Positions 1 to 64,000 of a DNA stretch of 64,000 nt are shown piece after piece. The notes under the pieces were generated by a model. The model saw only the letters and a program-made list of their open reading frames with translations. It was not told where the DNA came from and did not search any database. The DNA comes from Marsupella aquatica (taxonomy: Eukaryota > Plantae > Marchantiophyta). The position numbers and the translations under genes are program-made. Location of the stretch: assembly GCA_973895155.1 (NCBI GenBank), contig OZ316894.1, forward strand, positions 1,690,457 to 1,754,456, given 5' to 3'. How positions within the stretch are numbered: the stretch's first letter is position 1; each line of letters begins with the position of its first letter.

Positions 1-281
1 TGTCTATGACTATACATGATTGGACTCTGATATATATGGTCATGGATGTACGTGTAGAGGCAGTACATGTGAGGACAGCGGAGGAGTTGACACCCTCAAA
101 CATTTAGGAATTTTGTCTCATTCACTTGAGAATAGGTACATGACTCAGGCACCTATATTTTTTGTTTTTTTGTTTTTTTGGAACGTTATGCTACGTATTT
201 TGGCAAGTACAGTCGGGGGTGAAATCCTTAACAGGAAGTGTATTTTTCACTTGCATAATAAAATGACAGGGTGCTGAGTGC

Positions 282-3200
282 GTGTGTATAGTGATGGCTC
301 CAAGGTTGCCTCTTCACAACCCATTTAGGATTAGGCATCATGATTCTAAATTGTGGATGCGTGAACAAGCCCGGGCCGCCCAAGGTAGGAGTAGGAGGAT
401 GAGATGCCCATGCACACAGTGCCAAGGATTCAAGTCGTTGAGTTTGAACACTGTGCACCTTCACCTGCTGCGGCATGAAAGGCACCCTCGGTGGAGGGTT
501 TGGAATGTACCAGCAGAAGACGACTCCTCTGATGAAGAGTGGAGAGCTGACTTTGTGGATTCTAATACAGCTAGGCGTAGAGACTACGTAGAGCAAGACA
601 TAGACTGTGCAGAGGATGGTCCTGGGGTCCAACATGAGAACGTGGATGACCAAGATGGAGATGCAGAGGCAGTCACTGAGGACGGTGGGATGGATGTCCC
701 AAGAATGGTTCAAGAGATTTTTGAAGACCTTGATGCTTTTTACGACACAGTGGAATCAGAAGAGGACAATGAACCGCAGCCACACATTGGAGACGGCCAA
801 GCTGAACCTGACTTTGACATTGGGGAAGGTGCAGCAGAGAGGGAGTGGGTGTTTGGGGGCCCAAAACACATCAAAGAAGCTTGCATTCCTATCTACGAGG
901 GGTCGAACTGCTCCAAGCTGGGTTTTGTCGTGTTGTTGTTGAACATCTGTGGCAATCACAATGTTCCCAATATATTTGTGACAGAGTTGTTGACCTTCCT
1001 GCGCCAAAATGTGTTACCAGATGGTAATTCAATTCCAAAAAATATGTACGAGGCTAGGAAATTGATGTCTAACCTTGGGCTGAACTATGTGTCTATTGAC
1101 GCATGCCGAGACGCATGCCCTGATGGGTGTGTTCTCTTTCGCAAAGAGCATGCAGATAAATTGACATGCCCTCATTGTGGTAAGCACAGGTACAAGAATG
1201 TAGGGAAATGTACACACCCTACCAAGGTTCTTTGTCATTTTCCTCTCATTCCTAGACTACAACGTCTGTTTAGATGCCCTGCCATTTCCAAGCTGATGAC
1301 ATGGACTCCTGATAACAAGAGCAGTGATGGCCTGCAGCGTCACATTGGAGATTCCAACCATTGGAAATTTGTTGATGAGAGGTGGCCACAGTTTGCTGCA
1401 AAGAAGTGGAACTTTCAATTTGGTCTATCACTGGATGGAGTAAACCCATTTGGAGACAAAAACAACCATTATTCATGTTGGCCGGTTATGCTGCTAAATT
1501 ACAACCTTCCCCCATGGATGACTACAAAGAGGTTTTTTGTCATGATGGTGCTGTTAATCCCTGGACCAGCTTCTGTGACCGAGCAATTCATAGATATCAT
1601 GTTGGCTCCAGCAGTGGAAGAGTGGAAGACTTTGTGGATAGAAGGGGTGTTAACCCATGATGTTCTGAAGGGGCTTCTTCGACCCAGCCCCTTTAGACTG
1701 CATGCAATTTGTTTGCTGGATATAGCAGATTACCCAGGCCATGGCATCATATCTGGACGAGTGACAAAGGGCTATGTGGGGTGCACACCATGTGGGAAAA
1801 ATGTGACAAGTGAGTGGTCGCATGCCCTGCACAATATGAAATTTCAGGGGCATAGAAGGTATCTGCCTGTTGATCATCCTTACAGGCACACACGGTCTCA
1901 AATTGCACACTTCAACAACAAAACAGAGCTTCGTGGCCCACCACAGAGGGTCACCAGAGAGCAAGTCCTGAGGTGGGCAGCCAAGAAGGCTGATTGGGAC
2001 AAGAGAAGTGCCACTGATCGAGAACCTGAGGATCCAGTGGTGAAACACGGTGTGAAAAGACAGACCTTGATGGACTTGGAGTTGGAGTACTGGAGGGTAA
2101 CATTGTACTTAGCCTCCAGCCCCTGTATGATTGCAATTTTAGATTGGAGCAATGGTGGATTGATGTTGGTTACAATCCTCCTATGTGGTTAATTAGTGTT
2201 TCTGTTGTTGAATTCTTTGCGTTGTGGAGTGCAGGAATTCGAGCCCAGCAAACACAATGTGGACGTCATGCACATTGAGAAAAATATTTGTGAGAGCTTG
2301 CTGAAGTTCTTGTCGGGTGAGAAAGATACAGGAGCAGTTCGAGCTGATATGCAACAGAAGGGGATTCGCCCTCACCTTTGGTTGAAGCCCCATGCAAGCA
2401 ATCCCAATGTACTTCTCAAGTTCCAAGCTCCCTATGTGTGCACACATGCAGGAAGAATGGAAGACATTCTTGTATAGATTGAGCTGTCTGAAAGTGCCCT
2501 CTGGCTATGCTGGTGCCTTCAAGAAGCGTATTACAAAGAATAAACTTGGCAGTATGAAAACACATGACTACCATATGTTGATGCAGCACATTCTGCCCCT
2601 ATGCCTCAGAGGTCTCATGCAGAAACCAGTCTGTAATGTCATTCTTCGACTGTGCAATGTATTTTGCCGTATATGTGTGAAAGTGTGGGATCCCCAAGGA
2701 TTGGAGCAGTTGAAGCAGGATGCTGCTTATGTCCTCTGTGACTTGGAGATATACTTCCCCCTGATTTCTTTGATGTTATGACTCATCTCCTAATCCATGT
2801 GGTAGAAGAGCTAGGGCAGTATGGGCCAGTCAGTACCAGATGGATGTACCCTATGGAGCGATACATGAAGTTGTTGAAAGGTCATGTGAGAACATACTAC
2901 AGGCCAGAGGCTTCCATGGCATTGGGGTACATTAAGGATGAGACGTTGGGATTCCTAACAGAGTACATGGTTGGGTCTGGTGAAGCTATGACAAGAGTTT
3001 GGAAATTTGGTGAAGATGATGCAGTGAGTGGCGAGGTTGTTGAAGGTGTGGGACGTGCTGTTCAGCTGCCTGTTGCGATTCAAGACAAGGCTCATTCATA
3101 TGTGTTGGCAAACACAGAGCCTATGCAACCATGGTGGAGGTGAGTGATTGAATTGACTTGCCTTTGTTGTGATGCTTCTTGTCTGTTCCAAGGGTGATCT

Positions 3201-4012
3201 TAGGTTGTCATGTGTTGTTTAGACCTAACTATGCCTGTACCTCATATTGCAGGGAATATGATATGCAAAAAGCTGCACACTCTGGGCAGCAGGATCCCTT
3301 CCCACAGTTCGAGCAGTGGATTCGGGTGACAATTCGAGAGCATAGTAGACATCACCCAGATATGGAGAAGGATTTGTATCTTCTATCTGTGCCACCACGA
3401 TTGTCTATTCTGACCTACAAACGGATGAGAGCTTATGGAAATCATTATCGAGTGAGGGATGAGCAGGGTGACCATTTTGTATCATATGATTGTGGTTTGA
3501 TTTCTGTGTTTGAGCAGAGAACCTCTGAAGAACAGAGGGGGTGGATGAAGATGGGTTACGTGGGGGAGTTGACCGACATTTGGGTGTTGAATTATGGTAA
3601 CACAAGTGTCCCAGTGATATTGATGAAGGGATCATGGGTGAAATCAGAGTGGCAGAGACCAAGGGCCACCATGAAGCGTGATCATGATGGGTTCTTGTTG
3701 GCCAATTTTAGGTCCAAAGTACCAGAATGGTCTGAGTCTTTTGTTTTCCCTAGCCAAGTTGAACAGGCTTTCTTTGCAGATGTGGAGGAGTCACATGGCT
3801 GGAGGGTGGTATGCCATAGCCAAGCACGGAACAGGCGGATGGATGGAAGTAAAGTAGAGTTCATTTTGGATGACCATGCTGCATTCGAGCATCCTAGTCA
3901 TGAGACTGTACTTCCAACTCGGGCAGGGACTAACTACATCCCCTTAACATTGAGAGAGACATATGATGAACCTGGGCAAATGGAATATGATGAGGTTGAT
4001 GATTTGCAATAG
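282..4012 (+). pseudogene. CACTA TnpD/Tnp2-like transposase (Transposase_21, DUF4218, DUF4216 regions), frameshifted
   Basis: Motifs IDAC..GCVLF..CPHCG..RY, HFPLIPRLQRLF, GLSLDGVNPF, YSCWPV..YNLPPW, DYPG, DVMHIEKNICESLL, MKTHDYH, MTHLLIH..GPV..RWMYPMERYMK.LK, FVFPSQVEQAFF. GT-AG introns at ~2097-2235 and ~3140-3252. Frameshifts near 2445 and 2760. Confidence 0.9.
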
Positions 4013-5338
4013 GCAACAGCTGGCGATTGGCAAGTATGAGGTTGAGGATGACTACCTGCACAGAGTCACAGAACGGGAATTGCTGCCTGGAATGATGTTT
4101 AGGATAGTTGGATATGCATGAAATTGATTGATACTTTGAATTTAGTGTGTTGATTCTCCCTGTTTGGTTGTGGGTGCTGTGCAGAAGCTATGGGGGAAGA
4201 GGGTGATGACATGGAGACAGACATGGGGCTTGGAGAGTGGGGTGAAGAGGAAAGATTGGATATGGATGGAGACCCAGATGTAGGGGGCTCACAAAAACAT
4301 GCACCTGTGCAGGATGCACAGGGCCCTCATCAAGTCCCAGGTAGGTGGGCAGCTAGAGAGAAATCACATAATCCATACCCTAGAAGGAGCCAGAGTTATT
4401 GGCAAGGGACGCCTGATAATTATGATGATGACTATGATGGAGCAGAAGATGGATGGGATGAATATGAACACCCAGAGCGTGGTAGAGACGGGTACAGAGG
4501 GCAATGGAAAGGTGAGGAGGATGATTGGACAAGTAAGTGCCTTGTGCTAGTGATTTTGTGATGGTAGTAGAGATTTAGCTCAATATGGACTTATCTGATG
4601 TGTAGCTAGGGCAAAGAGTTTATCTTACAGGTCCATGAGTGTGGCATGTACCTGTTGGTATGCAGACTTTGATTGGGACAATCACGAAAACAACAAAGGC
4701 CATCCACGTTCAGATAGGAGGCAATCATTCACAGGCGGGAGAAACGGCCCTAATTCATCAAGACAAAGCAATAGGACAGGTGGTCCAGAACCATCTATGC
4801 GCCAAGGGAGAGGTAACTTGGTCATTGCAGAATTGCTCTGAAGTCCAGTGTATATTTGGCAGCAGGATTTATGATTCATACTTACCTAATGTAAGTGACT
4901 GTAAATGGATCCTGTAAATGTGCAGGGACTCCAGGGAGGTTTGGACAATGCAATCCAGGCCGTGGGGGGAGATCAGGCCGTGGAGGGACCCCAGGCCGTG
5001 GGGGGACACCAGGCCGTGGAGGGACACCTAGTAGCGCTTCAGGGAGTACCAAGGCAAGAGACAGTAACAAATTTGGTAAAGTAGAAGTGAATTCCAAAGG
5101 TTGGATAACTCCCACATGTGATGGTAAGAACCGTTGGCATTCTGACCTAAGAGGAGAAGTATTGCGTTGGTTAGATTTGAGCATTACAGAGTTTAGGAGT
5201 CAGAACAAAGCTGATTGGGCTGCTATCTGCAAGGACATTCTTGAACGGTGGGACTATATTGGTAATGATGGTAAGGGCCTAGTTGAAGATTGCATATCAG
5301 ATTATGCAATGAGGATTTTGAAACAAGAGAGGCATAGG

Positions 5339-8300
5339 TGTGATACCTAGACAGGAATCACTCGGCCAGTTAAGTGGGTAAAGCAGGAAGGCACCCTAGA
5401 AACACCTTAGTATAGGGACAAAACAAGGAAAATATAAACAATTAGGGGCGACCATGGAACCCGGGCCGAGGCCGGAGGTAAGGACGCTGGGGGTGAAAAC
5501 TCGATTAGGGTTAGGGCGCGTTAAGTGTCGGCGGCTAGGAAGGATCAACGGGAGGAAGGACCTGAAGAGGAGAGGGGTAAGGAGCGCTTGCAGGAGATGG
5601 TGGCTCATTTGCGAGCACGAACTAGGCAGACGACTACGGGAGGCCAACTACTGTCAGCTGCTTAGGCAAGCACTCGGGGAGAGAGTAGATACCGACGATC
5701 GACCTAAGGAGGGTATGAGCAACGTCAATCAAGCGGCACATTTCTGGGGATGCCTGTTCGAATGGGCAACTGAGTACATCAAGACTTACGAGGACGAGGA
5801 ATCAGAAAGGGCAGCTCGAGAACGGCATGAGCTTGCTCGATTGTGGGAGCTGCAGAAGACGGCTTTCTTAGGAGGCGAACTCATCAAGGACGAGTTCTTG
5901 TGGACTCCTACTTCCAATCAACTCGACGATCTTGTGTTTTGCAAAGACAGTGTCGTCGGCATCCGAGAGGCCATTAGGAACTGCAACGACATACACTGGG
6001 AATTAAAGGGTAGCACAGAAAGGTGGACCCAGGCAACGGTGCTAGGAGAAACCTCCACGGCAGCAGAGATGAAGAGGAAGGGAGCCGTCAACGATGAAGC
6101 CACCCCGGCAAAAAGAACGAGGTCGGCGGCACCAAAGAAGCCAGCTGAGCAGCAGAGCAGGAGGCAGGGAGAAGCCGAAGAGGAGGAGGTCGATCCCATC
6201 AAGGCCATTCCAACCAGGGATGACACCTGGAAGGGCTGGGCGGCAACCCTACCGGTGGAGGTGCAACTACATTTTGCACGAGAGGAGGATGCATGCTTTA
6301 CGGCCATGCAGACCAAGAAGTACCAAGGCTTCATGGCCGGATCCGGCTTAGAGGCCTTTGTAAGATTACCATGGCTGAAGCCGAAGGTACCGGAGTCAGA
6401 CCTATTAGAATTCGTGGGGTCATGGGAACCCGAGACCAATTGCACGAGGATATATGGGAAGGATTTCTATCTTACTCCCAAAGTGATTGCCGAAGTGTTT
6501 GGCTTGCCGATAGGCAATAAGACCAAAGTTGATACCAGGAAGACCTTGCCTGACAAGGAGTTCCGGTCGTTCCCCGGGCCATCAACGAAGAATGGCTTCT
6601 TCCGGAACACCTGCACCAACCCGCACATAGGAGAGATGATCGACTTCTTGCGGGTGACCATGCATTGTAACTTGCCGAGGGTAGAGATCGGCAAGGCACA
6701 GGTCTATCTGGCAGAGAGGCCAGACCCAAGCCGGGACTACAACAGGTACCTCCTCAACCAATTGAAGAAGATCTTAAAGGAGGAGCAGCAAGTAATCGGC
6801 ATGGGGAGCGTGTCGCGGCTTGGCTATCACATGCCGCTGTTGTGCCGGTATGCCAGAGGTCAGACTTTTGCCCCAGTACTTCCCCTGCAGGTAAGGGCAC
6901 CCGAGGAAGCTCCAACGCCAAGGCCGTTAGCAGAGAAGCCTCAACCACCTGTTAGCTCTATGATCGAGCAGGTGTTTAGGCCAAGGACGGAGGACTTGCC
7001 GATGCAGCAACCAAGCATGCAGAGTCTGCTGAAACTACTGGAGAAAGAAAAGAGATCGACATCGGCAACAACAACGGCAACGGCAACAATACAAGACACT
7101 ACTCCAGAGGTAGGCCTACACCGGCTCACAAGAGAAAACCCCTTTGCTGGAGACAAGGAGAGAATCAGGCCGGAATCCAAGCCAGGTGTTCGAATGTATG
7201 TGGGAGTCTCAAGCTCTAAATCTGAAGCAGAATTGCCTGAAGCTCCTACCGACGAAGAGGAGAGGGAGAAGCCTGACGTCCAAGAAGTAGAGGAGGCAGT
7301 GGAGGACTGCAGCCATGATAACTCCGGCTATGGGTCGGACCATCACGTTCCAGGAGTAAGGACCTATGGCCGGTTTGTCCCCACACTTCCAAGGGTAGTA
7401 CGAGGGGACCCCAACCAGTAGAGTAGCCCTAAGTCTTCCCCACCAGATGTTGCTCCCCCGAGTTTTGACGGCATAAAACAGACGGCGCAGGAATTTCAGG
7501 AGCGAATCAGGCAGGAAGAGGAGGCAGCCCTGGCTAGGGAAAAGGATTTACCAGGAGGAGATTGGCCGGAGGACATCAGGCAGCTAGCCGAAAAAGGAAG
7601 CAAACCTCTAGCCACGATTGAAGAGATCCGCAAGACGGCTTGGGAGCAGAGGCCGCGATGGGCGATGCCGATCACTTCTACTTACTCCACCTACGCTAAG
7701 AATAGAGCCATGGAGTATGGTGAGATGTGTGGGGAACTTGCGCTCGGCATCTTTGGAGAGGAGTTGGAGGTAGGACCCTTTTTCCATAGGGAGCAGTTGG
7801 AGAAGCACCAATTAGAAGAAGCGGTGGCTTTAGAGAGAAGCAAGAAGGACGAGGTCATTCGGCGGCTTAGGAGGATGGAAGCCGAGATTGAAGATCTAAG
7901 GGCGGCCAAGAAAGCCCAAGATGAACTGCGAATTAAACGGCATGAGCTGAACATCATGCAGGGGCAGTTGGACACCGCGCAGGCTGATAATCAGAATATC
8001 AAGGATAAACTGACTCAGACGCAGGGAGAGTTGGCCGATACGATCAAAGAGAGGGAGAAGTTGAAGCGAGAGCTGAGGAATGCAGAGGAGGCCCACATAA
8101 CAGCCAACAGCCGGGCCATGGCGGAGACCCAAAGAAAGGAATGGGCGTTGAAGGGGGAGCCCTTGAGCAGAAGGAGGCCGAGTTAGGGAAATCCTATCAA
8201 GGGATTATGGCGCTGCAGCAGGAGCTTGCGTCCCTGACGGCCAGCTTCAAGGCCGACCTAAGGGAGAAGGACGAGATGCTCGATCAGACTTACGCCAAGA

Positions 8301-9984
8301 TGAACCAGATGGAGTCTGTCATCATTGTAGAGCTCGACAAGGAGCTAAGAGCAACCCGGGAGGAGAGGACTACCTTGAAAAAAGAACGGGAGGAAGCCCA
8401 GAAGGAACTAGAGGAGGCGTGCAAGGACCTGGATGAGACTCAAGAGGAGTTGGAGGAAATCACGAGGAAGATGGAGAACCTCCAGCGGCGGGCCGACAAC
8501 CAAACAGAGCGGCTGAAGAAACAAGCCGCAGTATTTAAGTGCTTGTCTTCATCAGGCCCAACTCCAATTGGGGCAACCAAGTTACCAGGAGTGGTACTGG
8601 CCGAAGAAAAAGCCGCGCCACCTGCACCAGTGCCGGAAGTAAGTGGGAAGGGGAAGGGACCAGCTGCCGAACCAGAAAAGAAGAAGAAGCGGAAACCTTC
8701 AGGGTCAAGGAGTAATCCGACTCCACAGGCCGTGATGACCGAGGAGGTAGACCCAGCATCAACCTCCAGCATGAATACGGCAATAGATTCCGCTATCATC
8801 AAGGGTGGGGATGGTGCGGCCCAAGCCGAACTACTCAGTAATGAGGCCGGTATCCCAGATCCGCCTCTTGAGCAGGCCGGGGAGACCGTAGCCGAGGCTG
8901 AGGCCATAACCGATTCTCGAGCCGATGCCGACGCCGATGGTGGACCCAGTCAGGCCGATGGAGAGTTGACTCAGTCAAGGGCAGGTAATCTGTCAGAGAA
9001 CGAACCTACGGCAGTGGCTGAGGAGGAAGCGTTGGGGGCGTCCATTAAGGATCCACCACCGGTGTCGTGACGGTGCAAGGGCGTCGTTCCTTTTAGGAAG
9101 GGCGGACGTGGAGGGAGGAGGCGTGAGTGGGCAGGGCGGGCGCTGATCTCCAAGTTTAGGATTAGGATCAGGACCAGGAGCGGCCCTGACACTTAGCTTA
9201 GTGGGATTGCGGTTCCACTGGTAGGAGCAACACTTGTGCTCCTGCCTTGCTGTACATAGGTAGATCCGGGCAAGTAGATTACTGTTAGGTAGATTAGGCT
9301 TACGCTGCAAAGAATTAGGCGAATCCACTACCAGGATAAGTACCTGGGCAGCGGGGAGCTCAGGGCCTCTTCTTTAGCAAGTTTTTAGTTTGCACCAGCC
9401 GGGCTGGGATCAAGTAGTACGAGAAGCTCTCGGTTAGTCATACAGTGACCCTTGTGTATATTCATGTTTCCTCATGCCTAAGAGCTGAATAGAGTTGGCC
9501 TCACGGCTTAGTTCGCAGAGCTTGTGTATGGGATGTACTGTTTGTATGGCAAGTGCATGGTATGACTCAGTCAGAATGAGTCATTTTGCTATTTGTGTGT
9601 CGCATTAACTTGTGTGAAGAGTGCCCACATCAACCAAAAGGAAGGAAAGTAAGCAGGGGAGTGAGAGTTGGATGTGTCAAGCTGAGAGAGGTCTTAGCGG
9701 CTTAACCAAGCCTATTGGGGATCATTCCGGCGGCGGAATCCAAACATACCTAACAAGACGGAGGGGAAGACGAGGAAAGGCCTAGATTAGGCCGGCTACG
9801 TATCTCATGACCCGATGAAGGATCTGTCCAGTATATGTGTGTAAAATGTTAATAGTAGTAGTAGAAGGTTAGCAGCGTCCCATGCCGCTAAGCCGCGGAA
9901 ACGGCCTCGCCAAACGCAAAACCTGGGGGAATCGGCTTGAGCTGGGGGGTTTCTTGGGTTTAGGGAGCCATGGGACGCACCACA
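5339..9984 (-). mobile_element. LTR-retrotransposon-derived insertion (solo-LTR-like, 4646 bp) with TG...CA ends and 5-bp TSD
   Basis: ATAGG (5334-5338) TGTGATACC...GCACCACA ATAGG (9985-9989). It interrupts a host reading frame exactly. No gag/pol motifs or internal direct repeats seen. Minus orientation is inferred from the GGTATCACA terminus. Confidence 0.8.
5454..9070 (+). pseudogene. ~1200-codon accessory ORF of the insertion: plant retroelement accessory-domain-like region plus long coiled coil, disrupted
   Basis: ORFs 5454-7421 and 7665-8186 are the same frame, joined across one TAG (7419-7421). A frameshift in a G run at ~8155 joins 8141-9070. Motif LLEFVGSW...RIYGKDFYLTPKVIAEVFGLP resembles Gypsy accessory ORFs. 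E/K/Q-rich heptad region at ~7790-8530. Confidence 0.65.
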
Positions 9985-12805
9985 ATAGGTTGAAAAGGAT
10001 GTGGATAGACAATGGTTCTAATAGGAGAATGCCACCACCCCCATCATTGGAACTGGATCAATGGACACGGTTAATCAAAGGGTTCATGTCGGAGGCTGGA
10101 CAGAGCAAGAGTGAACTGATGTCAAATGCTCGAGGCAAAGTGAAACACCTTTCACAGGCTGGGAGAGGAAGTTATGCTCCAGTGAAAGAACAATTGGTAA
10201 GGCAATGACATGCCTGATAGTAAGCCTCAAACTTATCATCTTGCTACCATTATTACATTTTCATTGACAATCAACACTTGGTTTCATTCATATGTATGTT
10301 GATGTGGACTGCAGAAGAAATTGACAGGTGAAGAACCATCAGCACAAGAAGTGAGAGAGGAGTTCATGAAACAAAGGAGTGAGGTGACAAGTGTGACTTC
10401 CAAACAGGTGATTATGTTGTAATTTTGTATGTTCTGTGACTATTTGGCCTTGAGCATCAGAAAGAAATGTAGTAGGAAGTAAGCAACCAGTTCTTGGGGA
10501 CAGTTATCTGAGATATGTAAGCTGTGTTATGACAGGGAACTGTTACAACTCTCACAGAGATGTGTGAACGGTTGAAGTCATTAGAGTGTGGACTCCCTCG
10601 AGTGGAAAGTAAATTGGCTGATCGTTTGGATATTGTGGAGGCATCTGTAGCGAACCTTCGTGCATCAGTGGAATCTAATTTCAAGCTTGTGATTGAAAAA
10701 TTGGGTGGTTCCCAACCAAACAATGAGGACAACATTGTACAAAGTGTGCCCTTGTTAACAAAAAAGGGAATTGGCAAATCTGACACAGGTATGGAAATGA
10801 CACCGGCCCATTGTTCATTGTGTCCTATGTTCAAATGTTAGAAGTAAGTTTTCATGAATTGAGTGAATGGTTTGAATGCAGGAAGAGTGGAGGCAGAGAA
10901 GGACCCTGTAATCAGTAAGCAGAAGGGCAAGAAGGTTGCTGAGACAGGTAACCTGCTATGATCCAGTACATTACATTTGAAAAGTGCATGGAGTTTTGTG
11001 AAGCTTAAGCCGGTTGGAGGTAATCTTTTCTGTAAGAACTGGTTGGATGAACTGGGATCTGAAGTGACATCATGATTGATGTATCAGGTGATTCAAAGAG
11101 CAATAATGAAGAAGATGTGCCCAGTGCCTCAGTGACCATAGCCAAGGAGGTATCAGGTAAGCTGATGCTTAAATTCCTCTATATGAATGTTGAGAAACAA
11201 TTCAGTGGTTAATAGATTCAACCTGAATATTGTGGTGTGTTTATTGATCAACAGAAGCAGACATGGAGCATATGGCAATGGCAAAGAAAGGGAAGAAGGC
11301 TGTTCATAATGGTAAGGAGATAGTGACAACTTTGTGGTTGGTGACATGTACATTTAGCACATGTGATGAGTGATTGATTTATGTTGGACATGACACTGAA
11401 TTGTAGTTGATGCAGAGTTGACAGACTCTCAACCAAGTGGGAGCAGGGTGAAGCGACGTCAAAACTTGGGAGCAACATTGGATGCAAGTAAGATTGTAGA
11501 TGCTTCAATTGAAGCAAGTACAATGTTGGCAGATACTGAGATGATGTCGCAGGGAAATCCTGCTACACAATCAGAAGTGTCAAATATGGATGCAGATTCT
11601 TTGAAGAAGAGTGTAGCCAATTCTCGATCACCAGCACAAAACACTCGTGCCAAATTCATGACTCGCAACCAAGGTATGAATAATGTCATGTATAAGCCAC
11701 CCAGGAAAGCCAAGAAAAACAGCCAGGGTAAGGTGGAGGTGATAGCCACAGCAGAGCCAGTCCATAATCTTCTATCATGGGAGGATGACTCACATGTATG
11801 TGTGGGTACAGGCATTTTGCGACCGGATCATGCAAAATTCCATGGCAAAGTGGTCCCGGAAGACCATGTAGTAGTGTTGTTGACTACAGTGATTGTATCT
11901 GATTGTAATTTGCCATTTCCGAATAGAGACGATGATCCACCTCAGGAAATAATTGCAGATGCAGTAGGATCTCTTGTGCTCTGGCCATCAGAGTGTGTTA
12001 GTCTGCAGTGACTGAATGCAAGTGTAGATAGAATCATGTGAATTGTGTCACATTTTGACATTGCCTTGGAAAGATCCAAGAAATATCTGTACCAATTTTT
12101 CCATTTGGTAAAGAGGATGAAGGAGCCGTTGTGTGTGACATTGATATTTCTGAATTCTGTATGTATGAAACAAGTGATTGATGTCAAACTATGGCTCTAT
12201 GGTGATTGTCTATGATACTTGAATCTGTTTTGTATCATTTCAGTATTAGTGTGTATGGTATAGAGGAATACTTTGTGACCTTCTTTGTAGTCTATGAAGT
12301 TTGAATCTATGAATTCATATTAGTGTACATGGTATAGAAGATGGCTTTCTGAAACTATGTATTCTAATGTTAACATGATGAATGGTGAACTTATAGAGTG
12401 AGTTCATTCCAAGTACACAATAAAACATGAATGCAATATGTTATTTGTGCACAAGAGTGGGTTCATTCCAAGTAGTATAGTGGGGTCTTCATCACTCATA
12501 TCCAGTTGACATGAAATACTTATACATACCCCACAAAGTATATTTAAAGACTACCCTCCATAACCTTTTTAGTCGTTCCCAACGACTCACCAAAGCTACC
12601 CACACAAAGACTAAAATAGACTGAAAATCCAGTCTATTAAACGACTTATAAACCAGTTCTATAAAGGACTCAGTTGATTATAGTAACAAAACATACGACT
12701 CGCAGTCCTATAAAGGACTGGAGTCCTTCCCAGTCATTTTCAAGTCCTATACGGTACTGAATAGTCGTTTAATGGGGTCTAAATACCCCCCGGTTTCTAC
12801 TAGTG

Positions 12806-13341
12806 TTTCTCTTCACCATGATGAGGAGATGGAGAGAAAGAATCCAAATTAAAATCCTTCCAAAACCCGGAATTCCCAAATCCGGAAATCTTAATCAAGT
12901 CGCAAACTTCCCCTCTCAATCGAACGATCACCCACTTCCCCCGTAACGAACTTCCTTTCAACTATTGCCTTGAAACGGCAGCCTCGTCCGGCTCTAAACT
13001 CTCCTATGAGTCCTCGCAAAAGATTTCTGCAACAGTTCGGTGGTGTGAGGAATGCTCGGTGTGGCGTGGTCTTAAGAACTCGGTTGCCAACTTCCGGTCT
13101 CCGGTCAGATGTCAGACTTATGGTTTTAATAATCATTCTCCCACGCCTACTCGCATGGCTCAACGGTGTCGTTACTTAAGAGTTCCAAAAAAGGTGCTAT
13201 CCGGATATTTCCGGATTTGATACTGAAAAGTAGTTTGTTATGGTCTGTTCCAATCAAAGTATACTCCGTTAACCACTAAAAGTTGAAAATTTTTAAATTT
13301 TTGCACTTTTTAATTTCCTTATTTATAACCATGGTATCACA
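12806..13341 (+). mobile_element. Probable LTR 3' fragment into which the CACTA inserted
   Basis: Ends in TGGTATCACA at 13341, exactly where the tyrosine-recombinase frame of element A is cut. The matching 5' end and TSD are not in the window. Confidence 0.45.
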
Positions 13342-16300
13342 AAGACACAAGAAATACCTACTTGTTTAAACAGAGGGCTGGTCCTCAAGTTGAAAGTCGT
13401 TTCATCGATCTTGACCAGAGAGCTGAACTCTAGACTCTTTCTTACGATGAAGCATTTTGTGAAATGCACGGTACAACCTCATTAAGGTCTGGCTGGGATA
13501 AAGACAACCATCCTTCTTAGTAACCTGTTCAAAAAAATTGGTAAGATACTGCAGTACGTCGCCAAGTAGCAGGTCTTTGAAAGGAGTAGTGACTTCCCAA
13601 CCCTTGAACCTGCGGTACTTCTCAAGACGATCTCGGGCCCACTTATCAACAGCCGCAGAAGGATTCGTGCCACCAGCAGTGATCATCTTCTAGAATCCCT
13701 CATCCTCAACAAGAAACTCAAATGCAGTTTGTCACCTACTTATCAAATGATTAACACAACAAATACCGCTTGGTTTCCACTAAGAATCGTTTGTATCATA
13801 TGACGGGGACGTGGAGGCACGTTATATGGATTAATTTCCTACTAAGGATGAGTAGATTCAAATCCGCTCTCGAAAATGTATTTTTGATCAAGTATACCGA
13901 CTATACGTGTACTCCGCCTTTGATCAAGTCCCATGGACTATCTTGTTCCTACTTCTCCTGGCCTTTGGCAAAGTGCTGTCACCACTCCCCCACTCACAGG
14001 GTCAACCAAACCATGTAAATTTTTCTAAACATTCATGCTAGGGGAAGAACACAATCGTGCAACAAAGAGAGAGAACGCCACACAAGAATTTATGAGAATC
14101 CAACCGAATCTATATCTTTTGGTGTCAACGTAACATATTGCATGGGCAACCCGACCTCTTGCCGTCTGCCCAACTAGCTCCTGCCTCATGGGACAATGAG
14201 CGCCTCTCCACCTCACTACTTTGGATTAATTCTCTACTCTTGTTGAAGGCTAATCCTCAAAACAACAACACTAGACTGAGTTGCCCCTTGCTCCTACCAA
14301 GGGCTACTGGTTCAATACCAAAAAAACAATGCGCAAGCACACAAGCCCTAGGGGGTGTGACGGCGGCCACTACCCTGGCTGGCCGCCATCCACTGGCGGC
14401 GCCTCTAACCTATAAGTTTTCTACACATGCGGCACACCCATGCACTCATAACCCTATTGCTACTCATAGACAGCCAACGGTGCCTTTGTCGGCCACCACA
14501 TCAACTAAGCAAAAACTAGACTAAGTCCTATATAGGCCATGGTCTGCCTTGCTACTACGTGGCTACCTCTACCTCCCACTACCCTGGCCATGAGAATTGT
14601 TGAGAGCAAAAGTTTCTTGAAATCTGGTCCTGAGAAATTTTCTGAATAGCCATTGCCATCCTGATCGTAACCCCCAAAACGGCTCCCAAAATGAACATGA
14701 TCAGACGCCCGAGATATGGCTTACCGAGTCTTGGGTTCTACCCCGGCCATCATCACGTCCAGGTCATCTGTACGGTCCCGACCTCCCATCAGGAAATCAT
14801 AGGAGGTACCCTGGCCAAGGCCGCATGCCAAGATTTGGCCAGGGCACTCTCCTGAGTGATGTATGGACGTCCGTACGGTGCCGGACCCCAATTTTTTGGC
14901 CAAAACGCTCTGGTCCATATCTTCCTCATTTTAACTCTATTTGGGGCGTGTCTTACCTTGTTGGATTCAACTCGGTGAGCTCTTTCCAATAAGCCTATAA
15001 GTTCTTGATTCTGAGAAGATTGAAAATTTGACTTTTGTGTGGCCAAGGTCCGTACGGCTCATGTACTAACCTTCATCTAACAACTCGCTTGTAGTAAGAT
15101 CCTCATCTATAGATTGGCCATTGGAACCCTCACTGTCCTCTTGGCTGAGGTCTCCTTGGGCTTGCCCTCCGGTGGCTGGGGCTCTTTTGGGTCCTCCCCA
15201 AGTGCAAGTATACTCCTGGTCGGGGTCCCCAAATGGCCAAGGCTCTTTTGAATTTTCTTATTTTTTAATACTTTTGTGTCTAGCCCATTCCAAAGCTCCT
15301 TTTCCCTATCTCTTCCTGGCTAGGGTCAAAGTGGTGTTTGGCCACTCACACATTTCGACCCAACCCATCATTATCTTAATACTAGGGCCGCTTACAAATG
15401 GATACAAATAAAAAATTAGGCAAGTCCCCAAAAGGCGGCACTAGGCTACGTGCCTTGTCTTGCACCGGCCAACAGCCAATTAATCTTCTTTCTCTGAGGC
15501 TTGGCCAATAACTAAACTCAAGAGGACATAAAAAAGATAGCAACAACTCCCCACATCCATTTTGCATAAAATACCTTTGGCAAGGTTGTAAGAGAACAAA
15601 AGCAAAAAAACCATGACACAAATCTACCTATTTACATTCGTGTGTCACTAATACCCCTTAAAATCATTCTTTGGGGGCATTGGCCCTGTCACACAGTTTG
15701 ACCTTCAACCTAAACAACAACCTATGGACTGATAGGTGACTCTATATTGACACTATCAAGGCCTGCATTGAGCAAATCAAAATGCATTTGCATCTGGTTC
15801 TCATCGAGAGTGAGTATATCAAACATATATGCTAGACACTTGATCAATGTTGTTGGTAGTGGGGAGCCCAAGTGAACGGGAGTTATCTGGTTCTTGGCGA
15901 GAGCCGACATCCCAATGTTGAATGACGAGATTGCCAACGCCTTTGGTGGTGTTGTATTCATCATGTTGCGTTTGTGCCATTCTAGGCAATTAGGATATAG
16001 GCTGGAATATATCCTCAGTATGAATGTAGCTCAATGTAACCGCACGCATGAGCAATGGCATGCAATAGTCCTCAAAATCACTTACCTCCCACCGTGACTA
16101 AGATCTGTGAGCAGATAACCTCTTTCAAATGCCACGATCTGCAGAGATGAGCACAAAAAGTGATTCAGTTAGCACTCACAAAATGCAACTGGACCTTGTA
16201 ACATATGACACATTTGAGGAAGCAAAATGGCAACAACAGAAGTACTTACGTTTGTCAACAAAGATTGAATGTGTATAGCATGGACTGAAATTCAAAGGAA

Positions 16301-17042
16301 AAGCAACAGAAACTCACAAAGAAACTCGCAAACTATTGCATGAAAGGAAAAAAACAAGAGAAAGGAATGTGTTGTTGCAAAGCCTTCACCAAACACCAAG
16401 CGTCCTGGACAAAAAATGGTCGAGCACATCGACAAAAGTCGAAGAACAAAGCAAAGCGGCACAAAAAAACATGCAGAAAGCTGATCATTGAAATCCCGAC
16501 TGAAAGCTAAACAAACAATGGCTAAAAGCTGAACACGCAAAATGCACTATTGCAAAGCCTACATAAACAAACGACACCGCACGACTGATCGAAACACCAA
16601 ACACCAAGCGTCCTGGATGAAAATTGGTCAAGCACATTGACAAATGTCAAGGAACAAAGCAAAGCAACACAAACAAAACATGGCTGAGAGCTGAACGTTG
16701 AATGAACGACGGCTGAAAGCTGAATGCGCGGTCTGAGCGAGAACTGACAGATTGAGCGCAGATTGAGCACGGACTGAGAGAATTGGTCGACCAAATCCAC
16801 ACTGAACAACCAACAATGGCCAGATGAAGTCGGCCCTAATAAACCTAATCGGGTCTTCCAATTCAACGGTGCGATGTTGTCAACAGATGAATTTGCCATC
16901 CCCACCATCCAATCCTACATTGATCGGGATAGTCCGTTGCATGAATGACATCCCCTTCTTCTTAACGTATAGCTCAGGCTGCACCCCTAATCCCTTTATC
17001 GGATATTAAGTCTCCCATATATGGTCTCCCCGTATACGTGGG
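13342..17042 (-). mobile_element. Crypton-like tyrosine-recombinase element A (degenerate, 3' part removed, split by a solo LTR)
   Basis: The minus-strand translation VEGQT|AFEFLVEDEGF*KMITAGGTNPSAAVDKWARDRL..RRFKGW..FFEQVTKKDGCLYPSQTLM.LYRAFH..SPLFKQVGISCV is co-linear with element B. Upstream homology at 15.7-16.1 kb. Inverted arm at 16961-17037. Confidence 0.8.
13730..15693. mobile_element. Solo LTR (1964 bp)
   Basis: CAGTT (13725-13729) TGTCAC...CCTGTCACA CAGTT (15694-15698). Excision restores the recombinase frame VEGQTAFEFL. Confidence 0.85.
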
Positions 17043-20000
17043 TGTCAGATGCCGAATTAGGTAGTAGTGTTTGACTAGAGTTAAAACTAGAGTAACTACA
17101 GTTAGAAGTAACCGCAGTTAGAGGTAGAGTAAGGTTAAGCGGAGGAAGCGGATGCATAGTAAATGGTAGAAGGTCAAGACAACTTAGCATGGAGTGTCAA
17201 GCTGACTTAGGTGCAATTGAGTTAGGTTAACATTTATTAGGTTAGCATTAGTAGTTGTAGTACTTTGCACACAATTGAACGGACGGCCTACTTAGCGGAA
17301 TTTTAGAAAAGTCTTAGGATAGAATTAGATCTGGAAATTCAGCAAGTATGTAGTCTTAGGTTCAAGGAACACACCAGAAAATTTTCAAGTAAAATGGAGG
17401 TTGGGCACGATACTGGAGAATTATGAAATAGAGGTTTCACTATAAGTGCACTCAAACGGGATGTCGTCTAAAGTAAATTACAGGTTCTTAGTACAATATA
17501 AGCAGTGTTATAGGAGTTTGATGAGAAGGCCAGGAGTCATCATGGGAGTCCTTCTCATAGGGACACAAAGTCCAGGAACAATTTACGTTATGACCAAGAG
17601 AGGTGCAGCAGAATTTCAGCAGCAATTCAGCAATGGCAGCTCGGTGCATTGAAGAGAATTCAAATCCTACCATAAGGACAACCGGGTTGACTCTGAAAAA
17701 ATGGAGGAACATAGGATTGCCTGAAGGTAAGGCATGAGGAGATAAGGAATTGAATCTCGCTGGCAAGGGAAATCTCTATGGTGCTAGAAGGAGCTCTTGA
17801 GATAAGGAAATCTCATTACTTGGACAATCTTGTTGTGGCAATAGAGATTAGCCAACATTTCAATTTTGTGTTGCTGAGTTGAACCGCTGCTGCTATTGAG
17901 TTTGATGTTGGTTGAGAACAATTGTTGTTGCTGAGAGCTTGTTGCTGAGAGCTTGCAGTTGTTGGGAGTAGTGCTGCTGCATAAGGAGAGTTGTTATTCA
18001 ATTAGAGCTCCATTGCAGGGAGAGCTTTGTGCTATGGAAGATGTAGCAATGCTGATGGGAGGAATATTGCCGCACAGTTGGCTTCTATTCAATTAGAGTT
18101 TGCTGCTTAGAACTTGCTATTGATAGGCTATGGAGAAAGCTCACTACATTAGTTGTTGATTGATCCTTGAGATTGATGCTGCTACCCTGAAACTCGTGGC
18201 TGCCTGAAGTAGTTGCAGCAAAATCGAAAGCTTGAAAGTGGGGAGCTGGCTAGTGACCGGGTAGAGCAACTTCGTGCTACTGAGCTATGGAGATTGAAGG
18301 TAGCTCACGAGGCTGGGAAGCTATGGTGAGAGCTGCATGCTGCTGAATTAGTTTGTGGACCCCCTAGCTACATTTTTTAGGCCTTGTTTGAGCTTGCATT
18401 TTGAGAGGCTAATATGGTCCATAATGCTATGCTAGCACACATTAAAGAACTTAAGGTCTATGAGATATTTCACTAATTTTAGAACATTAATTAATAAACC
18501 CAAGGCACAATTTTGTTTATGTTAGTTGATTTGGGCATTGGATGACACTATATCTGACCACTAAATTGCCATAGGCACTCAATTTGAGTTGAGAATCTTG
18601 ACTACTTTCTCCACATCAATTGAGAAATCTGCTTTTCTAAGCAAGGAACCCTAAGCTTTCTAGTAGTTGAGTCCTCTTTGTAGAATATTTGTCACCTGAT
18701 TTATCTATGTACTTTCAAATTATTGGAAATTCTGGAGATTTCACTGAAATCTAAATTTGGCAAGTTTTGAATTAGAGGTTAATAGCCTCATGACCTTGGC
18801 GCAACTATTCACCAAATGGAGAAGGGTAGCGCTTAAGCTTTCAAATGAGAGAAGTCTGATTAAGAAGAGAAGTTGGTAGTCATGTTGTGTTGGACAAATA
18901 GGTTAGATTTTATAGCTTGTATTGTTTAGATTAAATTAGATTTTCTCACGAAATCAATTGTGGACCCATTCAACCATGCCTGAGTAGTTGACATTTTTTC
19001 AACTGCCACATGAATATTTTGCTTTGCAGCCTGCCAAAGTTGACAGCATGGTTATCACAAGTAGTTGTCAAAATCAGGCTTTTTCGCTACATGCAACCAA
19101 ATTCTCAAGCTACAAGAGTCAATAGTCAATCCGTGGCAAGTCCGTTTGAAACCAGATCAATGTGTGACCAAATGAATTGAATCAATTCATTGAGTTCAAG
19201 TTCCGACCATAGTTGGCAGTTTGCTTGAATTGCAAAAGGTTGAAAATCTTGTTCCATGTGCCAATTACCCTTTAACAAGGAAGTTATCAAGTTAGTTATT
19301 AGTCATTGTTTATTATTTGAAAAATATTTTTTAAATCTTTGAATCCCGCTTTGAATTTAATTTTTAAAATTGGATACGTAACTAAAACGGTTACATAGTG
19401 ACAATTTTACCGGTCTTGCTCTTTGCATTTCTAAATTTTTACATTTCTTTTTACGGCATGGCGTCCCAAAATTTACACCCAAATTGACGCAAACACAAAT
19501 GAAAACTGTAAGTTGATTCATAAACCTGATGAGTCTTGTTTGTTGCGGTTGTTGTTGACATGGCACGCTCTGGTGCCAGGAATTTTGGAAGGGACCTCTC
19601 ATGGGGTCCGTAAAGACTGAGCTATGGAGGAAGGTCGCTGTTGAAGAAGAAAAAAAAAGGAGAGCAAAGAAGAAATGGGGAAGCAGCATCGCGATGCTTC
19701 GCGCTACGGCAAGTTGCTTTGTGCTGCCTCGCGCAACATAGTGTAGCATAGCGCAACAACTTGGTGTTACAAAATGTTGATGGCGAGGGAGGAGTTGGCG
19801 ACCGGTTTTGAACTCGCGACCTGTGCCTTGCTAAGGAGTTTGAATGGGCTACCAAGGGAGCTGTCCAAGCTCTTTGTTTAAAGAGTCCACACCAACTCTA
19901 ATTGAACTTGGTACAACATCTGTTTCTAGGCCTTTGGGAGGACTTTGAGGCCAGTTCAAAGTCGGGTGAGGGACCAAGGAGACTAGGGGAGAACCCCACG

Positions 20001-21460
20001 AGGTAGACCCAACTCCCGTGATGACTCAGCAGTGGTTTTGAATTTGAATGGACTATGAGAAGTTTTTTTATGTGCCCTTAAAGTGGCCGCTGAGTTAAGT
20101 AACTGTGGGGCTATTATGAAGCCCAACACTCAGGGGATACAAATAAAATAACTAGCCAAGATTTCAGTGTTGCTGGTTAGATAGTTAGGCGTTAGTATTG
20201 CGGTATACCAGCAGCTTGAGATACTTATGTTTCGCTGGTTATCACCCATTCACGTGGAAGTACTCTCTGGGTAAGGTCTCCAAATTGAACAAGGGCCGAT
20301 CTGTATTCATGTGGTAGCCAAGACTCAGTGGCATAACCCGAGACTTAGTGGTAACCCGGAACTCAGGGGCGTTCCGACATTCAGTTGTGGGCCGAGCTAG
20401 AGCTTTCTTTCGTGAGTATGTTGTTTTAAATATAGTGTATAAATTCTGGTGGTTGTAAGAGTTACCAAGGGGTACCCTGGCTACTCACATCACAAGGAGG
20501 TTCTGCTGCTGCCGTTTCTTGTGTGACAACCAGAGTCGGAGTTATAGTAGTTGAGTAACCTGCGATTAAAGTAGAAACTTAACCCGGGTTAGGTAGCAAT
20601 CATCTAGTTACACTTGGATTAACTTTTTCCAGTGACTACTAACCCGAGTTAGCACCCTAGGCCTAGTTTGGTTTGGGTTGGCTTTGGCTTGGAGCCCTGG
20701 GGTGCTGTGTGAGAGAATAAGAAGAGAAGCAGGGGGCTGCCTCCTCACTTGTTCATTCCTACCCTCTCTTGTAAGGCTAAAAGCTTGGAGGCTGAGGTTC
20801 TCATTTTCAGAGGGCAGCAACATTGGTTTGAGGTACTTGGGAGGGTGGATAGTGAGCTAGTCCACTAGGTAGGTGGCAAGGAGAGAGTCAAGGAAGGTGT
20901 TGGGATCTAAACTTGTAATGTGCCTTTTAGTAAAGACTCATGTTGAAGCCTCAGTCTTGAAGCACTGTCTAGTGAGTATGTGAATCTAGTGAGTGTGTAT
21001 GCCGAAGTTGACTATTATGATTTGACACCAAAGGGGTGAAGCTTGAAGCCTGGGAGTGAGCTTAGACTCGATCACTTGCCTTGTTGCAATAGGAGGTGAT
21101 GAACCTAAAGCTCTCGGTGAAGGAAGCGGAGGGAACTCTGGGTATACTGACCATAGCAAGAGTCTGTGGGGACAGCTTGTGGGGTTGCTTGCCCTGTTGA
21201 GATCAAGAGCGAGGTTGTGTGAGTGCTTCCTAGTAGGGAAGCAAGGGAGTGATAACCACCCTTCAAGGTTATCTTTCCAAGGGTGGAAATAAAACTACCT
21301 AGTTGGGTGTATGAGTGGAGAAGAAGGGAGTTAGTCTAAAAGAAATAGACTTGCTGTCCTACTATTCGCCCATCCTAGGAACCCGGACAACAATAAGAAG
21401 GGGCATAAGTGGTGAATTTAACTCTAAGGGAGAGTTAAGCCCCATTGCAAGGTGTTGACA
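17043..21460. mobile_element. Large solo-LTR-like insertion (4418 bp), non-coding
   Basis: TGTCAG...TGTTGACA termini with a near-perfect TSD, GTGGG (17038-17042) / ATGGG (21461-21465). Excision restores a ~150-bp palindrome. Confidence 0.75.
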
Positions 21461-21721
21461 ATGGGTTGACCATATACGGTTGCCTATAATATCCCATAAA
21501 GGGATAGTAGTGGACCTTAACAATATACGTTAAGGGTCGTGGGGTGTCTTTAATGCCTCTCGGTTTACCAGAGCTTGCCACTAGAAAACTTTATATCTCA
21601 TTATTTGTGGTTGTATTTGGGGTGTATTTATACACACAACATTTATGGATACAGAGTTTTCAAAAACACAAATACTTAAATAAGGAGAAATCCCATAGTA
21701 GGGGATAAGAATTTATTCATA

Positions 21722-24292
21722 CTAGCTCAATACTCGTGCGTTGCACAAAAGAAGTTGTGTCGGCCAAGATGTCATTGAGAAAAAATGATGCGTGTCAGCC
21801 AAGAGGTCGTGGAGAGAGAAGATGTTGTGTCGGCCAAGAGGTCGTGGAGAGAAAAGATGTTGTGTCATCCAAGAGGTCGTGGAGAGAAAAGATGTTGTGT
21901 TAGCCAAGATGTCGTTGAGAAAAAGGATGTCATGTCGGCCAAGAGGTCGTTGAGAGAAAAGATGTTGTCTCGCCCAAAAGGTCATTGAGAGTAACTTAGA
22001 TGTTGTGTTGCCCAAGAGGCCGCTAAGAGAAAAGAAGTTGTGTTGGCCAAGATGTCGTTGAGAAAAAAAGATGTCCTGTTGGCCAAGAGGTTGTTGAAAG
22101 AAAAGATGTCATGTCGGCAAAGACATTATTAAGGGAAAAGATGTCATGTCGGCCAAGACATTGTTCAGGGAAAATACCCGTGCGTTGCACAAAAGATGTT
22201 AAGAAAAAAGATGTCGTGTCGCCCAAGATGTTGTTATGTGAAAGATGTCACAAATTAAAAAGATGTCGTTAAGAAAAAAGAAGTCATTTTTGCCAAAGAT
22301 GCCATTATGTGAAAGATGTTGAATGTTAGGAAAAAGGTGTCATTTTGCCAATGATATTGTGAAGTAAAAGTTGTTATTAAGAAAAATGGTGTCATTTCAC
22401 CCAAGCTATCATTATGTGAAAAATGTTATGAAGTAAAAAGTCAAGGAAAGAAGGAGCGAGTCTTTTTCTTTGTTTTATTTTTTTACCCAAAATGCCCCTT
22501 CATTTGAATGGCGACCACTCTATAAATTGGCGCAACGTTATATTATCAATTTCAGGTTTAGTGTTTTAGGGTTTAGGGTTTAGCAAAGATGATCATTCTA
22601 TCGGTATCCTTTCAATCCCCATGCATTGCATAAAAGATGTTGTTGAGAAATAGATAGTCGTGCAAAAGATATCGTTGAATAATTTTTTTTTGAAAATATA
22701 TTATTGCACAAAAAGTTTTGTTGAGTGAAAGATATCATTGTGCAAAATACTGGCTACATCAGCCACACAAGTTCCATTTTCTTTTTTCTCCTTGCACACA
22801 AAATTCTTGAATAAAAGATGTCATTACACAAAAGACTGGCTATGACAATCACAAAAGTATAACAAAATGAGAGGTGTTTTTTTCTTCTTTTTCTTTTAAA
22901 ACATTTTTCTCTTATATTCCTTTTAAACATAACAGTTTTTTATTGATCTAGTGACTAAAATATTATTAACAATTAAGCTCCTCTTACCACTATTATACAA
23001 AATTATGCATTTTTGAAACTGCTATATGGTGAATTCACCTTTCAGATTTTGTCTTATTCAAAGTTTTGGTGTCATATATTTTTATTTCAATGTGCCTTAT
23101 CAAGGGGTAGCCTGTGTATCATATACACTTTTCATTATTTCAATGTGCCTTATCAAGGGGCAGCCTGTGCATCATATACATTTTTAATTATTTTATGGAC
23201 CCCTTTAATTTTTAATTTTTAGAATTCTAAAGTATTTTGAACTTATTTTGGCAGCCCCTTTATAAATTTTAATGTTTGTGATTTATTAGAGATGAAATGA
23301 ATGGCTCCACCACTTGAACATTCTCATGAATGATAGAAATGATTTTGATTGTGTCTTAAAGTTGTTCTCATGTCTTTCTTTCCTAAGTTTATGGTTTTTA
23401 TTGTAATGAGTGTTATTCATGAGGACATTGAATTAAGTGTACACATCATAGCATCCTTGATTGTACTTTTCATTGTGCACCAATCCTTCTAGTTATGTTC
23501 TCATATTTTATTTACTTTTAAATCAGTACAAGACAAAAACTCAAGCATGTTCCACGATGAACATGCTATACTATATGCACACAATATTGAACATGTACAA
23601 TACTTACTTGTATATGAATATATACAATATTTAGTTCCAGGGATCATGGAGTGAGTATCCTCCTTGATCCTAGTGCATTCATTTTTTGTTGGTGTCTAGT
23701 GTGATTATTGGCTTGTCTTGGACAATGGTCTAACTTTTTGTGAGTCACACTAAACTCAATTCACACTTTGTCATTATTATTTACCTTTTGATCAGATTTT
23801 TAAAAAACATTTCAGGTTGCAAATTTGAATGAAAATCTTACTAATAAAGCCCGAACTTCAGCCTACTTTTCACAAGCTAGGGTCTAGAGTGAAGCCTCTA
23901 GACCATAACTCTCTGGTCATCATGTGCATGGTCATCATATACATGGGAAAAACTTATGACATGACTATGATGTATATACATGTCAATTTTATGTGATAAT
24001 TTTTAAATATTTACATTAAAAAAAATATAGGTAGTATGGCCCCACCACAACATATGTGCATTGAACATGGATGTGCAAACAAAAAACCTGCGCACATCAA
24101 GGAGAATGATATATTATATATGACTATTAAAATGATGGGGTTTTTTTATCATTTCATTAATCTTCAAAGAATATGAATTAAAAATAGATTTTGATAATTC
24201 TTTATTGTCCTCTCTGCTATTCACGTTCAAAGAACGGGTAATCGGGGCTAGTCGCTCTAAAAAGTGACGCACCTATATATTATAGTTTAGGA
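21722..24292 (-). mobile_element. Non-autonomous Helitron (2571 bp)
   Basis: The minus strand starts TCCTAAACTATAATATATAGG and ends GTGCAACGCAC hairpin + GAGTATTGAG + CTAG. It sits between A and T with no TSD and has no RepHel ORF. Confidence 0.85.
21750..22440. repeat. Degenerate ~30-bp minisatellite (GGCCAAGAGGTCGTGGAGAGAAAAGATGTTGTGTC-like) inside the Helitron 3' region
   Basis: About 20 progressively decaying units. Includes a second copy of the Helitron hairpin at ~22177-22190. Confidence 0.8.
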
Positions 24293-24370
24293 TGTAATGC
24301 AAAATTTTCGCGGGTCCACCATATAGGGTCGCCTAGAATATCCCATAAAGGGATAGTAGCGGACCTTAAT

Positions 24371-25026
24371 AGGGCGTCTCAAATATGAGGCGTCTTGGAC
24401 TTTTCGCCGGACCGGGGGACAGCGGTCAGGGACAAGAGCCAAAAGGTGGTCGGTCGCCCATTTTTGTGACCGCTATTTTGTGTCCGGACGAGTTGCCGTG
24501 ACCGTGAACTTCCAGCCAAGGTAGCCAGTGACTGCCCGTCTGCCAAACATTTTGAGAGGCGACCATGTCTATCTCTGTGTCTAGTTGCGAGTCAATCACA
24601 AAATCTGTCACCTGCGAATTGAGTGTTCCTGGAATTGAAGTTTGAGAATCAGGCAAAAATGAATTGGCCATGGTGCAATCCACTTGCTGGAGTTGTACCG
24701 GCAGAAACACTCGAGATGGTAGTGGGATCGCAGATCATCACAGAGTGGAATGCGGAGCATGCAAAATGTCTTGGTCAGGCATAGTGCAACGCATCAAGGT
24801 TTGCGGAGTGGTTAAAAAGGCTGAAATATTTTTCTGCGGGCAACCCTCTAACCCACTGTTAAACTAGGCTTTAACCCAAGGTAGAGTGGCCCGTGGACCC
24901 TCTCAAAACAACGCACCCCTGCACGGATGTGTTCCGAGAATAGGGACCCGGACAGCCTTTCGGACCTCCTTTTTTACGGGCAGAAGTCCGGACACGACGT
25001 TGGGGATAGCATATTTGAGACACCCT
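24371..25026. mobile_element. MITE (656 bp) with 17-bp TIRs and AAT TSD
   Basis: AAT AGGGCGTCTCAAATATG ... CATATTTGAGACACCCT AAT. The homologous empty site is visible at 21512-21535. Confidence 0.85.
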
Positions 25027-25449
25027 AATAGTATACGTTAAGGTCATTGGGTGGGTGTAATGTTTTTTGGGGCTTTAGGCTGCTGCCACGTTAGCACTTT
25101 TTGGGTGGATGATATCTCATTATTTTATACCGTATATTTATACGGTTCACATACGGCCAACATAACTTTTTTTGAAAATGAAAACTCCCGCGGTGGAGAG
25201 ACTTGAAACTTTATTGATAACAGGAAATAATTACATCAATAAGGGTCATATGACCAATTCAAGACAGTATAAAGCCTATGTATATACATGATTGATTGAG
25301 GGTTGTCTGACAAAACCCGTGTTCAGGCTATAATATCTATGTCTAATATGCCTCGTAAGTACTGAGCACAATGCCATGCGGGCCAACTACAATGAGTTCT
25401 ACACTCACGGTATAAGCCTATGTCTACAAGCTAGTAACTACCACTGACA

Positions 25450-26976
25450 TTAGTTCCCTAACTTCCCGATAGAAATCAAAATAGTGCAATTGTTGATGGA
25501 CTGCACTTTAGTGAAGAGTGCCTGCACTGGATTAACAACAACAGAGCTTGGCCGCAAGTTCTCAAAATGCTCATCCCAGTTGTAGTCGTCAACCCATCCG
25601 TCATCCCTCCAGTCGACCTCACCATCTGCATTCACACCACAAGATAATTCACTCTCAGTTAAGGGAGCCAATTCAATCACCATAGGAACCATCTCATTTA
25701 GAGGAGTCGTCATCTCAGTTGTGGCAGGGGTCTGAATCTCTGCTGGACCCATTGTTGGAGCAATGTCTGCACCAGGTCACAAAATTACACTAATTAGTGA
25801 CTGCAGATATTTAGCAGACAATATCAAAAGGCTGCGGATCGATCGACATTACAAAGATTCCACAAGATTACCTTCACCTCCCTTCTTGCGTTTGTGAGGC
25901 GAGACATCGTCATCATCTCCATTGACCACCTTCTGCTTGAAGCGTTCTGTCTCCTCATGAAAATTTGCTTCAAAACTGGATGAGCCATTGGCACATTTCT
26001 GGGTTGCTATAACCTTCGACTCTGTGCTGCGATCGTATCGGGCGTAGGCACCTTGGCTCTTATGGCCTATGATAATCATCCCAACTTCTGCAGGAACGCC
26101 TTCAGTCGCTATGCGAGTCACACAAGTGGTCCTGCCAGATTTGTTAGTGACACCATTTGTAACCAAACCACACTCCCGATGAATCTCCTTGAGAATACCA
26201 CTCAACTTCTTCACAGACACGCGCTGAGTCGAGTACCATGCATGAGTCCGAGGGCTATCTATGCATTGGTAAAATAGAAATATGCCTGCAACAGGCAAAT
26301 GAGAAATCAAACTCTCGACCGTCTCAACCATGGAACTATCGTAGCTGGTTACAACAGGCCAAAAATGCTCATCCTGATACCGACCGAGACCAACTTTGTA
26401 GTTCTTTGATAGACGCTCATCATATCTTACGAACCATCCAGTCTCATTGCATCCAATTTCGAAGTCTGTCTTCGCCAACCGATGCAACTCATCACCTCCA
26501 CGAATGGCAAATTGAAACAGAAGGAAATACATTGCACGACGCTGTAGGCCACGAGGGTAAATAGTGGCTGTGCAAGGGTGAGATAATATAGTGGCCTCAT
26601 CAGCCAATGAGATGATAGATGCCTTTTTACGAGGAAAATTAGCACCATTAGATCTTGACCGCTCCATCGCTAACACGCAAGCAATGCCAACTTGCTTAAA
26701 CAGAGGACTCTCGCACATATGAAATATGGGCTCGTCCATCCCTGTTTGTACAATTCGAACTTCCTGTCGGCGCCTCAATACTCGATGAAACGCACGGTAC
26801 AGTCCCATTAACGTCTGGGTCGGATATAAGCTGTCGTCCTTCTTACAAATTTGCTCAAAAAACTTGATTAGGATTGATGCACATTCAGCCAAAGAGAGAT
26901 CCTCGAATGGAACACTCGCATCCCACCCTTTAAACTCTCGAAATTGAGTCAATCGATTGATTGCCCATCGATCCAC
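25450..26976 (-). CDS. Tyrosine recombinase (Crypton/DUF3504-like), with one intron; N-terminal extension to ~27340 carries an in-frame stop at 27022-27024
   Basis: Catalytic layout FAIRGGDEL (R), LSKN (K), TNKSGRTT (HxxR position, H->K), IIGHKS (H), YARYDR (Y). Upstream motif KKDDSLYP..TL. A phase-1 GT-AG intron at 25871-25767 joins the 25766-25450 exon in frame. Confidence 0.8.
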
Positions 26977-28051
26977 AGGAGCGCTTGGGTTAGAACCGCC
27001 CTCGGCAAGGGTCTTTTGGAACTATGGATCTTCTGCAAGAAACTCTACAGTTGCTTGGCCCTGAACTTCGATCACAATCGGGTCTTTCTTGGGACGCTCA
27101 TCTACATGTAAGCTGTCTAAACTCGCATTCAGCTGTTGCAGCTCTGCCATACAATTGTCACCAAATGTGCAATCATTCGAGGAACTACTCATTGTGTCGT
27201 CAACGATAGCAGCGCCTTTCATCATTGACATCCCTATGCTAAATGATGGCCTGTCCATCCAAATCAACAATGCACAAACTAGGAGGTCCTCCAACAGCTT
27301 CAATTCACCAACCTGCAGTTGCATATGGACAGTCCATGGCAATAGCAGTTAGAGCAGATAAAGCGACAATGACCAGATTGCACATAAGAAAATGAGTTAG
27401 CAAGCATAGCAAGACAAATGTGACCCGGCCCTCTCAGCGCCTCTGGCCCGCCAACCTCCACATACGTGTACAATCCATGGCTGGAATCGGCAGCAAGAAC
27501 CGATGGCAAGAGCATTCAACTCGTCCTCCAATGCTTCTCGCTCGGCACCCTGTAGGCGCACACAACTATCCATGAATTTAGACCAAACAACGTCATCAAA
27601 CGGAGAATGCGACATGATTTATCAACATAAACCAATGCACAAACAAATCTGCAAGCAATAGTGTGACCCAGCCCTCCAACACCTCCGGCTCGCCAACCTC
27701 CAGTCGCGCATCAACAAGGTAATATGCAGCAATGTGAGTAGCGAAATCAATCAATCTCCCGATAGTGAGCCGCTGGCAACACGAAGTATACACGACAACT
27801 CAAGAGCGCAGTGCACCGGGAGCACAACACCAATCTACAAATCTACGGAACATCTGCGACATAATGACAAATACCTGAATAGTGAGCGCCATATAGCTGG
27901 CGGCCTCTGGTTGGCATTTGACCTAAGCCGTTCGATTAGCCCGCCCTAGCTCCTTTCAATCGGAGCTGTCCATCAGTTTTCACGACCCTGACACAGCACG
28001 ACGCTTGGAAGGCCATCCATTCCTCCCGATGTAATCTCCGTCGTTCGTTTT

Positions 28052-28199
28052 GATCCTTAACGTTGATTAGGGGCTCGGCCCTCCCCATAATGGGGTACGG
28101 GTCTACGCGTATGCGTCGGCCCACAGGGCCTCCACATACGCTCGACCGTATACCCCATTATGGGACGGGTAGAGCCCTTAATCCTATACGTTTTGGGAT
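28052..28199. repeat. Long imperfect palindrome (~60-bp arms)
   Basis: GATTAGGGGCTCGGCCCTCCCCATAATGGGGTACGGGTCTACGCGTATG pairs with CATACGCTCGACCGTATACCCCATTATGGGACGGGTAGAGCCCTTAATC. Confidence 0.85.
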
Positions 28200-30038
28200 G
28201 GCATCAAAGCCCTCCCGCCCTTCCCTCGCCGCTACTCGCCTACTCTCTCAGTGGCACACTCCATGATCCAGCAGAGCCTCAGAACTTCCCGGTATGCCAC
28301 CGGATAGGGTTGTGCATCGCCTCTGAACATTGAGGATATCTGCAAAGAGATGTGGTCGGCTCGGCTCTCCCTCTCTTGGACTTTTCTTCCCTTTTTACTT
28401 TTGCTGTTCTCTAACAGGTTCGACAGGAAGTTTTCGAAACAACAATAGGACAAACCGACTATCCGTTAAATTCCACTGCGAGGATCTACCGTAGATTTTT
28501 TAGAATTTAGTTCAGGTTCGGATCTCCGGAAGACCATGGCCGTGTCTTTTGGTCAATCGATTGACTAGAACACTTTTACAGAGCATGGTCGGATAGGGGA
28601 ATCTTTAGTTTTGGATTTATAAACTTTTTGTAGGTCCGCCTGCGACCAAAGGCTGCAGATTGATGGTGAAAGTTAGACGAGGTTAGGCGTCTAGCTTGAA
28701 CAGGGAAGCAAGATACTGGCCTTGTGTTGACGAAGTACACTTCCTGTTTTAACTGCAGGCTCTAGAGTATCCATCCTGTCGAAGGCCTAATCGATATCCA
28801 TCCTGTAGAAGGCCTAATCGATACGTGAGTTCACAGAGTTGAGGACAAACAAGGGAACGCATTTAAGTAGGCGAAACGAGACCAGACTGAGAAAATACAA
28901 GGTCGGACGACAGCCATACACCCAGTTAAGCTCCTATTGAGGCAAGCTAATCGTCTCTTCAACTCAAACTCAACATTTCCGAGCTGCACTTTGGGTACGT
29001 TTGATAGGTTTTCGTGGTTGCCTGCAGTCGGTGCTTCTCTCGGTAAAAATGCTTTGTTGAGGTATTTTGTTACCCACCTTTGCATGAATGGGAGGTGCTG
29101 AGGTCTTCGGTTTTCAGATCTCCCGTGTCAGTGAAGGCCGCAAGTGCAATTTGACGGAATCTATGGATCGCGTAGGAAGTGTGAACTCTACTTAGTGGAT
29201 TTCAGTGGAAACTTTGCCTTCTGTTTGGTCCCGGGGTATTGCATATTGCTTGGAAGAAAGTGAGGTCAATTTTAATTCTGCACGGACAGATCTGATAGTC
29301 CAAGGCCTTTTTGTCCAGTTCTGGTAGTCCTGCTTGTCTAGCTTCTTATGGACTCACTTGTAGCTCTGCACTCTTCAACTGCTCAGCGATGATGAACAAA
29401 GAAACCAGACTTTTCTTTCCCCACTCCATTTTCACAGATACTAAGAAAGTTTTCTGGGTTTTGCCACCCTCGAACCCAGGTCCTCAACACCCGCGGCTAC
29501 TAGTGTGAAGTTGAAGACTTTACTCTTGCACCTAACGCTAAGTCTTGGGTTACTTTTTGAGTTGACAGGATATCTATCTATGGATCGAAGAGATAGTTCT
29601 CCGGGCTTTGCACTGCATCTTCCGCGGTTCACTAAAAAGGCGACTGACCTCCGTTCTGATCTCCCTTCTATTCATACAGATAGATTCGAGCCTTTAAACT
29701 AATAAAATCTACCAAAGGTGAAAACTATCTCCAGGTTGCAATTGAAATATATATCACCTCCTAACGTTTTTAAGCTCAGAGGCTCCTGGAACCGGCTGGG
29801 CTTGATTAGTAAGTGTGCACTGGGGAATCTGTCCTAACTAACATTGGGCATATCGTTCTATACTTAGATCTGGCAGTTCTTCATTTGATGTACGCTCGAT
29901 CCTACACTGCTAGTGCGGCTCCAGCTTTCGCGTCATAGACATACCAGTGACATTTGTGTGAGGACGCCTCCGAGCTTCGATACTGTTATGGTAATTGTTG
30001 ACCTCTTTCCAATGCGTGCCTGGTCGGACTGCAGATTC

Positions 30039-33000
30039 ATGGCGGTGGTAAGTGAAGTCGTTGCAGTATGCAGTTCAATCCTCGGCATTGTGTCAAAGAT
30101 CGACAATGTCAAGGAAGACTGGTTCACTGCATCAGCCGAGTACCAAAGTGAAGCGGAAATCCTCCGCTCAAGGCTCATCTCCTACGTGGAGCAAGTCCGT
30201 ATCCATCAGCAACCAGTGGATAGTACTATGATGAAGACTTTGAAGAGAGCCGAATCAACATTGAAGAGGGCGGAAGCAAGATTGACCAGCTTGGAAGAAA
30301 GCGTCGACAGCAACCAGTGCTGTTCGCAAATCTGGTGGTTGTATGCAAAGGTGACCATGACCCTTTTCCCAGAGAAATTAGAAAGCACATTGAAGAAGGT
30401 GAACCAGGACCTTGATGGCATCCCCAAGATACTCAAGGACGAACAGGAACTCTCTGGTCTACTGCGAGAAGCAGGCAAGAGTCGAGCCATCTCTACAGTT
30501 GTCCACAATAACGATAATAAATATGTGCCAATAGAAAAGTCACAGTCTGCGGTCATTCAAGCCATTGAAAATTCTGACGGCCCTCCCATGATACTACTGC
30601 ATGGTGGAGTAGGTAAAGGCAAGTCCACTCTTGCCAGATACATGTGTGAGCGCTACGGGCAATTTGGAGAAAAACAAGGCCTCTTTGATCACGTGATTGT
30701 GGTGTCGTGTGCTAATAGCTCCATAATTGATCTTGCCACCAAGCAATATGAAATCTTGGAGCAGCTTAGTCCGGCGAGTTTAACGGAGGAAAGCCGCTCA
30801 AAATCTGGAACTGGAAAATCTGGGGAGAGTATGGGCTCAAAGTCTAGAATTGCAGAAGCTCTGCAAAAGTTCTTCATTGGCAAGAAGGTTTTGATGGTCT
30901 TAGACGACGTTTCAGATAAGGGATTTCTGTACAAAATGTGGGAGGCTGCGAGAGATGGTAAAGATGATAAGATCCTCATCACTTCCCAATTGTCGAACAT
31001 ATGCGATGACTTTAAACATGACTCTTTGCTTATTACGATGGAAGATCCTACCAAAGAGGAAGCGAGACAGATCCTTGCTTCTCTTGTGGGGCTGGAGAGT
31101 AATCGAATTCCTGAGAATATACAGGTTAGTTCCCCTCAAGCACATTTCACCTTGGTCGTTTATTGAGGAGGTACGTGTTTTGTTAAAATGTCCGTTGTAT
31201 TTCTTTTTAATATCTACCAACTAAATTTAGTCCTCACTGTTTTATCTTTGTATGCAGGGGATAGCAGATGAGATGATCAAAGCTACAGCGGGAAATCCCT
31301 TAGCTTTGGCATGTTTGGCAAGTAACTTTGCTTATGCAAAGCATGCTAAAGATAAAACAAAGAAGCGGGATTGGCAAGCTGCTTGGACAGAGTTATCTCA
31401 GTTGCTAGGCAATAAAGCGATGGCTATCGTGGTAGGGCAGAATAGTGAGACTGCAGCTAGAAGCCTGTCGGGTGCTATGAAGATTTGTATAGATTCTCTT
31501 CAAACAGAGGATGCAAAACACACACTGTTCCTAATGTATGCATGTAAAGGAGAATCGGTTCCTGAAGAGGTTCTGCGGATTTTGTGCTCTAGTAAGATGT
31601 CAAATTCTACATTCAAGCGGTCCATAGATGAATTGTCTATGCGAGAGCTACTGAAGCCTACGACTGATACATTAGCATCTAAGATGAACTTGGAGAAGGA
31701 ACCAAATGTCGAGGAGTCTCCTGCATGGTTGCTACAGTCTTTAGTGAAGCTCTTTATGGAAAGGCATCTGGTTGGGAAACAGGAAATGAGTGCAGTGATT
31801 GGGGCCTTGGTTGGCGATGACGAGTTTCCACCTGAGTCGAGCTCCAAATACAAGGTAGAGGACTATGAACAGGAAATAGTGAAGATTACAACCGGGACTG
31901 GAACAGAAACCACGGAGAGTGATGAGATGAGGGTGACAATCGCTCTGTGTGCTCTGTACTTTGACCGCCGCCATACCGATCAAGGCGTGACTCGAGCTGT
32001 GGCTAAGGCTTCCAAAATATCCAATCTTGAAGATTCGGATGAGAACATCAATGATCTGAGGAGGAAGGCGATTGAGCCGTTGATATGGCTTCTCGACAAG
32101 CCTGAAGAGGACGACGAATGGACGAAAAGCGATAAATGCTGTGTGAGGAAGGTAGTGTCCTGTCCCCTTGAGTATGTTCTTTCGTTTGCAACTTATGTCA
32201 GTCCAAATTGAGGTTAGGGAATCATTCGAGTAACTCTAATACTTCGGCACTCACAGATCTAACAGTTCACATGTTTGCGCATGACCGATTGAGTCAAAGT
32301 TTACTAGCCGTACTTTCAGCCATTGTTTGCAGTTGCCACTTCTTTTGAAAATCAAGGACGGTTCTGTGTAAACTATACAAATTCGACTTCTCCCGTGAAA
32401 TTACTGTTTGATAGCACGTGGCTATGAGGTAAACGCAAGTATTATTTATCTTGTAAGTCTACTGTACAGAATAACAATTTAGGTTCTATATGTGATAGTT
32501 TCTAAAATCAGAGGTCGAGTCTAAGAAGCATGATTTCTTAGACGAGCCATGTGTCTTGGTGAACTTTGTTTGCCTTGTTATTTCACATGATTTCTTGGAA
32601 ATCGTAACAGTTCTGATCTATATTAAACCAATCGCGGTTGTTTCAAGTGATGTTGTGTCACTGAATTGTTTTGGACTTGTGAATCACTTACTTTGCAGGT
32701 TGTTCTTGACTACATATGCAAGCGCCAGCTAAACAACGAGAACATCATTTACCTGTTGAAGTTGGCTGCTGGTCCTGCTGTACAGCTGGCCACTCTCAAG
32801 GCTATCGCTCACATTACATCAATAGAAGAAACACCCCTGCTCAAAGAAAACACAGTCCAGTTTTTACAAGCTGTGGTCGACCTTTTGCATTTGAAGGAGG
32901 GTTTACACACTGGCGTTCAAGAGGCGGCCTCTACGGCACTACGTCGTGTTTGTTGGAAGGCCGCGGGTGACAAATCAGCAACCCTTGTTGCTAACATGTC

Positions 33001-35310
33001 GTCTGTTCTGGACGTGTTGGTACACTCCCTTGCCATTCCCGTTTGGGAGTCAGAGGCTTTTGCCGAAAACGCAGCATATGCTTTGAAGGGCTTAGCATTC
33101 TCGGAGGAAGAGGACATTGAACAAATAATTGTGAACAAACAGGACCTACTAGCTAGTCTTGTGAATTGCTTGTCTCAGAATTCCACGCCTAGTTTGCAAA
33201 AAGCCGCAGCAGGGGCTTTGGAAAATCTAGCTTGCACTCAAGATGACGCTGTCAAGCTGAGAATCGCCAATGAAGAAGGGGCTGTAATTGCCCTTGCGAA
33301 TTGCTTGTCGAAGGATGAAAATCCCCACTTACAAATACGAGCAGCAGCGGCTCTACGAAATCTAGCTTCTTCGAACGATGACTTTTGCAAGTTGAGAATC
33401 GTTAATGAGAAGGGGGCTCTAGTTGACCTCGCGAATTGCTTGTCAAAGCATGACAATTGTGAGTTACAAATAAAAGCAGCAGGGCTCCTGCGAAATCTAG
33501 CTTGGACTCTAGATGACTCTCTTAAGTGGAGAATCGCCAATGAGAACGGGGCTCTAGTTGGCCTCGCAAATTGCTTGTCAAAGCATGACAATCGCGAGTT
33601 ACAAATAAAAGCAGCAGGGGTCCTGCGAAATCTAGCTTGGACTCTAGATGACTCTCTCAAGTTGAGAATCGCCAATGAGAAGGGGGCTCTGGTTGGCCTC
33701 GCAAATTGCTTGTCAAAGCATGACAGTCGCGAGTTACAAATAGAAGCTGCCGCGGCTCTGCGAAGTCTAGCTTTTTCAAAAGATGACTCTCTCAAGTCGA
33801 GAATCACCGATGAGAAGGGGGCTCTGGTTGGCCTCGTCAATGTCTTGTCAAAGAATGACAGTCGCCAGTTACAGATACAAGCTGCTGGGGCTCTGCGAAA
33901 TCTAGCTTGGACTCCAGATGACACTCTCAAGTTGAGAATCGCCAATGAGAAGGGGGCTCTAGTTCGACTCGCGAACTGCTTGCGAAAGCGTGACAATTGC
34001 GAGTTACAAATAGAAGCTGCAGGGGCTCTGCGAAATCTAGCTTTTACAAAGGACGACTCTCTCAAGTTGAGAATCGCCAATGAGAATGGGGCTCTGGTTG
34101 GCCTCGTAAATTGCTTGTCACAATGTGCGAACCCTGATGTGCAAAGAGAGGCAACAATAGTGATATCAAACCTAGCTCTTGCTCCAGATGGAAAGGCGAT
34201 CCTTCAAGGAGCGGAAGGTCTGTTGCAGGGCCTTACAAGCTTGGTGGAAGATGACGTGCGTCGGGATATTCGAAGTTCAGCAGTACAAGCGCTGTTTCGA
34301 ATAGACCTGACACTAGCTAAGGAAGTGGGGTTGCTCTCGGCACAACTAGATGGCAAAGCTTTAAGGTATGGTCGTGAATTCTTAATTGATTTCGAGCACA
34401 ACCTAGATTGTATAAAGTTCGATGGAAGGGAACAAGATCATGCAACAAAGTGGCCAGTGTAAAAAAAGAATTCCGTAGTGAGTAACGAAGCTAAGGGCAA
34501 TATCTGTACAGAGGCTAGTTTATCGTGCAGCAAGATACTACACTATACTAACCATTCTGCCTAATCAGCTGACCTGACAAGCTCAGTTGGATAGATAATT
34601 AACCTATACTTGATTCGAGGGTTCAACTAGCGGAAGAGTTCAGAATTTCCAGAATTTGGTAGACCTTTTCCCTCGTTTGTCTCTTGATCTGCCTCGGTTA
34701 GCAGGCAAGCGAATTTGTGGCCAGCATTTTGACGATAAGATTGGGAGTTTTCTTAGCATTGCAGATTCCAGCCGATGATTTATTGTACCATAGTTTGGAA
34801 GCGTCCAAGCCTAGTGGCGTTGGATAGGATAACACAGCTACACTTGAAATATGGTAGTAGCCGGAGTTGAGAAGGGAGGTTGAACATGTTGACATCCAAC
34901 TGCACGTGAATGTTTTGCAGCGTACATTAACTAAGTTTCATATTTGTGCTTGCAGTCATAGAATTTTTGTAAAAGCAAAATTTGGAGACTTTGAAGGGGC
35001 ACTGGATGATGCCAACGAGGCAATCACGATGCCGGATGGCGAGAGGTTTTTTATCTTGCAGGAGAGAGGTGTCTTGAAACGAATGATGGAAGACCTTGAG
35101 GGAGCCCTGGCTGATTTGGAGGAAGGATTAAAACTAGAAACGAATGACTACGAGATGCTGAAGCATCGTGGTTATGTCAAATCCTTGTTAAATGACGTGG
35201 AAGGCGCTCGAGCAGATGCAGAGTGGGCTCTATCGATCCAATCCTCAAGGGATGACAGCGATGACTACTTGGGAGCAACCCCTGTAGAATACTTGGGCTA
35301 CAAGCTGTAG
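30039..35310 (+). CDS. Non-canonical NLR-like STAND protein copy 1: 4-helix/RPW8-like CC + NB-ARC + Armadillo repeats (7 core units) + TPR; 1333 aa
   Basis: Exons 30039-31124, 31258-32151, 32699-34365, 34956-35310, all GT-AG with matching phases (4002 nt). Walker A GGVGKGKST, Walker B KKVLMVLDDV, RNBS-B KILITSQ, GLPL-like GNPLAL. ARM units of type LANCLS..N..LQ..AA..LRNLA. TPR exon GDFEGALDDANEAI / EDLEGALADLEEGL / NDVEGARADAEWAL. Confidence 0.9.
33158..34102 (+). repeat. Seven tandem 135-bp (45-aa) Armadillo repeats with high internal DNA identity
   Basis: Exact 135-bp period with recurring AATTGCTTGTCAAAG...GAGTTACAAATA...CGAAATCTAGCT...AAGTTGAGAATCGCCAATGAG. Confidence 0.95.
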
Positions 35311-36545
35311 CAGTGGAGATTATTACTCGATGTCCGACAGTTACCGGGACTTGTAGATCATTGAATTGCGCCACTCGTAGATTGTTTGTGTGAAGCAGAG
35401 CGGAGCTTGAATGACAGCCATGACATGCGATTCTCTCTGTGGAACTAAAAAGCTTGAAAAAAAGACTTAGTAGCACCATATGTGCAGTCCGGCCCCGCTG
35501 ATGATTCTATTTCTATGTAATATTCAATGGCACGTAATTCAATGGACAGATCTGATCATACTAAGAGCTCAGGCAGCAAGGGTTTCAATACTAAGGACCA
35601 AGAGCCCGCGACGGAAAGTCATCATTCAGCAGCGTAAGGCTCACTTATGGAGACTCAAACATCAATATGTCTAAAGTTTTGTAGTACCTTGTAACTTTTG
35701 TAGCATTATTCTCTTAAGAAAGACAAGAGAATCCCCCTGCTCGTAGGTGGCATTGTGGCTGTTTCCTCCAAAAGCACAGCTTTCGCACTCCATAGAGAAA
35801 CAGAGAGGTGGAAGAAGGTGAAGGACAATAACATAATCATGATGTTGCTGTGCGACTGAAATCTTTTATGTCGTCGTTTCTTGTGGCTAGATGTAGGAAG
35901 AGTTGCAAAATGCGAAGTTATAAACGGTGTCTGCTGGAGCGGGGGTGAGGTTACAAATTCAAGACAAGCTCGCGATTCGATCACTACATTGCCGTGTGAA
36001 TTTAGGAGAAGCATCCAGAAACGTCATTTCCAAATGCAACCAAAGTAGAATAACACTTGAAACGCTGTCGTGACTCGAAATGACCTTCGGAAGAAGCAAG
36101 CTCTGCTAGGTTGACCCCTTTATGGATATATTCTTCCAGAAGTAACGACTGGATCCATAACTCTTTTCTGTTCACGATTTTGTGGGTCCTTGTGAATTCC
36201 AGTATCTGCAGAAGTTGCAGCTCTGGTCTCTATAATCTAAATCTTTCCACACGCATTATGAATCAAACAGGAACTAAGGGTGTTCTCCAGCTGCTTATCT
36301 CTAGGTGGCGTCTACGGTTTCAGTAACTAGCTGTACGTCTTTTGTTCCACAGTCGTAACAAGGACGTTCTCTGTCCCTGTGAAATCAGAAAGGCAGCAAG
36401 CGGCTTCACCGGGCCGGAGGTATCGTGGACCTTTTTCCATGGCGTTTCTGGTCCTACATTTGGTTTACAGTCCACTTCTGTTCAAGCAATATTTGGACGG
36501 GATAGCCTGTGCAACAGGAGGCTTCCATTTCAAGCTTTTTCATTA

Positions 36546-37368
36546 AGGGGGGACTTAAATATAGGCTGTGACTTATTTCCTGGGCAGTGCAAGTTAGGGC
36601 TGGGTTCCATGGGCCAGGGGCAGGGAGTAAGATCACTCCCTCTGACACCCCCTGCGGCCCAAATACCCATATGCCAAGGTGTACATAGTATTTTAAATGT
36701 ATGAGTTTTGACTTTAGAGCCAATGAGAATGCATTGTACTGTCACTATATAGGGGCAGGGGTTGCCCCTTGAATTTAACAGGGAGTGTGAGGGAAAATCA
36801 TACTCCTTACTTCCGTCTTTGTACACTCCTCACTCCCTGGAACAGCTGTGATCTTATTGACTCAAACATGCTGGCACACATGTGCACTCCCAGCCCCATG
36901 GAACCTAGCCCAGATAGGCAACATAGTATGGCAGCCCCCAGGCCAAGTGCGCACAATGTGGTTGCGGGTTTTGACTGTTTCCTGGCGACCATGTGGGTCC
37001 AAACGTCACCTTTGTTTGGTTTTTTTGGAAAGCAGAGCATCTTTCTTGCGCTTGCAGTTCTGGTTTACCTACACCACTTGTTTCCCAATGCGAACAAAAC
37101 CTAAAAGCCATTTTTTTTAAGCTTGTTATATCAGCCTGGGGTCCGCCTTAAACTGCCACCAGCCAAGACAAAAACATGATTACACAGATTTCACCACTTT
37201 TAGTACTTTTTCTCACAATTGTGGAACAAAGCCTCACAATAGAAGAGAGAAATGTAAAAAAGTGAGGAGTTTTGGACACTCCTCCTTTTATATGGCCAGT
37301 GGTGTTTTAAGGGCACACGAGTGGTCATTTTGCAATGAAACCAACCGACCCTAATTTTGAGTCCCCCT
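36546..37368. mobile_element. Probable MITE (~820 bp)
   Basis: Imperfect TIRs AGGGGGGACTTAAATATAGG ... CCTAATTTTGAGTCCCCCT. The TSD is ambiguous (ATT/TTA). Non-coding interior. Confidence 0.5.
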
Positions 37369-37537
37369 ATTTCATCTAATGCCAGCCCCCTAACAGCAGA
37401 ATCTGGAAAATATTAGATATTGTTTGGGCAATCTTTTCATGTTTTTATGCACCATCAACATATATTCAACGCCAACCTCTATTTTCTTGTTTTTATACTA
37501 TAACTTTAAAAATAATGGATCTGACTTGTTTCTTAGC

Positions 37538-39805
37538 AGCAGTGGAACAGATACAGAGAACTGTGGAGTGTTGCGCGTTGAATCAAAGTAGTGAAAAGCT
37601 GCGCTGAACCACGCCGTGGATTACCCTCTAAGCGAATGATGAAGCTTGAAGATGAGTTTTAAGTCACTCCTTGCTCATCAATGTTCGTTCTCTCTCGATG
37701 ATCATCTATCTTATGATATTTTACTCACTGCTATTTCCTACTGTGAAATTGATCTGCTCTATAATCTCGTACTTTTCCACTTGAAGAAGGCTTGAACGCT
37801 GTGAAATTGAATTTTAATGTAGTTGACCCGTGTGTATCTTTTGCAAGGTCATAGATCCTGGGCGTCTGAGTGAAGCACTGTCGGGACCTTTGAAACCCTC
37901 TCTGAATGGGGCCACTTCGGCAGGGGCTGCAGATGGGAATGTTAGGACCCCCCCTGAGAGTCCTGGCGCGGATGGAGGGAAAGATGGGTAACTGGATTCA
38001 ATACTTGCCGCTGTAAGTTTGTTACTCCTCCAAATTATGCTGTTCTGCTCGATTAAACTATCCCCGGATTAACAAACTCTGCAACCTCTTTGTCTGTGAT
38101 AAATGCGTTGTGTCTCTTCGTAAACCATTTAATTGTGACCAGCAAATCATCACTTGCTACCTCTGTGGCTTTGAGAGTAATCCGCAAAGATCGGGTGTGC
38201 AATGCAATTTGACCGCTGCTCACGTGAGTCCTAACATTGGTGCCGTGCAGGTGAAGCTTCTTTTTGCTGGAGAGAGCAAGTTATGTGACCAGATATTCTA
38301 TCATCTAGACCGACATCGAGAAATGGCCTTTGCAAAAGTCACGGAATCAAATACTACCATGCTTACCAGCTTTGCGGATGCCATTGCTAGAAGCAAAAAG
38401 TCACGAGAAAAGCTGTTTGTTCTGCTGGACATGTATGAGACCATGCGTGACCTTTCGCCAGACGTTTGTAGAAACCTTATCCTTCTGACATACTGTAAAT
38501 GTTTTTTATGTGCTGAAAACTTTGGTTGTTCATTTTTGGGTGTAGTTGGTACTAGGGTAGCTTGCTGGGAACCAGACCTGCTACCGCAGTTCTTATATCA
38601 CAGTTCCTGGAAATTGGTTAATTGTGAAATGCTTTCCAACCAACCAAAATCAAACCCGTTCTTTCTGAAGCTGATGGGATCTTGCATTCCAATTGACAGA
38701 TTGAATTAATCTGATCAGGAGAATAATGCGGCAGGCACACGTGAAGTGGCCAGTAATTTGTTGACGACTGCGAGTGATACACGCAATTGAATTGATGCAA
38801 CAAAGGCTCCTGTTAATGATGGAACTGTCAAACCGCTTACAAGCTTTGTCATCAATTACCTCAAGTTTCTGCTTACGTAAGTCCTTCCGTTCCTCAGTGA
38901 AAAGTTTTTGTTGCCCACATGATGGGCGTGAGAGTCTGATGAAGTAGATATTATGGTTATTGATTGGTACCCCTACACCACTACTCCGCTTTATCAGAAT
39001 GTCAAACCAGTGACTCGTTGCCATTTCGAATTTTTGTCAATGTAACTTTCTAAACTTTTTGTTGGTCCTCTCGTTCTCTTTTGAAGTAATCTTTTGAAGT
39101 AATCTTTGCTACATGAGTTTGCCGAAGGGCGTTCATCCAAGCGAGGTTTTGACACCAAGATACCACGATGCACAGGATTGCGGAGTCTTGTGGTTTGCTC
39201 GGCCACTACAGTACTGAAGCAACTGTTTGGGGAAATGGACAGTGGAGAAAACTCAAATTCCAAGCTGGCAACTTCTGTGAATCTGATCATCCAAAGTGCT
39301 CCAAAGCAACTCAGATTAGAAATCAAAGCTCTGGATCCGGCTCTCACTCAGCTCTTTCTTCTCAACAATATTCACTACATGATGAGATCTGTCCGAAGGT
39401 GGGTTGGCAAACGAATGCCTCACTAGCAAAGCCTGGATTGTGAACTAGTTTGCCATTTCTTTTTAGTTCAGCGTTTTCTACTTGTGACGGAAAGGCAGCA
39501 GGTTTACTTGCGTACATAAGAATTTGATTTCTGCAAGATTATATTTCCAATTTTTATCCTGTGCAATTAACAATTGATCGTGTGTGAGATTGCTGATTGG
39601 TGTCATATTTCTCGGTTGTTCTGGTAAACTATTTTCTTCTGACTTCATAGTTCGCCAGTGAATGCCTCAACCATCAGTCACACATGAAACTACATTTATA
39701 TTTGCAGGTCGGAAGCGAAAGAGTTGTTGGGATGATAGGGTGTAACGACATCTACAACTTGTGCAGCAGCATGCATCTATATGTTAGTGGTCTGCCTGGG
39801 GAAGG
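37538..39805 (+). pseudogene. EXO70A: Exocyst subunit Exo70A partial pseudogene (intron-containing, middle exons)
   Basis: MMKLEDEFKSLL; VKLLFAGESKLCDQIF...DAIARSKKSREKLFVLLDMYETMR; DATKAPVNDGTVKPLTSFVINYLKFL; DPALTQLFLLNNIHYMMRSVRR|SEAKELLG**. These match Exo70A1 motifs but carry stops and frameshifts. Confidence 0.85.
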
Positions 39806-42800
39806 TTATCGTTGTGGTATCAGTACTGATTGCTTTGCGACGTTGCTGTAGTTAGAGGGACTATTCAAGCGTTAGATGCTTTCTTTAATAAGAGACCAAA
39901 GGAACTCTTTAAGTATCATCCAGTCGTAGATGTCCTTCTACAGTAGTGCTCCGAGACAGCGCGACATAATTAAATATTTTGAATGGGGACATTGCCTCAC
40001 TGAGTTAGTGTACGAGCACAAAAAGCATTTGGTCCGCAGGGAAAATTGTTGTTTCCGAATTCCCTTTCCTAAGTCAGATCGACCAGATGCATTGGCCATA
40101 CAAAACAATGGAATATTCCTTTTCAATCTTTGAGTCTATGCGGTCCTATTTTCAAAATCAGCTTCCAGAGCAGAGGTATAGTTTTCTGTTTGGAAATTGA
40201 TGCGATCGATTGGCTGCTGTCCGAGGGAGGCTGCGTACAAATTTCTCGGTACCCATTGATCTCATCCCGTTGCCTAGGATTTGTAGTCAACTACAACCTC
40301 TGCTTCTCGACCGTTTACTGTTTGGGCTTGAATGACATCCATTGGCACAAATGTTTTAATCTTTTTCTTAGCAAGTACTCTCGAGTTCCCTGTGTTACCT
40401 CAAGTTTCAATTACCGCCAGGCCCGGTTAACTTTGCCATTGCCATCTTTTCTCAGACGTGTGTTCATCAGTCTGCTATTCTGAAGGCGCAGGACTGCATT
40501 TGTAGGAACGAAATTATCCTAAGCTGCACGAAACCGCTCAAGAGAAAAAGGCCACGGTCTGTCACTGTACCAAACATCTCTAGTGTGGAAGCCATGGCGA
40601 GCACAGGATTCTAAGTCAATTACCATCCCAGAATGGTCCTAGCTTGAGAGCTCACTTAAATGCCAGGACGCTTCGAATACGTTTACTTAGTTTGTTCCAA
40701 ACTCAAGCTAATCCCAGAATGTCACTTACCTGGGACTATAGTCCTCAGAACTTTCCCGTGTACAACCTGATAGGATTATGGATCCCCAACGTTCATCGAG
40801 TTTGTCCACTTGCGAATTGCTGTGGTCAGCTCTCCTTTCCTTGGACTTTTCTCCCTTTTTTCCGGCAGTTCCCTTATCCGTTAGACAGAAAGTTTTTGAA
40901 ATAAAAAAGAGACAAAAAAGTCTTTTCACATGTCGACATCCCTGCAGAACGACTGTATGCGTTGCTCAATGTCCCAGGAGATTGTGAAGAATTTAACCCA
41001 GAGTCGGATCTCGTGGAAGAACATGGCCGTGCCTGTTGGTCAATCGATTGACTGAACGAACCATCTGTCGTATTGTCGAGTAGGAGAATCTTTAGTCTAT
41101 TATTTATTAATACTTTGTGGGTCCGCCTGCCGGCGAGCAAAGGCTGCAGAGTGATGCTGAAAGGTGAGGGAGGCTGGCGTGGTGTTGACGAAGTGCACTT
41201 CCTGTTGCTCCTACAGGCTCTAGTACGAGAGATTCTTAGTTGACAGGAAATCCATCGATCGAACAGAGAGTTCTCGGGGCTTTGCACTGCATCTTCCGTA
41301 GTTCCATGAGGAAACTTATCCCCGAATTTATCCTTAATGTTTGCAGCACATTCGATGTCCAAACGTTGTAGCGAGATCCTTCTCCAAAGGGATGGCTATT
41401 GTACGAAGTCGGTGTGGCCTCCAAGACATAGCTTCAGAGCACTCTGAAATGGTTTGCAGGTCTGCACCCTTTTCGTTTCGACACTCCAATTTCATAGAGT
41501 AGAAACTTCTCTGGGTATGGCAATGCTTCGATTGGGCCGGGGTGGCTCGATCAGCCCGGGATACAGTAACTACAGTAGCTCGACAGTTAACTGATCTTTC
41601 CTTCCTTCCCCACAACCGATATCCTAGAACTAGTAGATATACAGTGAAGCTGAAAACTTTCCTCTTGCACGAAGACTAAGTCTAACATTGTAATTGCGGC
41701 GGCCTTGCTACGGGCGCATCTCCTTACCAGTAGTCTTGGGTTGCATCTGTTTGTGCGGGTGTGGGTATTGGGGCCGCAGTTCACTAGACAGGCGCTTGAC
41801 CTTCTCACCGTTCTGATCTACCTTCTCTGCATCCAGATAGATTCGAGCTTTCAAAGTAATAAAATCTACTTAAGTTGAAAACTGTGTCGTGCTTGCAATT
41901 GAGAGAGTGGGTCGATTATAATTGCCGGTGCATATTGTTTACAGCACTCTATGTGTGTGAGGGGAAGGGGGACCGGGCTCTTGGTGAAGGGTGATATACA
42001 CTTTGCAGTCTACAGACACTTTAATGGCGTCGAAGATCACAGTCATCCAGCATGGGTCCAAATTACCTTTTGCAGGCTCCTGCTCACGACAATCTAGGCG
42101 GATCTTGTGGCGTCCAAACTCTTCTCCAGGACTGCACAGCTGAAAGTAACCTGCTCCATTTGCTGTCGCTCCACCGATTGGGCTGGAAAGCACGGCTGAA
42201 CTTGATTAGTGTGCAATTGGGACGGATGATATCGGACATCGGCTATATCGTTCTATACCTAGATCTAGACGGTCAGCATCTGATGTATGCTCGATCCTAC
42301 ACCACTAGTGCCGCTCCAGTTTTCAGTCGTTATGATTCGAGGTCTCGCAAATTCATAGCCGTGCTAGGCATCACCTTGATGATCCTTGTGACCCTTGTCT
42401 ATGCCAACCATACCCAATTACTCCAAGCTCTCTTGGAACCTTTGATCTGATTAAGTGTCACTCCGAATCTGATGAAGCAGATGAGCATTTCACTGGCTCT
42501 TGGAAGTGGTGGGGACAACTCTTGTTGGGTTAGTAATGGTTCAACTCAACAGGGGTTCTCCCTGAATCATGAGGATGCAGCATTGCTCAAATATTAAGGA
42601 CACATAACTCCGGCGACGAACTAAGTACGCGGGTAAGGCCACTCCACGAAGAAATACATTTTTTTCTGCAAGACATTCATGTCCAATGGTAGTAGCGAAT
42701 TCGTTTTCCAAACGACATCGCTATTATGCGGTTTCGGTGGCCTCATAGACATAGCAGCGACGTTAATGTGTGAAGCCCTCCGAGCTTAGATACTGTTATC

Positions 42801-42848
42801 GTAATCGCTGACGGATTTCTAATCCGTGCCTGGTCGGACTGCAGATTC

Positions 42849-45800
42849 ATGGCGGTGGTAAGTGAAGTCGTTGCAGTATGCAGTTCAATACTCGGCATTG
42901 TGTCAAAGATCGACAATGTCAAGGAAGACTGGTTCACTGCATCAGCCGAGTACAAAAGTGAAGCGGAAATCCTCGGCTCAAGGCTTAGCTCCTACAAGGA
43001 GCAAGTCCGCATCCATCAGCAACCAGTGGACAGTACTATGATGAAGACTTTGAAAAGAGCCGAATCAACACTGAAGAGGGCGGAAGCAAGATTGAAGGGC
43101 TTGGAGACAAGCGTCGACAGCAACCAGTGCTGTTCGCAAATCTGGTGGTTGTATGCAAAGGTGACCATGACCCTTTTCCCAGAGAAATTAGAGTGCACAT
43201 TGAAGAAGGTGAACCAGGACCTTGATGGCATCCCCAAAATACTCAAGGACGAACAGGAACACTCTCGTCTACTGCGAGAAGCAGGCAAGAATCGAGCCAT
43301 CTCTACAGTTGTCCACGATAACGATAATAAATATGTGCCAATAGAAAAGTCACAGTCTGCGGTCATTCAAGCCATCGAAGATTCTGATGGCCCTCCCATG
43401 ATACTACTGCATGGTGGAGTAGGTAAAGGCAAATCCACTCTTGCCAGATACATGTGTGAGCGCTACGGGCCATTTGGAGAAAAAAAAGGCGTCTTTGATC
43501 ACGTGATTGTGGTGTCGTGTGCTAATAGTTCCATATCTGATCTTGCCACCAAGCAATATGAAATATTGGAGCAGCTTTCTCCCACGAGTTTAACCGAGGA
43601 AAGCAGTTCAAAATCTGGAACTGGAAAATCTGGGGAGAGTGTGGGCTCAAAATCTAGAATTGCAAGAGCTCTCCAAAATTTCTTCATTGGCAAGAAGATT
43701 CTGATGGTCTTAGACGACGTTTCAGATAAGGGATTTCTGTACAAAATGTGGGAGGCTGCGAGAGATGGTAAAGATGATAAGATCCTCATCACTTCCCAAT
43801 GGTCCAACATATGCGACGACTTTAAACATGACTCTTTGCTTATTACGATGGAAGATCCTACCAAAGAGGAAGCGAGGCAAATCCTTGCTTCTCTTGTGGG
43901 GCTGGAGAGTAATAGAATTCCTGAGAATATACAGGTTAGTTCCTCGAGTAGATTTCACCCTGGTCGTTTATTGTGGAGGTACTTGTTTTGTTAAGTTGTC
44001 TGCTGTACATCTTTCTAATGTCTACTAACTAGATTTAGTCCTTACTGTATGTTTTTATCTTTGTATACAGGGGATAGCAGATGAGATGATCAAAGCGACA
44101 GCGGGAAATCCATTAGCTTTGGCATGTTTGGCAAGTAACTTTGCTTATGTAAAGGATGCTAAAGATAAAACAAAGAAGCGGGATTGGCAAGCTGCTTGGA
44201 GAGAGTTATCTCAGTTGCTAGGCAATAAAGCGATGGCTATCGTGGCAGGGCAGAATAGTGAGACTGCCGCTAGAAGCCTGTGGGGTGCCATGAAGATTTG
44301 TATAGAATCTCTTCAAACAGAGGGTGCAAAACGCACACTCTTCTTGATGTATGCATGTAAAGGAGAATCGGTTCCTGAAGAGGTCCTGCGGATTTTGTGT
44401 GCTGGTATGAAGATGTCAAATTCTATTTTCAAGAGGTCCATAGATGAATTGCGCATGCGAGAGCTACTGAAACCTACAACGGATACATTAGCATGGAAGA
44501 TGAATTTGGGGAACGGACCAAATGACGAAGTGTCTCCTGCATGGTCCATACAGTCTTTAGTGAAGCTCTATATGGAACGGGATGTGGTAGGGAAACAGGA
44601 AATGAGGGCAGTGATTGGGGCATTGGTTGGTGATGACCAGTTTCCACCTGAGTCAAGCACCAAATACAAGGTACACGACTATGAAACCGAAATATTGGAG
44701 ATTGCAACCGGGACTGAAACAGCAACCGTGGAGAGTGATGAGGTGAGAGTGACAATTGCTCTCTGTGCTCTGTACTTTGACCGCCGCCATACCGATCAAG
44801 GCGTGACTCAAGCCGTGGCTAAGGCTTCCAAAACATCCAATATTGAAGACTCTGAAGACAACATTAATGATCTGAGGAGGAAGGCGGTTGAGCCGTTGAT
44901 ATGGCTGCTCGACAAGCCTGAAGAGGACGACGAATGGACAGAAATGGATAAATGCTGTGTGAGGAAGGTACTGTCCTGTCCCCCTTGAGTATGTTCTTTC
45001 CTTTGTAACTTACGTCAGTCCGAATTGAAGTTAGAGAATCATTCGAGTGACTTTTATACTTGGGTACTCACAGATCATGTTTGCGCATGACCGATTGAGT
45101 CAACTTTTAATAGCCATACTTCAGCTATTCTTCACAACTTCGCACTTCTTTTGAAAACCAAAAGGACGGTCCTCTGTAAAATATACAATGTCAACTTTTA
45201 CAGTGAAAGTAGTGTTTGATAGCACGTGGTTGAGTGGTAAATGCAAGTAACATTTATCTTGGAACTCTATTGGACAGAATAACAATTTCTATATGTGATA
45301 GTTTTGAAAGAGTGCGAGTCTTGGAAGATTGATTTCTTGTGGTAGTTGAAGAGCCATGTGTCTTAGTGAGGTTTTCCTGCCTAGTTTCTCTTCGACAGGA
45401 GTTCTTATCTACATTCAACTAATCGAGGTTGTCTGCAATTATATATTGTCACTGAATTGTTTTAGAATTGTAAATCACTTTCTTTGCAGGTTGTTCTTGA
45501 CTACATATGCAAGCGCCAGCTAGATAACGAGAACATCACTTACCTCTTGAAGTTGGCCCCTTGTCCTTCTGCACAGTTGGCCACTCTTGAGGCTATCATT
45601 CACATAACACGGATAGAAGAAACGCCCCTGCTCAACGTAAACACAATCAGCTTTTTGCAAGCTGTAGTTGACCTTATGAACTTGAAGGAAGGTTTCCGCA
45701 CCAGTGTCCAAGAGGCAGCCTCTTTAGCCCTGTCTCGTCTTTGTGTGAAGGCCGCGCGTGACAAATCAGCAACCCTTGTTGCTAACTTGTCGCCTGTTCT

Positions 45801-47272
45801 GGACGTGGTGGTACGCTCCCTTGCCATTCCCGTTTGGAAGTCAGAGGCATTTGCCGAAAACGCAGCATATGCTTTGATGGGCTTAACATTCTCGCAGGAA
45901 AAGGACATTGAACAAGTAATTGTGAACAAACAGGACCTACTAGCTAGTCTTGTGAATTGCTTGTATCAGCAATCCAAGCCCAGTTTGCAAGCAGCCGCAG
46001 CAGGGGCTTTGCGAAATCTAACTTTTAGTCTAGATGAAGCTGTCAAGCTGAGAATCGCCAATGAAGAAGGGGCTCTTGTTGGCCTCGTGAATTGCTTGTC
46101 ACAATGTGAGAACCCTGTTGTGCAAAGAGAGGCAACAGCAGCGATAACAAACCTAGCCCGTACTCCAGATGGAAGGGCGATCCTTAAAGGAGCGGCAGGT
46201 CTGTTGCAGGGCCTTACAAGCTTGGTGGGAGATGACGTGCGTCGGGATGTTCGAAGTTCAGCAGTACAAGCGCTGTTTCGAATAGACCTGACACTAGCTA
46301 AGGAAGTGGGGTTGCTCTCGGCACATCTAGATGGCGAAGCTATAAGGTATGGTCGTGATTTTTTTTAATTGATTTCGAGCACAACCTAGATTGTATAAAG
46401 ATCGATGGAAGGGAACAAGATCATGCAACAAAGTGGCCAGTGTAAAAAAAAGAATTCCGTAATGAGTAACGAAGCTAAGGGCAATATCCGTACAGAGGCT
46501 AGTTTATCCTGCAGCAAGATACTACACTATACTAACCATTCCGCCGAGTTAGCTGGCTTGAGAATCTCAGTTGGATAGAGAATTAGCCTGTATTTGATTC
46601 GAGGGTTCAACTAGCGAAAGTGTTCAGAATTTCCAGAATTTGGCAGACTTCTTCTCTCATTTGTCTCTTGATCTGCCTCGGTTAAGCAGGCAATCGATTT
46701 GTGGCAAGCCTTTTGACAATAAGGTTGGAAGGTTTCTTAGCATTGTAGAACCAGCTCATGATTTATTGTACCATACATTTTAAGACGTCCAAGCCTAGTG
46801 GCATTGGATTGAGTAACATAGCTATACTTGAAATATGGTTGTAACCGAAGTTAAGAAGAAAAGGGTGAACATGATGTGTTTGCAGCGTATAACGAAGTTT
46901 CATGTTTGTGATGGCAGTGATAGAATATTTATAAAAGCAAAAGCTGGAGACTTTGAAGGGGCACTGGCCGATGCCAACCAGGTAATCACGATGCCGGGTG
47001 TCGACAGGCGGTTTGTCTTGCAGGAGAGGGGTGTCTTGAAACGAATGATGGAAGACCTAGAGGGAGCCCTGGCAGATTTGGACGAAGGATTAAAACTAAC
47101 ATCAAATGACTACGAGATGCTGAAGCATCGTGGTTATGTCAAATCCTTGTTAAATGACGTGGAAGGCGCTCGAGCAGATGCAGAGTGGGCTCTATCGATC
47201 CAATCCTCAAGGGATGACAGCGACGACTACTTGGGAGGAACGCCTGTAGAATACTTGGGCTACAAGCTGTAG
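42849..47272 (+). CDS. NLR-like CC-NB-ARC-ARM-TPR copy 2 with a single core ARM unit; 1064 aa
   Basis: Exons 42849-43934, 44071-44967, 45490-46346, 46918-47272 (3195 nt, open). Same intron positions and phases as copy 1. One 135-bp core unit at 45949-46083. Confidence 0.9.
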
Positions 47273-48164
47273 CAGTGGAGATTATTACTCGGTGTTCCAC
47301 AGTTACCGGAACCGTGTTGGATTTGTAGATAATTGAATCGCGCCATTCGTAGATTGTTTGTGTGAAGCAGAGCGTAGCTTGAATCACGATGATGATATGC
47401 GATTCACTCTCTGCGACTGGAAAGCTTGGAAAAAAAACTTCGTAGCACCATATGTGCAGGCTGGCCCTGCACAGAGGGTGTCAAAGATGATTGTATTCCT
47501 GTGTGATATTCAATTGTATGTAATTCAATAAACGGATCTGATCATACTAAGAGCTTATTCAGGCATGGGTTTCAATATCAAGGACCAAGAGCCCGCGGCG
47601 GAAAGTCGTCATTCAGCATGCTCACTTGGGGAGACTCAGACATCAATCTGTCTAAATTTTCGTCGTACCTTGTTACTTCTGTAGTATTATGCCGTTAAGA
47701 AAGACATGAGAATCCCCCTGCTGTTAGGAGGGATTTTGGCTGCTCTTCCAAAACGCCTTTCATAGAGAAACAGAGAGATCCACGAAGGGCAAAAGCGTAG
47801 CTTTCGCCTTTCAAAGAGAAACAGAAAGATCCAAGAATGGCAAGGACAATAACATAATCATGATGTTGCTTTGCAACTGACATGTTCTATGTCGACAGTT
47901 TTTGTGGCTAAACGTAGGAAGAGGTGTACAAATTCGAAGCTAGAATCGGTTTCTGCAGGAGTGGGGATGAGATTACAAATTCAAGACAAGCTCGCGATTC
48001 GTTCACTACAGAAGCCGTGTGAATTACTAAGGGGTGCCAAAGCTATTGACAGTAGAACAGAAATAGCTCCACAAAGCCCGTTAAACATCATGTTGACAAT
48101 GTCTCCAGAAAAGGAAGGGGAAATACAGTTTTGAATTGAGAGGGTTTTGTCAGGCTAAAACAAG

Positions 48165-50258
48165 GACCTATGACAAGGTCCAAAGAAAGACTCCGTGCAT
48201 GGGGCTCAATTCCATTGCAAGAATCTAGATCCCGGTCCTCCCTTACGTATAGCCGTAATTTATTAGTTTCTTACGTACTCTTTGGTTTTCAGAGATAACC
48301 AGGCAACTCCTTCCCGTAAATAAAACAAGTCCGGAGAACAAGGAAGGCCGATAGAAAGAGAATTTTGTAAGGAATTGTCACCTATGTCCCCACTGTAACC
48401 TCCTACTGTACTCAGGTCTATAAACAACTCCAATGGTGATTTGAAGATATCTTTTCTGTTAGTAAGAAAGTCAGGTTTGATGTGGCTCAATTATGCCAGT
48501 GGGAGGCTGATCAGAAATCCTACTCATTCGATCGCTCATCCAGTTACATTCGTTGCATAGGAGAAAAGGATCAACCTTCAAGCTACAAGAATTCATCTAT
48601 TGGGTGTCAAATACCTGATTCCCGTTTTATGGGAGCTTCGGTTGAGCTCTTCAGAATCGTGTTCAATATATGGAATTGGAGGACTGTGTAGCAATTATAG
48701 ACTAAAAAGAAGAAAGTACATTTTTTTAGCTTTGCGTCTGCTCTCGGGTGAGCACTTCAATCGGATACAATGGAATTGGAGGGATGAGACTGTAAACCAA
48801 AAGACTTAAATGAAGAAACTAAGTACAAACTGTAGATTTGTGTTTGCTCTCGAAATAGTACCCACTTCATCGCTAGTATATTCTAATCAGTGCATAATTA
48901 CAGATTCGCAGCCTTGAAGCTCAGCAAGTGACGCATATATATGATAGACAGTAATACAGAACTAATGTATCTATGATCCTGACGAATCACCCTTGTCGCT
49001 GTTTACAAATTGACTGGGACGGGGATTTGCAGGGCAGCCGGCCTGAGTATTACAGCTTGCGGAGCTTCTGTTTTCACCGTTGTCGTTTGCAAGCATTGTT
49101 TTATGCTACTGGTTGGACAATGTAATGGACTTTCCCTTATGGTAGTTTTTCTAAAGTGAAAAGTATCCGCCCATTTCACACTATTGAACGACTGTGATCC
49201 CATCCCGATCCCATCCCAAACTCGGAAAAGGAGATGGACCGGCCACCGAAGTCTTGTAAACAGGCCCTGACACTCATCTTGGAAGTATTTCCCAGAAGGG
49301 ATAAGATGAGCAACGTCCTCAGCGATGATCACAGAGGCTGAGCTGAATGGTCCCAACTAATAGTGGAGTGCTTATGTCGAAAAGACTCGAACACTATGCA
49401 AATGTGTCGATACGTCGATATTCCCGACGACATTTAACACAGGCGTCAGATCCGTTTCCTAGCTTCCATGTATACCAGTTTTGTTCGTTCTCCTAGATAT
49501 TTCGAGGGGCATTTTCCCATGACAGCTGCGAGACTTGGCATGTTGCTGGGAATTTGATTTTTTTGTAACATAGCTTGGGGTGCGAGTTGCTGACACTGTG
49601 TAGTCTCTGTATAGACGATTGTACGTGATAACAATCTGCCTTTAAAACGACCTAGGAGACAAACGTCGAGGAAAGTAGGCCCTCGTTCAACTTCATTCGG
49701 GGAGTCGATCTCATTCGGAATGATGCTATATGGACATCAGACACTATTTGCATCGAAACTGTAGATTGAGGGTGCCCATTGCCCAGTTGCCACCCCGGAA
49801 AACGACGACGTCTCTTGGGCAGGCTACTTTTCTCTTGGACTTTTCTCCCGTTTTCCTTTGCTGTGAATGCTTGACAGATCCGCAGTTACCGTGCACATGG
49901 ACCTTGACAAGGTCCAACAGAGACTCCGTGCATGGGGCTCAATCCAATTGCAAGAATCTAGATCCCGGTCCTCCCATATATAGCCGTAATTTCTTGGTTT
50001 CTTTGGTTTTCAGACATGACCGGGCAACTCCTTCCAGTAAACAAAACAAATCTGGACAACAAGGAAGGCCGATAGACAGCGAAATTTTGTAAGGAATTGT
50101 CCTCTATGTCCCCAGCGTAAACCCTCTACTGTACTCAGGTCTATAAACTACTCCAGCTCCGAAGGAAGGCCGATAGACAGCGAAATTTGTAAGGAATTGT
50201 CCTCTATGTCCCCAGCGTAAACCCTCTACTGTACTCAGGTCTATAAACTACTCCAGCT
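48165..50258 (+). repeat. Dispersed ~270-bp direct repeat (48165-48432 vs ~49900-50158) with a local ~100-bp tandem duplication (50061-50258)
   Basis: GACAAGGTCCAA..AGACTCCGTGCATGGGGCTCAAT...CTACTGTACTCAGGTCTATAAAC occurs twice. AAGGAAGGCCGATAGACAGCG...ACTCCAGCT is duplicated in tandem. Confidence 0.8.
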
Positions 50259-51163
50259 TCGAACTTCTCTGTTTTACAGTTCTTCGTATTTTCCCGCAGT
50301 CCTTTTTTAGTAAATTCTATGTTGATGCAGTTTGTGCAATCGCCACAGTTGCACGAAGATGTGAGATCAAAGTCTTCCTTTCCACAAGCTCTTCAGTAGT
50401 GATTTCCCTGCGCGCAATTCGAAGCTAGCAATTAATCACGTAGGAAGCATAGCTCAGTCGACTTCGTGCATACCGAGTTGCCGAGTTCAGTGAGAACTTC
50501 GCCTTGACTTTGGACCGGGGTATTGCCAGATTGCATTATGCAGATACAAATGTGGGAGATCAAGCGTGTGTTGATGTATAACACCAGCCCGAATAAACTG
50601 AGGTCAAGTTGAGTTCGGGAGTGACAGCCCTCCCTCGCCGCACGCAGGTATTCTGGCCGTGCATAATTAGTCAACTTGTTTCTGCTGTAGAGCAGGCCTC
50701 AATTTCATCGAACATTGAGGTCGCCGTTTCTGCAATCTGAAATTCTACAGCTCGAACCTTCAATTCAGGTCGCCGGAGATGGTCATTACCGACGTTGGCC
50801 GCAAGGTATGTGTTGTTCATACATGTTGAGTGAGCTTGCACTAGGACCATATCTGTACTTCAATCGTCGAGCTTGTCTTTGCATTGCCCTAGCCCTCTCC
50901 TTCATTCAGCACGTACTCGACAGAACTTGTAATGGTTGCAGCTCTGCAGATCTATTTTGTTTCGACAAATAGAGTAGAAACTTTTCTGGGTATTGCAATG
51001 CCTCGATTAGCCCGTGATGCCTCGATCAGATCGGGATGCAGTATGTACAGGAGCTCGACAGTGAAGTGATGTTTCTTTCCTTCCGGAGCGTTGATCTCTT
51101 AGAACTTAGTAGATCTACTTTTACGAGAAGTCTTGGGTTGCATTTGTGTGTGTGGGTACGTGT

Positions 51164-54100
51164 ATGACAATAGCGAGTTACAAACACAGGTAGCACGGGC
51201 TTTGAGAAATCTAGCCTCCTCAAGACATCACGAGTATCTCGGGCTCAGATCCGACAATGAGCGTGCTCTGGTTCGCCTCGTGAATTGCTTGTCTCGTCAA
51301 TCCAAGCCTAGAATGCAAGCAGCCGCGTCAAGGCGTTTGCGAAATCTGGCTGCTACTGGAGATGACGCTGTCAAGCTGAGAATTGCCAATGCGGAAGGGG
51401 CTCTAGTTGGGGTAGTGAGTTGCTTGTCAAACGATAACAACAAGAAATTACAGTTGCATTCAGCATGGATTCTGGTAGCACTAGCAGGTTCAAAAGATGA
51501 GTCTCTCAAGTTGAGAATCGCCAATGACGAGGGGGTTGTGGTTGGCCTCGTGAATTGCTTGTCAAAGCATGACAATCCCGAGTTACAAGCAACCGCAGCA
51601 GGGGCTTTGCTAAATCTAGCTATTAATGGAGATGAGTCTGTCAAGCTGAGAATCGCCAATGAGGAAGGGGCTCTGGTTGCGGTAGTGAGTGGCTTGTCAA
51701 ACAATAAGAACAGTAAATTACAACTCCGTTCAGCATGGATTTTGGCAGCACTGGCAGCTTCAAAAGATGAGTCTTTCAAGTTGAGAATCGGCAATGAGGA
51801 CGGGGTTCTGGCTGGTCTCGTAAATTGCTTGTCAAAGAATTACAATGTCGTAAATTGCTTGTCAAAGCATTACAATCCTAAGTTACAAACAGCCGCAGCA
51901 TCTGCTTTGCGAAGTCTATCCATTGGGGGTGAGGCTGTCAAGCTGAGAATCGCCAATGAGGAAGGGGCACTAGTTGGGGTAGTGAGTTGCTTGTCAAACA
52001 ATAAGAATAGTAAATTACAATTGCATTCAGCAACGATTTTGGCAGCCCTGGCAGATTCAAAAGGTGAGTCTTTCAAGTTGAGATTCGGCAATGAGGACGG
52101 GGTTCTGGCTGGTCTCGTAAATTGCTTGTCAAAGCATACAATGCTGAGTTACAAACAGTCGCAGCAGCCGCTTTGCAAAAACTTTCAATTGGAGGTGAGG
52201 CTTCCAAGCTGAGAATCGCCAATGAGGAAGGGGCTCTAGTTGGCATAGTGAGTTGTGTGTCCAATGATGAAAACGGCAAATTACAATTGTATTCAGCATT
52301 GACGTTGGCAGCACTGGCAAATTCAGAAGATGAGTCTCTCAAGTTGAAAATCGCCAATGAGGATGGGGTTCTGGTTGGCCTCGTAAATTGCTTGTCAAAG
52401 AAGGACAATCCCAAGTTACAAGTAATTGTAGCAGTGGCTTTGGGAAATCTAGCTTGTACTAAAGATGACGCGGTCAAGCTGAGAATTGCCAATGAGAAAC
52501 AGGCTCTAGTTAGCGTAGTGACTTGCTTGTCAAATGATGACAACGGCGAATTGCAAACACAGTCAGCACGGATTTTGGCATCTCTAGCAGCTTCAAAAAA
52601 TAATTCTCTGAAGTTGAGAATCGCCAATGACAAGGGAGTTCTGGTTGGCCTCGTAAACTGCTTGTCAAAGCATGAAAATGCCAAGTTACGAGAAGTGGCA
52701 GTAGGGGCTTTGATGAATCTTGCCACTTCACAGTCCCTCAAGCTGAGAATTGCTAATGAGGAAGGTGCTATAGTAGGCCTCGTGAATTGCTTTTCTCAGA
52801 AAGCCAATCCAAGTTTGCAAGCAGCTGCAGCAGGGGCTTTGCGAAATCTAGCTTGTACTACGGATGACGCGGTCAAGCTGCGAATTGCCAACGAGGAAGG
52901 GGCTCTGCTTGGCATAGTGACTTGCTGGACAAACGACCACAACCCCCAATTACAAAGACATTCAGCATACATTTTGACAGGTTTAGCAGCGTCAAAAGAT
53001 GAGCCTCTCAAGTCGAGAATCGCCAAAGAAGTGGGGGTTCTGGTTGGCCTCGTCAATTTTTTGTCAAAGCATGACAATAGCGTGTTACAAGCACACGCAG
53101 CACGAGCTTTGAGAAACCTAGCCGCTTCAAAAGATGAGTCTGTCAAGTTGAGAATCGCCAATGAGGAGGGTGCTCTGGCTGGCCTCGTGAATTGCTTGTC
53201 ACAATGTGAGAACCCTGATGTGCAAAGAGAGGCAGTCATAATGGCATCAAACTTAGCTCGTGCACCAGATGGAAAGGCGATCCTCAAAGGAGCGGAAGGT
53301 CTTTTGCAGGGCCTTACAAGCTTGTTGGGAGATGACGTGCATCCGGATCTTCGAAGTTCAGCAGCACAGGCGATTTTTAAAATAGACCCGACACGAGCTA
53401 AGGAAGTGGGGTTGCTCTCGGCACAACTAGATGGCCGAGCGTTAAGGTATGGTCGTGAATTTATCACTGATTTCGGCACAACTCTAGATGGTATAAAGAT
53501 GGGTGGAAGGGAACAAGATTGTCCAACGAAGTGGCCAGTGTAGAAAAAGAATTCCGAAGTAAGTAACGAAGCTAAGGGCAGTATTTGTGCGAGTATTTGT
53601 GCATATGCGATGATTCATGAGAGTAGTTTATCCTGTAGCAAGATGATGTACTATACAAACCATTCCGCCTAATTAGCTGGCTTGACAAGCTCAGTTGAAT
53701 AGAAAAATAAACTCGCCTCGATTCGATGGTTCAACTAGCGGAAGAGTTCAGAATTTCCAGGATTTCGCAGAGTTTTTTCCTCATTTGTCTTTTGATCTGC
53801 CTCGGTTAGCAAGCAAGCGAATTTGCGGCGAGCCTTTTGACGATAAGATTGGAAGGTTTCTTAGGATTGCAAACTCCAACAGAGGATTTATTGTACCCTA
53901 CAATTGGAGACGTCCAAGCCTAGTGGCGTTAGATTGAGTGGGTACTTGAAATGTGGTAGGAGCCAACTTGACAAGAAAGGGTGAACGGATTGAAATCCCA
54001 GTGCGCGTGATTGTTTGAAGCGTATAACTAAAGTTTCATATTTGTGATGCAGTCATAGGATTTTTGTAAAAGCAAAATTTGGGGACTTTGAAGGCGCACT

Positions 54101-54407
54101 GGACGATGCCAACCAGGTAATCACGATGCGGGATGTCGAAAGGCGGTTTGTCTTGCAGGAGAGGGGTGTCTTGAAACGAATGATGGAAGACCTTGAGGGA
54201 GCTCTAGCAGATTTGGACGAAGGATTAAAACTAAAAGCAAATGACTACGAGATGCTCAAGCATCGTGGCTATGTCAAATTTTTGTTGGATGACGTGCATG
54301 GCGCTCGCGCAGATGCAGAATGGGCTCAATCAATCCAACCCTCAAGGGAAGACACGGACTGCTACTTGGGAGGAACCCCGGTAGAATACTTGGGCTACAA
54401 ACTGTAG
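51164..54407 (+). pseudogene. NLR-like copy 3: headless ARM array (14 units plus a partial one) + cap + TPR exon; lacks CC and NB-ARC; one frameshift
   Basis: Upstream sequence homologous to 41.5-41.77 kb is fused directly to mid-repeat sequence at ~51164. 1-nt deletion at ~52137 (AAGCATACAATG vs AAGCATTACAAT). Conserved last intron 53447-54052 and intact TPR exon 54053-54407. Confidence 0.85.
51277..53183 (+). repeat. 14 tandem ~135-bp ARM units, largely alternating A/B types
   Basis: 1907 bp = 14x135 + 30-bp duplication (51818-51877) - 3 - 3 - 6 - 1. A type: LVNCLSK..N..LQ..AA.AL.NL. B type: VVSCLSN..N.KLQL.SA.IL.ALA.SK. Confidence 0.9.
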
Positions 54408-54489
54408 CAGTGGAGATTATGACTCGATGTTCCAAAGTTACTGGAACGGTGTTGGATTTACTGGAACGGTGTTGGATTTGTAGATAATT

Positions 54490-54863
54490 AGTGTAGCCCT
54501 TATTCCCAGTTCTTTGAACATGAATAGCAAAGAAGACAATAAAAAAATTATCAAAATATATTTGAGATTCATATTCTTTGAAAATTAATGAAATGATAAA
54601 AAAAATTTCATCATTTTAATAGTCATATATAATATATCATTCTCCTTGATGTGCACGGGCTTTTTGTATGCACATCCATGTTCTATGCACATATGTTGTG
54701 GTGGGGCCATACTACCTATATTTTTTTAATGTACATGTCATAAGTTTTTCCCATGTATATGATGACCATGCACATGATGACCATAAAGTTACTGTCTAGA
54801 GGCTTCACTCTAGACCCTAGCCTGTGAAAAGTAGACTGCAGTTTGCGCTTTATTAGTAAGATT
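54490..54863 (+). mobile_element. Fragment of the same Helitron family inserted just 3' of copy 3
   Basis: Reverse complement of ~23835-24250 with an internal deletion. Absent at the homologous site of copy 2 (GTAGATAATTGAATCG at ~47325-47340). Confidence 0.8.
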
Positions 54864-57204
54864 GAATTGCACCACTCGGACATTGTGGGATTCGAAGCAA
54901 GGCTTGGCTTGAATCACGATCATGACATGCGATTACCTGTCTGTGGCTGGAAAGCTTGGACTTTGTAGCATCAGATATCCCTTTGTAATTGTACGGCGGA
55001 TCTAATTATATAAAGAGCATACTCAGGCATGGGTCTCAATATTACAGACCAAGAGCTCACTTGGACAAACTCTAATATCAACATGCTTAATTGAAGTTTT
55101 GTAGTACCTTGTAACTTCTGTAGTATTATCCAGTAGAGAAAGAGAAGACACCCTTTTGGCTAAAATTTTCCTGTACAGAAAGAGAAGACACTTTTTGGCT
55201 GTCTTCATCTCTTTTTTTCGACAGCTAGTGTCTCTGGTTCTTCAGCTGGCCCAGGTTTTCACCCTCCTTCGTAGGGCTAAGGCAGTTGATTTTAGGGCCT
55301 CCCGATAGGTTCTGCTTGGTGACCTTGCTATGCGGGGCACTCCGGAGCTCTACAGACTTTTCAGTTCTATGCTGAGTAGGGTGTACCTCATGGCTCCTTT
55401 GTAGGTTACTTTTTGGTCTTTGTTCCTTAGTCTGTTTTTGTTTGGGGACCCCTTGACTCTTTTTTCTTGGGGCCCTTTCTCCTCTTTCCTTTCTCTTCAT
55501 TGGATTGCTTTGCCTTTGGGATCATGTCTCCTGGTTCAATTTTTTTTGCCCTTGGGCACTGAGATATATATTTTGGCTGTGCTTCCAAAAGCACAGTTTT
55601 CTCCTTTCAAAGAGAAACAAAGAGATCCAAAAAGGGCAACTACAATAAGATAATAGTGATGTTGCTTTACGACATATCAGTCCCATCGCATTGGGGGTCC
55701 TTGTTGGCTGTACATTGTTCAGTGCTATGTAGTAATCACTGGAATGATATAGTTAGGATGCAGTTCTGCTGATTTCCACATATCTTTTGTTATCTAGCTA
55801 TATGGTTTGAAATATTGATTCTAAAATATCTCAACTGCCATGAGAGGGAGTAAGGTTGATTGGATTTAGGCGCAAGGAGGGGTAGCATTTGGAGAAGTGG
55901 TCAACATATTTTGAGGGTTTCCTAGAGCTAACAACAGCCCACTTCACATTCTTGTAGTGAACCTCACTATCCTTACTTAATTTTGCCTTCCTTAACTTTT
56001 AGGTCCGGTTCCTTGCTCTCAACTTTGTGGCATTTATTGCAACTCACTCTTCCAATTTCTCAGGGTCTTTTAGGCTTCCGTACATTGAAAGCACCTTTGG
56101 CCTTTTAGGGCACATGCAAGTGCAAATGAGTTACAACCAGAACATCTGAACACAATTATATTATGGTCAAGACAAAAATCCTTATGGATACCTATAATGA
56201 TGCCCATAAGGAGCAGACTTCCAAAAAGTGGATGCATATAACTTGAGAATCTCATCATTCACAGCTAATTAATTAATCATAGCCATAAGACCTTGATTTT
56301 GGCAGTGCATTGCCATGCCTTGGTGACCTTAAAGTCTAAGTAAGACTAACTTTTGTCAATTTTTCAGAAAAAAAATTATCCACTTTGTTTAAATTGCTAG
56401 TAAAACTTGGGCGATCTTGAGTCCAAAGTAACACTAACTCTTGTGGATTTTTCAAAACAGTTTTTCCCCCTACAATTTACCACTCTTGAGACCACAATAA
56501 CACTACTTCATGTGCGCGTAAGTAGTGTTATGACCAACTTAGTGTGACTAACACTAATTAACAAGTAAACCCTGAAATTCCTCTATTTTTCCACTCTTGA
56601 GACCACATTAACACTAATTCGTGCACATGGAAATAGTGTTATGACAAAATTATTGCAACTAACCTTATTCACGAGTAAACTGTCACTCTTGAAAGAATGG
56701 AAATTGAAGCCCAGATAGACCTCTAGGTTTGTCAAAATGCTCCCGGGCATGGATTTTTGCACAAATGGACTGCATTTTACTCACAATGACATAATTAGGA
56801 AATATTTCCTAATATTCCTTAGTAGCCCACATCCTGATTGTGTGGTTGATATCTAAGTTCCATGGGAGCATCATTCAGATCATTGTAAAAAACAAGGAAA
56901 CAGCAAAAAAATTCCCCAGCACGAGCAGAAAATTTCCTCACATGACCCCTGATTTTTCCTATATCCAACTCCTTAGCTAACAAGAACCTGGTTGATAAGA
57001 TACATTTTGGGGATTCCTCTTTTTGGTAGCAAACTTGTTAGCCATCTGGAGTCATAAAAAAACACAAAAATATATAATAGGCAGCAAAAAGCAATAGAAA
57101 TTTAAAATCACTAGTCTTTCACTAACAACACTCTCCTCGCTAACAACATTCCTATTTGCTTCCATTATACAATACCTCCCATCATTTTCCAAATGAATGT
57201 AACG

Positions 57205-57900
57205 CCAATTACCTTGAACCATGTAGACGTGGCAGACTGTACAGTAGGCCTAGCACTAATTATTGTGTGAACCATTTGGACGTGGTAGACTGTACAGGTA
57301 GGCCTAACACTAATTACTGTGAACCATGTAGACGTGGTAGAATGTACAGTCTGCCTAACACTAATTACTGTGAACCATGTAGACTTGGTAGAATGTCCAG
57401 TCTGCCTAACACTAATTACTGTGAACCATGTAGATGTGGTCGACTGTACAGTAAGCCTAACAGTAATTACAGTAAACCATGTAGACGTGGTAGAATGTAC
57501 AGTATGCCTTAACACTAATTACTGTGAACCATGTAGACTTGGTATACTGTACAGTACGCCTAACCCTAATTAATGTGTGAACCATAGAGACGTGGTAGAC
57601 TGTACAGTAGGCCTAACACTAATTACAATGAACTATGTAGACGTGGTAGACTGTACAGTAGGCCTAACACTAATTACTGTGAACCATGTAGACGTGGTAG
57701 ACTGTACAGTAGGCCCCAGTCGACTGTAGTGAGTGTAGCCCTAACACTAATAACTAATTACTTTGAACCATGTAGACGTGGTAGACTGTACAGTAGGCCA
57801 CAGTCTACTGTAGTGAGTGTAGGCCTAACACTAATTACTGTGAACCATGGAGACGTGGTAGACTGTACAGTAGGCCCCAGTCTACTGTAGTGAGTGTAGA
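57205..57900. repeat. 51-bp minisatellite, ~12 units (ACTAATTACTGTGAACCATGTAGACGTGGTAGACTGTACAGTAGGCCTAAC)
   Basis: 51-bp period (e.g. 57309 to 57360). The last three units carry an added CAGTCTACTGTAGTGAGTGTAG segment. Confidence 0.95.
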
Positions 57901-58123
57901 TGAACTTTCTCGATGCAAACGGCAGGAATCTGCTCACAATGCACCATCTCCAATGTCTGCGAACATCAAGGTCCTTCGAGCAAATGATGCACAATCATTG
58001 TGTGCAGCTGAAGGGCGGGTGAAGAAAAAGTGAAGTGAAGTGTAACTGTACTGTACTGGGTTAGGGTTGAAGGATCAATTGATTCATTCAGGGGAGGAAA
58101 CCAATTGCAATCTGAGCTCAGCG

Positions 58124-60317
58124 ATGGTAGCTGCCACGGTAGGACTCTCTTGCTGCCGCCATTCTCCCGCTCTCCAGACCTCCGAATCGATGGCGGGACG
58201 ATTGGCATCCGCTCAGAGAGGAAGAGGAGAAGCCTTCTCTGCTGCCATATCCGCAGGCCTCTTCAAATCCTTCAGCAGCCTCTGGGTGGCGAATTCCTCC
58301 TCTGCTTCGTCTGGCAGGGGGTTCGCTGAGGAGCATTGCTTTCCTCCCAGGCGGACTCTGTGCAATGTAGGTCATGTGGCTGCCAAGAGGGCATACTATC
58401 GAGGCGGAGAGGGAGAGGAAAGGAGGCCGAATACCCAGGTTGCGGTGGCTTACGAGCAGTATGGGGCGCCGCAGGAGCCGGAGAGAGGCGGGTTTCGTCG
58501 ACCCCCGGTTGTGAAGTGGGAGAAGGACTTGGCCAATGCTGTGCAGCTGATTGGCCGTGTGGGGAGGGATATTGAAATCAAGTACATGGATTCTGGCAAG
58601 GTTTTGGCCACTACTTCTCTCGCGGTGAGCAAGGGAAGAAATGAGGAGCCAAGCTGGTATGCAGGTGTTTGTAGAGTCTCAATCAATTACCTAGTGAAGT
58701 TTGGTAGACCGGCTGTTAGAAATGGTTGTAGTGTGGTACTCTAAGCGAACTTATCAAGCGGGCTTAACGGTGGTTCTAAGTTTTGTGGATTCAGGTTTTT
58801 TTTGGAGATGTGGGATGAGCTTGGTGAAATTGCGGCCCATCATGTGGCGAAAGGGGAGCAAATTTTGGTCACGGGGAGGATTGTAATAGAGAAGCGGGTA
58901 AAAGACGAAGTTACGTATACTAATGTCAAGGTACTGCAGTCGTCTCAACCACTAGTTCAACGTTTTTCTTTGCAATCGTAGAGATACTAAAAGAAATTGT
59001 CTTGTATCAGCTCGTGTTCCATTTCGCTCTCAGCATGATTTTGTTGCTTTGGATGGTCAGATTGCCGTGAGCGACCTCTGTTTTGTCGAACCCTTCAGTG
59101 ATCGAAGGCAACCCTATGGTCAGTCCCAGGCGGAGGAAAAAAGTACGGACTCCACTCAACGAAATTGGAATCAACAGCAGTTTTCTAGTCAACCAGCACA
59201 AGGTACTGCTCCTTGGTCATGTGTCTATGATGTTGTCTCTCCCTGTTAAGCCACTCCTTGAACAATAGACTGGATTTTTCGCGCAATCTGTCTATAGGAA
59301 ACCTAGGAGAACGCATCGCGAGGCGAGTGAAATCTAATGTGATATGTGACATCAAACTTTCTAAATTAGCTGCTTTGAGTAAAACGCCGGTAAATGTTAC
59401 CATTCCCTTAATCTGCTGACATCTTCATCACTGATCATTTTCGTTAAGACTAGGATTTAACTGTAGTTGAATTAACATTCCTAGGGAGACAGGGAGGGAA
59501 GGTGGTACCCTTGTGCCAAGCCTTCTTTGGACGCATTGTAGTGCTGACCAAGATCGAATGACCTCATCAAATACTTCCCCTAGGGTTGGTTTTGATTTTC
59601 AAAGTAAACCCTAAACCCCACTACTACAAGGGTTTTTCTCACAAGTTCAGTTTATTACAAACAGGGGCGCCAGTGCAAAATGCATCTTCCAGTAGTGATG
59701 AAGACTTGGCAACAGAAAAAAGATGGCAAGAGTACTTCGCAGACCCGACTCAGTGGTGGGATAATCGCTTACGCAAGGTAAGCCGTTCCCACTCCGAACC
59801 AAATTTTTAGCTTAGACTTTGCAGGCCTGTCTGATTGCTGATATTTACACATTCAATAGCACTTTAAAGTGATTGATGTCCTTTCGCTGTCATGCGTGGC
59901 GAGAGAGCAAATAGGCTGAATGCAACGATTTACTTTTATTGTCTTTTCTTCAGACTGTCTTGATAGATAGGCAGATGATTCGTCCTCGTCCATATTACAT
60001 ATGACTTTGCTTCGAAAGAAAGGGCAGAGCAATGAATGCCATGGGATTCCCTGGTCGGGAAAAGCAAGCGGCGTGCTGTGTCAATTGTTTCATGGATTGT
60101 GTTGTTTGAACAGAGAAATCCGAAAGCACCAGATTTCAAGCACAAAAGCACCCAGGAAGCTCTATGGATAGATAGCTGGAGGAATCCACCCTGGGTTGAA
60201 CAACAGTTGGCGGTGCTGGAGGAAAAGAAAGGCCAACATAAGGGAGATTTTGGCAATTCTAGTCGCTCACAAGACAAGAAATTGTCTTCCTTTAAGGATT
60301 CTGACATTTTATACTAG
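58124..60317 (+). CDS. OSB: Organellar single-stranded DNA-binding protein (OSB/PTAC9 family)
   Basis: Exons 58124-58656, 58795-58930, 59061-59202, 59665-59777, 60114-60317 with compatible phases. Ser/Ala/Arg-rich transit peptide. SSB OB fold LANAVQLIGRVG...WFFLEMWDELGEIAAHHVAKGEQILVTGRI. PDF motif WQEYFADPTQWWDNRLRKRNPKAPDFKHKSTQEALW. Confidence 0.92.
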
Positions 60318-63218
60318 TCCGGTCCTGTCGTCTTGAGGGAAAGTATTGTGTTACAACAGGGAGCATTACTTCTGTGCCTTTTCAGGTATCGATACAACCA
60401 ATGACACAGTGGGCAATGTATATGCAGTTTCATTCACTTGGTAAGTTGTGCCTGGTCCCGCAGGCCTTATTTGTATAGTACAAACGATATTGTTAGAGGA
60501 GATGGTTTATCGTAGAGTTTGCACAATGGTTCCTACAAAGTGTGAACAACAATCATTTTCTAATTGCGAAGCTTTATTTGGAACTTTTCTGTCATGCTTG
60601 GCGGCTGATTTTCAATTGAAGTAAAGTGAAATTGTACGTTGGAGACCAATTGGCTGACTAATGTCAGCATGTATCCTTGCTGAGAGGTGCTGGATGTGTT
60701 TGTCAGGTAGACTGTAAATAGACGTGAAACCTATATTCTGAAGAAGTCAACCCATTATTCTTGGCCACCTAGGCTCCTTGTCTTTCATGTCGTATTTCAT
60801 GTCTTAGGCTTGGAGGGTTGGGTGGAGGATAATGACTTGCCATTTATTTATTTATCTGTATTTCTCCTCTCAAGAGACGGAATTTGCTTGTAATGGCACC
60901 TTGGGATAATGTTTATGACTTGAAATTGAGTTCGTTAAAACCTGTTGGAGGAAATGAAATCCGGAGCACCTTTGCTTCTATCAATGAGAACTGTACCGTA
61001 GGAGACCAGCTTTCCACACTCAAGCTCCGTATTTGTTCAAGCTCAAATTCAACCACTTTATTATCCAGCAAAGGGGACCTACAAGAGGCATGGATTATGA
61101 TTTTAGGAAATGGAAAATTACAAAATTGCCCCACAAGTTCTCGAAATGATCAAAATCCTCCTTGTTCACTTTAGTGTTAGTGTTTGCTACCACCAGCCAT
61201 TGAGTATATTAAGCAAAACTCTTTGTAAGCAATGTGCACCATCGTACCACATTACAATATAGGGCATGATCTCTTTCAATCCATTCAGAGTGACTTCTGA
61301 TAAATTGCAGAATTTTACTATCCCAACCAGGGGCGTCCATCAAGTTAGTTCAATTGAAGTACCCTCTTCTTATGTGCTGCAAGTGCCAGTATTTTGTACT
61401 TATAGTTCTTGAACTTCATTCTACAGAAGCCCATGGCCAAGAATCGCCAGTGAGTTAACATTGAATGTTTTGCAATACGTATCCTGAACAGCCTGGCGGC
61501 AGTGGAGGGTTTTCCTGACCTGCACATGCTCAAAAATTGGGGAATCTTACTTAGAGTTACGTTGTACGACCCAATTTGAGACCTGTGATTTCTTCCAGCA
61601 TATGTGATGTAACGAGGACTTCATTACAAATTCTATGAATACACAAGTATATCGTCACGCTCATTTGAGGGTTTTGGTGTGATACTTATTTACGTCAATG
61701 GGTTTCAGATCTATACTGCGTCAATCATTTTGACAATGTACCTCTACACTCCCTTCGTTGCCGTCAATCGTCCAATTTCCCGTTAAGATCATCTTCCTTG
61801 TTAGCACTACTTGTACCAAACAGTTGTACTCAGACGGTTTGACAACTTCTACTAACGAAGGCTCGCAGACACCATGTAGGTGACTCGCAACATTTGGAAT
61901 GAACAAGATGAAGAAGAAATCACACAAATTGAAGCCATAGTGCTCTAAGGGGGTCATGCACAGGCAGAAAACCCTCATTGAACTACTGCCGTTTCTTGTG
62001 CATTACCCAAGTTGGCCAAATCTATCTGATTCCTTCACAGTGTTTCCTTCCAATTAAACCCAAAAGTTATTTTGGGTTTAGTAGGAAGGAAAATTGATAA
62101 GCCATCCAATAGGACCCACTTCATCTTCAGACCCAGTTCTGACATTAAAGCTCCCATTACATGTATTTTCTGAAACACCTGGACAGGCTCATTTGATTAT
62201 GAAGATGGGGCTTAAGATGAAGAGCCAACCCAGCTCAACCTGACACACAAATGACCATACATCATCTAATAAAGCTCATGGGCGTTAATATTGAAACACT
62301 TCCAACAAGAACAGCACGAGTCGCAGTTCCAGAAAATCCATCCGATTTTGTTTTTCTTTAACGATTTGATTCAGGGATTCAAACTATCCTTCCAAGCATG
62401 GCTCCAGCTGACAATTAAGAAAATATGGTGACTCACAGGCCAGAAACTTTTGTCAACCTGTCTTGCTCAAGAGAAAGCTGTGCACTTAAATTCAGTATCC
62501 AGTTCTGATCCTGAATCTAATTTAAAATTTGCAGAACTAGAAAATAATAAGGTGACCAGCCAACACACTTGCCCAACGAATTCAGGAGAAAAAGCCAAAC
62601 TCGTTGCAGAAGCTTGTACTCCAGTTTGTGTAGTATTCATGCACTATACTAGTATAGTCACCCATCATCACATGCCCGATAACAAATAATAACCCAAGGA
62701 CAAGTAAATTCATTAACAAGGTGACACTCTTTCCGACATGTCAGCTTGTTGCCATTTTCATGTGGCCACGTTGTACTTAAAAGATCATTTGCTACATGCC
62801 CACATCGTTTCCATTTATTCCTTTCCTGACATGTACTAGTGGAAAACGTCTTGAAGTAAGCCACATTTCCGAGGAGATTTCAAATTATAAGAAACCATCA
62901 AAAACATTGACAGCCGAAGACCGCAATTATTGAAGCTCAGACCAGTCCCTACAATCAAGGACCTACCCACATCGATTCTACCTGCTACGAGCTTCAGACA
63001 CTTCCTATTATGTAGGTTTCTACAAAAATGAGGGATGATCAGAAACTTACTCTTAAACCTTGGTTCTAATGCCCTGCGTATGGAAAAGAATAGTGAAGGA
63101 CAGAATGTACATTCGGTGCAGAAACACAGCAAATAACCCTCTACAATGGCTTCATTGGATATACATCATATATATTTATTCAAATGCAAGTGTTTAATTG
63201 GCAGCCTTGGCAGCCGTT

Positions 63219-63901
63219 TTACCGTCTTTGGTCAGCACGTGTTTTTCCTTCAAAAAATTCGCTTAGAAGTCGGGCCAAGTCTTCGGGAGTGTACTTGATG
63301 TACTTCTGTGGATTCTTCCAATTTTCGAGCATAGGACTGCAACGGTGATTACGTTGTCAGAAGACCATCCCAAGGATTGTCAGAGAGCAAGGGAGACAAG
63401 GGGGGAAAGGAGGAGGAACTATCATTCACAATACAGCATGTGTGGACTTCTACACAACATCTTCCAAGGATCTCATGTCCTACTATCCAAGATATCCAGA
63501 TTCAATCTATCATCCGTCCGGCCAGACCTTACAAACTAGCCTTATAATTTGCTGGATTTCTACCTGACCCTTAGGATGCCTTCACACAATTAGCTCGCCA
63601 AAAGGTTGACTTATGAAAAAAAAATTGAACAAACATTTCCGAAGCTTTTTAAGAGATAGTCCGGACGTTTCTGTCAACTAAGAACCACACGAAAACAGAA
63701 GTTTCAAATAAAGACTAGTATAGAATGAAGCTGAAACAAAGAATGTTCAAGTACCTGTATCGCTTGAGAAAGGAACGATAAGCAGGCAGCAAAACTTCCT
63801 CCACTGCCAACCGGACCGCATCACGGAGCTCGGGATCTGGAATGGTCCACTGGGACTGTCTCACGTGCAGATCCTCAAAGACTAAGTTGAAATTTTTGAA
63901 T
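63219..63901 (-). CDS. EXO70A: Exocyst subunit Exo70A, last two exons (gene continues beyond the window)
   Basis: Exons 63901-63755 and 63336-63219 read FKNFNLVFEDLHVRQSQWTIPDPELRDAVRLAVEEVLLPAYRSFLKRYS|PMLENWKNPQKYIKYTPEDLARLLSEFFEGKTRADQRR*, the Exo70A1-type C-terminus. Confidence 0.92.
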
Positions 63902-64000
63902 CTGCGAGAATATCCACAAGGCAACTTTTAGGAAGTAAGCGATCAAGTTCAAACCTGGACACATAACGAGAACCTTCAAGGTACTTATCAAAATGGTCTT

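Follow-up and report, generated by a model that had tools for sequence, protein, structure and literature searches.

Two diverged tyrosine recombinase (YR) genes, YR-A and YR-B, are accompanied by a family of inverted arms that meet in long palindromes in the window (the whole 64,000-nucleotide stretch of Marsupella aquatica DNA that was analysed). We propose that these ~100-bp arms are binding and recombination sites of the YR, that a full palindrome represents the ends in their joined state (circle-junction or attP-like) and that a lone arm is a half-site, and we put the probability of this reading at about one half. An arm profile (nhmmer) run over the 64 kb returned five arms only, with E-values from 1.5e-24 to 4.5e-6 and a next-best match at E 0.62, and all five adjoin the two recombinase genes (Table 1). 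Together with the equivalent upstream sites and an abundance close to that of the YR core in contigs, this bears out the assignment of the arms to YR elements in the initial annotation; the inverted arms described there are real, although they measure about 75-105 bp and not ~70 bp.

Palindromes, lone arm and arm family

When the insert 17043-21460 is removed, 16939-17042 and 21466-21556 join into an imperfect palindrome of ~195 bp centred on CGTATACG (palindrome A), which enlarges the ~150-bp palindrome centred on GTATAC that had been recognised before. The core, 16961-17042 against the reverse complement of 21466-21534, has a local alignment score of 56, and a weaker pair extends it outwards (16939-16971 with 21524-21556; 33 nt, 73%). 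The computed join, with CCCCGTATACGTGGG at its centre, folds as DNA at -41.1 kcal/mol, compared with -19.0 ± 3.2 for 200 shuffles (z -7.0), and lies ~975 bp upstream of the start of YR-A. Independent contigs carry both arms with no difference from the assembly (15657-17084 in X1; 21433-21747 in X4). The insert sits 4 nt off the dyad between copies of a GTGGG/ATGGG duplication (17038-17042 and 21461-21465), and its termini and this duplication are LTR-like; it has no Pfam match, no internal repeat and no further copy in the 64-kb window. Past A's right arm, a satellite-bearing repeat begins at about 21717.

Palindrome B is likewise imperfect, spanning 28049-28210 with the central sequence GGCCC-ACA-GGGCC. 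Between 28065 and 28183 it is self-complementary at 76% over 121 nt (E 2e-14), and it folds at -45.9 kcal/mol (z -7.2), a stability reached by 0 of 200 shuffles. Its distance from the start of YR-B, ~790 bp, agrees with the earlier claim of a related palindrome at the equivalent position, although the centre is ACA and not GTATAC. An X1 contig covering 27864-28139 without differences from the assembly crosses the dyad at about twice flank depth, and a second exact X1 contig (28163-28717, depth 20.9) runs from the right arm into single-copy DNA. Beyond that arm we found no tail-like DNA (local alignment against shuffles, z about -0.4), and the arm profile found no inverted terminal arm copy to the right of the palindrome within the 64-kb window. 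An NLR paralogue at 40.7-45.1 kb was considered as a proxy for the empty site of element B and set aside as too diverged: its homology to the B side starts only at 28277 (= 40743), and nothing arm-like lies left of that start.

Table 1. Coordinates of the features in the window
Feature	Position	Strand	Basis or remark
YR-A fragment, about residues 80-213 of full-length relatives	13335..13731	-	tblastn, 45-61% identity
YR-A N-terminus (MMNTTPPKALAISSFNIGMS...), with stop codons	15700..15964	-	frame translation against relatives' N-termini
Left arm, palindrome A (type a)	16939..17042	.	nhmmer E 3e-20
Unrelated 4.4-kb insert in palindrome A	17043..21460	+	TGTCAG start, TTGACA end; contigs span both junctions
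Right arm, palindrome A (type a)	21466..21556	.	nhmmer E 1.5e-24
Tail beyond A's right arm	21557..21634	+	resembles tail beyond B's lone arm
Lone right-type arm, inner part	24308..24371	.	begins at dyad position; nhmmer E 6e-14
MITE within lone arm	24372..25025	.	654 bp; 16-bp TIRs GGGCGTCTCAAATATG / CATATTTGAGACACCC; TAATA duplication
Lone right-type arm, outer part, GTATACGTTAAGG...	25031..25063	.	nhmmer E 4.5e-6
Tail from lone arm to YR-B 3' end	25064..25144	+	similarity to A tail; contig linkage
YR-B gene	25450..27258	-	R174, K206, R297, H320, Y329 present
Left arm, palindrome B (type b)	28049..28122	.	nhmmer E 8e-17
Centre ACA, palindrome B	28123..28125	.	sequence reading and predicted fold
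Right arm, palindrome B (type b)	28126..28210	.	nhmmer E 5e-21; single-copy DNA after

At the opposite end of B, as had been proposed, a lone right-type arm (24308-25063) is recovered once a 654-bp MITE with its TAATA duplication is removed: 24312-24369 is 90% identical to 21463-21520 in A's right arm (repeat family D7), and paralogous arms lacking the MITE are read straight through in 5 X1 and 6 X2 contigs. The arm ends at the dyad position, its homology with A's right arm breaking off no more than 2-3 nt from it. No left-arm remnant occurs in the 160 nt left of the arm (scores 16-19; shuffles, made for A's left arm only, gave a mean of 17.8 and a maximum of 29), and the adjoining 59 bp show no similarity to any tail. 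The junction sequences differ, TCGC preceding the lone arm and ACA following B's left arm. The resemblance noted earlier between the DNA after A's palindrome and that after the lone arm holds as a modest likeness over ~100 nt (21535-21634 and 25044-25144; score 34 against 19.8 ± 2.8, reached by 0 of 300 shuffles). In other copies, an arm-like CGTTAAGG sequence is joined to the tail in 17 X1 and 14 X2 contigs, and one paralogous contig of 1105 nt connects the tail with the YR 3' region.

The arms are of two sequence types, a and b. B's lone arm, of type a, shares 89% identity with A's right arm and 51% with B's left arm, while the two arms within each palindrome match each other at 66-68%; across elements, right arms are conserved at 60-89% and left arms at 44%. 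Paired change between A and B affects both arms in 7 of 68 ungapped core columns, against 1 of 68 under the swapped pairing. Each arm carries two copies of the motif (T/C)ATACG, about 50 bp apart and mirrored in the opposite arm, with an extra copy at A's centre. The 485 bp of arms hold 10 of the window's 41 ATACG/CGTAT pentamers where 0.31 would be expected, for a motif chosen after looking. In the palindromes, the arm ends next to element-internal DNA (TATACGTTAAGG with the tail) face outwards and the arm tips meet centrally, around spacers of unequal length (about 8 nt in A, 3 nt in B). Reading of the sequence identified no matching pair of short direct repeats at the arm junctions. The arms were rejected as a MITE or foldback family, their orientation being opposite to that of a MITE and their copy number of the order of the YR gene's. 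A small inner inverted repeat, CCTTAAC-N7-GTTAAGG, which marks the outer margin of the type-a right arms, was considered as the crossover site and set aside, since the remaining three arms show it weakly or not at all. A metagenome scan with the arm pattern gave 81 loci, none arm-like by nhmmer (E <= 1e-3) and none encoding a YR relative, which marks them as chance matches.

Copy number was gauged from depths of X1 contigs, counting sequences at least 80% alike. Depth was about 25 in the flank, 36-40 in B-unique parts and 180-214 in the YR core, and it reached 163 and 288 in the lone-arm bins and 407 in the palindrome bin. Arm abundance in the public-run contigs is roughly 1-4 times that of the recombinase core; being about as abundant as that core, the arms are not a high-copy independent repeat. 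By rough arithmetic on the bins, B-type right arms outnumber left arms and YR core about fourfold (13 contigs at 28148, with a depth of about 800), so many right arms may stand alone. One 90% paralogous contig shares 27864-28092, that is, upstream DNA and left arm together. Internally deleted contigs (26494>27828 in X1 and X2; 25512>26716 in X2) are as expected of a transposon family. Among the joints listed (15 of 704 and 15 of 21), none is an empty site of the 4.4-kb insert or of element B, which does not show that such sites are lacking; neither a circle junction nor an excision footprint was obtained.

The recombinase genes

Element B is about 3.2 kb long without the MITE and has a single gene, for a tyrosine recombinase only. 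Pfam searches of ORFs of at least 100 aa in 24312-28276 and its surroundings, with some shorter ORFs outside, gave no match to reverse transcriptase (RT), RNase H or integrase. Within YR-B one TAG codon (27022-27024) stands in frame, and the frame changes between 25849 and 25776; given these two lesions the copy in the window is probably inactive. What had been listed as the YR gene of element A proves to be an interrupted N-terminal fragment, in two pieces parted by about 1.9 kb of inserted DNA. Over the N-terminal stretch that the two genes share (96-108 aa), its identity to YR-B or the relatives of YR-B is 53-61%, and its catalytic domain is absent from the window by tblastn with 8 relatives, whose only matches outside YR-B fall in the 13335..13731 fragment. 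Both elements are decayed, through a stop, a frameshift, the MITE, the LTR-like insert and truncation.

Alignment with relatives shows R174, K206, R297, H320 and Y329 to be conserved, in 25-30 of the 30-33 sequences aligned. An AlphaFold2 model of YR-B reached a pLDDT of 87.9 with a 33-sequence alignment, compared with 46.5 (unusable) with 5 sequences. Its best matches among solved structures are Cre (E 8.7e-8, TM 0.53/0.63) and the Tn1549 integrase on circular-intermediate DNA (ranks 19-33); Xer, the integron integrase, the lambda and phage Brujita integrases and QRICH1 are also listed, and no telomere resolvase is among the matches listed. YR-B is thus predicted to have a Cre-like fold with conserved catalytic residues. 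A PDB sequence search with the 5-sequence YR profile had given no meaningful match.

The nearest YR proteins are from a liverwort. In Pfam the window protein has a weak Phage_integrase match only (E 0.0029); it and all 7 close relatives stay under the DUF3504 cut-off, 3 of the 7 matching that family below it. Among more distant relatives from the profile search, 17 of 27 pass the DUF3504 (PF12012) cut-off and QRICH1 is also found in 16 of 27 (E <= 0.001). These domains of the distant relatives are of the CryptonA type, and YR-B may belong to that lineage. A metagenome scan for YR relatives gave 156 pattern matches, 0 of them confirmed by tblastn.

Proposed recombination sites and other readings

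Several observations point to recombination sites. The palindromes occupy equivalent places upstream of two diverged YR genes, and within the window the arm profile is specific to the five arms beside those genes. The lone arm stops at the dyad with no left-arm remnant, and the paired column changes show that the arms of each palindrome share a sequence type. ATACG is enriched in the arms, the predicted enzyme is Cre-like, arm copy number is near that of the gene, and the linkages of arm to tail and tail to YR recur in other copies. If this reading is right, the YR would bind the reiterated (T/C)ATACG motifs, and a circular copy of the element would bear the intact palindrome. The element would integrate through recombination with a right-arm-like site, at the dyad or close to it; its 3' end would then show a single right arm and its 5' end a complete palindrome, as in element B. 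Reuse of resident right arms as targets would produce head-to-tail neighbours, which is the layout at A. The integrated unit could be drawn in two permutations (right arm-tail-YR-upstream-left arm, or YR-upstream-palindrome-tail), and the lone arm would be the half-site that remained after the dyad underwent exchange or broke.

Some findings count against this reading. B's lone arm and its left palindrome arm differ in type, so that B would be a chimera of two types if both are its ends, and B's right palindrome arm, followed by single-copy DNA without a tail, is not the start of a recognisable neighbouring element. The initial annotation had taken the arms as termini or recombination sites meeting at tandem or circle junctions; the tie to YR elements survives, but the 51% identity of the lone arm to B's left arm and the missing tail after B's right one speak against the simple tandem version. 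We also counted against recombination sites the unequal spacers, the lack of flanking direct repeats, the excess of right arms, the decay and the lack of an empty site or circle. Palindromes are known to break at the centre without any recombinase, and for this reason a lone half-site is not proof of exchange.

Such breakage enters a different reading, which we consider rather unlikely: each palindrome would be an unbroken cis element inside its YR element (for example a hairpin acting as promoter or regulator, a structure related to replication, or a copy of the joined ends as in DIRS) and not a cut site, the lone arm would be a centrally broken palindrome, and the true ends would lie elsewhere, for example ~80-220 bp past the right arm and downstream of the YR stop. 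In its favour we count that B's lone arm is of the other type while the arms of each palindrome agree, that both elements show a discontinuity ~80-160 bp past the right arm (the repeat from about 21717; the homology start at 28277) and that the stretch at about twice flank depth runs across B's dyad. The 3-nt centre of B also recalls the internal complementary regions (ICRs) of DIRS1-like elements, which meet at a 3-bp 'circular junction' (PMC3266345). The recurrent linkages in other copies, however, fit a lone arm and tail that form B's own 3' end and not a stray fragment. The DIRS form in particular is at odds with the lack of a reverse transcriptase, the reason for internal complementary regions in DIRS, in the element or the window's larger ORFs, and with the lack of a third inverted terminal copy to the right of B's palindrome.

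The apparent surplus of right arms relative to both left arms and YR cores (13 contigs at a depth of about 800, the YR core being at about 200; the split of bins is rough arithmetic) could instead mean that right arms are an independent short dispersed repeat, beside which YR elements insert or which they adjoin by chance, the 'left arms' being inverted copies of the repeat. Better conservation of right than of left arms between elements and the lack of an element body behind B's right palindrome arm also speak for this. We judge this improbable, since the 64 kb contain no other arm, in two diverged elements the DNA upstream of the YR runs unbroken into the left arm at an equal distance, the 90% paralogous contig holds upstream DNA and left arm together, and the excess of arms over YR genes is few-fold at most. 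Chance resemblance or an assembly artefact is scarcely credible in view of fold z-scores of about -7 (with no shuffle as stable for B), profile E-values down to 1e-24 and exact contigs from independent runs that cross A's left arm, A's right arm and B's dyad.

Comparison with known systems

Crypton boundaries and recombination sites are poorly defined. Our literature search, of incomplete coverage and with supplements excluded, found no account of Cryptons with long inverted arms, nor of bryophyte Cryptons; in the literature searched, the palindromic-arm structure is not reported for Cryptons. A family with long, recognisable, type-specific arms would provide an annotation handle for such elements, a defined DNA substrate on which to test a eukaryotic Cre-like recombinase and a possible structural link from Cryptons to DIRS retrotransposons. 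A more far-reaching proposal, which we regard as unlikely, is that these Cryptons form a lineage of land plants that recombines at a 160-200-bp palindrome of reiterated ATACG motifs. It would mirror, in a DNA-only element, the inverted termini and extra joined-ends copy of DIRS1, and integration would be arm-type-specific, at resident right arms, with elements piling up head to tail. If that were true, the terminal logic of DIRS would have arisen before reverse transcriptase was captured, and the ends of Cryptons, long held undefinable, would become directly testable.

PMC3212892 and PMC13465315 credit Cryptons with no TIRs or long repeats and with 4-6-bp terminal direct repeats only, in line with the short terminal direct repeats named in the initial annotation, and describe DUF3504-type elements in Glomeromycota as having no detectable flanking repeats; Chlamydomonas CryptonF-1 has CACCG ends and CAYCG targets (PMC9977147). 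Element B is Crypton-like in its single gene, a tyrosine recombinase with no other transposition enzyme, and resembles the DUF3504/CryptonA group in the DUF3504 and QRICH1 domains of its distant relatives and in its predicted Cre-like fold with conserved catalytic residues. Unlike described Cryptons, it has ~100-bp inverted arms and 160-200-bp palindromes, no short direct repeats at the arm junctions and, it appears, a land plant as host; unlike CryptonA, the window protein and its 7 closest relatives fall below the DUF3504 cut-off.

DIRS1-like elements, according to PMC3266345, have inverted terminal repeats (ITRs), together with an inner sequence of joined termini around the 3-bp 'circular junction', and integration via a circle in which the ITRs meet has been proposed for them. 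Both are YR elements whose inverted repeats measure about 100 bp or more, and B's terminal arm and two-armed palindrome with a 3-nt centre resemble left ITR ... left ICR | right ICR. The elements here differ in having no GAG, RT, RNase H or methyltransferase (in the element or the window's larger ORFs), no right ITR beyond B's palindrome, a palindrome 5' and not 3' of the ORF, and YR relatives of DUF3504/QRICH1 type by Pfam. The conjugative transposons Tn916 and Tn1549 offer a mechanistic analogy only: they are bacterial and carry many cargo genes, but there too the imperfect inverted ends, brought together in a circular intermediate, are the substrate of a YR integrase, and YR-B has the Tn1549 integrase in complex with such DNA among its structural matches. 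The end repeats of Tn916/Tn1549 are short. Protelomerases, or telomere resolvases, are resolvase-type YRs that cut a dyad-symmetric site to give hairpin ends; the palindromes here are dyad-symmetric, and the structural matches listed for YR-B include no such enzyme.

Inverted arms at the YR elements

We found five arms, inverted sequences of ~100 bp, at the two Crypton-like tyrosine-recombinase (YR) genes or remnants, YR-A and YR-B (see the table of positions). All five are mutually alignable, and a profile search of the 64 kb with these arms returned only the same five (E 1.5e-24 to 4.5e-6), the next-ranked match having E 0.62. The initial annotation had described palindromes beside the YR elements, and both are real: paired arms upstream of each YR gene fold far more stably than shuffled controls (z about -7). 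Measured from the YR start codon, the left arm's outer edge is ~975 bp upstream in A and ~790 bp upstream in B, and an unpaired right-type arm (B-lone) is found ~390 bp beyond the YR-B stop.

Positions of the arms and recombinase coding regions in the window
Feature	Position	Strand	Remarks
A-left arm	16939-17042
A-right arm	21466-21556
B-lone arm	24308-24371 plus 25031-25063
B-pal-left arm	28049-28122
B-pal-right arm	28126-28210
YR-B	~27258 to 25450	minus
YR-B N-terminal ORF	27348-27022		start MDRPSFSIGMS as in relatives
YR-B main ORF	27021-25849		then C-terminus in another frame, 25776-25450
YR-A N-terminus	~15964-15700		remnant
YR-A next part	13731-13335		~1.9 kb of foreign DNA separates the two pieces

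Each arm consists of an inner (C/T)ATA(T/C)(A)CG block, then a short stretch resembling a hairpin, CC(C/G)AT.A.GGG, and an outer TATACGTTAAGG block, beyond which ~25 nt are more weakly similar. The motif ATACG/CGTAT, picked after looking, occurs 10 times in 485 bp of arms versus 0.31 expected at the window rate, two per arm ~50 bp apart and mirrored between arms, with an overlapping inverted pair at the centre of palindrome A. An LTR-like insert of 4.4 kb (TGTCAG...TTGACA, GTGGG/ATGGG duplication) splits that palindrome 4 nt from its centre (the dyad); we found no internal repeat and no Pfam match in the insert, and no second copy of it in the window. Both insert junctions are spanned by exact contigs of the public sequencing runs X1 and X4. 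Within B-lone sits a 654-bp MITE accompanied by a TAATA duplication, and paralogous arms free of the MITE appear in 5 contigs of X1 and 6 of X2. The homology of B-lone to A-right stops within 2-3 nt of the dyad, and the 160 nt to its left contain no arm-like sequence.

Over 72-73 core columns, A-right and B-lone are 89% identical, bearing out the earlier recognition of a lone right-hand arm once the MITE is removed. Identity is 68% for B-pal-right/B-pal-left, 66% for both A-right/A-left and B-lone/B-pal-right, 60% for A-right/B-pal-right, 51% for B-lone/B-pal-left and 44% for A-left/B-pal-left. At 7 of 68 ungapped columns, both arms have changed between A and B yet still match within each palindrome, versus 1 of 68 changed together when the arm pairing is swapped; B-lone shows the A state at 6 of the 7. 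There are thus two arm types: A-left, A-right and B-lone belong to type a, and both arms of palindrome B to type b. The tail, the ~100 nt following A-right, is homologous to the ~100 nt following B-lone, as had been noticed at the outset; the DNA following B-pal-right is single-copy and unrelated to either tail.

The recombinase and its surroundings

The nearest relatives of the YR are proteins of the liverwort Calypogeia fissa (64% identity), hits that make a liverwort host probable, and a profile built from YR-B together with four relatives matched 1949 proteins in a representative library at E ≤ 0.001. Among 27 of the longer of these scanned against Pfam, 17 passed the DUF3504 cut-off and 16 also match QRICH1, a CryptonA-type architecture; the 10 closest match neither, and YR-B itself matches only Phage_integrase, and that weakly (E 0.0029). 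An AlphaFold2 model of YR-B, from a 33-sequence alignment, has a pLDDT of 87.9, and the solved structures that match it best in Foldseek are Cre-lox complexes (E 8.7e-8, TM 0.53/0.63); next come Tn1549 integrase, the Xer and lambda integrases, and QRICH1. Residues R174, K206, R297, H320 and Y329 are conserved in YR-B, and no reverse transcriptase (RT) or other enzyme is encoded in or near its element. The relatives' domains, the Cre-like predicted fold, the conserved residues and the missing RT together indicate that the gene is a Crypton-like tyrosine recombinase. One 790-aa relative (P0011) has N-terminal PPR repeats; it is either a chimeric gene model or the product of a fusion or domestication.

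Both genes in the window are damaged. In YR-B, an in-frame TAG at 27022-27024 closes the N-terminal ORF, and a frame change (25776-25849) precedes the conserved C-terminus. Paralogous contigs, from other genomic copies, have 27024 A>G, giving CAG (2 in X1, 8 in X2), and 1-2-nt insertions at the frame change, so that some other copies may lack these two defects. The window contains no catalytic domain of YR-A. Between the YR-B start and palindrome B lie three copies, 65-85% alike, of a 26-nt GC-rich motif, CAGCGCCTCTGGCCCGCCAACCTCCA (27435-27460, 27529-27554 and 27677-27702), which could be promoter or binding elements.

The surrounding ORFs are plant-like and eukaryotic (NB-ARC, ARM/U-box-type, Exo70), plus a Tnp2/CACTA transposase: an intact-looking 641-aa ORF at 267-2192 with a Transposase_21 domain (E 2e-57). 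Duplicated NB-ARC and armadillo-repeat genes form an NLR-like cluster (29889-34462, 42774-46368, 51103-53543); 29930-32297 and 42740-45103 are 91% identical over 2.4 kb, with upstream regions only 67-84% alike. Element B lies directly upstream of the first NB-ARC copy, and homology with the paralogue begins at 28277. A C-terminal piece of Exo70 is encoded at 38017-38709, and an ORF at 58046-58744 matches the SSB family weakly.

Very-high-copy repeats are also present. One, at 21717-24252 (2.5 kb), has a summed depth of 4000-6800 in X1 versus ~16-21 in single-copy contigs. It includes 13-15 tandem units of 35 bp (21715-22420) and a tandem pair of 53-bp units (23082-23187). On the right the repeat ends at 24252, ...GGGGCTAG followed by T; 78-90 contigs in each of X1-X3 and 37 in X4 diverge there, and this end looks like that of a Helitron. 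An inverted, 81% identical copy of its segment 23834-24250 lies at 54494-54863. If this repeat is a single insertion, A-right and its tail originally lay only ~220 bp from B-lone. Others lie at 12000-13167 and 18346-19611, one of which adjoins the YR-A truncation point; the latter is nested in the 4.4-kb insert, and contigs of other copies skip it.

Copy number and linkage

The four runs contain 55-67% of sampled words of B as short contigs, and depth, a summed per-contig figure, is a rough guide only. In X1, at 80% likeness or more, depth is 25 in the right flank (28313-28452), 36-40 in parts unique to B, 35-54 in the MITE, 180-214 in the YR core, 206 in the tail, 163 and 288 in the two bins with the lone arm, and 407 in the bin with the palindrome. 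Arm depths are thus of the same order as that of the YR core, which speaks against a large independent repeat family. In our reading, the arms are cis sequences peculiar to this YR family. At 28148, where the window has G, 13 contigs (summed depth 790) have C, and rough arithmetic on the depth bins gives B-type right arms at ~4 times left arms and YR core; right arms may be in excess of elements.

The tail at 25064 is reached from diverged CGTTAAGG... arm-like sequence in 17 contigs of X1 and 14 of X2, and is joined to the YR 3' region in one 1105-nt paralogous contig. Upstream DNA and left arm (27864-28092) are common to a 90% paralogue. An exact X1 contig, 27864-28139, extends 15 nt beyond the dyad of B at depth 39.9, and depth is 20.9 in the exact contig that starts at 28163, indicating that a stretch at ~2 times flank depth ends within the right arm. 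Some contigs lack internal segments (26494>27828 in X1 and X2, 25512>26716 in X2) and look like deletion derivatives of the YR element, probably non-autonomous.

The arms as a possible recombination site, and known systems

From two decayed copies and coarse contig data, we give about even odds that the arms are a recombination site, on the basis of the Cre-like predicted enzyme, the dyad symmetry, the reiterated motifs and the half-site broken at the dyad. In the proposed scheme, essentially that of the initial annotation, the palindrome would be carried on a circle, which would recombine near the dyad with a target site resembling a right arm. The product would have a lone right arm at its 3' end and, at its 5' end, a left arm joined directly to the right arm of the target, as in B; A would be an insertion next to a resident element's right arm. 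The tie to the YR and the half-site ending at the dyad support this reading in part. However, we saw none of the matching overlap sequences that it predicts, it offers no account of the unequal central spacers (~8 nt in A versus 3 nt in B), and it leaves the different arm types at B's own two ends unexplained.

Arm-type matching is explained by another permutation, in which the palindrome is kept whole inside the element, the ends lie beyond the tail, and the lone arm is a palindrome broken at its centre. The discontinuities ~80-160 bp past both right arms would also follow, but the recurrent linkage of arm, tail and YR fits this alternative less well than it does circle-borne exchange. Arm-to-arm conversion within the palindrome might, speculatively, reconcile the two.

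Our literature searches turned up neither a Crypton bearing long inverted arms nor any Crypton from a bryophyte. That described Cryptons have only short terminal direct repeats, as the initial annotation stated, agrees with PMC3212892 and PMC13465315 (no TIRs, only 4-6-bp direct repeats). For Glomeromycota DUF3504 elements, PMC13465315 reports no detectable flanking repeats, and the site used by an active Crypton of Chlamydomonas is 5 bp long (PMC9977147). The coding capacity and protein described here fit a Crypton, close to the DUF3504 type, but the element departs from the defining lack of long repeats. Its nearest architecture is that of DIRS1-like elements, which, according to PMC3266345, have inverted terminal repeats, internal complementary regions meeting at a 3-bp circular junction and circle-borne integration; the present element differs in having neither RT nor the second terminal repeat that would be expected.

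Follow-up and report, generated by a model that had tools for sequence, protein, structure and literature searches.

The 64,000-nucleotide stretch of Marsupella aquatica DNA analysed here, which we refer to as the window, carries a tyrosine-recombinase (YR) gene on its minus strand, from 27258 to 25450, with the catalytic residues in the order R-K-K-R-H-Y. The gene belongs to an element with terminal repeats, copy 1 below, which lies near remnants of its relatives. The flanks of the window are of plant type, with Pfam matches to NB-ARC, ARM and SSB domains and to a CACTA tnp2 transposase. The coordinates of the features are collected in Table 1.

Table 1. Features of the YR element and its relatives in the window
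Feature	Position	Strand	Remarks
Copy 2, YR 5′ fragment	13288..13761	-	frameshift near 13405; without catalytic domain
Repeat upstream of copy 2	16959..17031	-	placed like its counterpart in copy 1; leave-one-out E 7e-7
Third relative, non-coding, left end	21463..21640	+	repeat 82% identical to copy 1 left repeat; ~100 bp of interior
Element copy 1	24312..28122	-	~3.1 kb without the MITE; terminal repeats; right end may reach 28192
Left terminal repeat, ~75 bp	24312..25043	+	split by the MITE; palindromic core GACCTTAA-N9-TTAAGGTC
MITE, 654 bp	24372..25025	.	16-bp TIRs, TAATA on both sides; within the left-repeat core
YR exon 2	25450..25766	-	acidic tail; terminal N-x-C-hydrophobic motif, common to liverwort and fern relatives
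Likely intron, 105 nt	25871-25767	-	GT-AG; in-frame stops inside; splicing predicted
YR exon 1	25872..27258	-	ATG at 27258; core-binding and catalytic domains
Y408	26035-26037	-	catalytic set
H399	26062-26064	-	catalytic set
R376	26131-26133	-	catalytic set
K373	26140-26142	-	His in other YRs; motif TNKSGR (K-x-x-R)
K285	26404-26406	-	catalytic set
R253	26500-26502	-	catalytic set
In-frame TAG, codon 79	27022..27024	-	upstream of the recombinase domains; relatives read through there
Right terminal repeat	28052..28122	-	inverted relative to left repeat; leave-one-out nhmmer E 7e-4
Outer repeat at right end	28126..28199	+	three bases beyond right repeat (CCC-ACA-GGG junction), facing outward

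The original prediction, made from the sequence alone, described a spliced YR gene with an R-K-(K)xxR-H-Y layout. All six residues can be located on the minus strand, and the splicing is likely: joining across the predicted intron continues the frame into a C-terminal exon that can be aligned with the relatives, and aligned contigs of related copies have indels at 25773-25809, within this intron. The start codon is most likely the ATG at 27258, the point at which residue 1 of six relatives aligns. The gene had been drawn from 25450 to 27620; its extent holds as far as this ATG, but 27400-27620 has no coding support. We discarded a candidate coding exon further upstream, at 27400-27616, as it lacks homology and no relative protein aligned upstream of 27276. 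The earlier reading also overlooked a nonsense codon, the terminal repeats and the fragmentary nature of copy 2. As codon 79 is a TAG inside the YR frame, copy 1 is likely dead; downstream of it the frame is open for 390 codons (27021-25849, minus strand).

The proposed searches with the DUF3504 and Phage_integrase models matched both families, each below its cut-off (Phage_integrase with an E-value of 0.003, DUF3504 with an E-value of 0.019 and 15.4 bits against a Pfam cut-off of 29.7). Reverse transcriptase (RT), RNase H and DDE transposase domains had no match in any of the 104 stop-free frames of at least 55 amino acids between 12.5 and 28.4 kb. The claim that RT and RNase H are absent therefore stands for the window. 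GCR1_C had no match in the window protein, the window frames or the scanned relatives, DUF3435 had none in the window protein, and Rfam gave no matches across 12-30 kb of the window.

Terminal repeats and related copies

A repeat of about 75 bp, containing two palindromes, occurs five times in the 64 kb, always between 16.9 and 28.2 kb. Models built from any four of these recover the fifth (E-values from 7e-4 to 5e-13), and the same models find none elsewhere in the window. The two ends of copy 1 (24312, 28122) are degenerate inverted repeats, 48% identical to each other. Contigs of other copies pass 24369 into the same repeat core without the MITE, as loose ends. The core of the left repeat, GACCTTAA-N9-TTAAGGTC, resembles the paired-arm layout of the YR sites described in the available text of PMC3212892, and may be such a site. 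No direct repeat flanking 24312 and 28122 was found. Because no target repeat, empty site or circle junction was seen for copy 1, its exact ends are only inferred, from the inverted repeats; among the matches listed, no contig joint skips the whole element.

The right end can be read in two ways. The right repeat and the outer repeat can fold into a 135-nt hairpin (z -9.0, 0 of 200 shuffles), and the outer repeat may belong to a truncated neighbour, as its left end, or else to the terminus of copy 1. The junction of a right end with a left end at 28122-28126 suggests a head-to-tail insertion beside older copies, and throughout 13-28 kb the repeats and the YR remains all point the same way. The region is most simply read as a head-to-tail cluster of related elements that has decayed; the alternative is a hairpin terminus ending at 28192. 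Two runs have a unitig break at 28163, which could reflect either a terminus at 28192 or a pair of substitutions within the outer repeat. We also attempted to place the right end from the paralogous NB-ARC locus at 40.7 kb, and rejected this as the alignment starts only at 28277.

A second diverged copy had been reported at 13.3-17.0 kb. There is indeed a related YR remnant, 53% identical to copy 1 over 96 amino acids, but it is a frameshifted 5′ fragment from which the whole catalytic domain is missing. The 16.1-17.0 kb stretch, inside the terminal repeat of copy 2, has no similarity to copy 1 above that of shuffled sequences, and only the repeat at 16959-17031 is common to the two.

The element has many related copies. 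In sequencing run X1, 240 contigs aligned to it, with 42 at 99% identity or more, 52 at 95-99%, 53 at 90-95% and 93 below 90%; run X4 also has contigs in all identity bands. The summed depth in X1 is 174-217 over the ORF and 274-297 over the ends, compared with 26 in the flank. Relative to the right flank, depth is raised about 7-12 times in X1 and 12-25 times in X4, a rough ratio and not a copy number. Depth is elevated across both the ORF and the ends, and drops to flank level beyond 28287. A single-copy domesticated gene had been named as one outcome that would speak against a transposon; what the read contigs hold is many diverged copies. A scan of metagenome contigs for relatives of the element found none.

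The recombinase lineage and its Lys-for-His active site

The closest relative of the recombinase is a protein of the liverwort Calypogeia fissa, with 64% identity. A profile search of 1.84 billion representative proteins gave 1927 matches at an E-value of 0.001, the best 150 of which were used. We aligned 162 relatives, near-copies included. At the HxxR site, which is covered by 98 of these, 69 have Lys, 19 His, 6 Arg and 4 another residue. The proposed check on the conservation of NKSGR thus found a conserved NKSxR, with Lys in 69 of the 79 proteins that lack His. The top Atlas clusters are of DUF3504/Phage_integrase type (0.98), and UniRef already names the Ceratodon and Marchantia proteins as DUF3504-containing.

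For the tree, 66 rows passed at 60% cover and 50 at 70% cover after two near-copies of a Ceratodon protein were removed. The final tree has 48 rows, with two long-branch outgroup rows dropped and the motif columns removed. In this tree, which includes no labelled reference Cryptons, no labelled Glomhoppers and no distant root, and whose rows were gathered with a query-built profile that favours a tight query clade, 30 rows of the plant (Lys) clade are split from 18 rows with His, the DUF3504 group, with support of 100/100. The DUF3504 cut-off of Pfam is passed by all 11 outgroup proteins compared with one of 14 plant-clade proteins. None of the 14 plant-clade proteins scanned has an RT domain.

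An organism name was available for 16 of the 22 clade members looked up. All 16 come from seed-free land plants, of the genera Calypogeia, Riccia, Marchantia, Ceratodon, Adiantum (two species), Selaginella and Diphasiastrum, and so span liverworts, a moss, ferns and lycophytes. None of the named matches is algal or from a seed plant, a third round of homologue searching, from a broader alignment, brought in no new taxa, and none of the four His-group proteins looked up has an organism name. The subclades are largely host-structured: those of the fern, the moss, Riccia and the one containing Calypogeia are separate and deep, with Lys common to them. An exception is one Calypogeia protein, placed outside the clade that contains Calypogeia, and the tree gives no resolution at its deeper nodes.

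An AlphaFold model of the window recombinase, built from a 28-row alignment (pLDDT 87), has the predicted two-domain fold of tyrosine recombinases. Its top Foldseek match is Cre (E-value 8e-8). In VIA-align comparisons the model reaches a Z of 18.7 with Cre, over 295 residues covering both domains, 17.2 with XerA and 12.8 with QRICH1. The topoisomerases IB (9.9-12.0, with 6.7 for a vaccinia fragment) and the protelomerases (6.3-8.1) stay below Cre and XerA, so the predicted fold is nearer to Cre, XerA and the integron integrase than to topoisomerase IB or TelA/TelK. A sequence search of the PDB with an alignment of close relatives gave nothing significant.

Topoisomerase IB and protelomerase enzymes have Lys at the position of the HxxR His, and the original prediction compared the TNKSGR motif with these. 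The substitution itself is real, but the comparison is not diagnostic: SSV1-type archaeal integrases, which have been shown to be active, have an R...KxxR...Y site (PMC8371274), and the predicted fold is closest to Cre. Lys is thus compatible with recombinase activity and would need no new chemistry. The SSV1-type integrases are viral and structurally distant from the window protein (Z 7.3 to the model), and the Lys of these enzymes and that of the plant lineage likely arose independently. In intact plant copies Lys is conserved alongside the other five residues, which argues for selection on catalysis.

Probable origin, mobility and host-gene derivatives

We think it quite probable that copy 1 is a dead member of a multi-copy, YR-only element bounded by inverted terminal repeats, that is a Crypton-type DNA transposon, and that its lineage has long been resident in seed-free land plants. 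The earlier suggestion of a poorly described plant YR lineage is supported, in the form of a YR-only, Crypton-like, multi-copy element with a conserved NKSxR. The statement that Cryptons are known mainly from fungi, animals and stramenopiles needs a green alga with active copies added (PMC9977147).

The element presumably works like a Crypton. It is nearest to the DUF3504/CryptonA group, yet fails two features of that group. The two are alike in having a YR-only gene, a Cre-type fold (for our element, a predicted one), non-coding derivatives and domesticated offshoots, and the DUF3504/CryptonA proteins of animals (PMC3212892) are the nearest outgroup in both the profile search and the tree. 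The window element differs in its KxxR, giving an R-K-R-Y instead of an R-H-R-Y tetrad, in scoring below the DUF3504 cut-off and in its land-plant hosts. It also has inverted terminal repeats, whereas the available text of PMC3212892 reports none for animal Cryptons; the Cryptons on record end in short direct repeats or lack terminal repeats altogether, and those of animals are without direct repeats too. CryptonF elements of fungi and Chlamydomonas share YR-only mobility by site-specific recombination (PMC3212892, PMC9977147), but carry a GCR1_C domain and 5-6 bp direct repeats (PMC3212892), and the window element has no GCR1_C match. Starships are also different, with a DUF3435 captain, cargo and a length of tens of kb compared with our ~3 kb element without a DUF3435 match.

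The mobility scheme for Cryptons is Goodwin's model, as cited in PMC3212892 and supported for CryptonF in PMC9977147. By analogy, the recombinase of intact copies would bind the palindromes in both terminal repeats, pair (synapse) the element ends and cleave via a 3′-phosphotyrosine on Y408. A circle with abutted ends would be released, and a second recombination would insert it elsewhere. Contact with the phosphate, usually made by His, would fall to Lys373, as in the SSV1 integrase.

The inverted ends and the self-complementary right end do resemble the anatomy of DIRS elements (PMC13465315), and could be the ITR/ICR-like parts of a DIRS- or Ngaro-type retrotransposon that has lost its RT. 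We consider this highly improbable. DIRS and Ngaro elements require an RT-RNase H ORF; the 104 frames of 12.5-28.4 kb gave no match to RT or RNase H, and none of the 14 plant-clade proteins scanned has an RT domain. The space between the repeats would hardly accommodate such an ORF, the YR gene is likely to contain an intron, and its nearest relatives are of DUF3504/Crypton type. The many diverged copies, the nonsense codon and the TE-rich setting count against a domesticated single-copy host gene or a topoisomerase- or protelomerase-like enzyme that is no transposase. Domesticated relatives do exist, as described below, and one element end can form a long hairpin; the window gene, though, groups with intact-site copies outside the domesticated clade, the modelled fold is closer to Cre, XerA and the integron integrase, and KxxR is present in active integrases of SSV1 type (PMC8371274). 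This alternative is very unlikely in our view.

How the lineage reached its hosts is a related question. The original prediction raised horizontal acquisition, for which a recent donor could be sought among mycorrhizal fungi, with their Glomhoppers, or animals. Outside the clade, the closest relatives are DUF3504 proteins from Atlas clusters that are mostly molluscan or cnidarian, Glomeromycota colonise bryophyte thalli and carry CryptonA elements (PMC13465315), and the named matches include no algal or seed-plant member. Glomhoppers moreover share a DUF3504-type YR, often truncated or intron-containing copies and a location in repeat-rich regions (PMC13465315). They retain the catalytic His, though, and have no identified terminal repeats in the text of that source; its main text does not mention liverworts, Marchantia, Viridiplantae or Streptophyta. 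The closest match to the window gene is a liverwort protein, and Lys is common to all the separate, deep, largely host-structured subclades. A recent transfer is thus not supported, and we regard it as very improbable. That all 16 named members are from seed-free land plants favours old vertical inheritance, and the largely host-structured subclades favour a long vertical residence in which one genome harbours several families. A transfer deep in the past, into the land-plant stem and ahead of the bryophyte-tracheophyte split, may still have occurred.

A candidate active element is found in the moss Ceratodon purpureus. Four of its proteins (P0009, P0011-P0013), of 970-975 amino acids, are 97.4-99.8% identical and have an intact R-K-K-R-H-Y set. 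Their gene names carry the tags KC19_1G and KC19_10G in one assembly, and M758_4G and M758_11G in another. By convention we take 1G, 10G, 4G and 11G to be chromosomes with shared numbering. If so, near-identical proteins with four different chromosome tags suggest recent mobility, the loci being read from gene names and not from DNA.

Other relatives have lost the catalytic set. The M. polymorpha and M. paleacea versions of Marchantia Mp5g04240 (P0029, P0172) share 94.5% identity, and the gene no longer encodes the Lys (NRPGR) or the second His; it is likely a domesticated, catalytically degenerate host gene. In proteins of the lycophytes Selaginella and Diphasiastrum, and in a further protein (together P0044, P0061, P0070, P0091, P0190), the first Arg and the KxxR-H-Y region are missing, and a PAXX-like head with a coiled coil is fused to the catalytically dead recombinase; Selaginella has two paralogues. 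The N-terminal 200 residues of the fusions match PDB 8P26, by its title Arabidopsis PAXX, with an E-value of 6.5e-13. The same entry is the top fold match of a low-confidence model of the fusion protein (pLDDT 44), which serves as a second look only, and Atlas features of the XRCC4/XLF/PAXX clan score below 0.9 and are a lead only. The evidence for the fusion consists of annotated gene models in two genera plus further contigs, and in lycophytes it appears to be kept as a host gene. Streptophyte PAXX proteins listed in Table S2 of 10.1101/2023.05.26.542399 may bear on it.

The Marchantia derivative has no PAXX-like head. It forms one clade with three lycophyte rows (98/94), which suggests a single early domestication, although attraction among degenerate sequences is possible. 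The domesticated Cryptons ZMYM, QRICH1 and KCTD1 of animals offer a parallel, as host genes that retain a catalytically dead DUF3504-type YR alongside further domains. What sets the plant derivatives apart is their origin in the Lys clade and, in lycophytes, the PAXX-like head. A more far-reaching scenario, which we regard as possible though doubtful, is that land plants have a Crypton group of their own that predates the bryophyte-tracheophyte split, has the KxxR site and inverted terminal repeats and is still jumping in Ceratodon. It would have been domesticated once, early, to give Mp5g04240 and the lycophyte fusion with its PAXX end-joining head, so that a transposon-derived DNA-binding module was recruited into plant DNA repair or chromatin, as a parallel to ZMYM and QRICH1.

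The liverwort-moss-fern-lycophyte lineage extends the Crypton group to embryophytes and, from its spread over these plants, is likely more than 450 million years old. Published DUF3504-type Cryptons come from animals and fungi (PMC3212892, PMC13465315). The literature that could be searched, mostly by titles and abstracts and outside Repbase, Dfam and subscription papers, holds no description of land-plant Cryptons or of a PAXX-YR fusion, and Cryptons are absent from those accounts of land-plant TEs that could be searched. The repeats define candidate recombination sites, of which the available text of PMC3212892 and PMC13465315 gives none for DUF3504-type Cryptons. With such sites, and with a transformable moss that carries intact copies of near-identical sequence, the proposed excision and integration mechanism is directly testable, and the lineage could become the source of a site-specific recombinase native to plants. 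If true, the PAXX-like fusion would add a new example of transposon domestication, one that involves a DNA-repair factor.

Neighbouring sequence

The remainder of the window holds further repeats and genes. Remains of a CACTA element (Transposase_21) at 267-12011 include, at 5400-9070, a long ORF that is of a different kind, with a coiled coil and no clear Pfam family; this may be a nested element. A very high-copy repeat at 23400-24253, ending near 24252 and with many loose ends in four runs, is probably a non-autonomous CACTA end, with another copy at 54494-54863. Just inside the left end of the third, non-coding relative there is a tandem array with a 35-bp unit (21715-22440).

To the right of the element lies a tandem gene cluster with NB-ARC, ARM-repeat and TPR-like parts (29889-35310, 42774-47272 and 51103-54407). 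Its first two genes are 88% identical over 3.4 kb, and the architecture is NLR-like with ARM repeats in variable number. Between the NB-ARC paralogues there is a fragmented Exo70 gene (38017-39443), closest to EXO70A1.

Follow-up and report, generated by a model that had tools for sequence, protein, structure and literature searches.

The window analysed here, 64,000 nucleotides of Marsupella aquatica DNA, contains a tandem cluster of two intact NB-ARC–ARM–TPR genes and one broken copy (Table 1). On balance, we read it as a cluster of liverwort NB-ARC genes of the ‘CC-NB-ARM’ class with an accompanying relic, and these genes probably encode intracellular immune-type receptors. Liverwort proteins of this class are already on record, and the window genes are further members of the class; what is new here is the in-register contraction of the ARM array, the likeness of units within an array and the recurrence of hypervariable positions on ARM helix 3.

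Table 1. Features of the cluster (positions in the window).
Feature	Position	Strand	Description
Gene 1	30039-35310	+	4 exons; joined CDS open, 4002 nt = 1333 aa
Gene 1 exon 1	30039-31124	+	N-terminal helical domain (aa 1-148) and nucleotide-binding part of NB-ARC
Gene 1 exon 2	31258-32151	+	ARC1/HD1 with GNPLAL, winged-helix domain, disordered linker, first ARM-like helices
Gene 1 exon 3	32699-34365	+	Degenerate ARM region, 7 core ARM units, capping ARM region
Gene 1 core ARM units	33188-34132	+	n=7, 135 bp each
Gene 1 exon 4	34956-35310	+	3 TPR-like 34-aa repeats, C-terminus ...VEYLGYKL, stop codon
Exo70 fragments	38017-39426	+	ORFs 38017-38709 and 39103-39426; between genes 1 and 2, outside the receptor genes
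Gene 2	42849-47272	+	Intact tandem paralog; joined CDS open, 3195 nt = 1064 aa
Gene 2 exons	42849-43934, 44071-44967, 45490-46346, 46918-47272	+	Gene model
Gene 2 core ARM unit	45979-46113	+	n=1
Locus 3 ARM array and cap	51172-53446	+	15 units (51172-53213), 1-bp frameshift
Locus 3 TPR exon	54053-54407	+	Intron borders as in genes 1 and 2; TPR_9 9e-6

The first-pass annotation had proposed spliced genes with a helical N-terminus, an NB-ARC domain, ARM repeats and TPRs; genes 1 and 2 are two such predicted genes, and the joined exons of gene 1 return the product length it gave. The two genes share 88% DNA identity with introns counted in, and all three introns have GT-AG borders and conserved phases in both. 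In gene 1 the donor of exon 1 reads ENIQ/GTTAGT, exon 2 lies between the acceptor CAG/GGG and the donor AAG/GTAGTG, and exon 4 is joined in phase 2 (AG/GTATGG ... CAG/T) and ends in a conserved C-terminus. These joins are predicted from sequence logic and from the predicted proteins of other species. That the four-exon models are artefactual, with NB-ARC and ARM-TPR belonging to separate adjacent genes, is very improbable: locus 3 is indeed an ARM-TPR segment without an NB-ARC segment, but exon order, phases and borders are alike in both paralogs, the NB-ARC fold extends across intron 1 (in full-length Calypogeia relatives, positions 5-221 of 248 of the Pfam NB-ARC profile match without a break), ARM-like helices start in the tail of exon 2, annotated Calypogeia, Marchantia and Riccia proteins combine the same parts, and no ATG occurs in the opening 120 codons of gene 1 exon 3, whole 5′ end included.

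Locus 3 is a 5′-deleted, frameshifted relic. Its array is split across two frames by the loss of 1 bp near 52135-52137, the flank ahead of it (50928-51118) has its counterpart at 41445-41642, some 1.2 kb 5′ of gene 2, and a tblastn search with the gene 1 exons and five Calypogeia proteins (E up to 10) found N-terminal or NB-ARC coding sequence nowhere but in genes 1 and 2. It is thus not the third full adjacent paralog it had been taken for. The Exo70 fragments match Pfam Exo70_C at 2.6e-15 (profile positions 11-87 of 372) and 9.2e-7 (184-240 of 372), and transposon fragments also lie near the cluster.

Pfam profiles run on the exon ORFs identified NB-ARC (2.8e-14 in gene 1 exon 1, and 7.9e-14) and Arm (1.2e-27 in gene 1 exon 3, and 4.4e-12, 5.5e-11 and 2.5e-19), and no TIR domain. 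Matches to TPR_1/TPR_9 at 1e-4 to 9e-6 are sub-threshold against the curated cut-offs, as are those of gene 1 exon 4 (TPR_1 3.2e-5, TPR_9 1.2e-4), for which a profile search gave weak matches to TOM70, the UNC-45 TPR and SGT1. Against PDB sequences, gene 1 exon 3 matched an engineered ARM protein, Vac8 and importin-alpha. The Walker A and B motifs, noted earlier as intact, are both present in gene 1 (GGVGKGKS from aa 189 and LMVLDDV at aa 285), followed by GNPLAL at aa 374. An AF2 model of gene 1 exon 2 (pLDDT 79, pTM 0.78) gave Apaf-1, CED-4, NRC2 and NRC1 as top Foldseek rows (E 0.016-0.1, prob about 1.0), with an rmsd to NRC2 of about 4.2 Å across 172-185 columns. The proposed plant STAND/NB-ARC protein, in which ARM and TPR repeats replace leucine-rich repeats, is supported. 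At the MHD-equivalent motif most relatives have His (W-S-L-H-S-L) and genes 1 and 2 have Gln, so the nucleotide switch may behave differently in the window genes.

In both genes 1 and 2 the N-terminus is predicted to form a helical bundle; the AF2 model for gene 1 has four long helices and a fifth (pLDDT 78). The first-pass annotation had expected a 4HB/RPW8 domain of RPW8/MLKL-like type ahead of NB-ARC, ARM and TPR. The bundle, NB-ARC and ARM were recovered and TPR only below threshold, whereas specific RPW8 or MLKL membership was not: neither RPW8 nor MLKL_N matched the exon ORFs in Pfam at E<=0.01, and Foldseek with the N-terminal model gave no match below E 0.2. VIA Z scores were 8.4 for the NRG1 CC-R, 8.0 for the Rx CC, 7.3 for MLKL, 7.1 for MLA13 and 6.8 for HET-s, values within the tool's range for unrelated helical bundles, many of which are among the matches. 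Language-model neighbours are SesA, RPW8, MLKL_N and HeLo (0.85-0.88), and a profile built on the N-terminus and the nucleotide-binding domain together picks up resistance proteins of angiosperms (2.5e-9 to 8e-4).

The ARM unit measures 45 aa or 135 bp (TRF period 135 x 6.8 in gene 1). Core counts had been put at 7, 1 and 14; the first two stand, but locus 3 has 15. The repeats are not near-identical in DNA, as had been stated, since pairwise identity among the gene 1 units runs from 68.1 to 94.1% (21 pairs, median 79.3%), with TRF matches of 82% in gene 1 and 64-80% in locus 3. Array length does vary among the paralogs, as anticipated, by in-register loss or gain of units: genes 1 and 2 are offset by exactly 810 bp, or six 135-bp units (a protein gap of 270 aa), and the single unit of gene 2 is a chimera with a 5′ end like unit 1 of gene 1 and a 3′ end like unit 7. 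Between unit pairs dS is 0.17-1.02, except for u3/u4 (0.10). Of the seven segments compared between genes 1 and 2, five give a dS of 0.10-0.21, the unit-1 segment 0.30 and the cap 0.016. We infer that the array is older than the gene duplication, after which gene 2 would have lost six units when units 1 and 7 recombined unequally.

Most units find their closest match within their own array: 6 of 7 in G1, 10 of 11 in G3, all 7 in P0002 and all 9 in P0006. In each of the four unit sets variability peaks at unit position 6, positions 5, 9, 12, 16 and 18 recur, and entropy profiles are correlated between arrays (rho 0.44, p=0.002; 0.54, p=1e-4). The variable positions probably share one face of ARM helix 3, the side that forms the lining of the ligand groove in importin-alpha-type ARM proteins; by analogy this face would therefore serve as a recognition surface. 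Shuffling of units might reprogram specificity, as the first-pass annotation proposed.

Could the whole locus instead be decaying, with all three copies silent and functionless and the open frames in genes 1 and 2 no more than recent leftovers? Copy 3 is clearly a relic, the MHD histidine has gone from both other genes, and transposon and Exo70 fragments lie nearby. We nevertheless regard such decay as improbable, given that genes 1 and 2 keep 1333 and 1064 codons open over four exons with intact splice sites, and that dN/dS since the duplication (dS about 0.1-0.2) is 0.28-0.61 in six of seven segments (N-terminus, NB-ARC, pre-array ARM and TPR among them), which fits retained function. The cap value of 5.9 stems from very few synonymous sites.

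A phmmer search with the exon-1 product against 1.84 billion representatives returned only 66 proteins at E<=0.001. Names were found for 26 of the 30 relatives looked up: 25 are from liverworts (13 Calypogeia fissa, 4 Marchantia paleacea, 8 Riccia) and one is from Acacia, with no RLS1-type angiosperm protein among the 26. All 18 long matches have NB-ARC, 13 ARM/HEAT-type and 5 TPR families. The matches include P0016 (5e-26), P0044 (5.5e-12) and P0052 (1.5e-9) from M. paleacea and M. polymorpha; P0052 combines NB-ARC, Arm and TPR_1/2/9, and its cluster includes M. polymorpha MpNBS-LRR15 (NCBI name). Table S3 of PMC12512272 (2025) places the Marchantia ‘(NBARC)(ARM)(TPR)’ proteins Mp5g08960, Mp5g10840 and Mp5g21860 in a ‘CC-NB-ARM’ cluster that also contains a rice entry, and the class is said in that paper to be conserved across plant genomes. 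Judged by species and matching domain strings, such as the PUL/Cys_knot oddities in both P0044 and row 154, these rows are probably the same proteins as our matches. The architecture is thus not undescribed, as first thought, although the literature searched held no functional characterisation of the Marchantia proteins. They have the same domain order as the window genes but only 28-35% identity across the N-terminus and nucleotide-binding domain, and mostly keep an MHD-like His.

Fungal STAND/NLR proteins of the HET-E/NWD type carry highly conserved, shuffling WD40, ANK or TPR repeats behind a NACHT domain. The window genes likewise join a STAND ATPase to superstructure-forming repeats, with paralogs differing in unit number, units closest to their own array and a few hypervariable surface positions; unlike them, they have NB-ARC and ARM, and their units are 68-94% identical in DNA rather than near-identical. 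TIR-NB-ARC-TPR proteins, described in PMC10586772 as an ancient, LRR-free plant STAND class, also have C-terminal TPRs after NB-ARC, but the window genes have no TIR, an ARM array between NB-ARC and TPR, and just three TPR-like repeats. Alpha/beta-hydrolase N-termini define bryophyte Hyd-NLRs (PMC12512272). The Calypogeia paralogs P0002 and P0005 share the NB-ARC-ARM(-TPR) body of the window family, and the P0005 N-terminus is DUF676-like (resemblance 0.96), whereas the window genes bear a helical bundle. Over the NB-ARC region P0002 and P0001 share 81% identity, yet the alignment gives P0002 a different and much longer N-terminus.

RLS1 and its CC-NB-ARM class, set beside the window genes by domain description, share a coiled-coil or helical N-terminus, NB-ARC and C-terminal ARM without leucine-rich repeats. 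RLS1, tied to cell death and disease resistance, is 1040 aa long, with three ARM motifs, and keeps its MHDV motif (PMC10030324); in the window, highly regular 45-aa units stand in tandem, 1-15 to an array, and the genes add a C-terminal TPR module, form a tandem cluster and carry Gln at the MHD His position. PMC10030324 describes RLS1 as a regulator of cell death and immunity, not a proven pathogen sensor, which counts against the receptor reading. The window genes could be conserved signalling or scaffold regulators of RLS1 type (e.g. in senescence or cell-death control), whose ARM and TPR repeats would hold fixed host partners while repeat number drifts neutrally. RLS1 reportedly works with a host receptor-like protein (PMC10030324), the ARM repeats are just moderately alike, positive selection among the units was not demonstrated (mean dN/dS 0.53, below 1), and UniRef labels relatives from Riccia and Marchantia as Vac8-like or UNC-45-like. 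We consider this doubtful. The family is multi-copy (the named relatives include at least 13 distinct representatives from Calypogeia), it shows tandem duplication, pseudogenisation and arrays of 1 to 15 units, close paralogs bear differing N-termini (P0002 vs P0001; the hydrolase-like P0005), and variability is focused on recurrent helix-3 positions; these are habits of immune receptors and not of a housekeeping scaffold.

How might such immune-type receptors work? The variable face of ARM helix 3 would bind a ligand, which would release the NB-ARC switch; the protein may then oligomerise, and the N-terminal bundle would signal, by analogy with CC-type NLRs. In these liverwort proteins ARM and TPR repeats stand where resistance proteins usually have leucine-rich repeats.

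The region is eukaryotic sequence with a GC content of ~45%. The + strand stop-to-stop open reading frames (ORFs) encode four kinds of segment, namely a helical N-terminus with an NB-ARC domain, an unannotated middle part, ARM repeats and TPR-like repeats. With the full-length Calypogeia fissa relative P0001 (1551 aa) as a guide for setting the splice borders, these segments were assembled into two predicted genes, gene 1 and gene 2 (Table), in which all three introns have GT-AG borders and the same phases. A third locus, the relic referred to here as locus 3, likewise retains the last intron. In both genes the joined coding sequence is open up to a single terminal stop. The 1333-aa spliced product and the two Walker motifs that a first-pass annotation had described were all recovered in the coding sequence of gene 1, with Walker A (GGVGKGKS) starting at aa 189 and Walker B (LMVLDDV) at aa 285.

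Table. Positions of the predicted receptor genes, their repeat arrays and neighbouring features in the window
Feature	Positions	Strand	Remarks
Gene 1, predicted exons	30039-31124, 31258-32151, 32699-34365, 34956-35310	+	CDS 4002 nt, 1333 aa
Gene 1, core ARM units	33188-34132	+	seven units
Gene 1, cap	34133-34365		aa 1139-1215
Gene 2, predicted exons	42849-43934, 44071-44967, 45490-46346, 46918-47272	+	CDS 3195 nt, 1064 aa
Gene 2, core ARM unit	45979-46113	+	one unit
Gene 2, cap	46114-46346
Locus 3, ARM array	51172-53213	+	15 units, then cap, conserved last intron, TPR exon
Locus 3, 5' flank	50928-51118		matches stretch ~1.2 kb upstream of gene 2
Duplication within a locus 3 unit	51818-51876		30-bp tandem duplication
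CACTA-type transposase	267-4009, perhaps to ~9067	+	Transposase_21, Transpos_assoc, DUF4218
Segment of raised contig word depth	36324-37491		downstream of gene 1
Exo70_C partial matches	ORFs 38017-38709, 39103-39426	+	between genes 1 and 2
51-bp tandem repeat and adjacent ORF	57200-57899, 58046-58741		~10 copies

Both exon-1 ORFs match Pfam NB-ARC (2.8e-14 and 7.9e-14) and clear its cut-off of 23.5 bits; the residues G189, G192, G194, K195 and D289 are invariant among 18 aligned relatives. The GLPL-type motif of gene 1 reads GNPLAL at aa 374. The His of the MHD motif is absent from both window genes, which have Gln in its place (WLLQSL and WSIQSL); most relatives carry W-S-[LVI]-H-x-[LM] at this position, commonly W-S-L-H-S-L. 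A Pfam scan of exon 2 alone gave no family, and in full-length relatives the NB-ARC profile runs across the exon-1/exon-2 junction. The AF2 model of exon 2 (24 aligned sequences, pLDDT 79, pTM 0.78) contains, in this order, HD1 helices and the β-hairpin of a winged-helix unit, a disordered linker and ARM-like helices. The best Foldseek rows for this model are Apaf-1, CED-4, tomato NRC2 and NRC1, ADR1, NRG1 and Sr35, at E 0.016-0.4 and a probability of ~1; the first four lie at E 0.016-0.1 (probability ~1.0), and no row falls below E 0.001. PDB sequence searches yielded no useful match for exon 1 (E<=0.01) or exon 2 (E<=1).

For the N-terminus a probable RPW8/MLKL-like domain had been proposed, of which a helical bundle is predicted by the model and the family assignment is not supported. 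The AF2 model (36 aligned sequences, pLDDT 78, pTM 0.64) has helices at residues 2-28, 33-56, 63-90, 97-126 and 128-148. A language-model search led to SesA, RPW8, MLKL_N and HeLo clusters at 0.85-0.88, values that the tool grades as leads only. In an exhaustive VIA search NRG1 CC-R reached Z 8.4 (rmsd 3.2 Å over 107 aa), within the range below ~13 that is common for helical bundles; Sw-5b SD (8.6), Rx CC (8.0), MLKL (7.3), MLA13 (7.1) and HET-s (6.8) were interleaved with designed and unrelated bundles. RPW8 or MLKL membership was not accepted: neither exon-1 ORF matches RPW8, MLKL_N, HeLo or SesA in Pfam at E<=0.01, Foldseek against the PDB returned nothing below E 0.24, and Z values of this size are common for helical bundles. 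We accept the N-terminus as a predicted helical bundle at the position of the NLR CC domain. No TIR family was found by Pfam and the modelled N-terminus is all-helical, so that the window genes differ from TIR-NB-ARC-TPR (TNP) proteins in having no N-terminal TIR.

The repeat ORFs match Pfam Arm at 1.2e-27, 4.4e-12, 5.5e-11 and 2.5e-19, and the nearest solved sequences to the array in a PDB sequence search are an engineered ARM protein, Vac8 and importin-alpha. No exon ORF has an LRR family among its Pfam matches at E<=0.01, in agreement with the proposal that ARM and TPR repeats stand in for LRRs. The TPR part is fainter: TPR_1 and TPR_9 match the three last-exon ORFs at 1e-4 to 9e-6, under the curated cut-offs (TPR_1 21-24 bits against 27.8, TPR_9 22-26 bits against 35 on the exon-4 ORFs), and the module also gives weak profile matches to TOM70, the UNC-45 TPR and SGT1. 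Three relatives exceed the TPR_1 cut-off in their C-terminal part (P0021, 31.4 bits; P0045, 34.7; P0052, 41.6). The order 4HB/RPW8, NB-ARC, ARM and TPR that had been expected of a profile and fold check was borne out for NB-ARC and ARM, gave no profile match for RPW8 and stayed below cut-off for TPR in the window. Two Calypogeia fissa proteins, P0003 (with three almost identical 90-aa double units) and P0004, stop after the ARM array and have no TPR tail, so the TPR module is optional in the family.

A phmmer search of 1.84 billion representatives with the exon-1 product as query returned only 66 proteins at E<=0.001. Thirty of the 66 were looked up; 26 are named, from Calypogeia fissa (13), Riccia sorocarpa (6), Marchantia paleacea (4), Riccia fluitans (2) and Acacia (1), and four are unnamed. 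The match of the Acacia protein is limited to its nucleotide-binding part. NB-ARC is present in every one of the 18 long relatives scanned; ARM/HEAT-type families occur in 13 of them and TPR families in five. Close Calypogeia paralogs have an N-terminus unlike that of the window genes, and P0005 carries a DUF676-type hydrolase-like domain (0.96) on the same NB-ARC-ARM-TPR body. One M. paleacea relative falls into the same 90% cluster as M. polymorpha 'MpNBS-LRR15', a name not found in the literature searched. With a family profile, matches extend to CNL/TNL proteins of angiosperms, the strongest at 2.5e-9. Three word-index searches recovered only Calypogeia proteins and, with the profile, distant angiosperm NLRs; a protein of the type of rice RLS1 was not among them.

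The combination of an Arm match downstream of NB-ARC with a predicted helical-bundle N-terminus is the layout of the CC-NB-ARM proteins, which the available part of PMC12512272 describes as conserved across plant genomes, with RLS1 as an example. The first-pass annotation had regarded the family as undescribed, and here it was overtaken by that inventory: in the same portion of the source, Table S3 (rows 116-174) holds a 'CC-NB-ARM' cluster with 11 M. paleacea and five M. polymorpha entries, and '(NBARC)(ARM)(TPR)' strings occur in three entries of each species. The cluster also contains rice LOC_Os02g10900 (RLS1), ferns and lycophytes, some of the lycophyte entries with Helo_like_N. An odd Pfam string (PUL, Cys_knot) is common to the Marchantia relative P0044 and one M. 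paleacea row of this table; M. paleacea relatives of the window genes thus seem to be among the entries of this table, and on the strength of the Pfam strings the window family would belong to the cluster that includes the rice entry. Related observations come from passages of three further sources, namely the use of ANK, TPR and ARM repeats by non-flowering NLRs (PMC10586772), a separate NB-armadillo clade (PMC7145615) and ARM expansions in Selaginella (PMC8559963). RLS1 itself is a 1040-aa protein with CC-NB-ARC and three ARM motifs and a role in cell death and resistance, according to the available part of PMC10030324. Array dynamics or variable positions in the CC-NB-ARM class were not found in the literature searched, bioRxiv supplements lying outside its scope.

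Gene 1 and gene 2 are 88% identical at the DNA level, introns included. Within the array their alignment is interrupted and shifts by exactly 810 bp, equal to six 135-bp units, and the protein alignment has one 270-aa gap. The sole core unit of gene 2 matches the first unit of gene 1 (u1) in its 5' two-thirds and the last (u7) in its 3' third. Are these arrays of the kind that is shuffled in fungal receptors? Near-identity in fungal-type shuffling repeats means roughly 85-90% or more. The units had been called nearly identical, a description that the figures do not support: the 21 pairs of gene-1 units range from 68.1% to 94.1% in DNA identity (median 79.3%; protein 47-89%), only u3/u4 (94.1%) and u4/u6 (86.7%) reach 85%, and TRF reports 82% matches, so that they differ in this respect from the highly conserved fungal-type repeats. 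Elsewhere in the family some arrays are far more uniform than those of the window.

Unit pairs have dS values of 0.17-1.02, the only exception being u3/u4 at 0.10. A comparison of gene 1 with gene 2 over seven segments gives dS values of 0.10-0.21 for five of them; the short unit-1 segment lies higher, at 0.30, and the cap, the ARM region 3' of the core array, lower, at 0.016. Because of this comparison we infer that the array is older than the gene duplication, that gene 2 probably lost six units afterwards in one in-register event, and that u3/u4 would be a younger unit duplication. The mean dN/dS of the units is 0.53, below 1, and positive selection is not claimed. The two caps show ~14 residue differences with nearly no synonymous change (dN 0.095, dS 0.016; ratio 5.9, from about one synonymous change). 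This divergence could reflect either adaptive change or gene conversion, the sites being too few to tell them apart. A search for sequencing runs listed five sources, none of them recorded as RNA. Four public runs compared over 29900-47400 consist of short Logan contigs of a multi-copy family, no piece of which spans an array. A few of them join within the gene-1 array by skipping 205 or going back 469; the sides of these joints are short and their steps do not fit whole multiples of 135, and no weight was given to them.

Locus 3 is not the third adjacent paralog it had been taken for. Its core array has 15 units, one more than first counted (the counts of seven and one for genes 1 and 2 were correct), mostly in a two-unit 270-bp super-repeat, and one base lost in one unit splits the array over two frames. 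Outside genes 1 and 2, tblastn at E values as high as 10 detected neither N-terminal nor NB-ARC coding sequence in the window. Because the sequence just 5' of locus 3 matches the upstream region of gene 2 and NB-ARC sequence is missing, locus 3 looks like a third tandem copy from which one deletion removed exons 1-2 together with the promoter-proximal region before them and the first part of exon 3 after them. Four public runs on 50900-54500 (97% likeness) contain locus 3 in two coded organisms. The only indel they list, from organism B, removes 3 bp at 51230, and none is listed at the frameshift, although the lack of a row is no proof of identity. The frameshift may tentatively be taken as real, an assembly error being unlikely. 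Within one unit of this relic array, the tandem duplication repeats VNCLSK(N/H)YN and is a further sign of slippage.

Several other features lie near these genes. The Exo70_C matches cover profile positions 11-87 and 184-240 of 372, and the ORFs represent either an intron-containing gene or a degraded copy. In NLR immunity, Exo70 proteins are known to serve as guardees or targets, and for this reason their place next to receptor genes may not be accidental. Downstream of gene 1, contig word depth over the segment 36324-37491 exceeds that of the flanks 10- to 30-fold in all four runs, with many loose contig ends at 36594-36596 and 37310-37312; it looks like an inserted dispersed repeat or transposon. 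The CACTA-type transposase (Transposase_21 2.2e-57) is followed by long ORFs (5400-9067) without a family match, and the ORF beside the 51-bp repeat has a weak SSB-family match (4.1e-6).

To locate variable positions, full-length units were gathered from the window and from Calypogeia proteins with an HMM trained on the seven units of gene 1, and entropy was computed for four sets (19 window units, seven of gene 1, 17 of P0001 and P0002, nine of P0006). Position 6 has the highest entropy in all four, positions 5, 9, 12, 16 and 18 are recurrently variable, and the entropy profiles correlate between arrays (rho 0.44 and 0.54). Unit positions 1-17 presumably form ARM helix 3, and positions 9 and 13 we take to align with Trp and Asn of the NLS-binding ladder of importin-alpha; by this analogy the variable positions would lie on the groove face of the array. 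The nearest unit belongs to the same array for 6/7 units of gene 1, 10/11 of locus 3, 7/7 of P0002 and 9/9 of P0006, a likeness that fits lineage-specific amplification or homogenisation. In P0001 this holds for only 1/10, since its units fall among those of the close paralog P0002.

We hypothesize, as a long shot, that the liverwort CC-NB-ARM-TPR proteins are pathogen sensors whose helix-3 groove would bind effectors directly, with unit loss, duplication and within-array homogenisation creating new specificities and truncated arrays such as locus 3 acting as reservoirs of donor units. If true, plants would possess a recognition system that shuffles repeats and works independently of LRRs, convergent with fungal NLRs.

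Nearly all that is understood of intracellular immunity in plants comes from the LRR-based NLRs of flowering plants. The NB-ARC-ARM-TPR architecture is real and already inventoried, and it is not a discovery here; because the class is known, the value lies in a mechanistic hypothesis and not in a new architecture. What is useful is the in-register array contraction, the relic copy and the recurrently variable, presumed helix-3 face, which together make ARM recognition a testable hypothesis. One window holds two intact genes and one relic of the ARM/TPR class, a dated six-unit contraction and recurrently variable helix-3 positions, and so gives constructs and residues with which to test ARM arrays as recognition modules in bryophyte NB-ARC proteins.

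Follow-up and report, generated by a model that had tools for sequence, protein, structure and literature searches.

The closest described systems to the genes reported here are the fungal high-internal-conservation (HiC) NLRs, which include the WD40 proteins HET-E and HET-D and the TPR and ANK proteins of Podospora. They combine a STAND NTPase with near-identical C-terminal repeats. These repeats evolve in concert and change in number (PMC4986451, PMC12222747, PMC13449251), and for the WD40, ANK and TPR types published work places sites under positive selection on the concave face (PMC4986451; PMC12222747). The repeats set out in a cross-kingdom survey are ANK, TPR, WD40 and LRR only (PMC13449251). 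Nearly all that is known of plant NLR specificity comes from LRR sensors, and NLRscape holds fewer than 500 sequences with non-LRR solenoids versus about 55,900 with LRRs (PMC9825502). Proteins that join NB to ARM are nonetheless in print: rice RLS1 (PMC10030324), the CC-NB-ARMs of ferns (PMC12512272), and examples from Selaginella (PMC7145615) and NLRscape (PMC9825502). RLS1 has CC, NB-ARC and then ARM replacing the LRR, and plant CC-NB-ARM proteins have been tied to resistance and cell death (PMC10030324; PMC12512272). RLS1 itself has 1040 aa and three ARM motifs, and its conservation across plants has been described. Rice Ptr/Pi-ta2 is an ARM-repeat protein giving blast resistance; it is listed among the exceptions to the NLR class, and we saw no homogenised array reported for it there (PMC11106262).

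The liverwort family we describe has the same elements as the fungal HiC NLRs: a STAND NTPase with near-identical C-terminal repeats that evolve in concert and change in number (here between paralogs), and positively selected concave-face sites (here in 22 pooled units). It differs from them in that its repeats are ARM units of 43-46 aa and its host is a land plant. With RLS1 it shares the CC-NB-ARM architecture, but its members have recent arrays, 10-25 ARM repeats in all and, as a rule, a TPR tail. A search of the main texts of mostly open-access literature brought up no paper that describes ARM arrays in NLRs of liverworts. The main text of the preprint by Chia et al. (10.1101/2022.10.19.512840) does not contain 'ARM', and its supplements may list such genes. 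Given that scope, we claim only provisionally that an ARM-based, HiC-like family of NLR sensors in liverworts is new; NB-ARM proteins and the HiC regime were already known.

We analysed 64 kb of DNA from Marsupella aquatica, and this whole stretch is what we call the window. It contains 22 ARM units, seven in gene A, one in gene B and 14 in gene C (Table 1), in line with the roughly 22 counted in the original prediction. The DNA is eukaryotic, and a Transposase_21 element, GT-AG introns and a fragment of Exo70 are further features of plant type. The splice models are predictions from open frames, GT-AG sites and the match among paralogs and homologs. With intron 3 retained, the frame of gene A continues to a stop at 34462. 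Contigs of two sequencing runs from one study are identical to 33254-33515 and 33248-33515. Loose contig ends at 34122 in the same two runs hint at further unit variants.

Table 1. Features of genes A, B and C; positions are counted from the first letter of the window
Feature	Position	Strand	Content or basis
Gene A	30039-35310	+	four exons, 1333 aa, intact (GT-AG model)
Gene A exon 1	30039..31124	+	N-terminal helical bundle (about aa 1-146) and start of NB-ARC
Gene A exon 2	31258..32151	+	remainder of NB-ARC and linker
Gene A exon 3, N-terminal flanking ARM repeats (single-copy type)	32699..33142	+	model, gene B comparison
Gene A ARM array	33143..34087	+	seven 135-bp units, A1-A7
Unit starts A1-A7	33143, 33278, 33413, 33548, 33683, 33818, 33953	+	repeat analysis
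Gene A capping ARM repeats	34088..34365	+	splice donor after 34365
Gene A exon 4	34956..35310	+	TPR domain and C-terminal tail
Gene B	42849..47272	+	intact paralog, 1064 aa
Gene B exons	42849-43934, 44071-44967, 45490-46346, 46918-47272	+	GT-AG model
Homolog of DNA 1.2-1.4 kb upstream of gene B	50911..51118	+	directly before the gene C array
Gene C ARM region	51103..53446	+	14 units within 51262-53168
Gene C TPR exon	54053..54407	+	open frame, GT-AG model

Gene A has no internal stop and reads as a four-helix N-terminal bundle, an NB-ARC, ARM repeats and a TPR domain. The P-loop and Walker B are intact in the part of the NB-ARC encoded by exon 1, and the GLPL-like motif in exon 2 is NPLAL. Pfam matches PF00931 (E 3e-14, 53 bits versus a cut-off of 23.5) and PF00514 (E 9e-28); between them, Pfam and the predicted fold give ARM and TPR and no LRR. 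Pfam matches of the ARM exon to ricin-B, T7 gp1.2 and phospholipase A2 were dismissed because they have no passing stretch. The model of the CC and NB part has its best folds in NRC2/NRC3, ZAR1, Sr35 and Apaf-1 (Z 15.5, rmsd 2.7 and 183 aligned residues with NRC2). The N-terminal bundle has no Rx_N or RPW8 match in Pfam at E 0.01, and its Atlas scores with RPW8/MLKL of 0.84-0.86, being under 0.9, are at the level of a lead only. The C-terminal tail of exon 4 is also present in liverwort homologs. From these motifs and models we consider the product of gene A a likely NLR-type immune receptor. Canonical NLRs carry a sensor-1 Arg and an MHD motif. The sensor-1 position of gene A is ITSQ and the MHD position is LQS. 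Both positions are non-canonical in genes A and B, so their switch may differ from that of ZAR1-type receptors; many relatives retain the MHD His.

The AF2 model of the ARM exon of gene A, made from a single sequence, has three helices every 45 residues, with a mean pLDDT of 70.3 and 73-93 in the array blocks. The best Foldseek matches to it are the designed ARM protein OR497, beta-catenin and Vac8; importin-alpha was also matched. All of these have the three-helix repeat and the H3 Asn register in common with our genes, and an alignment to the designed ARM protein 4rzp lines up the quoted Asn with the Asn of H3. Unlike these proteins, the liverwort proteins have a 45-aa unit, have often lost the Asn and are fused to an NB-ARC, and position 33 of gene A holds small residues. 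We number units by the designed-ARM scheme with the H3 Asn set as 37, and the groove set that we adopted includes positions 26, 29, 36, 40 and 41. The concave face was assigned by register, not from model coordinates. This eight-position set was fixed before the selection tests, after viewing the units of the window and of homologs P0001-P0005. It was then carried unchanged to P0015, P0049, P0062 and P0072, all viewed later. In one designed ARM protein position 36 is given as buried; the concave-face Asn binds the peptide backbone, and Glu30 and Trp33 line the site (PMC4756613).

The original prediction quoted seven H3 strings from gene A. All seven lie in frame within the array, and in the AF2 model they form the third helix of the three-helix repeat; the H3 groove segment spans about +48 to +95 from the unit start. 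The array has a period of 135 bp (45 aa), 6.8 copies and 82% matches. The further claim that the scaffold at 33158-34200 is nearly constant while H3 varies does not describe this gene. Units A2-A7 vary in 24 of 45 columns, the other 21 being invariant, and the variable columns make up 7/16 of H3 versus 17/29 of the rest. H3 as a whole is rejected as the variable part of gene A, with a pN of 0.149 inside it versus 0.166 outside. The eight groove columns do hold 28% of the differences versus 18% expected, and groove pN is 0.246 versus 0.142 elsewhere, at a permutation p of 0.079; a second permutation of the groove excess gives p 0.055, and a comparison with polar columns only p 0.15, so that the excess is not significant in this array. 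Within A2-A7, position 29 is always Ile, position 36 is always Arg and position 33 alternates only between Gly and Ala.

Gene B is the exon set of gene A minus exactly six of the seven units (810 bp). The two are recent paralogs, with dS between 0.04 and 0.2 depending on the domain. Their CC and NB-ARC are 93-94% identical (dN/dS 0.37 and 0.28), bearing out the view that these domains differ little, and the N-terminal ARM flank is 78% identical (dN/dS 0.69). The observation that the flanking repeats differ at the same positions is also confirmed: genes A and B differ at 18/48 groove versus 37/211 other flanking ARM positions (Fisher p 0.003).

Gene C is in a different state. Its units mostly alternate between an Asn37 type and an Asn-less type. 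One base is missing near 52138 in the assembled sequence, giving an apparent frameshift, and there is a 30-nt in-frame duplication near 51820-51850. No CC or NB-ARC match for gene C was found elsewhere in the window. A homolog of DNA upstream of gene B adjoins the gene C array, and we therefore infer that a deletion removed the CC and NB-ARC exons of gene C.

The arrays have been homogenised within each gene by concerted evolution and repeat exchange. Identity outside the groove is 0.75 within A2-A7 versus 0.50-0.67 to other arrays. A2-A7 form one clade (support 94), and a PHI-like test indicates that they are mosaic (p 0.0035). The Dyrka threshold for such repeats is at least 85% identity over 100 aa, and genes A (82%) and C (67-68%) both fall below it. 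Similarity to the consensus (Psim, threshold at least 0.7), computed by our own approximation and not by T-REKS, is 0.79 for A1-A7 and 0.83 for A2-A7; for gene C it is 0.67 over the whole array and 0.78 for each unit type.

We applied a GY94 codon model, written for this analysis, to the 22 units, with C5 used without its 30-nt duplicate and the broken codon of C7 treated as a gap. The likelihood ratio is 33.9 for M7/M8, 22.6 for M8a/M8 and 24.4 for M1a/M2a, and M8 places about 24% of sites at omega 2.3. Eight sites have a naive Bayes posterior above 0.9: 40, 30, 25, 33, 36, 42, 29 and 26. Six belong to the groove set fixed beforehand and two adjoin it; all eight are within H3 or beside it, spaced as on a helix. 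A fixed-site model gives omega 2.1 in the groove versus 0.59 elsewhere. The diversifying selection predicted for the H3 face is supported in the pooled units, by the site-wise check proposed for it, and across the family; it is not significant for the array of gene A alone, with p 0.12-0.13 for M8a/M8 and groove omega 1.15-1.21 (1.15 versus 0.64 elsewhere). The likelihood ratio is 23.4 for gene C alone (13.1 for its Asn-type units, 17.5 for its Asn-less units) and 2.1 for the intact genes A and B together (p 0.074). Positive selection is supported for the pooled units, and the signal is driven mostly by the truncated, frameshifted gene C. We ran 25 null simulations, in which the number of conversion tracts was 0, 10, 22 or 44; their highest ratio was 12.2, versus 26.2 for the real data in an identical pipeline. 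None of the 25 reaches the real value, so the empirical bound lies near p<0.04, a less strict figure than the nominal ones. The null ratios are also larger than expected from chi-square, reaching 8.3 even when no conversion is simulated, which means that the nominal p-values are too small.

The evidence from relatives is at the protein level only. The longer-protein matches to exon 1 of gene A are, five out of five, NB-ARC/ARM proteins of Calypogeia fissa, at 45-69% identity. HMMER returned 66 clusters; among the 32 examined, 28 are from liverworts (Calypogeia, Marchantia and Riccia) and one is a weak Acacia NB-ARC. There is no full-length angiosperm CC-NB-ARM among these 32, so the family is probably a liverwort lineage separate from the RLS1-type proteins. 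Marchantia polymorpha MpNBS-LRR15 and Riccia R1sor_018913 and R1flu_013883 belong to it, with NB-ARC, ARM and TPR. They have old divergent repeats (best self-identity 52-59% in the members measured) and a conserved groove. Despite its name, MpNBS-LRR15 has ARM and TPR matches in Pfam and no LRR match.

Eight homologs have recent arrays, each with its own consensus unit and a period of one, two or three units. Internal identity reaches at least 85% over 100 aa in five of the 15 relatives measured (P0002, P0003, P0015, P0049 and P0072). In 10 of 11 array classes from the eight homologs (Calypogeia and Marchantia) the groove is more variable than the remainder at p<0.05; these tests omitted the 44-aa unit class of P0003 and irregular units above 47 aa. 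The one class without a significant groove excess is P3b, the 45-aa class of P0003 (p 0.11). In P0049 of M. paleacea, groove variability is 0.59 versus 0.16, with columns 33, 41, 36, 40 and 30 at the top. Array-bearing genes fall in at least three NB-ARC branches, interleaved with members that have no array (a quick tree with SH-aLRT support only). Two relatives, P0002 and P0005, have a longer N-terminus that looks alpha/beta-hydrolase-like by eye; Pfam matches such a domain in P0060 and in neither of these two. P0002 is the sister of the CC-bearing P0001 in the quick NB-ARC tree, and this suggests that N-terminal domains have been exchanged between family members.

Could all of this be neutral? 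Unequal crossover would copy the units, the groove would simply be the least constrained surface, and recombination together with a decaying third copy would inflate omega. We consider this unlikely, though slightly less so than the two alternatives taken up below. Gene A alone is compatible with a groove omega of 1 (p 0.5-0.7), its units are mosaic and gene C is broken. The case for omega above 1 also weakens once the groove is given its own synonymous rate: omega is then 1.9 for the 22 units (p 0.019), and it is significantly above 1 in none of seven subsets. However, M8a, which contains the neutral class, is rejected, and simulations with or without conversion fall short of the real ratio. 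Gene C has no in-frame stop across its 14 aligned units and an omega of 0.60 outside the groove. Polar columns outside the groove, used as a control for exposure, vary less than the groove in 8/8 sets, significantly in four, A2-A7 not among these. The groove is moreover the conserved face in ortholog pairs that have no recent array: it differs at 25/200 positions versus 176/977 elsewhere in Riccia (p 0.034) and at 0/96 versus 15/429 in Marchantia (p 0.046).

The conserved groove of those members raises the question of whether selection acted only once. After each expansion the new repeats might have adapted to successive parts of one fixed host partner, either a guardee or a non-immune protein, and then frozen, with no continuing arms race. 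Conserved family members with a protected groove do exist. In P0057, a conserved protein, the groove is likewise where the old divergent repeats differ more (p 0.037), and differences from repeat to repeat are therefore no sure sign that an arms race is still under way. The C. fissa pair P0062/P0081 shows no groove excess (10/128 versus 45/657), and rice RLS1 acts with a host protein (PMC10030324). Against this history, genes A and B, recent as they are, already differ at those 18 flanking groove sites and by six units. Arrays have also arisen repeatedly, with many copies in Calypogeia. We find this history a shade less probable than neutral copying.

TAL effectors also have tandem, near-identical helical repeats in variable number, and their variation is confined to two adjacent residues with few recurring words. 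The original prediction of a modular, TALE-like code would have each repeat hold two peptide residues through Asn37 while its groove residues read side chains independently, such that shuffling units would reprogramme a linear epitope. Asn37 is indeed kept in 6/7 units of gene A and in 15/16 tested units of P0001/P0002, P0002 varies mainly at 29, 30 and 33, the units sit inside one exon and change in number, and natural ARM proteins hold extended peptides by a concave-face Asn (PMC4756613). The code is still the least credible of these three alternatives and the prediction is not supported on this point, since about eight positions plus loops vary (24/45 columns in A2-A7, unconfined, unlike TALEs) and just 28-45% of differences lie in the groove, the 22 units have 21 distinct four-position groove strings and 19 distinct 30+33 pairs rather than a small recurring alphabet, Asn37 is missing from 9/22 window units (kept in 13) and 12/13 tested P0003/P0004 units (kept in one), array periods of two and three units point to context dependence, and a single designed-ARM H3 serves two neighbouring pockets (PMC11228518). 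A softer modularity is conceivable in the arrays that keep the Asn. That the Asn37-type arrays (gene A, P0001 and P0002) read linear microbial peptides at about two residues per repeat is doubtful in our opinion. On that reading, gain, loss or swap of 135-bp units would reprogramme immune specificity, partly predictably, as is attempted in the engineering of designed ARM proteins, and liverworts would have a natural recombining library of ARM binders wired to an NLR switch.

We believe the genes are best explained as a liverwort NLR-type receptor with a diversifying ARM array that serves as an immune sensor with a combinatorial binding surface, and we give this a probability of about 65%. Pathogen-driven diversifying selection on the predicted ligand-contacting H3 face is likely across the family. 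Unequal crossover and gene conversion would copy and shuffle 135-bp units within one exon, while point changes at 25/26, 29/30, 33, 36, 40 and 42 would give the superhelix a new, unbroken surface for binding. The ligand, either microbial or a host protein that has been modified, could be bound combinatorially in pockets common to adjacent repeats. Binding would presumably release the NB-ARC switch, and the N-terminal helical bundle would then signal defence or cell death; in two relatives the alpha/beta-hydrolase-like domain may take the signalling place of the bundle. Such a receptor would work much like the fungal NLRs of the HET-E/HET-D type, with ARM instead of WD40, TPR or ANK.

If this is true, land plants have arrived at the strategy of the fungal het genes by way of a third scaffold. 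MpNBS-LRR15 is already annotated in the model liverwort Marchantia polymorpha, so function in the family is testable. The arrays are natural variants of the scaffold from which modular peptide binders are designed, and the groove residues explored by evolution can be read from them.

In some of these probable receptor genes the ARM units come in more than one type. Between window positions 51397 and 53168 of gene C, the truncated paralog, units carrying the groove-face Asn37 mostly alternate with units that lack it, and the two types together give a period of 270 bp. Position 33 of the Asn-less units is frequently large (Trp, Tyr or Arg). Two types also alternate in the homologous proteins P0003 and P0004 of Calypogeia fissa, and the arrays of the homologs P0015 and P0072 follow a three-unit cycle.

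In genes A and C the frame of the ARM exon stays open for about 32 codons into intron 3, which separates this exon from the TPR exon, and then meets a stop; in gene B the extension is shifted relative to these two. Since the frame reaches a stop inside the intron, a transcript that kept the intron would encode a protein lacking the TPR domain. No TPR match was obtained for P0003, P0004 or P0015.

Features in and around the probable receptor genes (window positions)
Feature	Positions	Strand	Remarks
CACTA-type transposon remains	267-4012		Transposase_21, E 2e-57
Long low-complexity ORFs	5400-9070		after CACTA-type remains
35-bp tandem array, 11.7 copies	21747-22158		outside long ORFs
389-aa ORF	25849-27021	(-)	weak Phage_integrase match (E 0.003); upstream of gene A
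ARM exon frame extension, gene A	34366-34462	(+)	into intron 3, ending at a stop
Exo70 gene exons	37800-39100		PF03081, E 3e-15; between genes A and B
ARM exon frame extension, gene B	46347-46445	(+)	into intron 3; shifted
Two 275-bp direct repeats	48160-48432, 49895-50263		85% identical; between genes B and C
ARM exon frame extension, gene C	53447-53543	(+)	into intron 3, ending at a stop
51-bp tandem array, 10 copies	57200-57899		outside long ORFs
SSB-family gene, first part	58046-58744		PF00436

Angiosperm Exo70 proteins are known immune guardees; the placement of an Exo70 gene here may be coincidence. The SSB-family gene carries an apparent organellar transit sequence. The 275-bp repeats, spaced about 1.7 kb apart, may be a small LTR-like insertion, and the second contains a 100-bp tandem duplication. 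The 389-aa ORF is possibly a Crypton-like tyrosine-recombinase element. The one low-complexity ORF that was scanned against Pfam gave no match.

P0079 of Marchantia polymorpha, named MpNBS-LRR15, has NB-ARC, ARM and TPR matches in Pfam and no LRR match, and its name looks wrong. The C-terminal tail of genes A-C is common to P0009, P0010 and P0011, ARM-TPR proteins of Riccia and Marchantia without NB-ARC, which may represent the ancestral sensor module or a partner.

Follow-up and report, generated by a model that had tools for sequence, protein, structure and literature searches.

A tandem paralogue that has lost six whole armadillo (ARM) units in register, and that would encode an NLR-like receptor with a changed ligand, is the reading of copy 2 that we consider reasonably probable. 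The window, by which we mean the whole 64-kb stretch of DNA that was analysed, carries on its + strand two complete tandem genes (copies 1 and 2) and one remnant (copy 3); all coordinates below refer to that strand. The six-unit difference between the two complete genes is in itself ordinary repeat-array evolution by whole units, and repeat loss and recombination are a known source of immune-receptor variation. It matters as a marker of family diversification, and the family appears to be of more interest than the event, as its variable ARM arrays would behave much like the repeats of fungal NLRs.

The gene models of the two complete copies, which are predictions based on splice signals and on junctions that match the annotated relatives P0001 and P0002, have four exons each. 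Copy 1 (30039..35310; exons 30039-31124, 31258-32151, 32699-34365 and 34956-35310) has a predicted product of 1333 aa. In copy 2, exon 1 (42849..43934) encodes the N-terminal helical domain (approximately aa 1-147) and the NB-ARC domain, exon 2 (44071..44967) encodes the ARC subdomains with a GLPL-like motif and a helical linker, exon 3 (45490..46346, 857 bp) encodes six predicted ARM repeats, and exon 4 (46918..47272) encodes TPR-like repeats followed by the stop. All introns of both copies are GT-AG, and exon 3 is bounded by AG/GT in each. The joined four-exon ORFs (4002 nt in copy 1 and 3195 nt in copy 2) contain zero internal stops, and the in-frame state claimed for the predicted spliced genes in an initial annotation of this DNA was thereby confirmed. 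Both copies lie on the same strand, head-to-tail and ~7.5 kb apart, and apart from the six-unit difference they are ~90% identical. Copy 3 (51160..54407) is a 5′-deleted, frameshifted remnant that retains ~14-15 ARM units, the cap, intron 3 and exon 4. A read-through frame into intron 3 is conserved in copies 1 and 3 and broken in copy 2.

Exon 3 of copy 1 has 1667 bp and that of copy 2 has 857 bp, so that the annotated gap of 810 bp, or 6 × 135 bp, was reproduced exactly. Seven core 45-aa units precede the cap in copy 1 and one in copy 2. This single 135-bp unit (45928..46062) is orthologous to copy 1 unit 1 (89% nt identity) and, as had been described, abuts the cap (46063-46197) directly; the six internal 135-bp ARM units u2-u7 (33272..34081) are found only in copy 1. 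Tandem repeats finder (TRF) reported a 135-bp array in copy 1 (6.8 copies, 82%) and in copy 3 but detected no 135-bp array in copy 2. The global alignment of exon 3 contains a single gap, with 762 of 857 bases matching, and places the best breakpoint of the 810-bp difference at 46068..46074, after exon base 579-585. At this junction, the first 12 nt of the copy 2 sequence are of the unit-2 type and the sequence thereafter is of the cap type, which is how a crossover within shared sequence would be expected to read. Crossover or slippage had been proposed as the mechanism; the single whole-unit gap and the chimeric junction support in-register recombination between units, and slippage and crossover are indistinguishable over 810 bp. 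Because 135 bp correspond to 45 codons, retention of the reading frame is expected and does not go beyond chance, given recombination in register. The junction pattern by itself fits an insertion equally with a deletion. A divergence step that would mark a crossover between paralogues was sought at the junction, and none was found, the low-divergence tract covering both sides.

Tandem repeats do collapse in assemblies, and a longer copy 2 array could have been shortened in this way. Two studies provide the four public contig sets that cover the locus, and one of the sequencing runs may be the source of the assembly itself. In contig set X1, exact pieces at 45935-46068, 46045-46109 and 46088-46191 have depths of 16.5, 16.3 and 17, and single-copy pieces elsewhere have depths of 15.7-18.6 (both among the pieces listed). 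The exact pieces listed for X4 (45954-46068, 46045-46107 and 46105-46191) show even depths of 29, 31 and 32, and X2 also contains an exact piece at 46045-46109. The contig pieces run through unit 1, the junction and the cap with zero mismatches. No joint is reported within the array region, although a lack of cover there would carry no weight. Among the pieces listed, none formally bridges the junction with at least 31 bases on each side (the left side spans 24-30), and the left overlap of the junction piece is common to copy 1 unit 1. However, the units are merely 73-94% identical, and every other site in the window differs from the junction 65-mer by 6 nt or more. Because contigs tile the short junction at an even single-copy depth, collapse is unlikely, and we give an assembly artefact hardly any credence.

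Contraction in copy 2 is the likely direction of change, judging from the sequences of the units. The initial annotation had invoked both expansion and contraction of the array; the divergence of the units, copy 3 and the relatives favour contraction in copy 2. Units u2-u7 share 70-81% identity with the copy-3 units u3/u9/u14, 61-69% with unit 1 and 50-61% with the caps. Because they are closest to copy-3 units, they did not arise from anything left in copy 2, and they therefore need a template of the internal type, which copy 2 lacks. Among the internal units of copy 1, each of the 15 pairwise comparisons shows 4-16 differences in 45 third positions (9-36%), and dS between unit 2 and units 3-7 is 0.37-0.57. 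Between copies 1 and 2, the tract flanking the array differs at 9 of 186 third positions (4.8%), and the sequence upstream of that tract at 22 of 99 (p = 1.5e-5). This low divergence of the flanks implies a recent common ancestor of the array region, after most or all of the six units existed, and the recent shared ancestry probably arose by conversion, as far as the sequence pattern tells. The youngest internal unit pair (4/45 third positions) is not clearly older than the flanks. Moreover, the divergence between copies 1 and 2 is a mosaic of 3-22% per 200 bp, because of which gene conversion blurs the dating. For the 3′ part of the gene (cap, intron 3 and exon 4), copy 3 serves as outgroup, with 115 sites unique to it versus 60 and 49.

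The mosaic divergence can also be taken as exchange between paralogues, and so accommodates a short ancestor, with copy 1 having acquired its internal units ectopically from another paralogue and then amplified them locally. Copy 1 units 3-7 group together in a clade of their own, identity between units 3 and 4 is 94%, and contig depth hints at additional close paralogues. Such a gain nevertheless requires a donor that is absent from the window, every internal unit pair is more diverged than the flanks, and all six of the nearest named relatives are multi-unit. We accordingly regard a gain in copy 1 as improbable.

These six relatives (P0001-P0005 and P0009) have 7-15 units, compared to 8 and 2 in copies 1 and 2; the counts come from a copy 1-derived profile, which undercounts distant members. 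A phmmer search against 1.84 billion representatives yielded 64 matches, 30 of which were looked up: 24 are from liverworts (Calypogeia, Marchantia and Riccia), five are without an organism, and one is an Acacia NB-ARC protein (E 3.8e-6). The five matches of a separate search are all Calypogeia fissa proteins. Judging from these relatives alone, the DNA of the window likely comes from a liverwort. When 16 long relatives were scanned, NB-ARC was found in all 16, ARM/HEAT families in 12 and LRR families in none. In a tree of 30 rows, copies 1 and 2 are sisters (97/97) within a poorly resolved group that includes P0001-P0004, and the NB-ARC tree sets the family apart from five angiosperm NB-ARC rows (98/97, with long branches). 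In a profile search with the full-length alignment, unrelated ARM proteins crowded the output, and the rice protein RLS1 was absent from it; the exon-1 profile retrieved Calypogeia proteins, followed by weak canonical NLRs. No named RLS1-like or Selaginella protein appeared in the profile searches or among the 30 of 64 phmmer matches looked up, and the tree was built without them.

The NB-ARC domain (Pfam PF00931) was recognised in the two copies with 53 and 52 bits at a cut-off of 23.5 (E 8e-14 in copy 2), and in both the P-loop is intact and Walker B is present in the alignment. The best fold matches of exon 1, by Foldseek and VIA, are the plant proteins NRC2/NRC3, ZAR1 and Sr35 (NRC2: Z 17.0, rmsd 2.7, 182 aligned). 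This search barely covered the N-terminal domain, the fold class of which comes from the model and from ESM Atlas leads. The exon 1 model of copy 2 has helices at H2-22, H33-56, H63-90, H97-125 and H128-147. For the first 150 aa, the ESM Atlas gave ascomycete clusters at 0.88-0.91, the best (0.91) with 148 shared features, as a lead only; rows for HeLo, SesA and PigL_N, likewise leads only, scored below 0.9. The first N-terminal helix is hydrophobic, its moment being modest (0.25-0.32), and no MADA/MAEPL motif is evident by eye at the N-terminus. The MHD motif is a feature of canonical NB-ARC-LRR NLRs. At the column that we take to correspond to it, copies 1 and 2 have Gln instead of His; His occurs there in 4 of 11 relatives and is absent from the nearest relatives of copies 1 and 2. 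The missing His is a point against a simple active-receptor reading. Exon 2 of copy 2 alone had no Pfam match. Pfam Arm was above its cut-off in exon 3, TPR families matched exon 4 at E 2e-5 to 6e-4, under the curated cut-offs, and by Pfam there were no LRR families in exons 3-4 and no integrated domain in copies 1 and 2.

Exon 3 of copy 2 is modelled as a continuous ARM solenoid of six repeats (pLDDT 88.8, pTM 0.88), consisting of three degenerate repeats, one core unit, the cap and a terminal repeat; on this model, the ARM domain of copy 1 would have twelve repeats. The best fold matches are designed armadillo peptide binders, with TM values of 0.70-0.76 in most top rows. The repeats are of the three-helix armadillo type, with the helix-3 Asn in 20 of 22 units, and the units could be aligned to OR366 and Vac8, with a unit length of 45 aa compared to 41 in the Pfam Arm model. 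Because exon 3 is confidently predicted to fold as six ARM-like repeats, copy 2 is not minimal.

The earlier suggestion of a minimal helper/executor finds no support in these six repeats, nor in the head-to-tail arrangement of the two sisters, the exon-1 proteins of which are 93% identical. In known sensor/helper pairs, the genes usually lie head-to-head and belong to different clades. A linked pair with copy 2 as the executor would suit the adjacency of the genes and the combination of one long and one short repeat domain, and the near-identical NB-ARC domains could hetero-oligomerise, but these are sister paralogues with nearly alike N-terminal domains (dN 0.039), an intact P-loop in both and no integrated domain in either, which makes such a pair very improbable.

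We compared the positions of the repeat across 22 units of copy 1, P0001 and P0002, and found that the two most variable ones lie 7 and 4 residues before the helix-3 Asn. The six positions of the 45-aa unit that we took to be groove-facing have a mean summed entropy of 3.17 compared to 1.26 for the other 39 (p = 0.0015, three arrays). This variability of groove-facing positions makes a receptor of different specificity, which the initial annotation had offered as its second option, plausible. Between copies 1 and 2, omega is ~1.8 for unit 1 and the cap and 0.44 elsewhere, with 31 nonsynonymous and 6 synonymous changes versus 138 and 88 (Fisher p = 0.009, post hoc). The nonsynonymous excess could fit either a new specificity or relaxed constraint.

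With relaxed selection, copy 2 might be a real deletion product that is dying or de-specified, having lost its binding surface. This would agree with dN exceeding dS around the junction, with the deletion and frameshift of the neighbouring copy 3, and with Podospora, where repeat loss is described as the commonest route of receptor inactivation and accounted for 95/109 and 27/34 inactivated hnwd mutants (PMC2873952). However, the 3195-nt predicted ORF has neither a stop nor a frameshift and its splice sites are conserved, the cap has lineage-specific amino-acid changes in copy 1 too (5 vs 8), and short relatives (1002-1123 aa) occur in Riccia, Marchantia and Calypogeia. We thus consider decay of copy 2 unlikely.

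In the preferred reading of a receptor with a changed ligand, copy 2 would have lost its six whole units when the start of unit 2 recombined in register with that of the cap, and the predicted six-repeat ARM domain that is left would likely recognise a ligand that is shorter or otherwise different. What is known of NLRs and ARM proteins leads us to expect that the groove binds a protein or peptide. By analogy with NLRs, ligand binding would release the NB-ARC switch, oligomerisation would follow, and the N-terminal helical domain would be exposed and trigger defence or cell death. Specificity would be set by the number of units together with the groove residues, and each copy would serve as a receptor alternative to the other, not as one half of a helper/sensor pair.

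The NB-ARC-ARM architecture has been published for rice RLS1 (PMC10030324), and a CC-NB-ARM cluster is described in ferns (PMC12512272), an NB-ARM expansion in Selaginella (PMC8559963, PMC7145615) and NB-ARC-ARM as rare in NLRscape (PMC9825502); in the text available from these sources, function data for NB-ARC-ARM proteins are given for RLS1 only. Copies 1 and 2 resemble the plant CC-NB-ARM proteins in that a helical or CC N-terminus and NB-ARC are combined with ARM repeats in place of LRRs. Unlike RLS1, for which the available text describes three ARM motifs and no TPR (PMC10030324), they have an added C-terminal TPR region and an internally conserved array of variable unit number. The terms ARM and TPR are absent from the main text of PMC11218826. 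With canonical CC-NLRs (ZAR1, NRC, MLA and the liverwort CC-MAEPL proteins) the copies share the P-loop, Walker B, a GLPL-like motif and a helical N-terminus, but they lack LRRs, carry Gln in place of His at the putative MHD column, show no evident MADA/MAEPL motif by eye and form a separate clade.

For fungal NLRs, repeat-number variation, concerted evolution and variable concave-face residues are reported, as are exchangeable N-terminal domains that include alpha/beta-hydrolase types (PMC4986451, PMC2873952). The liverwort ARM family shares repeat-number variation with the Podospora HNWD genes het-d/het-e/het-r and with fungal NB-ARC/NACHT-TPR/ANK/HEAT proteins. It differs from fungal NLRs in its introns, in units of ARM and not WD/ANK/TPR type, and in an NB-ARC fold closest to plant NRC2/ZAR1; in addition, unit number varies here between paralogues, whereas the fungal comparison concerns alleles. 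The fungal criterion is >85% repeat identity over at least 100 aa at the protein level, and the 81-94% identity of copy 1 units 3-7 is at the DNA level; the units of P0002 appear more alike than those of copy 1. The N-termini of P0002 and P0005 are weakly alpha/beta-hydrolase-like (DUF676 E 0.008, PGAP1 E 0.003). Because P0002 differs at its N-terminus and yet its NB-ARC falls into the same tight tree group as copies 1 and 2, N-terminal swapping is suggested.

Among the titles and abstract openings searched, we found no description of a family in liverworts that combines NB-ARC, ARM and TPR and has variable arrays. It is possible, and we put it forward tentatively, that liverworts possess an enlarged set of immune receptors without LRRs, in which tandem, internally conserved ARM units are added, deleted or re-specified at peptide-groove positions and N-terminal executors are swapped. 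The swapped executors would be a helical bundle and an alpha/beta-hydrolase-like domain on near-identical NB-ARC cores. If true, the family would be the counterpart in plants of the hypervariable NLRs of fungi and would amount to a natural, modular code for reading peptides, for which copies 1 and 2 would provide a ready test pair of 12 versus 6 repeats. Should specificity depend on how many ARM units there are and on the residues of the groove, the same pair would allow recognition without LRRs to be tested in land plants of early-diverging lineages.

The Marchantia polymorpha protein 'MpNBS-LRR15' (MARPO_0095s0062) belongs to the same broad liverwort clade and shares the combination of NB-ARC, ARM and TPR with copies 1 and 2, although it is distant in sequence, its cluster representative P0058 being 33% identical across the NB region. 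It bears an NBS-LRR name, and Pfam gives ARM/TPR and no LRR family for it.

Comparison of the window sequence with the tandem NB-ARC-ARM-TPR genes, copies 1 and 2, identified a remnant of a third copy together with joined upstream-like sequence at 50928-54407. Because sequence resembling the region upstream of copy 2 (41445-41770) is fused straight onto an armadillo (ARM) repeat unit at ~51160, copy 3 lacks exons 1 and 2 as well as the beginning of exon 3. The remnant retains ~14-15 ARM units of two, partly alternating types; 30 nt are duplicated and the frame is shifted near 52150.

In copies 1 (34366-34462) and 3 (53447-53543), the exon-3 frame stays open for 32 further codons into intron 3, and these codons are similar; the same read-through in copy 2 reaches a stop after 7 codons. 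From the sequence, the extension in copies 1 and 3 could represent a retained-intron isoform without the TPR region, or could reflect conversion alone.

The public contig sets X3 and X4, which cover the locus, both contain a second variant of the copy 2 ARM unit at 45954-46098, with 5 differences in 145 nt and a depth equal to that of the exact variant; it is another allele, a paralogue or a homeologue. Within window positions 43300-45100, contig pieces matching exon 2 of copy 2 show 2-5 differences and have ~3-8x the depth of intergenic pieces, which gives a hint of more close paralogues beyond the window; depth does not equal copy number.

Because the NB-ARC domains of P0001 and P0002, two Calypogeia fissa protein relatives of copies 1 and 2, are very close but their N-termini differ (helical versus alpha/beta-hydrolase-like), the comparison of these sequences suggests executor swapping among the relatives.

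Between copies 1 and 2 lies an Exo70-like fragment (38017-39800; Pfam Exo70_C, E 2.6e-15) that is apparently broken. Exo70 proteins have been linked to NLR immunity in angiosperms. A repeat at 36600-37310, with high contig depth and many loose ends at ~36667 and 37310, is likely a small mobile element.

Elsewhere, a CACTA-like transposon (Transposase_21 at 267-2189, E 2e-57) is followed by several long ORFs, the whole spanning 267-12000; a Pfam scan of these ORFs returned no match. The minus-strand ORF at 25849-27021 weakly matches a tyrosine recombinase (Phage_integrase, E 0.003) and is possibly a Crypton/DIRS-like element. Two minisatellites were found, one of ~12 copies of 35 bp (21747-22440; TRF) and one of ~10 copies of 51 bp (57200-57899). 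The start portion of an SSB-family gene, the product of which is likely organelle-targeted, lies at 58046-58744 (Pfam SSB, E 4e-6).

Follow-up and report, generated by a model that had tools for sequence, protein, structure and literature searches.

The closest described relatives of the locus considered here are liverwort CC-NB-ARC-ARM-TPR proteins, of which five from Calypogeia fissa (P0003, P0004, P0005, P0014 and P0018) and MpNBS-LRR15 from Marchantia polymorpha (P0164) have 45-aa ARM units, a cap and a TPR tail. Higher-order repeats occur in the Calypogeia arrays, as dimers in P0004, P0005 and P0018 and as trimers in P0014, and the helix-3 residues along the 7 detected units of P0018 read N G N S N G Q, so that units lacking Asn at this position are found there too. 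The liverwort proteins fall within the CC-NB-ARM class of NLR-like proteins in plants, and both this class and its studied member, rice RLS1, are taken from the literature (PMC12512272, PMC10586772, PMC10030324); RLS1 is likened to them by description, not by sequence.

The locus described here was found in Marsupella aquatica, in a window of 64,000 nucleotides (the whole stretch of DNA that was analysed; contig OZ316894.1, positions 1,690,457 to 1,754,456 of the forward strand). The window contains two intact CC-NB-ARC-ARM-TPR genes of four exons each (copies 1 and 2) as well as a third copy at 51164–54407 (+), which follows copy 2 in tandem, ~3.9 kb downstream and on the same strand. Copy 3 consists of an ARM array, in which half a unit is followed by 14 full units of 45 aa and a cap, and of a TPR exon (Table 1); its homologues are the 3' parts of the two intact genes. 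It resembles the liverwort proteins in its units, its cap and its tail ending ...PVEYLGYKL, and its identity to P0003 is 41–47% in the array and 72% in the conserved TPR tail, which lies on a separate last exon (P0003 residues 1430–1551). Unlike these proteins, it has a broken frame in this genome and lacks the CC, the NB-ARC, exon 2 and the beginning of exon 3. Copy 3 probably represents a recently disabled, 5'-truncated tandem paralogue, most likely a young pseudogene in this genome; a working gene and a repeat donor, both suggested in a first-pass annotation of the sequence, are less likely than an ordinary decaying truncated duplicate.

Table 1. Features of copy 3, its flanks and the neighbouring copies (window coordinates)
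Feature	Position	Strand	Remarks
Copy 1, intact, reference	30039..35310	+	exons ~30039-31124, 31258-32151, 32699-34365, 34956-35310
Copy 2, intact paralogue	42849..47272	+	exons ~42849-43934, 44071-44970, 45490-46346, 46918-47272
Retained upstream block	50928..51165	+	homologous to copy 2 41445-41768; ends at deletion junction
Half ARM unit	51164..51237	+	A-type helix 3, DNSELQTQVARALRNLASS, at junction; array begins mid-repeat
14 full ARM units, 45 aa	51238..53144	+	order A B A B A B A B A B A A B A
A-unit starts	51238, 51508, 51778, 52075, 52341, 52611, 52740, 53010	+	from translations
B-unit starts	51373, 51643, 51940, 52206, 52476, 52875	+	from translations
First in-frame ATG	51313..51315	+	inside helix 3 of unit 1; frame open from 51103
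30-bp tandem duplication, in frame	~51818..51877	+	VNCLSKNYNV / VNCLSKHYNP inside A unit 51778
1-bp deletion (frameshift)	52136..52137	+	in A unit 52075; frame change between ORFs
Cap ARM unit and C-terminal end of exon 3	53145..53446	+	up to splice donor
Last intron	53447..54052	+	GT...AG, homologous to last intron of copies 1 and 2
TPR-tail exon	54053..54407	+	ends ...GGTPVEYLGYKL plus TAG
Repeat-element insertion, ~370 bp	54494..54863	+	~85 nt after stop; absent from copies 1 and 2

A truncated copy with a clean array

A tblastn comparison with P0003 (1551 aa) recovered four exons each in copies 1 and 2, and in copy 3 only the array (51130–53465) and the last exon (54051–54404). The first two exons of copy 1 and the N-terminal part of its third were each found at the 2 of 2 expected places in the window and at no third (tblastn), residues 1–720 of P0003 gave no match between 47.3 and 51.16 kb (tblastn), and the interval 47300–51100 contains no family-like ORF of at least 50 aa. 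NB-ARC is recognised by Pfam in copy 1 (53.1 bits) and copy 2 (51.7 bits), and in none of the ORFs of copy 3. The loss of the CC, NB-ARC and exon 2 that had been proposed is borne out by these searches, and exon 1 and the start of exon 3 are likewise gone, so that copy 3 is without essential 5' exons of its parent gene. There is no N-terminal coiled coil in copy 3; for copies 1 and 2, in whose heads Pfam finds no N-terminal family, the CC label follows the literature class. In copy 1 coordinates, the deletion takes in everything between a point ~0.4 kb ahead of the start codon and the middle of the ARM array.

Upstream of the deletion a block is retained whose counterpart in copy 2 sits ~1.1 kb upstream of the copy 2 ATG, and to which copy 1 has no clear homology in a three-way alignment. 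Its two parts match copy 2 separately, 50928–51118 with 41445–41642 at ~77% (76.6% over 201 bp by blastn) and 51121–51165 with 41724–41768 at 82% over 45 bp (blastn), and the match to an ARM unit begins directly at the junction, at 51164. Blastn and the three-way alignment both place the junction at ~51164, and the paralogous upstream region is indeed fused to mid-repeat sequence. We also compared the locus with short-read contigs from four runs and two organisms, A and B: X1 may be the sample behind the window assembly, while X3, X4 and X5 come from the related organism B. As all four runs cover intron and intergenic DNA evenly, they appear to be genomic. The junction is contained in contigs of X1 (50900–51389, with 0 differences), X3 (50900–51389) and X4 (51112–51277) and, being common to these, indicates that the truncation predates the separation of organisms A and B.

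The array of 14 units is confirmed by translation. Alternation of two unit types, A and B, had been described for units 1–10 with a period of ~270 bp; the period holds, but the alternation actually runs through 11 units. TRF reports periods of 135, 270 and 297 bp, the 270-bp period extending over 51336–52712 (5.0 copies, 77% matches). While A units keep the helix-3 Asn, the six B units have A, S or G instead and read HSAWILVA, RSAWILAA, HSATILAA, YSALTLAA, QSARILAS and HSAYILTG, exactly as listed in the first-pass annotation. DNA identity is 73–90% between B units and 60–68% between A and B units. By translation, no B unit is present in copies 1 and 2, as had been noted. The B type is nevertheless not a peculiarity of copy 3, because B-like non-Asn units and alternating arrays exist in intact Calypogeia fissa NB-ARC-ARM proteins; in a tree of units, the B units are monophyletic (98) and group with the 21 internal units of P0004 and P0005 (UFBoot 83). 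Higher-order ARM repeats and units without the helix-3 Asn are family-wide in liverwort NB-ARC-ARM-TPR proteins, and this variety of repeats bears on possible ligand recognition by these little-studied receptors.

Other traces of duplication are a 75.5% copy of the internal stretch 52672–53201 at 51164–51699 and the 30-bp duplication (TRF, 2.0 copies, 96%). The cap is 89% identical to that of copy 1 and 84% to that of copy 2. Pfam Arm scores in the array are 42.6 and 69.0 bits against a cut-off of 20.6, and an AF2 model of 52137–53444 is a predicted ARM solenoid (pLDDT 85.6, pTM 0.82) for which Foldseek returns designed ARM proteins, Vac8, importin-alpha and beta-catenin with E down to 6.5e-15. 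Three minus-strand ORFs (51297–51839, 52073–52795 and 52796–53614) were rejected as genes and taken as a by-product of repeat composition, since they have a counterpart over the array of copy 1 (33238–34203). Peaks of contig depth at 51505–51625 and 53078–53198 were likewise discarded as a signal of copy number; they reflect short words common to many paralogous units.

At the 3' end, the splice donor AAG/GTATGG (53446/53447) is at the same place in all three copies and the acceptor CAG/T (54052/54053) is placed as in copies 1 and 2. The sites are thus intact as reported, but the start of the TPR exon had to be corrected to 54053. The tail scores 26.2 bits for TPR_9 and 20.7 bits for TPR_1, both below the curated Pfam cut-offs; the homologous tail of P0164 reaches 44.9 bits for TPR_1. 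There is a 20-bp tandem duplication at 54438–54477, and the repeat inserted at 54494–54863 has an 81% match to 24250–23834 on the other strand. An Rfam scan of 47000–56000 with E up to 0.1 gave 0 matches.

A segregating frameshift and apparently neutral recent change

In the coding frames of copy 3, 323 + 436 codons contain 0 stops, compared with 24–39 stops in each other frame. The only break is the 1-bp deletion at 52136/52137, between ORFs 51103–52212 and 52095–53543, in agreement with the single frameshift and lack of in-frame stops noticed at first. The deletion differs among samples. A T inserted behind 52136 is found in X4 (depth 96.3/96.3), and in neither X1 (0/18.9) nor X3 (0/49.3), both of which keep the deletion; the deletion site is bypassed in X5, where 51840 is joined to 52137 in frame, giving an allele 296 bases shorter (window coordinates) with one dimer less. 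This joint is tentative and may be an assembly path through the repeat, as it comes from one contig at depth 3.7. Given the intact frame in X4 and the shorter in-frame allele in X5, the ORF is whole in some genomes; the disabling mutation is present in the window and X1 and is not fixed among the samples.

Between organisms A and B, the only indels in the array are a 3-bp in-frame deletion and the frameshift itself, while the 606-bp intron has 3–5 indels that are not multiples of three (10, 5 and 1 bases in organism B). When indels are set against substitutions, array and intron differ with p = 0.013 (Fisher), or 0.088 on a conservative count. This scarcity of array indels may be a weak hint at protection of the frame, and would then speak against a pseudogene.

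Comparing the window with organism B, the array shows 28 N : 10 S among 38 of 50 changes listed and the TPR exon 2 N; the sum of 30 N : 10 S (38 of 50 array changes listed, plus TPR exon) against 1727:553 sites corresponds to an omega of ~0.9–1.0, which among the changes listed fits neutrality (p = 0.86) and lies above an omega of 0.5 with marginal significance (one-sided p = 0.045). An omega near 1 is not diagnostic here: between copies 1 and 2, both intact, it is 0.83 over the corresponding tail and 2.25 over unit 0. Over the longer term, the codon changes found only in the tail of copy 3 amount to 20 N : 19 S (p = 0.001 versus neutral), its NG86 omega is 0.39 versus copy 1 and 0.44 versus copy 2, and unit-to-unit omega is ~0.5–0.56, as in copy 1. 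Judged by these codon counts, the tail of copy 3 has been constrained for most of its branch, and from this long-term purifying signal (20 N : 19 S, omega 0.39–0.56) any loss of constraint must be recent.

In the history that we favour, the A/B dimer array would have arisen in a receptor gene that was as yet complete and under selection. B-like units and higher-order repeats of two or three units run in the family. The head would have been lost afterwards, prior to the separation of organisms A and B, and the remnant may then have drifted near-neutrally, acquiring length changes by unequal crossing-over, a polymorphic frameshift, a repeat inserted past the stop codon and, in one sample, the loss of a start codon. 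On this view, the clean ORF would be a sign of youth rather than of function. In a simulation, the probability that a 2280-nt frame was still free of stops was 0.33 after 25 random substitutions, 0.13 after 50 and 0.017 after 100, so that an intact ORF is expected if decay started ~1–2% divergence ago.

Alternative explanations

The alternative that survives best, although we consider it doubtful, is that copy 3, in accessions with an intact frame, is a candidate for an expressed ARM-TPR-only protein, which would sense on its own, serve as a decoy or modulate the receptors next to it. Translation would start at the ATG at 51313 or from an unseen upstream exon, and the frameshift in the window would be a recent loss-of-function allele. 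The whole frame of X4 and the shorter allele of X5, the intact splice sites and TPR exon, the purifying selection on the tail along the copy 3 branch, and the rarity and frame-preserving nature of indels in the array, unlike in the intron, are all consistent with such a protein, as are the confidently predicted solenoid and the natural ARM-TPR-only proteins of Riccia, whose tails are 48–49% identical to that of copy 3. In addition, helix-3 position 32 is the most variable position of the B units, with 5 residue types among 6 units. Against this stand the recent omega of ~1 among the substitutions listed and the sole candidate ATG: it is in the open frame from 51103, as had been observed, but lies inside a helix and is changed to TTG (A>T) in X3, being unchanged in X4. 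The upstream block, at 77%, is no better conserved than the intron (~81%, copies 2 vs 3), and a repeat has been inserted behind the stop codon. Among proteins of 265–844 aa, no short ARM-TPR relative is closer than 30% identity; the 4 distant ARM proteins found in this size range (27–30% identity) neither support nor oppose a stand-alone form.

On the suggestion in the first-pass annotation of a recently functional ARM-TPR-only protein the evidence is divided: the X4 frame, the X5 allele and the tail constraint agree with it, the recent neutrality and the lost ATG of X3 do not. An extended version, which we think unlikely, would have copy 3 as a living ARM-TPR-only gene in part of the population, where a recognition module has been freed from the NB-ARC switch and its frame is kept by selection. 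The Asn ladder of the A units and the hypervariable 'Trp position' of the B units might then bind a ligand or titrate neighbouring receptors, and the Riccia ARM-TPR proteins might be older products of the same route. Were expression of the remnant to be shown, it would illustrate how a sensor domain can be set loose as a protein of its own.

It is very improbable that the array is a reservoir of repeat variants passed by gene conversion or unequal crossing-over into its intact neighbours, as had also been proposed. Its tandem position on the same strand close to copy 2 speaks for this, and array lengths do change by recombination in unit register, copy 1 having 7 A-type units and a cap and copy 2 only 1 unit and a cap, and a 297-bp dimer being missing in X5. 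However, the three copies of the window carry no B unit outside copy 3 and no convincing conversion tract by site patterns or maximal exact matches. Units of copy 3 are at most 81% identical to those of copy 1, no higher than among the A units of copy 3, and the longest exact matches that copy 3 shares with copies 1 or 2 (40 and 53 bp) both fall in conserved coding parts. Sites in the tail fit the plain tree ((copy 1, copy 2), copy 3) without long shared runs, copy 3 having 145 sites to itself, copy 2 having 64 and copy 1 having 55; the one run of shared sites covers ~12 bp of the intron, in which only copy 2 departs from the others. The idea of a repeat donor finds no basis in these three copies.

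That an assembly error, such as repeat collapse or a miscalled dinucleotide, has produced the headless structure or the frameshift is barely conceivable: repeat arrays are error-prone and the deletion takes one T of a TT, but contigs built from short reads of four runs, representing two organisms, cross the junction or the array and differ little or not at all, and X1, which may be the window's own sample and is then not fully independent, runs over 52136 without an insertion at depth 18.9.

Comparison with known systems

Proteins with the architecture that copy 3 would encode exist in Riccia, where P0006, P0017 and P0021 (automatically named 'Protein unc-45 homolog B') have an ARM array followed by the same TPR tail and no NB-ARC by Pfam, which indicates that an ARM-TPR-only architecture is viable. 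The tail of P0006 is 48.8% identical to 54063–54404. The Riccia proteins differ in being much longer (1180–1503 aa), in having N-termini of their own and in an identity of only ~29% over the ARM part.

In importin-alpha, Trp and Asn have a role in ligand binding. The array of copy 3 shares the predicted fold of importin-alpha, beta-catenin and Vac8, with query-normalised TM-scores of 0.72–0.77 (rice importin-alpha, Vac8, beta-catenin), but sequence identity is only 16–24% and, unlike in these solenoids, the helix-3 Asn is replaced by A, S or G in the B units.

Tandem clusters of plant NLR genes contain truncated NLR paralogues and pseudogenes. Copy 3 is like these in being a tandem duplicate with a 5' loss and a disabling mutation, in varying in length by unequal crossing-over, and in its location among transposon remains. 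As the evidence stands, it is an ordinary truncated paralogue within an uncommon family, and provides a well-dated snapshot of the decay of a non-LRR plant immune-receptor-like gene, with the head lost in two related organisms, the frameshift still segregating and the array length shifting in a two-unit register. It differs from truncated NLR paralogues in that its sensor repeats are ARM rather than LRR, and in how unusually clean it is: its ~2.6 kb of coding sequence carry a single frameshift, which is not fixed among related samples.

A head-less paralogue beside two intact receptor genes

The DNA is eukaryotic and plant-like, and the closest protein relatives of all three loci belong to the leafy liverwort Calypogeia fissa (P0003, followed by P0004 and P0005). 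Copies 1 and 2, the intact upstream genes, have open reading frames with GT/AG splice sites at matching places; exon 1 of each is about 66% identical to P0003 (tblastn), a protein of 1551 aa that shows 49% identity across the third exon of copy 1. The two genes share 88% and 84% DNA identity, about 700 bp of ARM units being missing in copy 2 relative to copy 1. Their arrays differ greatly in length. Copy 1 has seven near-uniform A units (those keeping the helix-3 Asn) and a cap, the last ARM unit, with five inner units 79–93% identical to each other, and copy 2 has one unit and a cap; between the first units of the two genes omega is 2.25 over 45 codons.

The three-gene cluster is surrounded by transposon remains. 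Between copies 1 and 2 lies an ORF that encodes part of an Exo70 C-terminal domain; in other plants Exo70 is targeted by effectors and occurs as a domain integrated into NLRs. The direct repeats between copies 2 and 3 are possibly the terminal repeats of a small element.

Coordinates of the three loci and of neighbouring features (positions in the window)
Feature	Position	Strand	Evidence or remark
ORF with transposase domain	267-2192	+	tnp2-type (CACTA-like), Transposase_21, 194 bits
Tandem array	21747-22158		35-bp unit, 11.7 copies
Copy 1 exons	30039-31124, ~31258-32151, ~32699-34365, 34956-35310	+	tblastn with P0003, boundaries checked
Copy 2 exons	42849-43934, ~44071-44970, ~45490-46346, 46918-47272	+	tblastn with P0003, boundaries checked
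ORFs with NB-ARC	29889-31166, 42774-43994		Pfam, 53.1 and 51.7 bits
ORFs with Arm repeats	32651-34462, 45466-46368, 51103-52212, 52095-53543		Pfam
Copy 1 ARM array	33119-34198	+	
Copy 2 ARM array	45910-46179	+	
ORF with Exo70_C fragment	38017-38709	+	Pfam, 56.8 bits, profile positions 11-87 of 372
Direct repeats, ~270 bp	48160-48432, 49895-50155		85% identical, 1.7 kb apart
Tandem duplication, 100 bp	50061-50263		98%; at second direct repeat
Copy 3 upstream blocks	50928-51118, 51121-51165		match 41445-41642 and 41724-41768
Copy 3, start of ARM sequence	51164	+	
Copy 3, tandem duplication, 30 bp	51818-51876	+	in frame
Copy 3, frame break	52136/52137	+	lost T
Copy 3, cap unit	53145	+	
Copy 3, donor; acceptor	53446/53447; 54052/54053	+	match copies 1 and 2
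Copy 3, stop	54405-54407	+	matches copies 1 and 2
Tandem duplication, 20 bp	54438-54477		perfect; just ahead of the insertion
Repeat insertion, ~370 bp	54494-54863		~85 nt past copy 3 stop, absent from copies 1 and 2; 81% identical to opposite-strand copy at 23834-24250
Tandem array	57200-57899		51-bp unit, 10 copies; also periods 207 and 258 bp; 77-bp repeat adjoins
ORF with weak SSB match	58046-58744	+	single-strand-binding protein, Pfam 27.2 bits, cut-off 26

The first-pass annotation had described copy 3 as a head-less copy whose upstream region is fused directly to mid-repeat sequence, and this is what we find. Matches to P0003 (tblastn) cover its array and last exon only; exon 1, exon 2 and the N-terminal part of exon 3 of copy 1 each match copies 1 and 2 and no third place within the window, and no coding sequence was found between copies 2 and 3. 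The upstream blocks match sequence about 1.1 kb before the ATG of copy 2. Positions 51164-51699 repeat internal sequence at 52672-53201 with 75.5% identity, so the array truly begins inside a unit.

Five public sequencing runs contain the stretch, X1 and X2 from organism A (0.94 and 0.90 of its words) and X3, X4 and X5 from a related organism B (0.60, 0.58 and 0.21). No run of the five is recorded as RNA, and X1–X4 cover intron and intergenic DNA alike and so look genomic; X1 is possibly the sample from which the window was assembled. Contigs cross the junction in X1 (50900-51389, no differences), in X3 (the same interval, with six differences as well as 3 bp deleted at 51230) and in X4 (51112-51277), so that the head-less structure is real and appears to predate the split between organisms A and B.

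The array of copy 3 opens with a half unit. Fourteen 45-aa units come next, arranged A B A B A B A B A B A A B A, and the cap and the C-terminal part of exon 3 close it. The six B units, which lack the Asn, also diverge from A in helix 2 (VVSCLSN.. vs LVNCLSKH..), with DNA identities of 73–90% among B units and 60–68% between A and B. Repeat periods are 135, 270 and 297 bp (TRF), and two codons are missing from unit 52611. An alternation through units 1–10 with a period of about 270 bp had been noted before, as had the absence of B units from copies 1 and 2, and both hold on translation, the alternation running through 11 units; the six helix-3 strings were recovered exactly. The TPR exon and splice sites are likewise intact, as claimed, the last exon being 72% identical to the tail of P0003. 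Its Pfam TPR matches fall under the cut-offs (TPR_9, 26.2 bits), and the homologous tail of Marchantia polymorpha P0164 exceeds them (TPR_1, 44.9 bits).

Frame, constraint and the nature of copy 3

The lost T is the sole frame break, and the earlier description of one frameshift and no in-frame stops stands: there are no stops in 323 + 436 codons, against 24–39 in each of the other frames. The T is likewise absent from X1 and X3 (inserted T at 0/18.9 and 0/49.3 depth), and X4 carries a T inserted at 52136 (depth 96.3/96.3) that restores the frame; the frameshift is polymorphic. In X5, 51840 is joined to 52137, skipping 296 bases; by frame arithmetic this single contig of depth 3.7 may tentatively represent an allele that stays in frame and has one A/B dimer fewer. 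The ATG at 51313 is TTG in X3 only.

We consider it probable that copy 3 is a truncated tandem paralogue, which became head-less, presumably ahead of the split between organisms A and B, and would only just have been disabled by the frameshift in this genome, where it presumably has no function.

For the tail, 219 codons that run from the cap to the stop, the NG86 method gives omega values of 0.39 (copies 1 vs 3), 0.44 (2 vs 3) and 0.83 (1 vs 2). Non-synonymous and synonymous changes unique to each copy number 20:19 in copy 3, which deviates from neutrality (p = 0.001), 11:4 in copy 1 and 11:7 in copy 2. With unit-to-unit values of 0.56 (B-B), 0.49 (A-A) and 0.57 (copy 1 units), the array and tail of copy 3 were evidently shaped under moderate constraint, like those of the intact genes.

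An alternative is that genomes with an intact allele express an ARM-TPR-only protein from copy 3, as the restored frame in X4 would allow. Recent changes may point the other way. Of 50 array substitutions that separate the window from organism B, the 38 listed comprise 28 non-synonymous and 10 synonymous changes (sites 1727:553), and the TPR exon adds two, both non-synonymous. The total of 30:10 among substitutions listed, none of them creating a stop, fits neutrality (two-sided p = 0.86) and lies marginally above omega 0.5 (one-sided p = 0.045, or 0.09 once six partial-depth rows are removed). This does not settle neutrality, because omega rises C-terminally in the intact copies too, from 0.31 (exon 1) through 0.39 (exon 2) and 0.55 (N-terminal part of exon 3) to 0.83 (tail). 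In simulations a 2280-nt frame stayed free of stops with P = 0.33 after 25 random substitutions, 0.13 after 50, 0.017 after 100 and 0.0005 after 230, so that any neutral phase would have lasted no longer than about 2–4% divergence, which would agree with a head loss not long before A and B diverged. When A is compared with B, the array, as far as incomplete contig cover reaches, differs by the 3-bp deletion and the frameshift itself only, and the 606-bp intron by 3–5 indels (sizes 10, 5 and 1 bases). Relative to substitutions this contrast (Fisher p = 0.013; conservative count 0.088) hints away from neutral decay, and we weigh it lightly because of that cover. On balance we regard an expressed protein as unlikely, with an appreciable chance nonetheless.

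The array had also been proposed as a reservoir of repeat variants for conversion into the intact genes. Among the three copies in the window there are no conversion tracts, and site patterns, exact matches and units give no sign of sequence transfer between copy 3 and its neighbours. Unique sites in the tail alignment number 145 (copy 3), 64 (copy 2) and 55 (copy 1), patterns that fit a plain ((1,2),3) history, and the sole run of shared sites (about 12 bp) is in the intron. In exon 3 the longest stretches that copy 3 shares exactly with copies 1 and 2 measure 40 and 38 bp, and in the intron plus TPR exon 38 and 53 bp; no A unit of copy 3 exceeds 81% identity to a copy 1 unit, and neither intact gene has a B unit. 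On the evidence of these three copies, a donor of repeats to the neighbouring receptors is unsupported and highly improbable. An assembly artefact is very unlikely, as contigs from three runs span the junction, and a slim remainder falls to readings other than those weighed.

Origin of the B units

Queried with the second ORF (P0002), an exhaustive search without profiles returned 515 proteins at E ≤ 0.001, of which 13 reached E ≤ 1e-30. NB-ARC and ARM, in some cases with a TPR tail, are combined in C. fissa P0014, P0004 and P0018, Marchantia paleacea P0019, M. polymorpha P0164 (‘MpNBS-LRR15’) and Riccia sorocarpa P0023. ARM and TPR occur without NB-ARC in Riccia fluitans P0017 and P0021 and R. 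sorocarpa P0006; these three are long, auto-named ‘unc-45 homolog B’, and carry the same conserved TPR tail (...VEYLEFKL).

When the relatives are divided into units by an HMM trained on those of the window, higher-order ARM repeats appear, dimeric in P0004, P0005 and P0018 and trimeric in P0014, which makes these a family trait. The Asn position (helix-3 position 36) reads N G N S N G Q in successive units of P0018, is chiefly non-Asn in P0004 and P0005, and is N in 12 of 13 units of P0003. Some of the intact NB-ARC-ARM relatives P0014, P0018, P0004 and P0005 alternate Asn and non-Asn units.

In a tree of 63 units (LG+G4, UFBoot; excluding the frameshifted unit 52075 and unit 51778, which bears the duplication), whose supports are moderate because it has 45 columns, the B units are monophyletic (98) and group with the 21 internal units of the intact P0004 and P0005 (83). 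Among the A units of copy 3, three join internal units of P0003 (80); first units, including 51238 and 52740 of copy 3, and caps form groups of their own (96 each). This argues that B is an old unit type borne by intact receptors, and not one invented by the head-less copy.

Comparison with known ARM proteins

The product of 52137-53444, folded without alignment, is confidently predicted to be an ARM solenoid (pLDDT 85.6, pTM 0.82), nearest to designed ARM proteins, Vac8, importin-alpha and beta-catenin (E 6.5e-15 to 1e-10, TM 0.7–0.77). Helix-3 position 32 is the most variable in B units (W, W, T, L, R, Y); it is four residues ahead of the Asn position, which would correspond to the Trp...Asn spacing by which importin-alpha binds peptides. 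Copy 3 is of interest chiefly for how repeats evolve in a receptor family that has been little studied. Our literature searches on liverwort and Marchantia NB-ARC-ARM proteins found no mention of a head-less ARM-TPR copy, of A/B arrays or of a family-wide dimer or trimer pattern. Published work presents CC-NB-ARM proteins as NLR-like proteins of plants that form a conserved class, rice RLS1 being the studied member (PMC12512272, PMC10030324), and, for NLRs of non-flowering plants, ARM, TPR and ANK repeats as alternative ligand-binding domains (PMC10586772).
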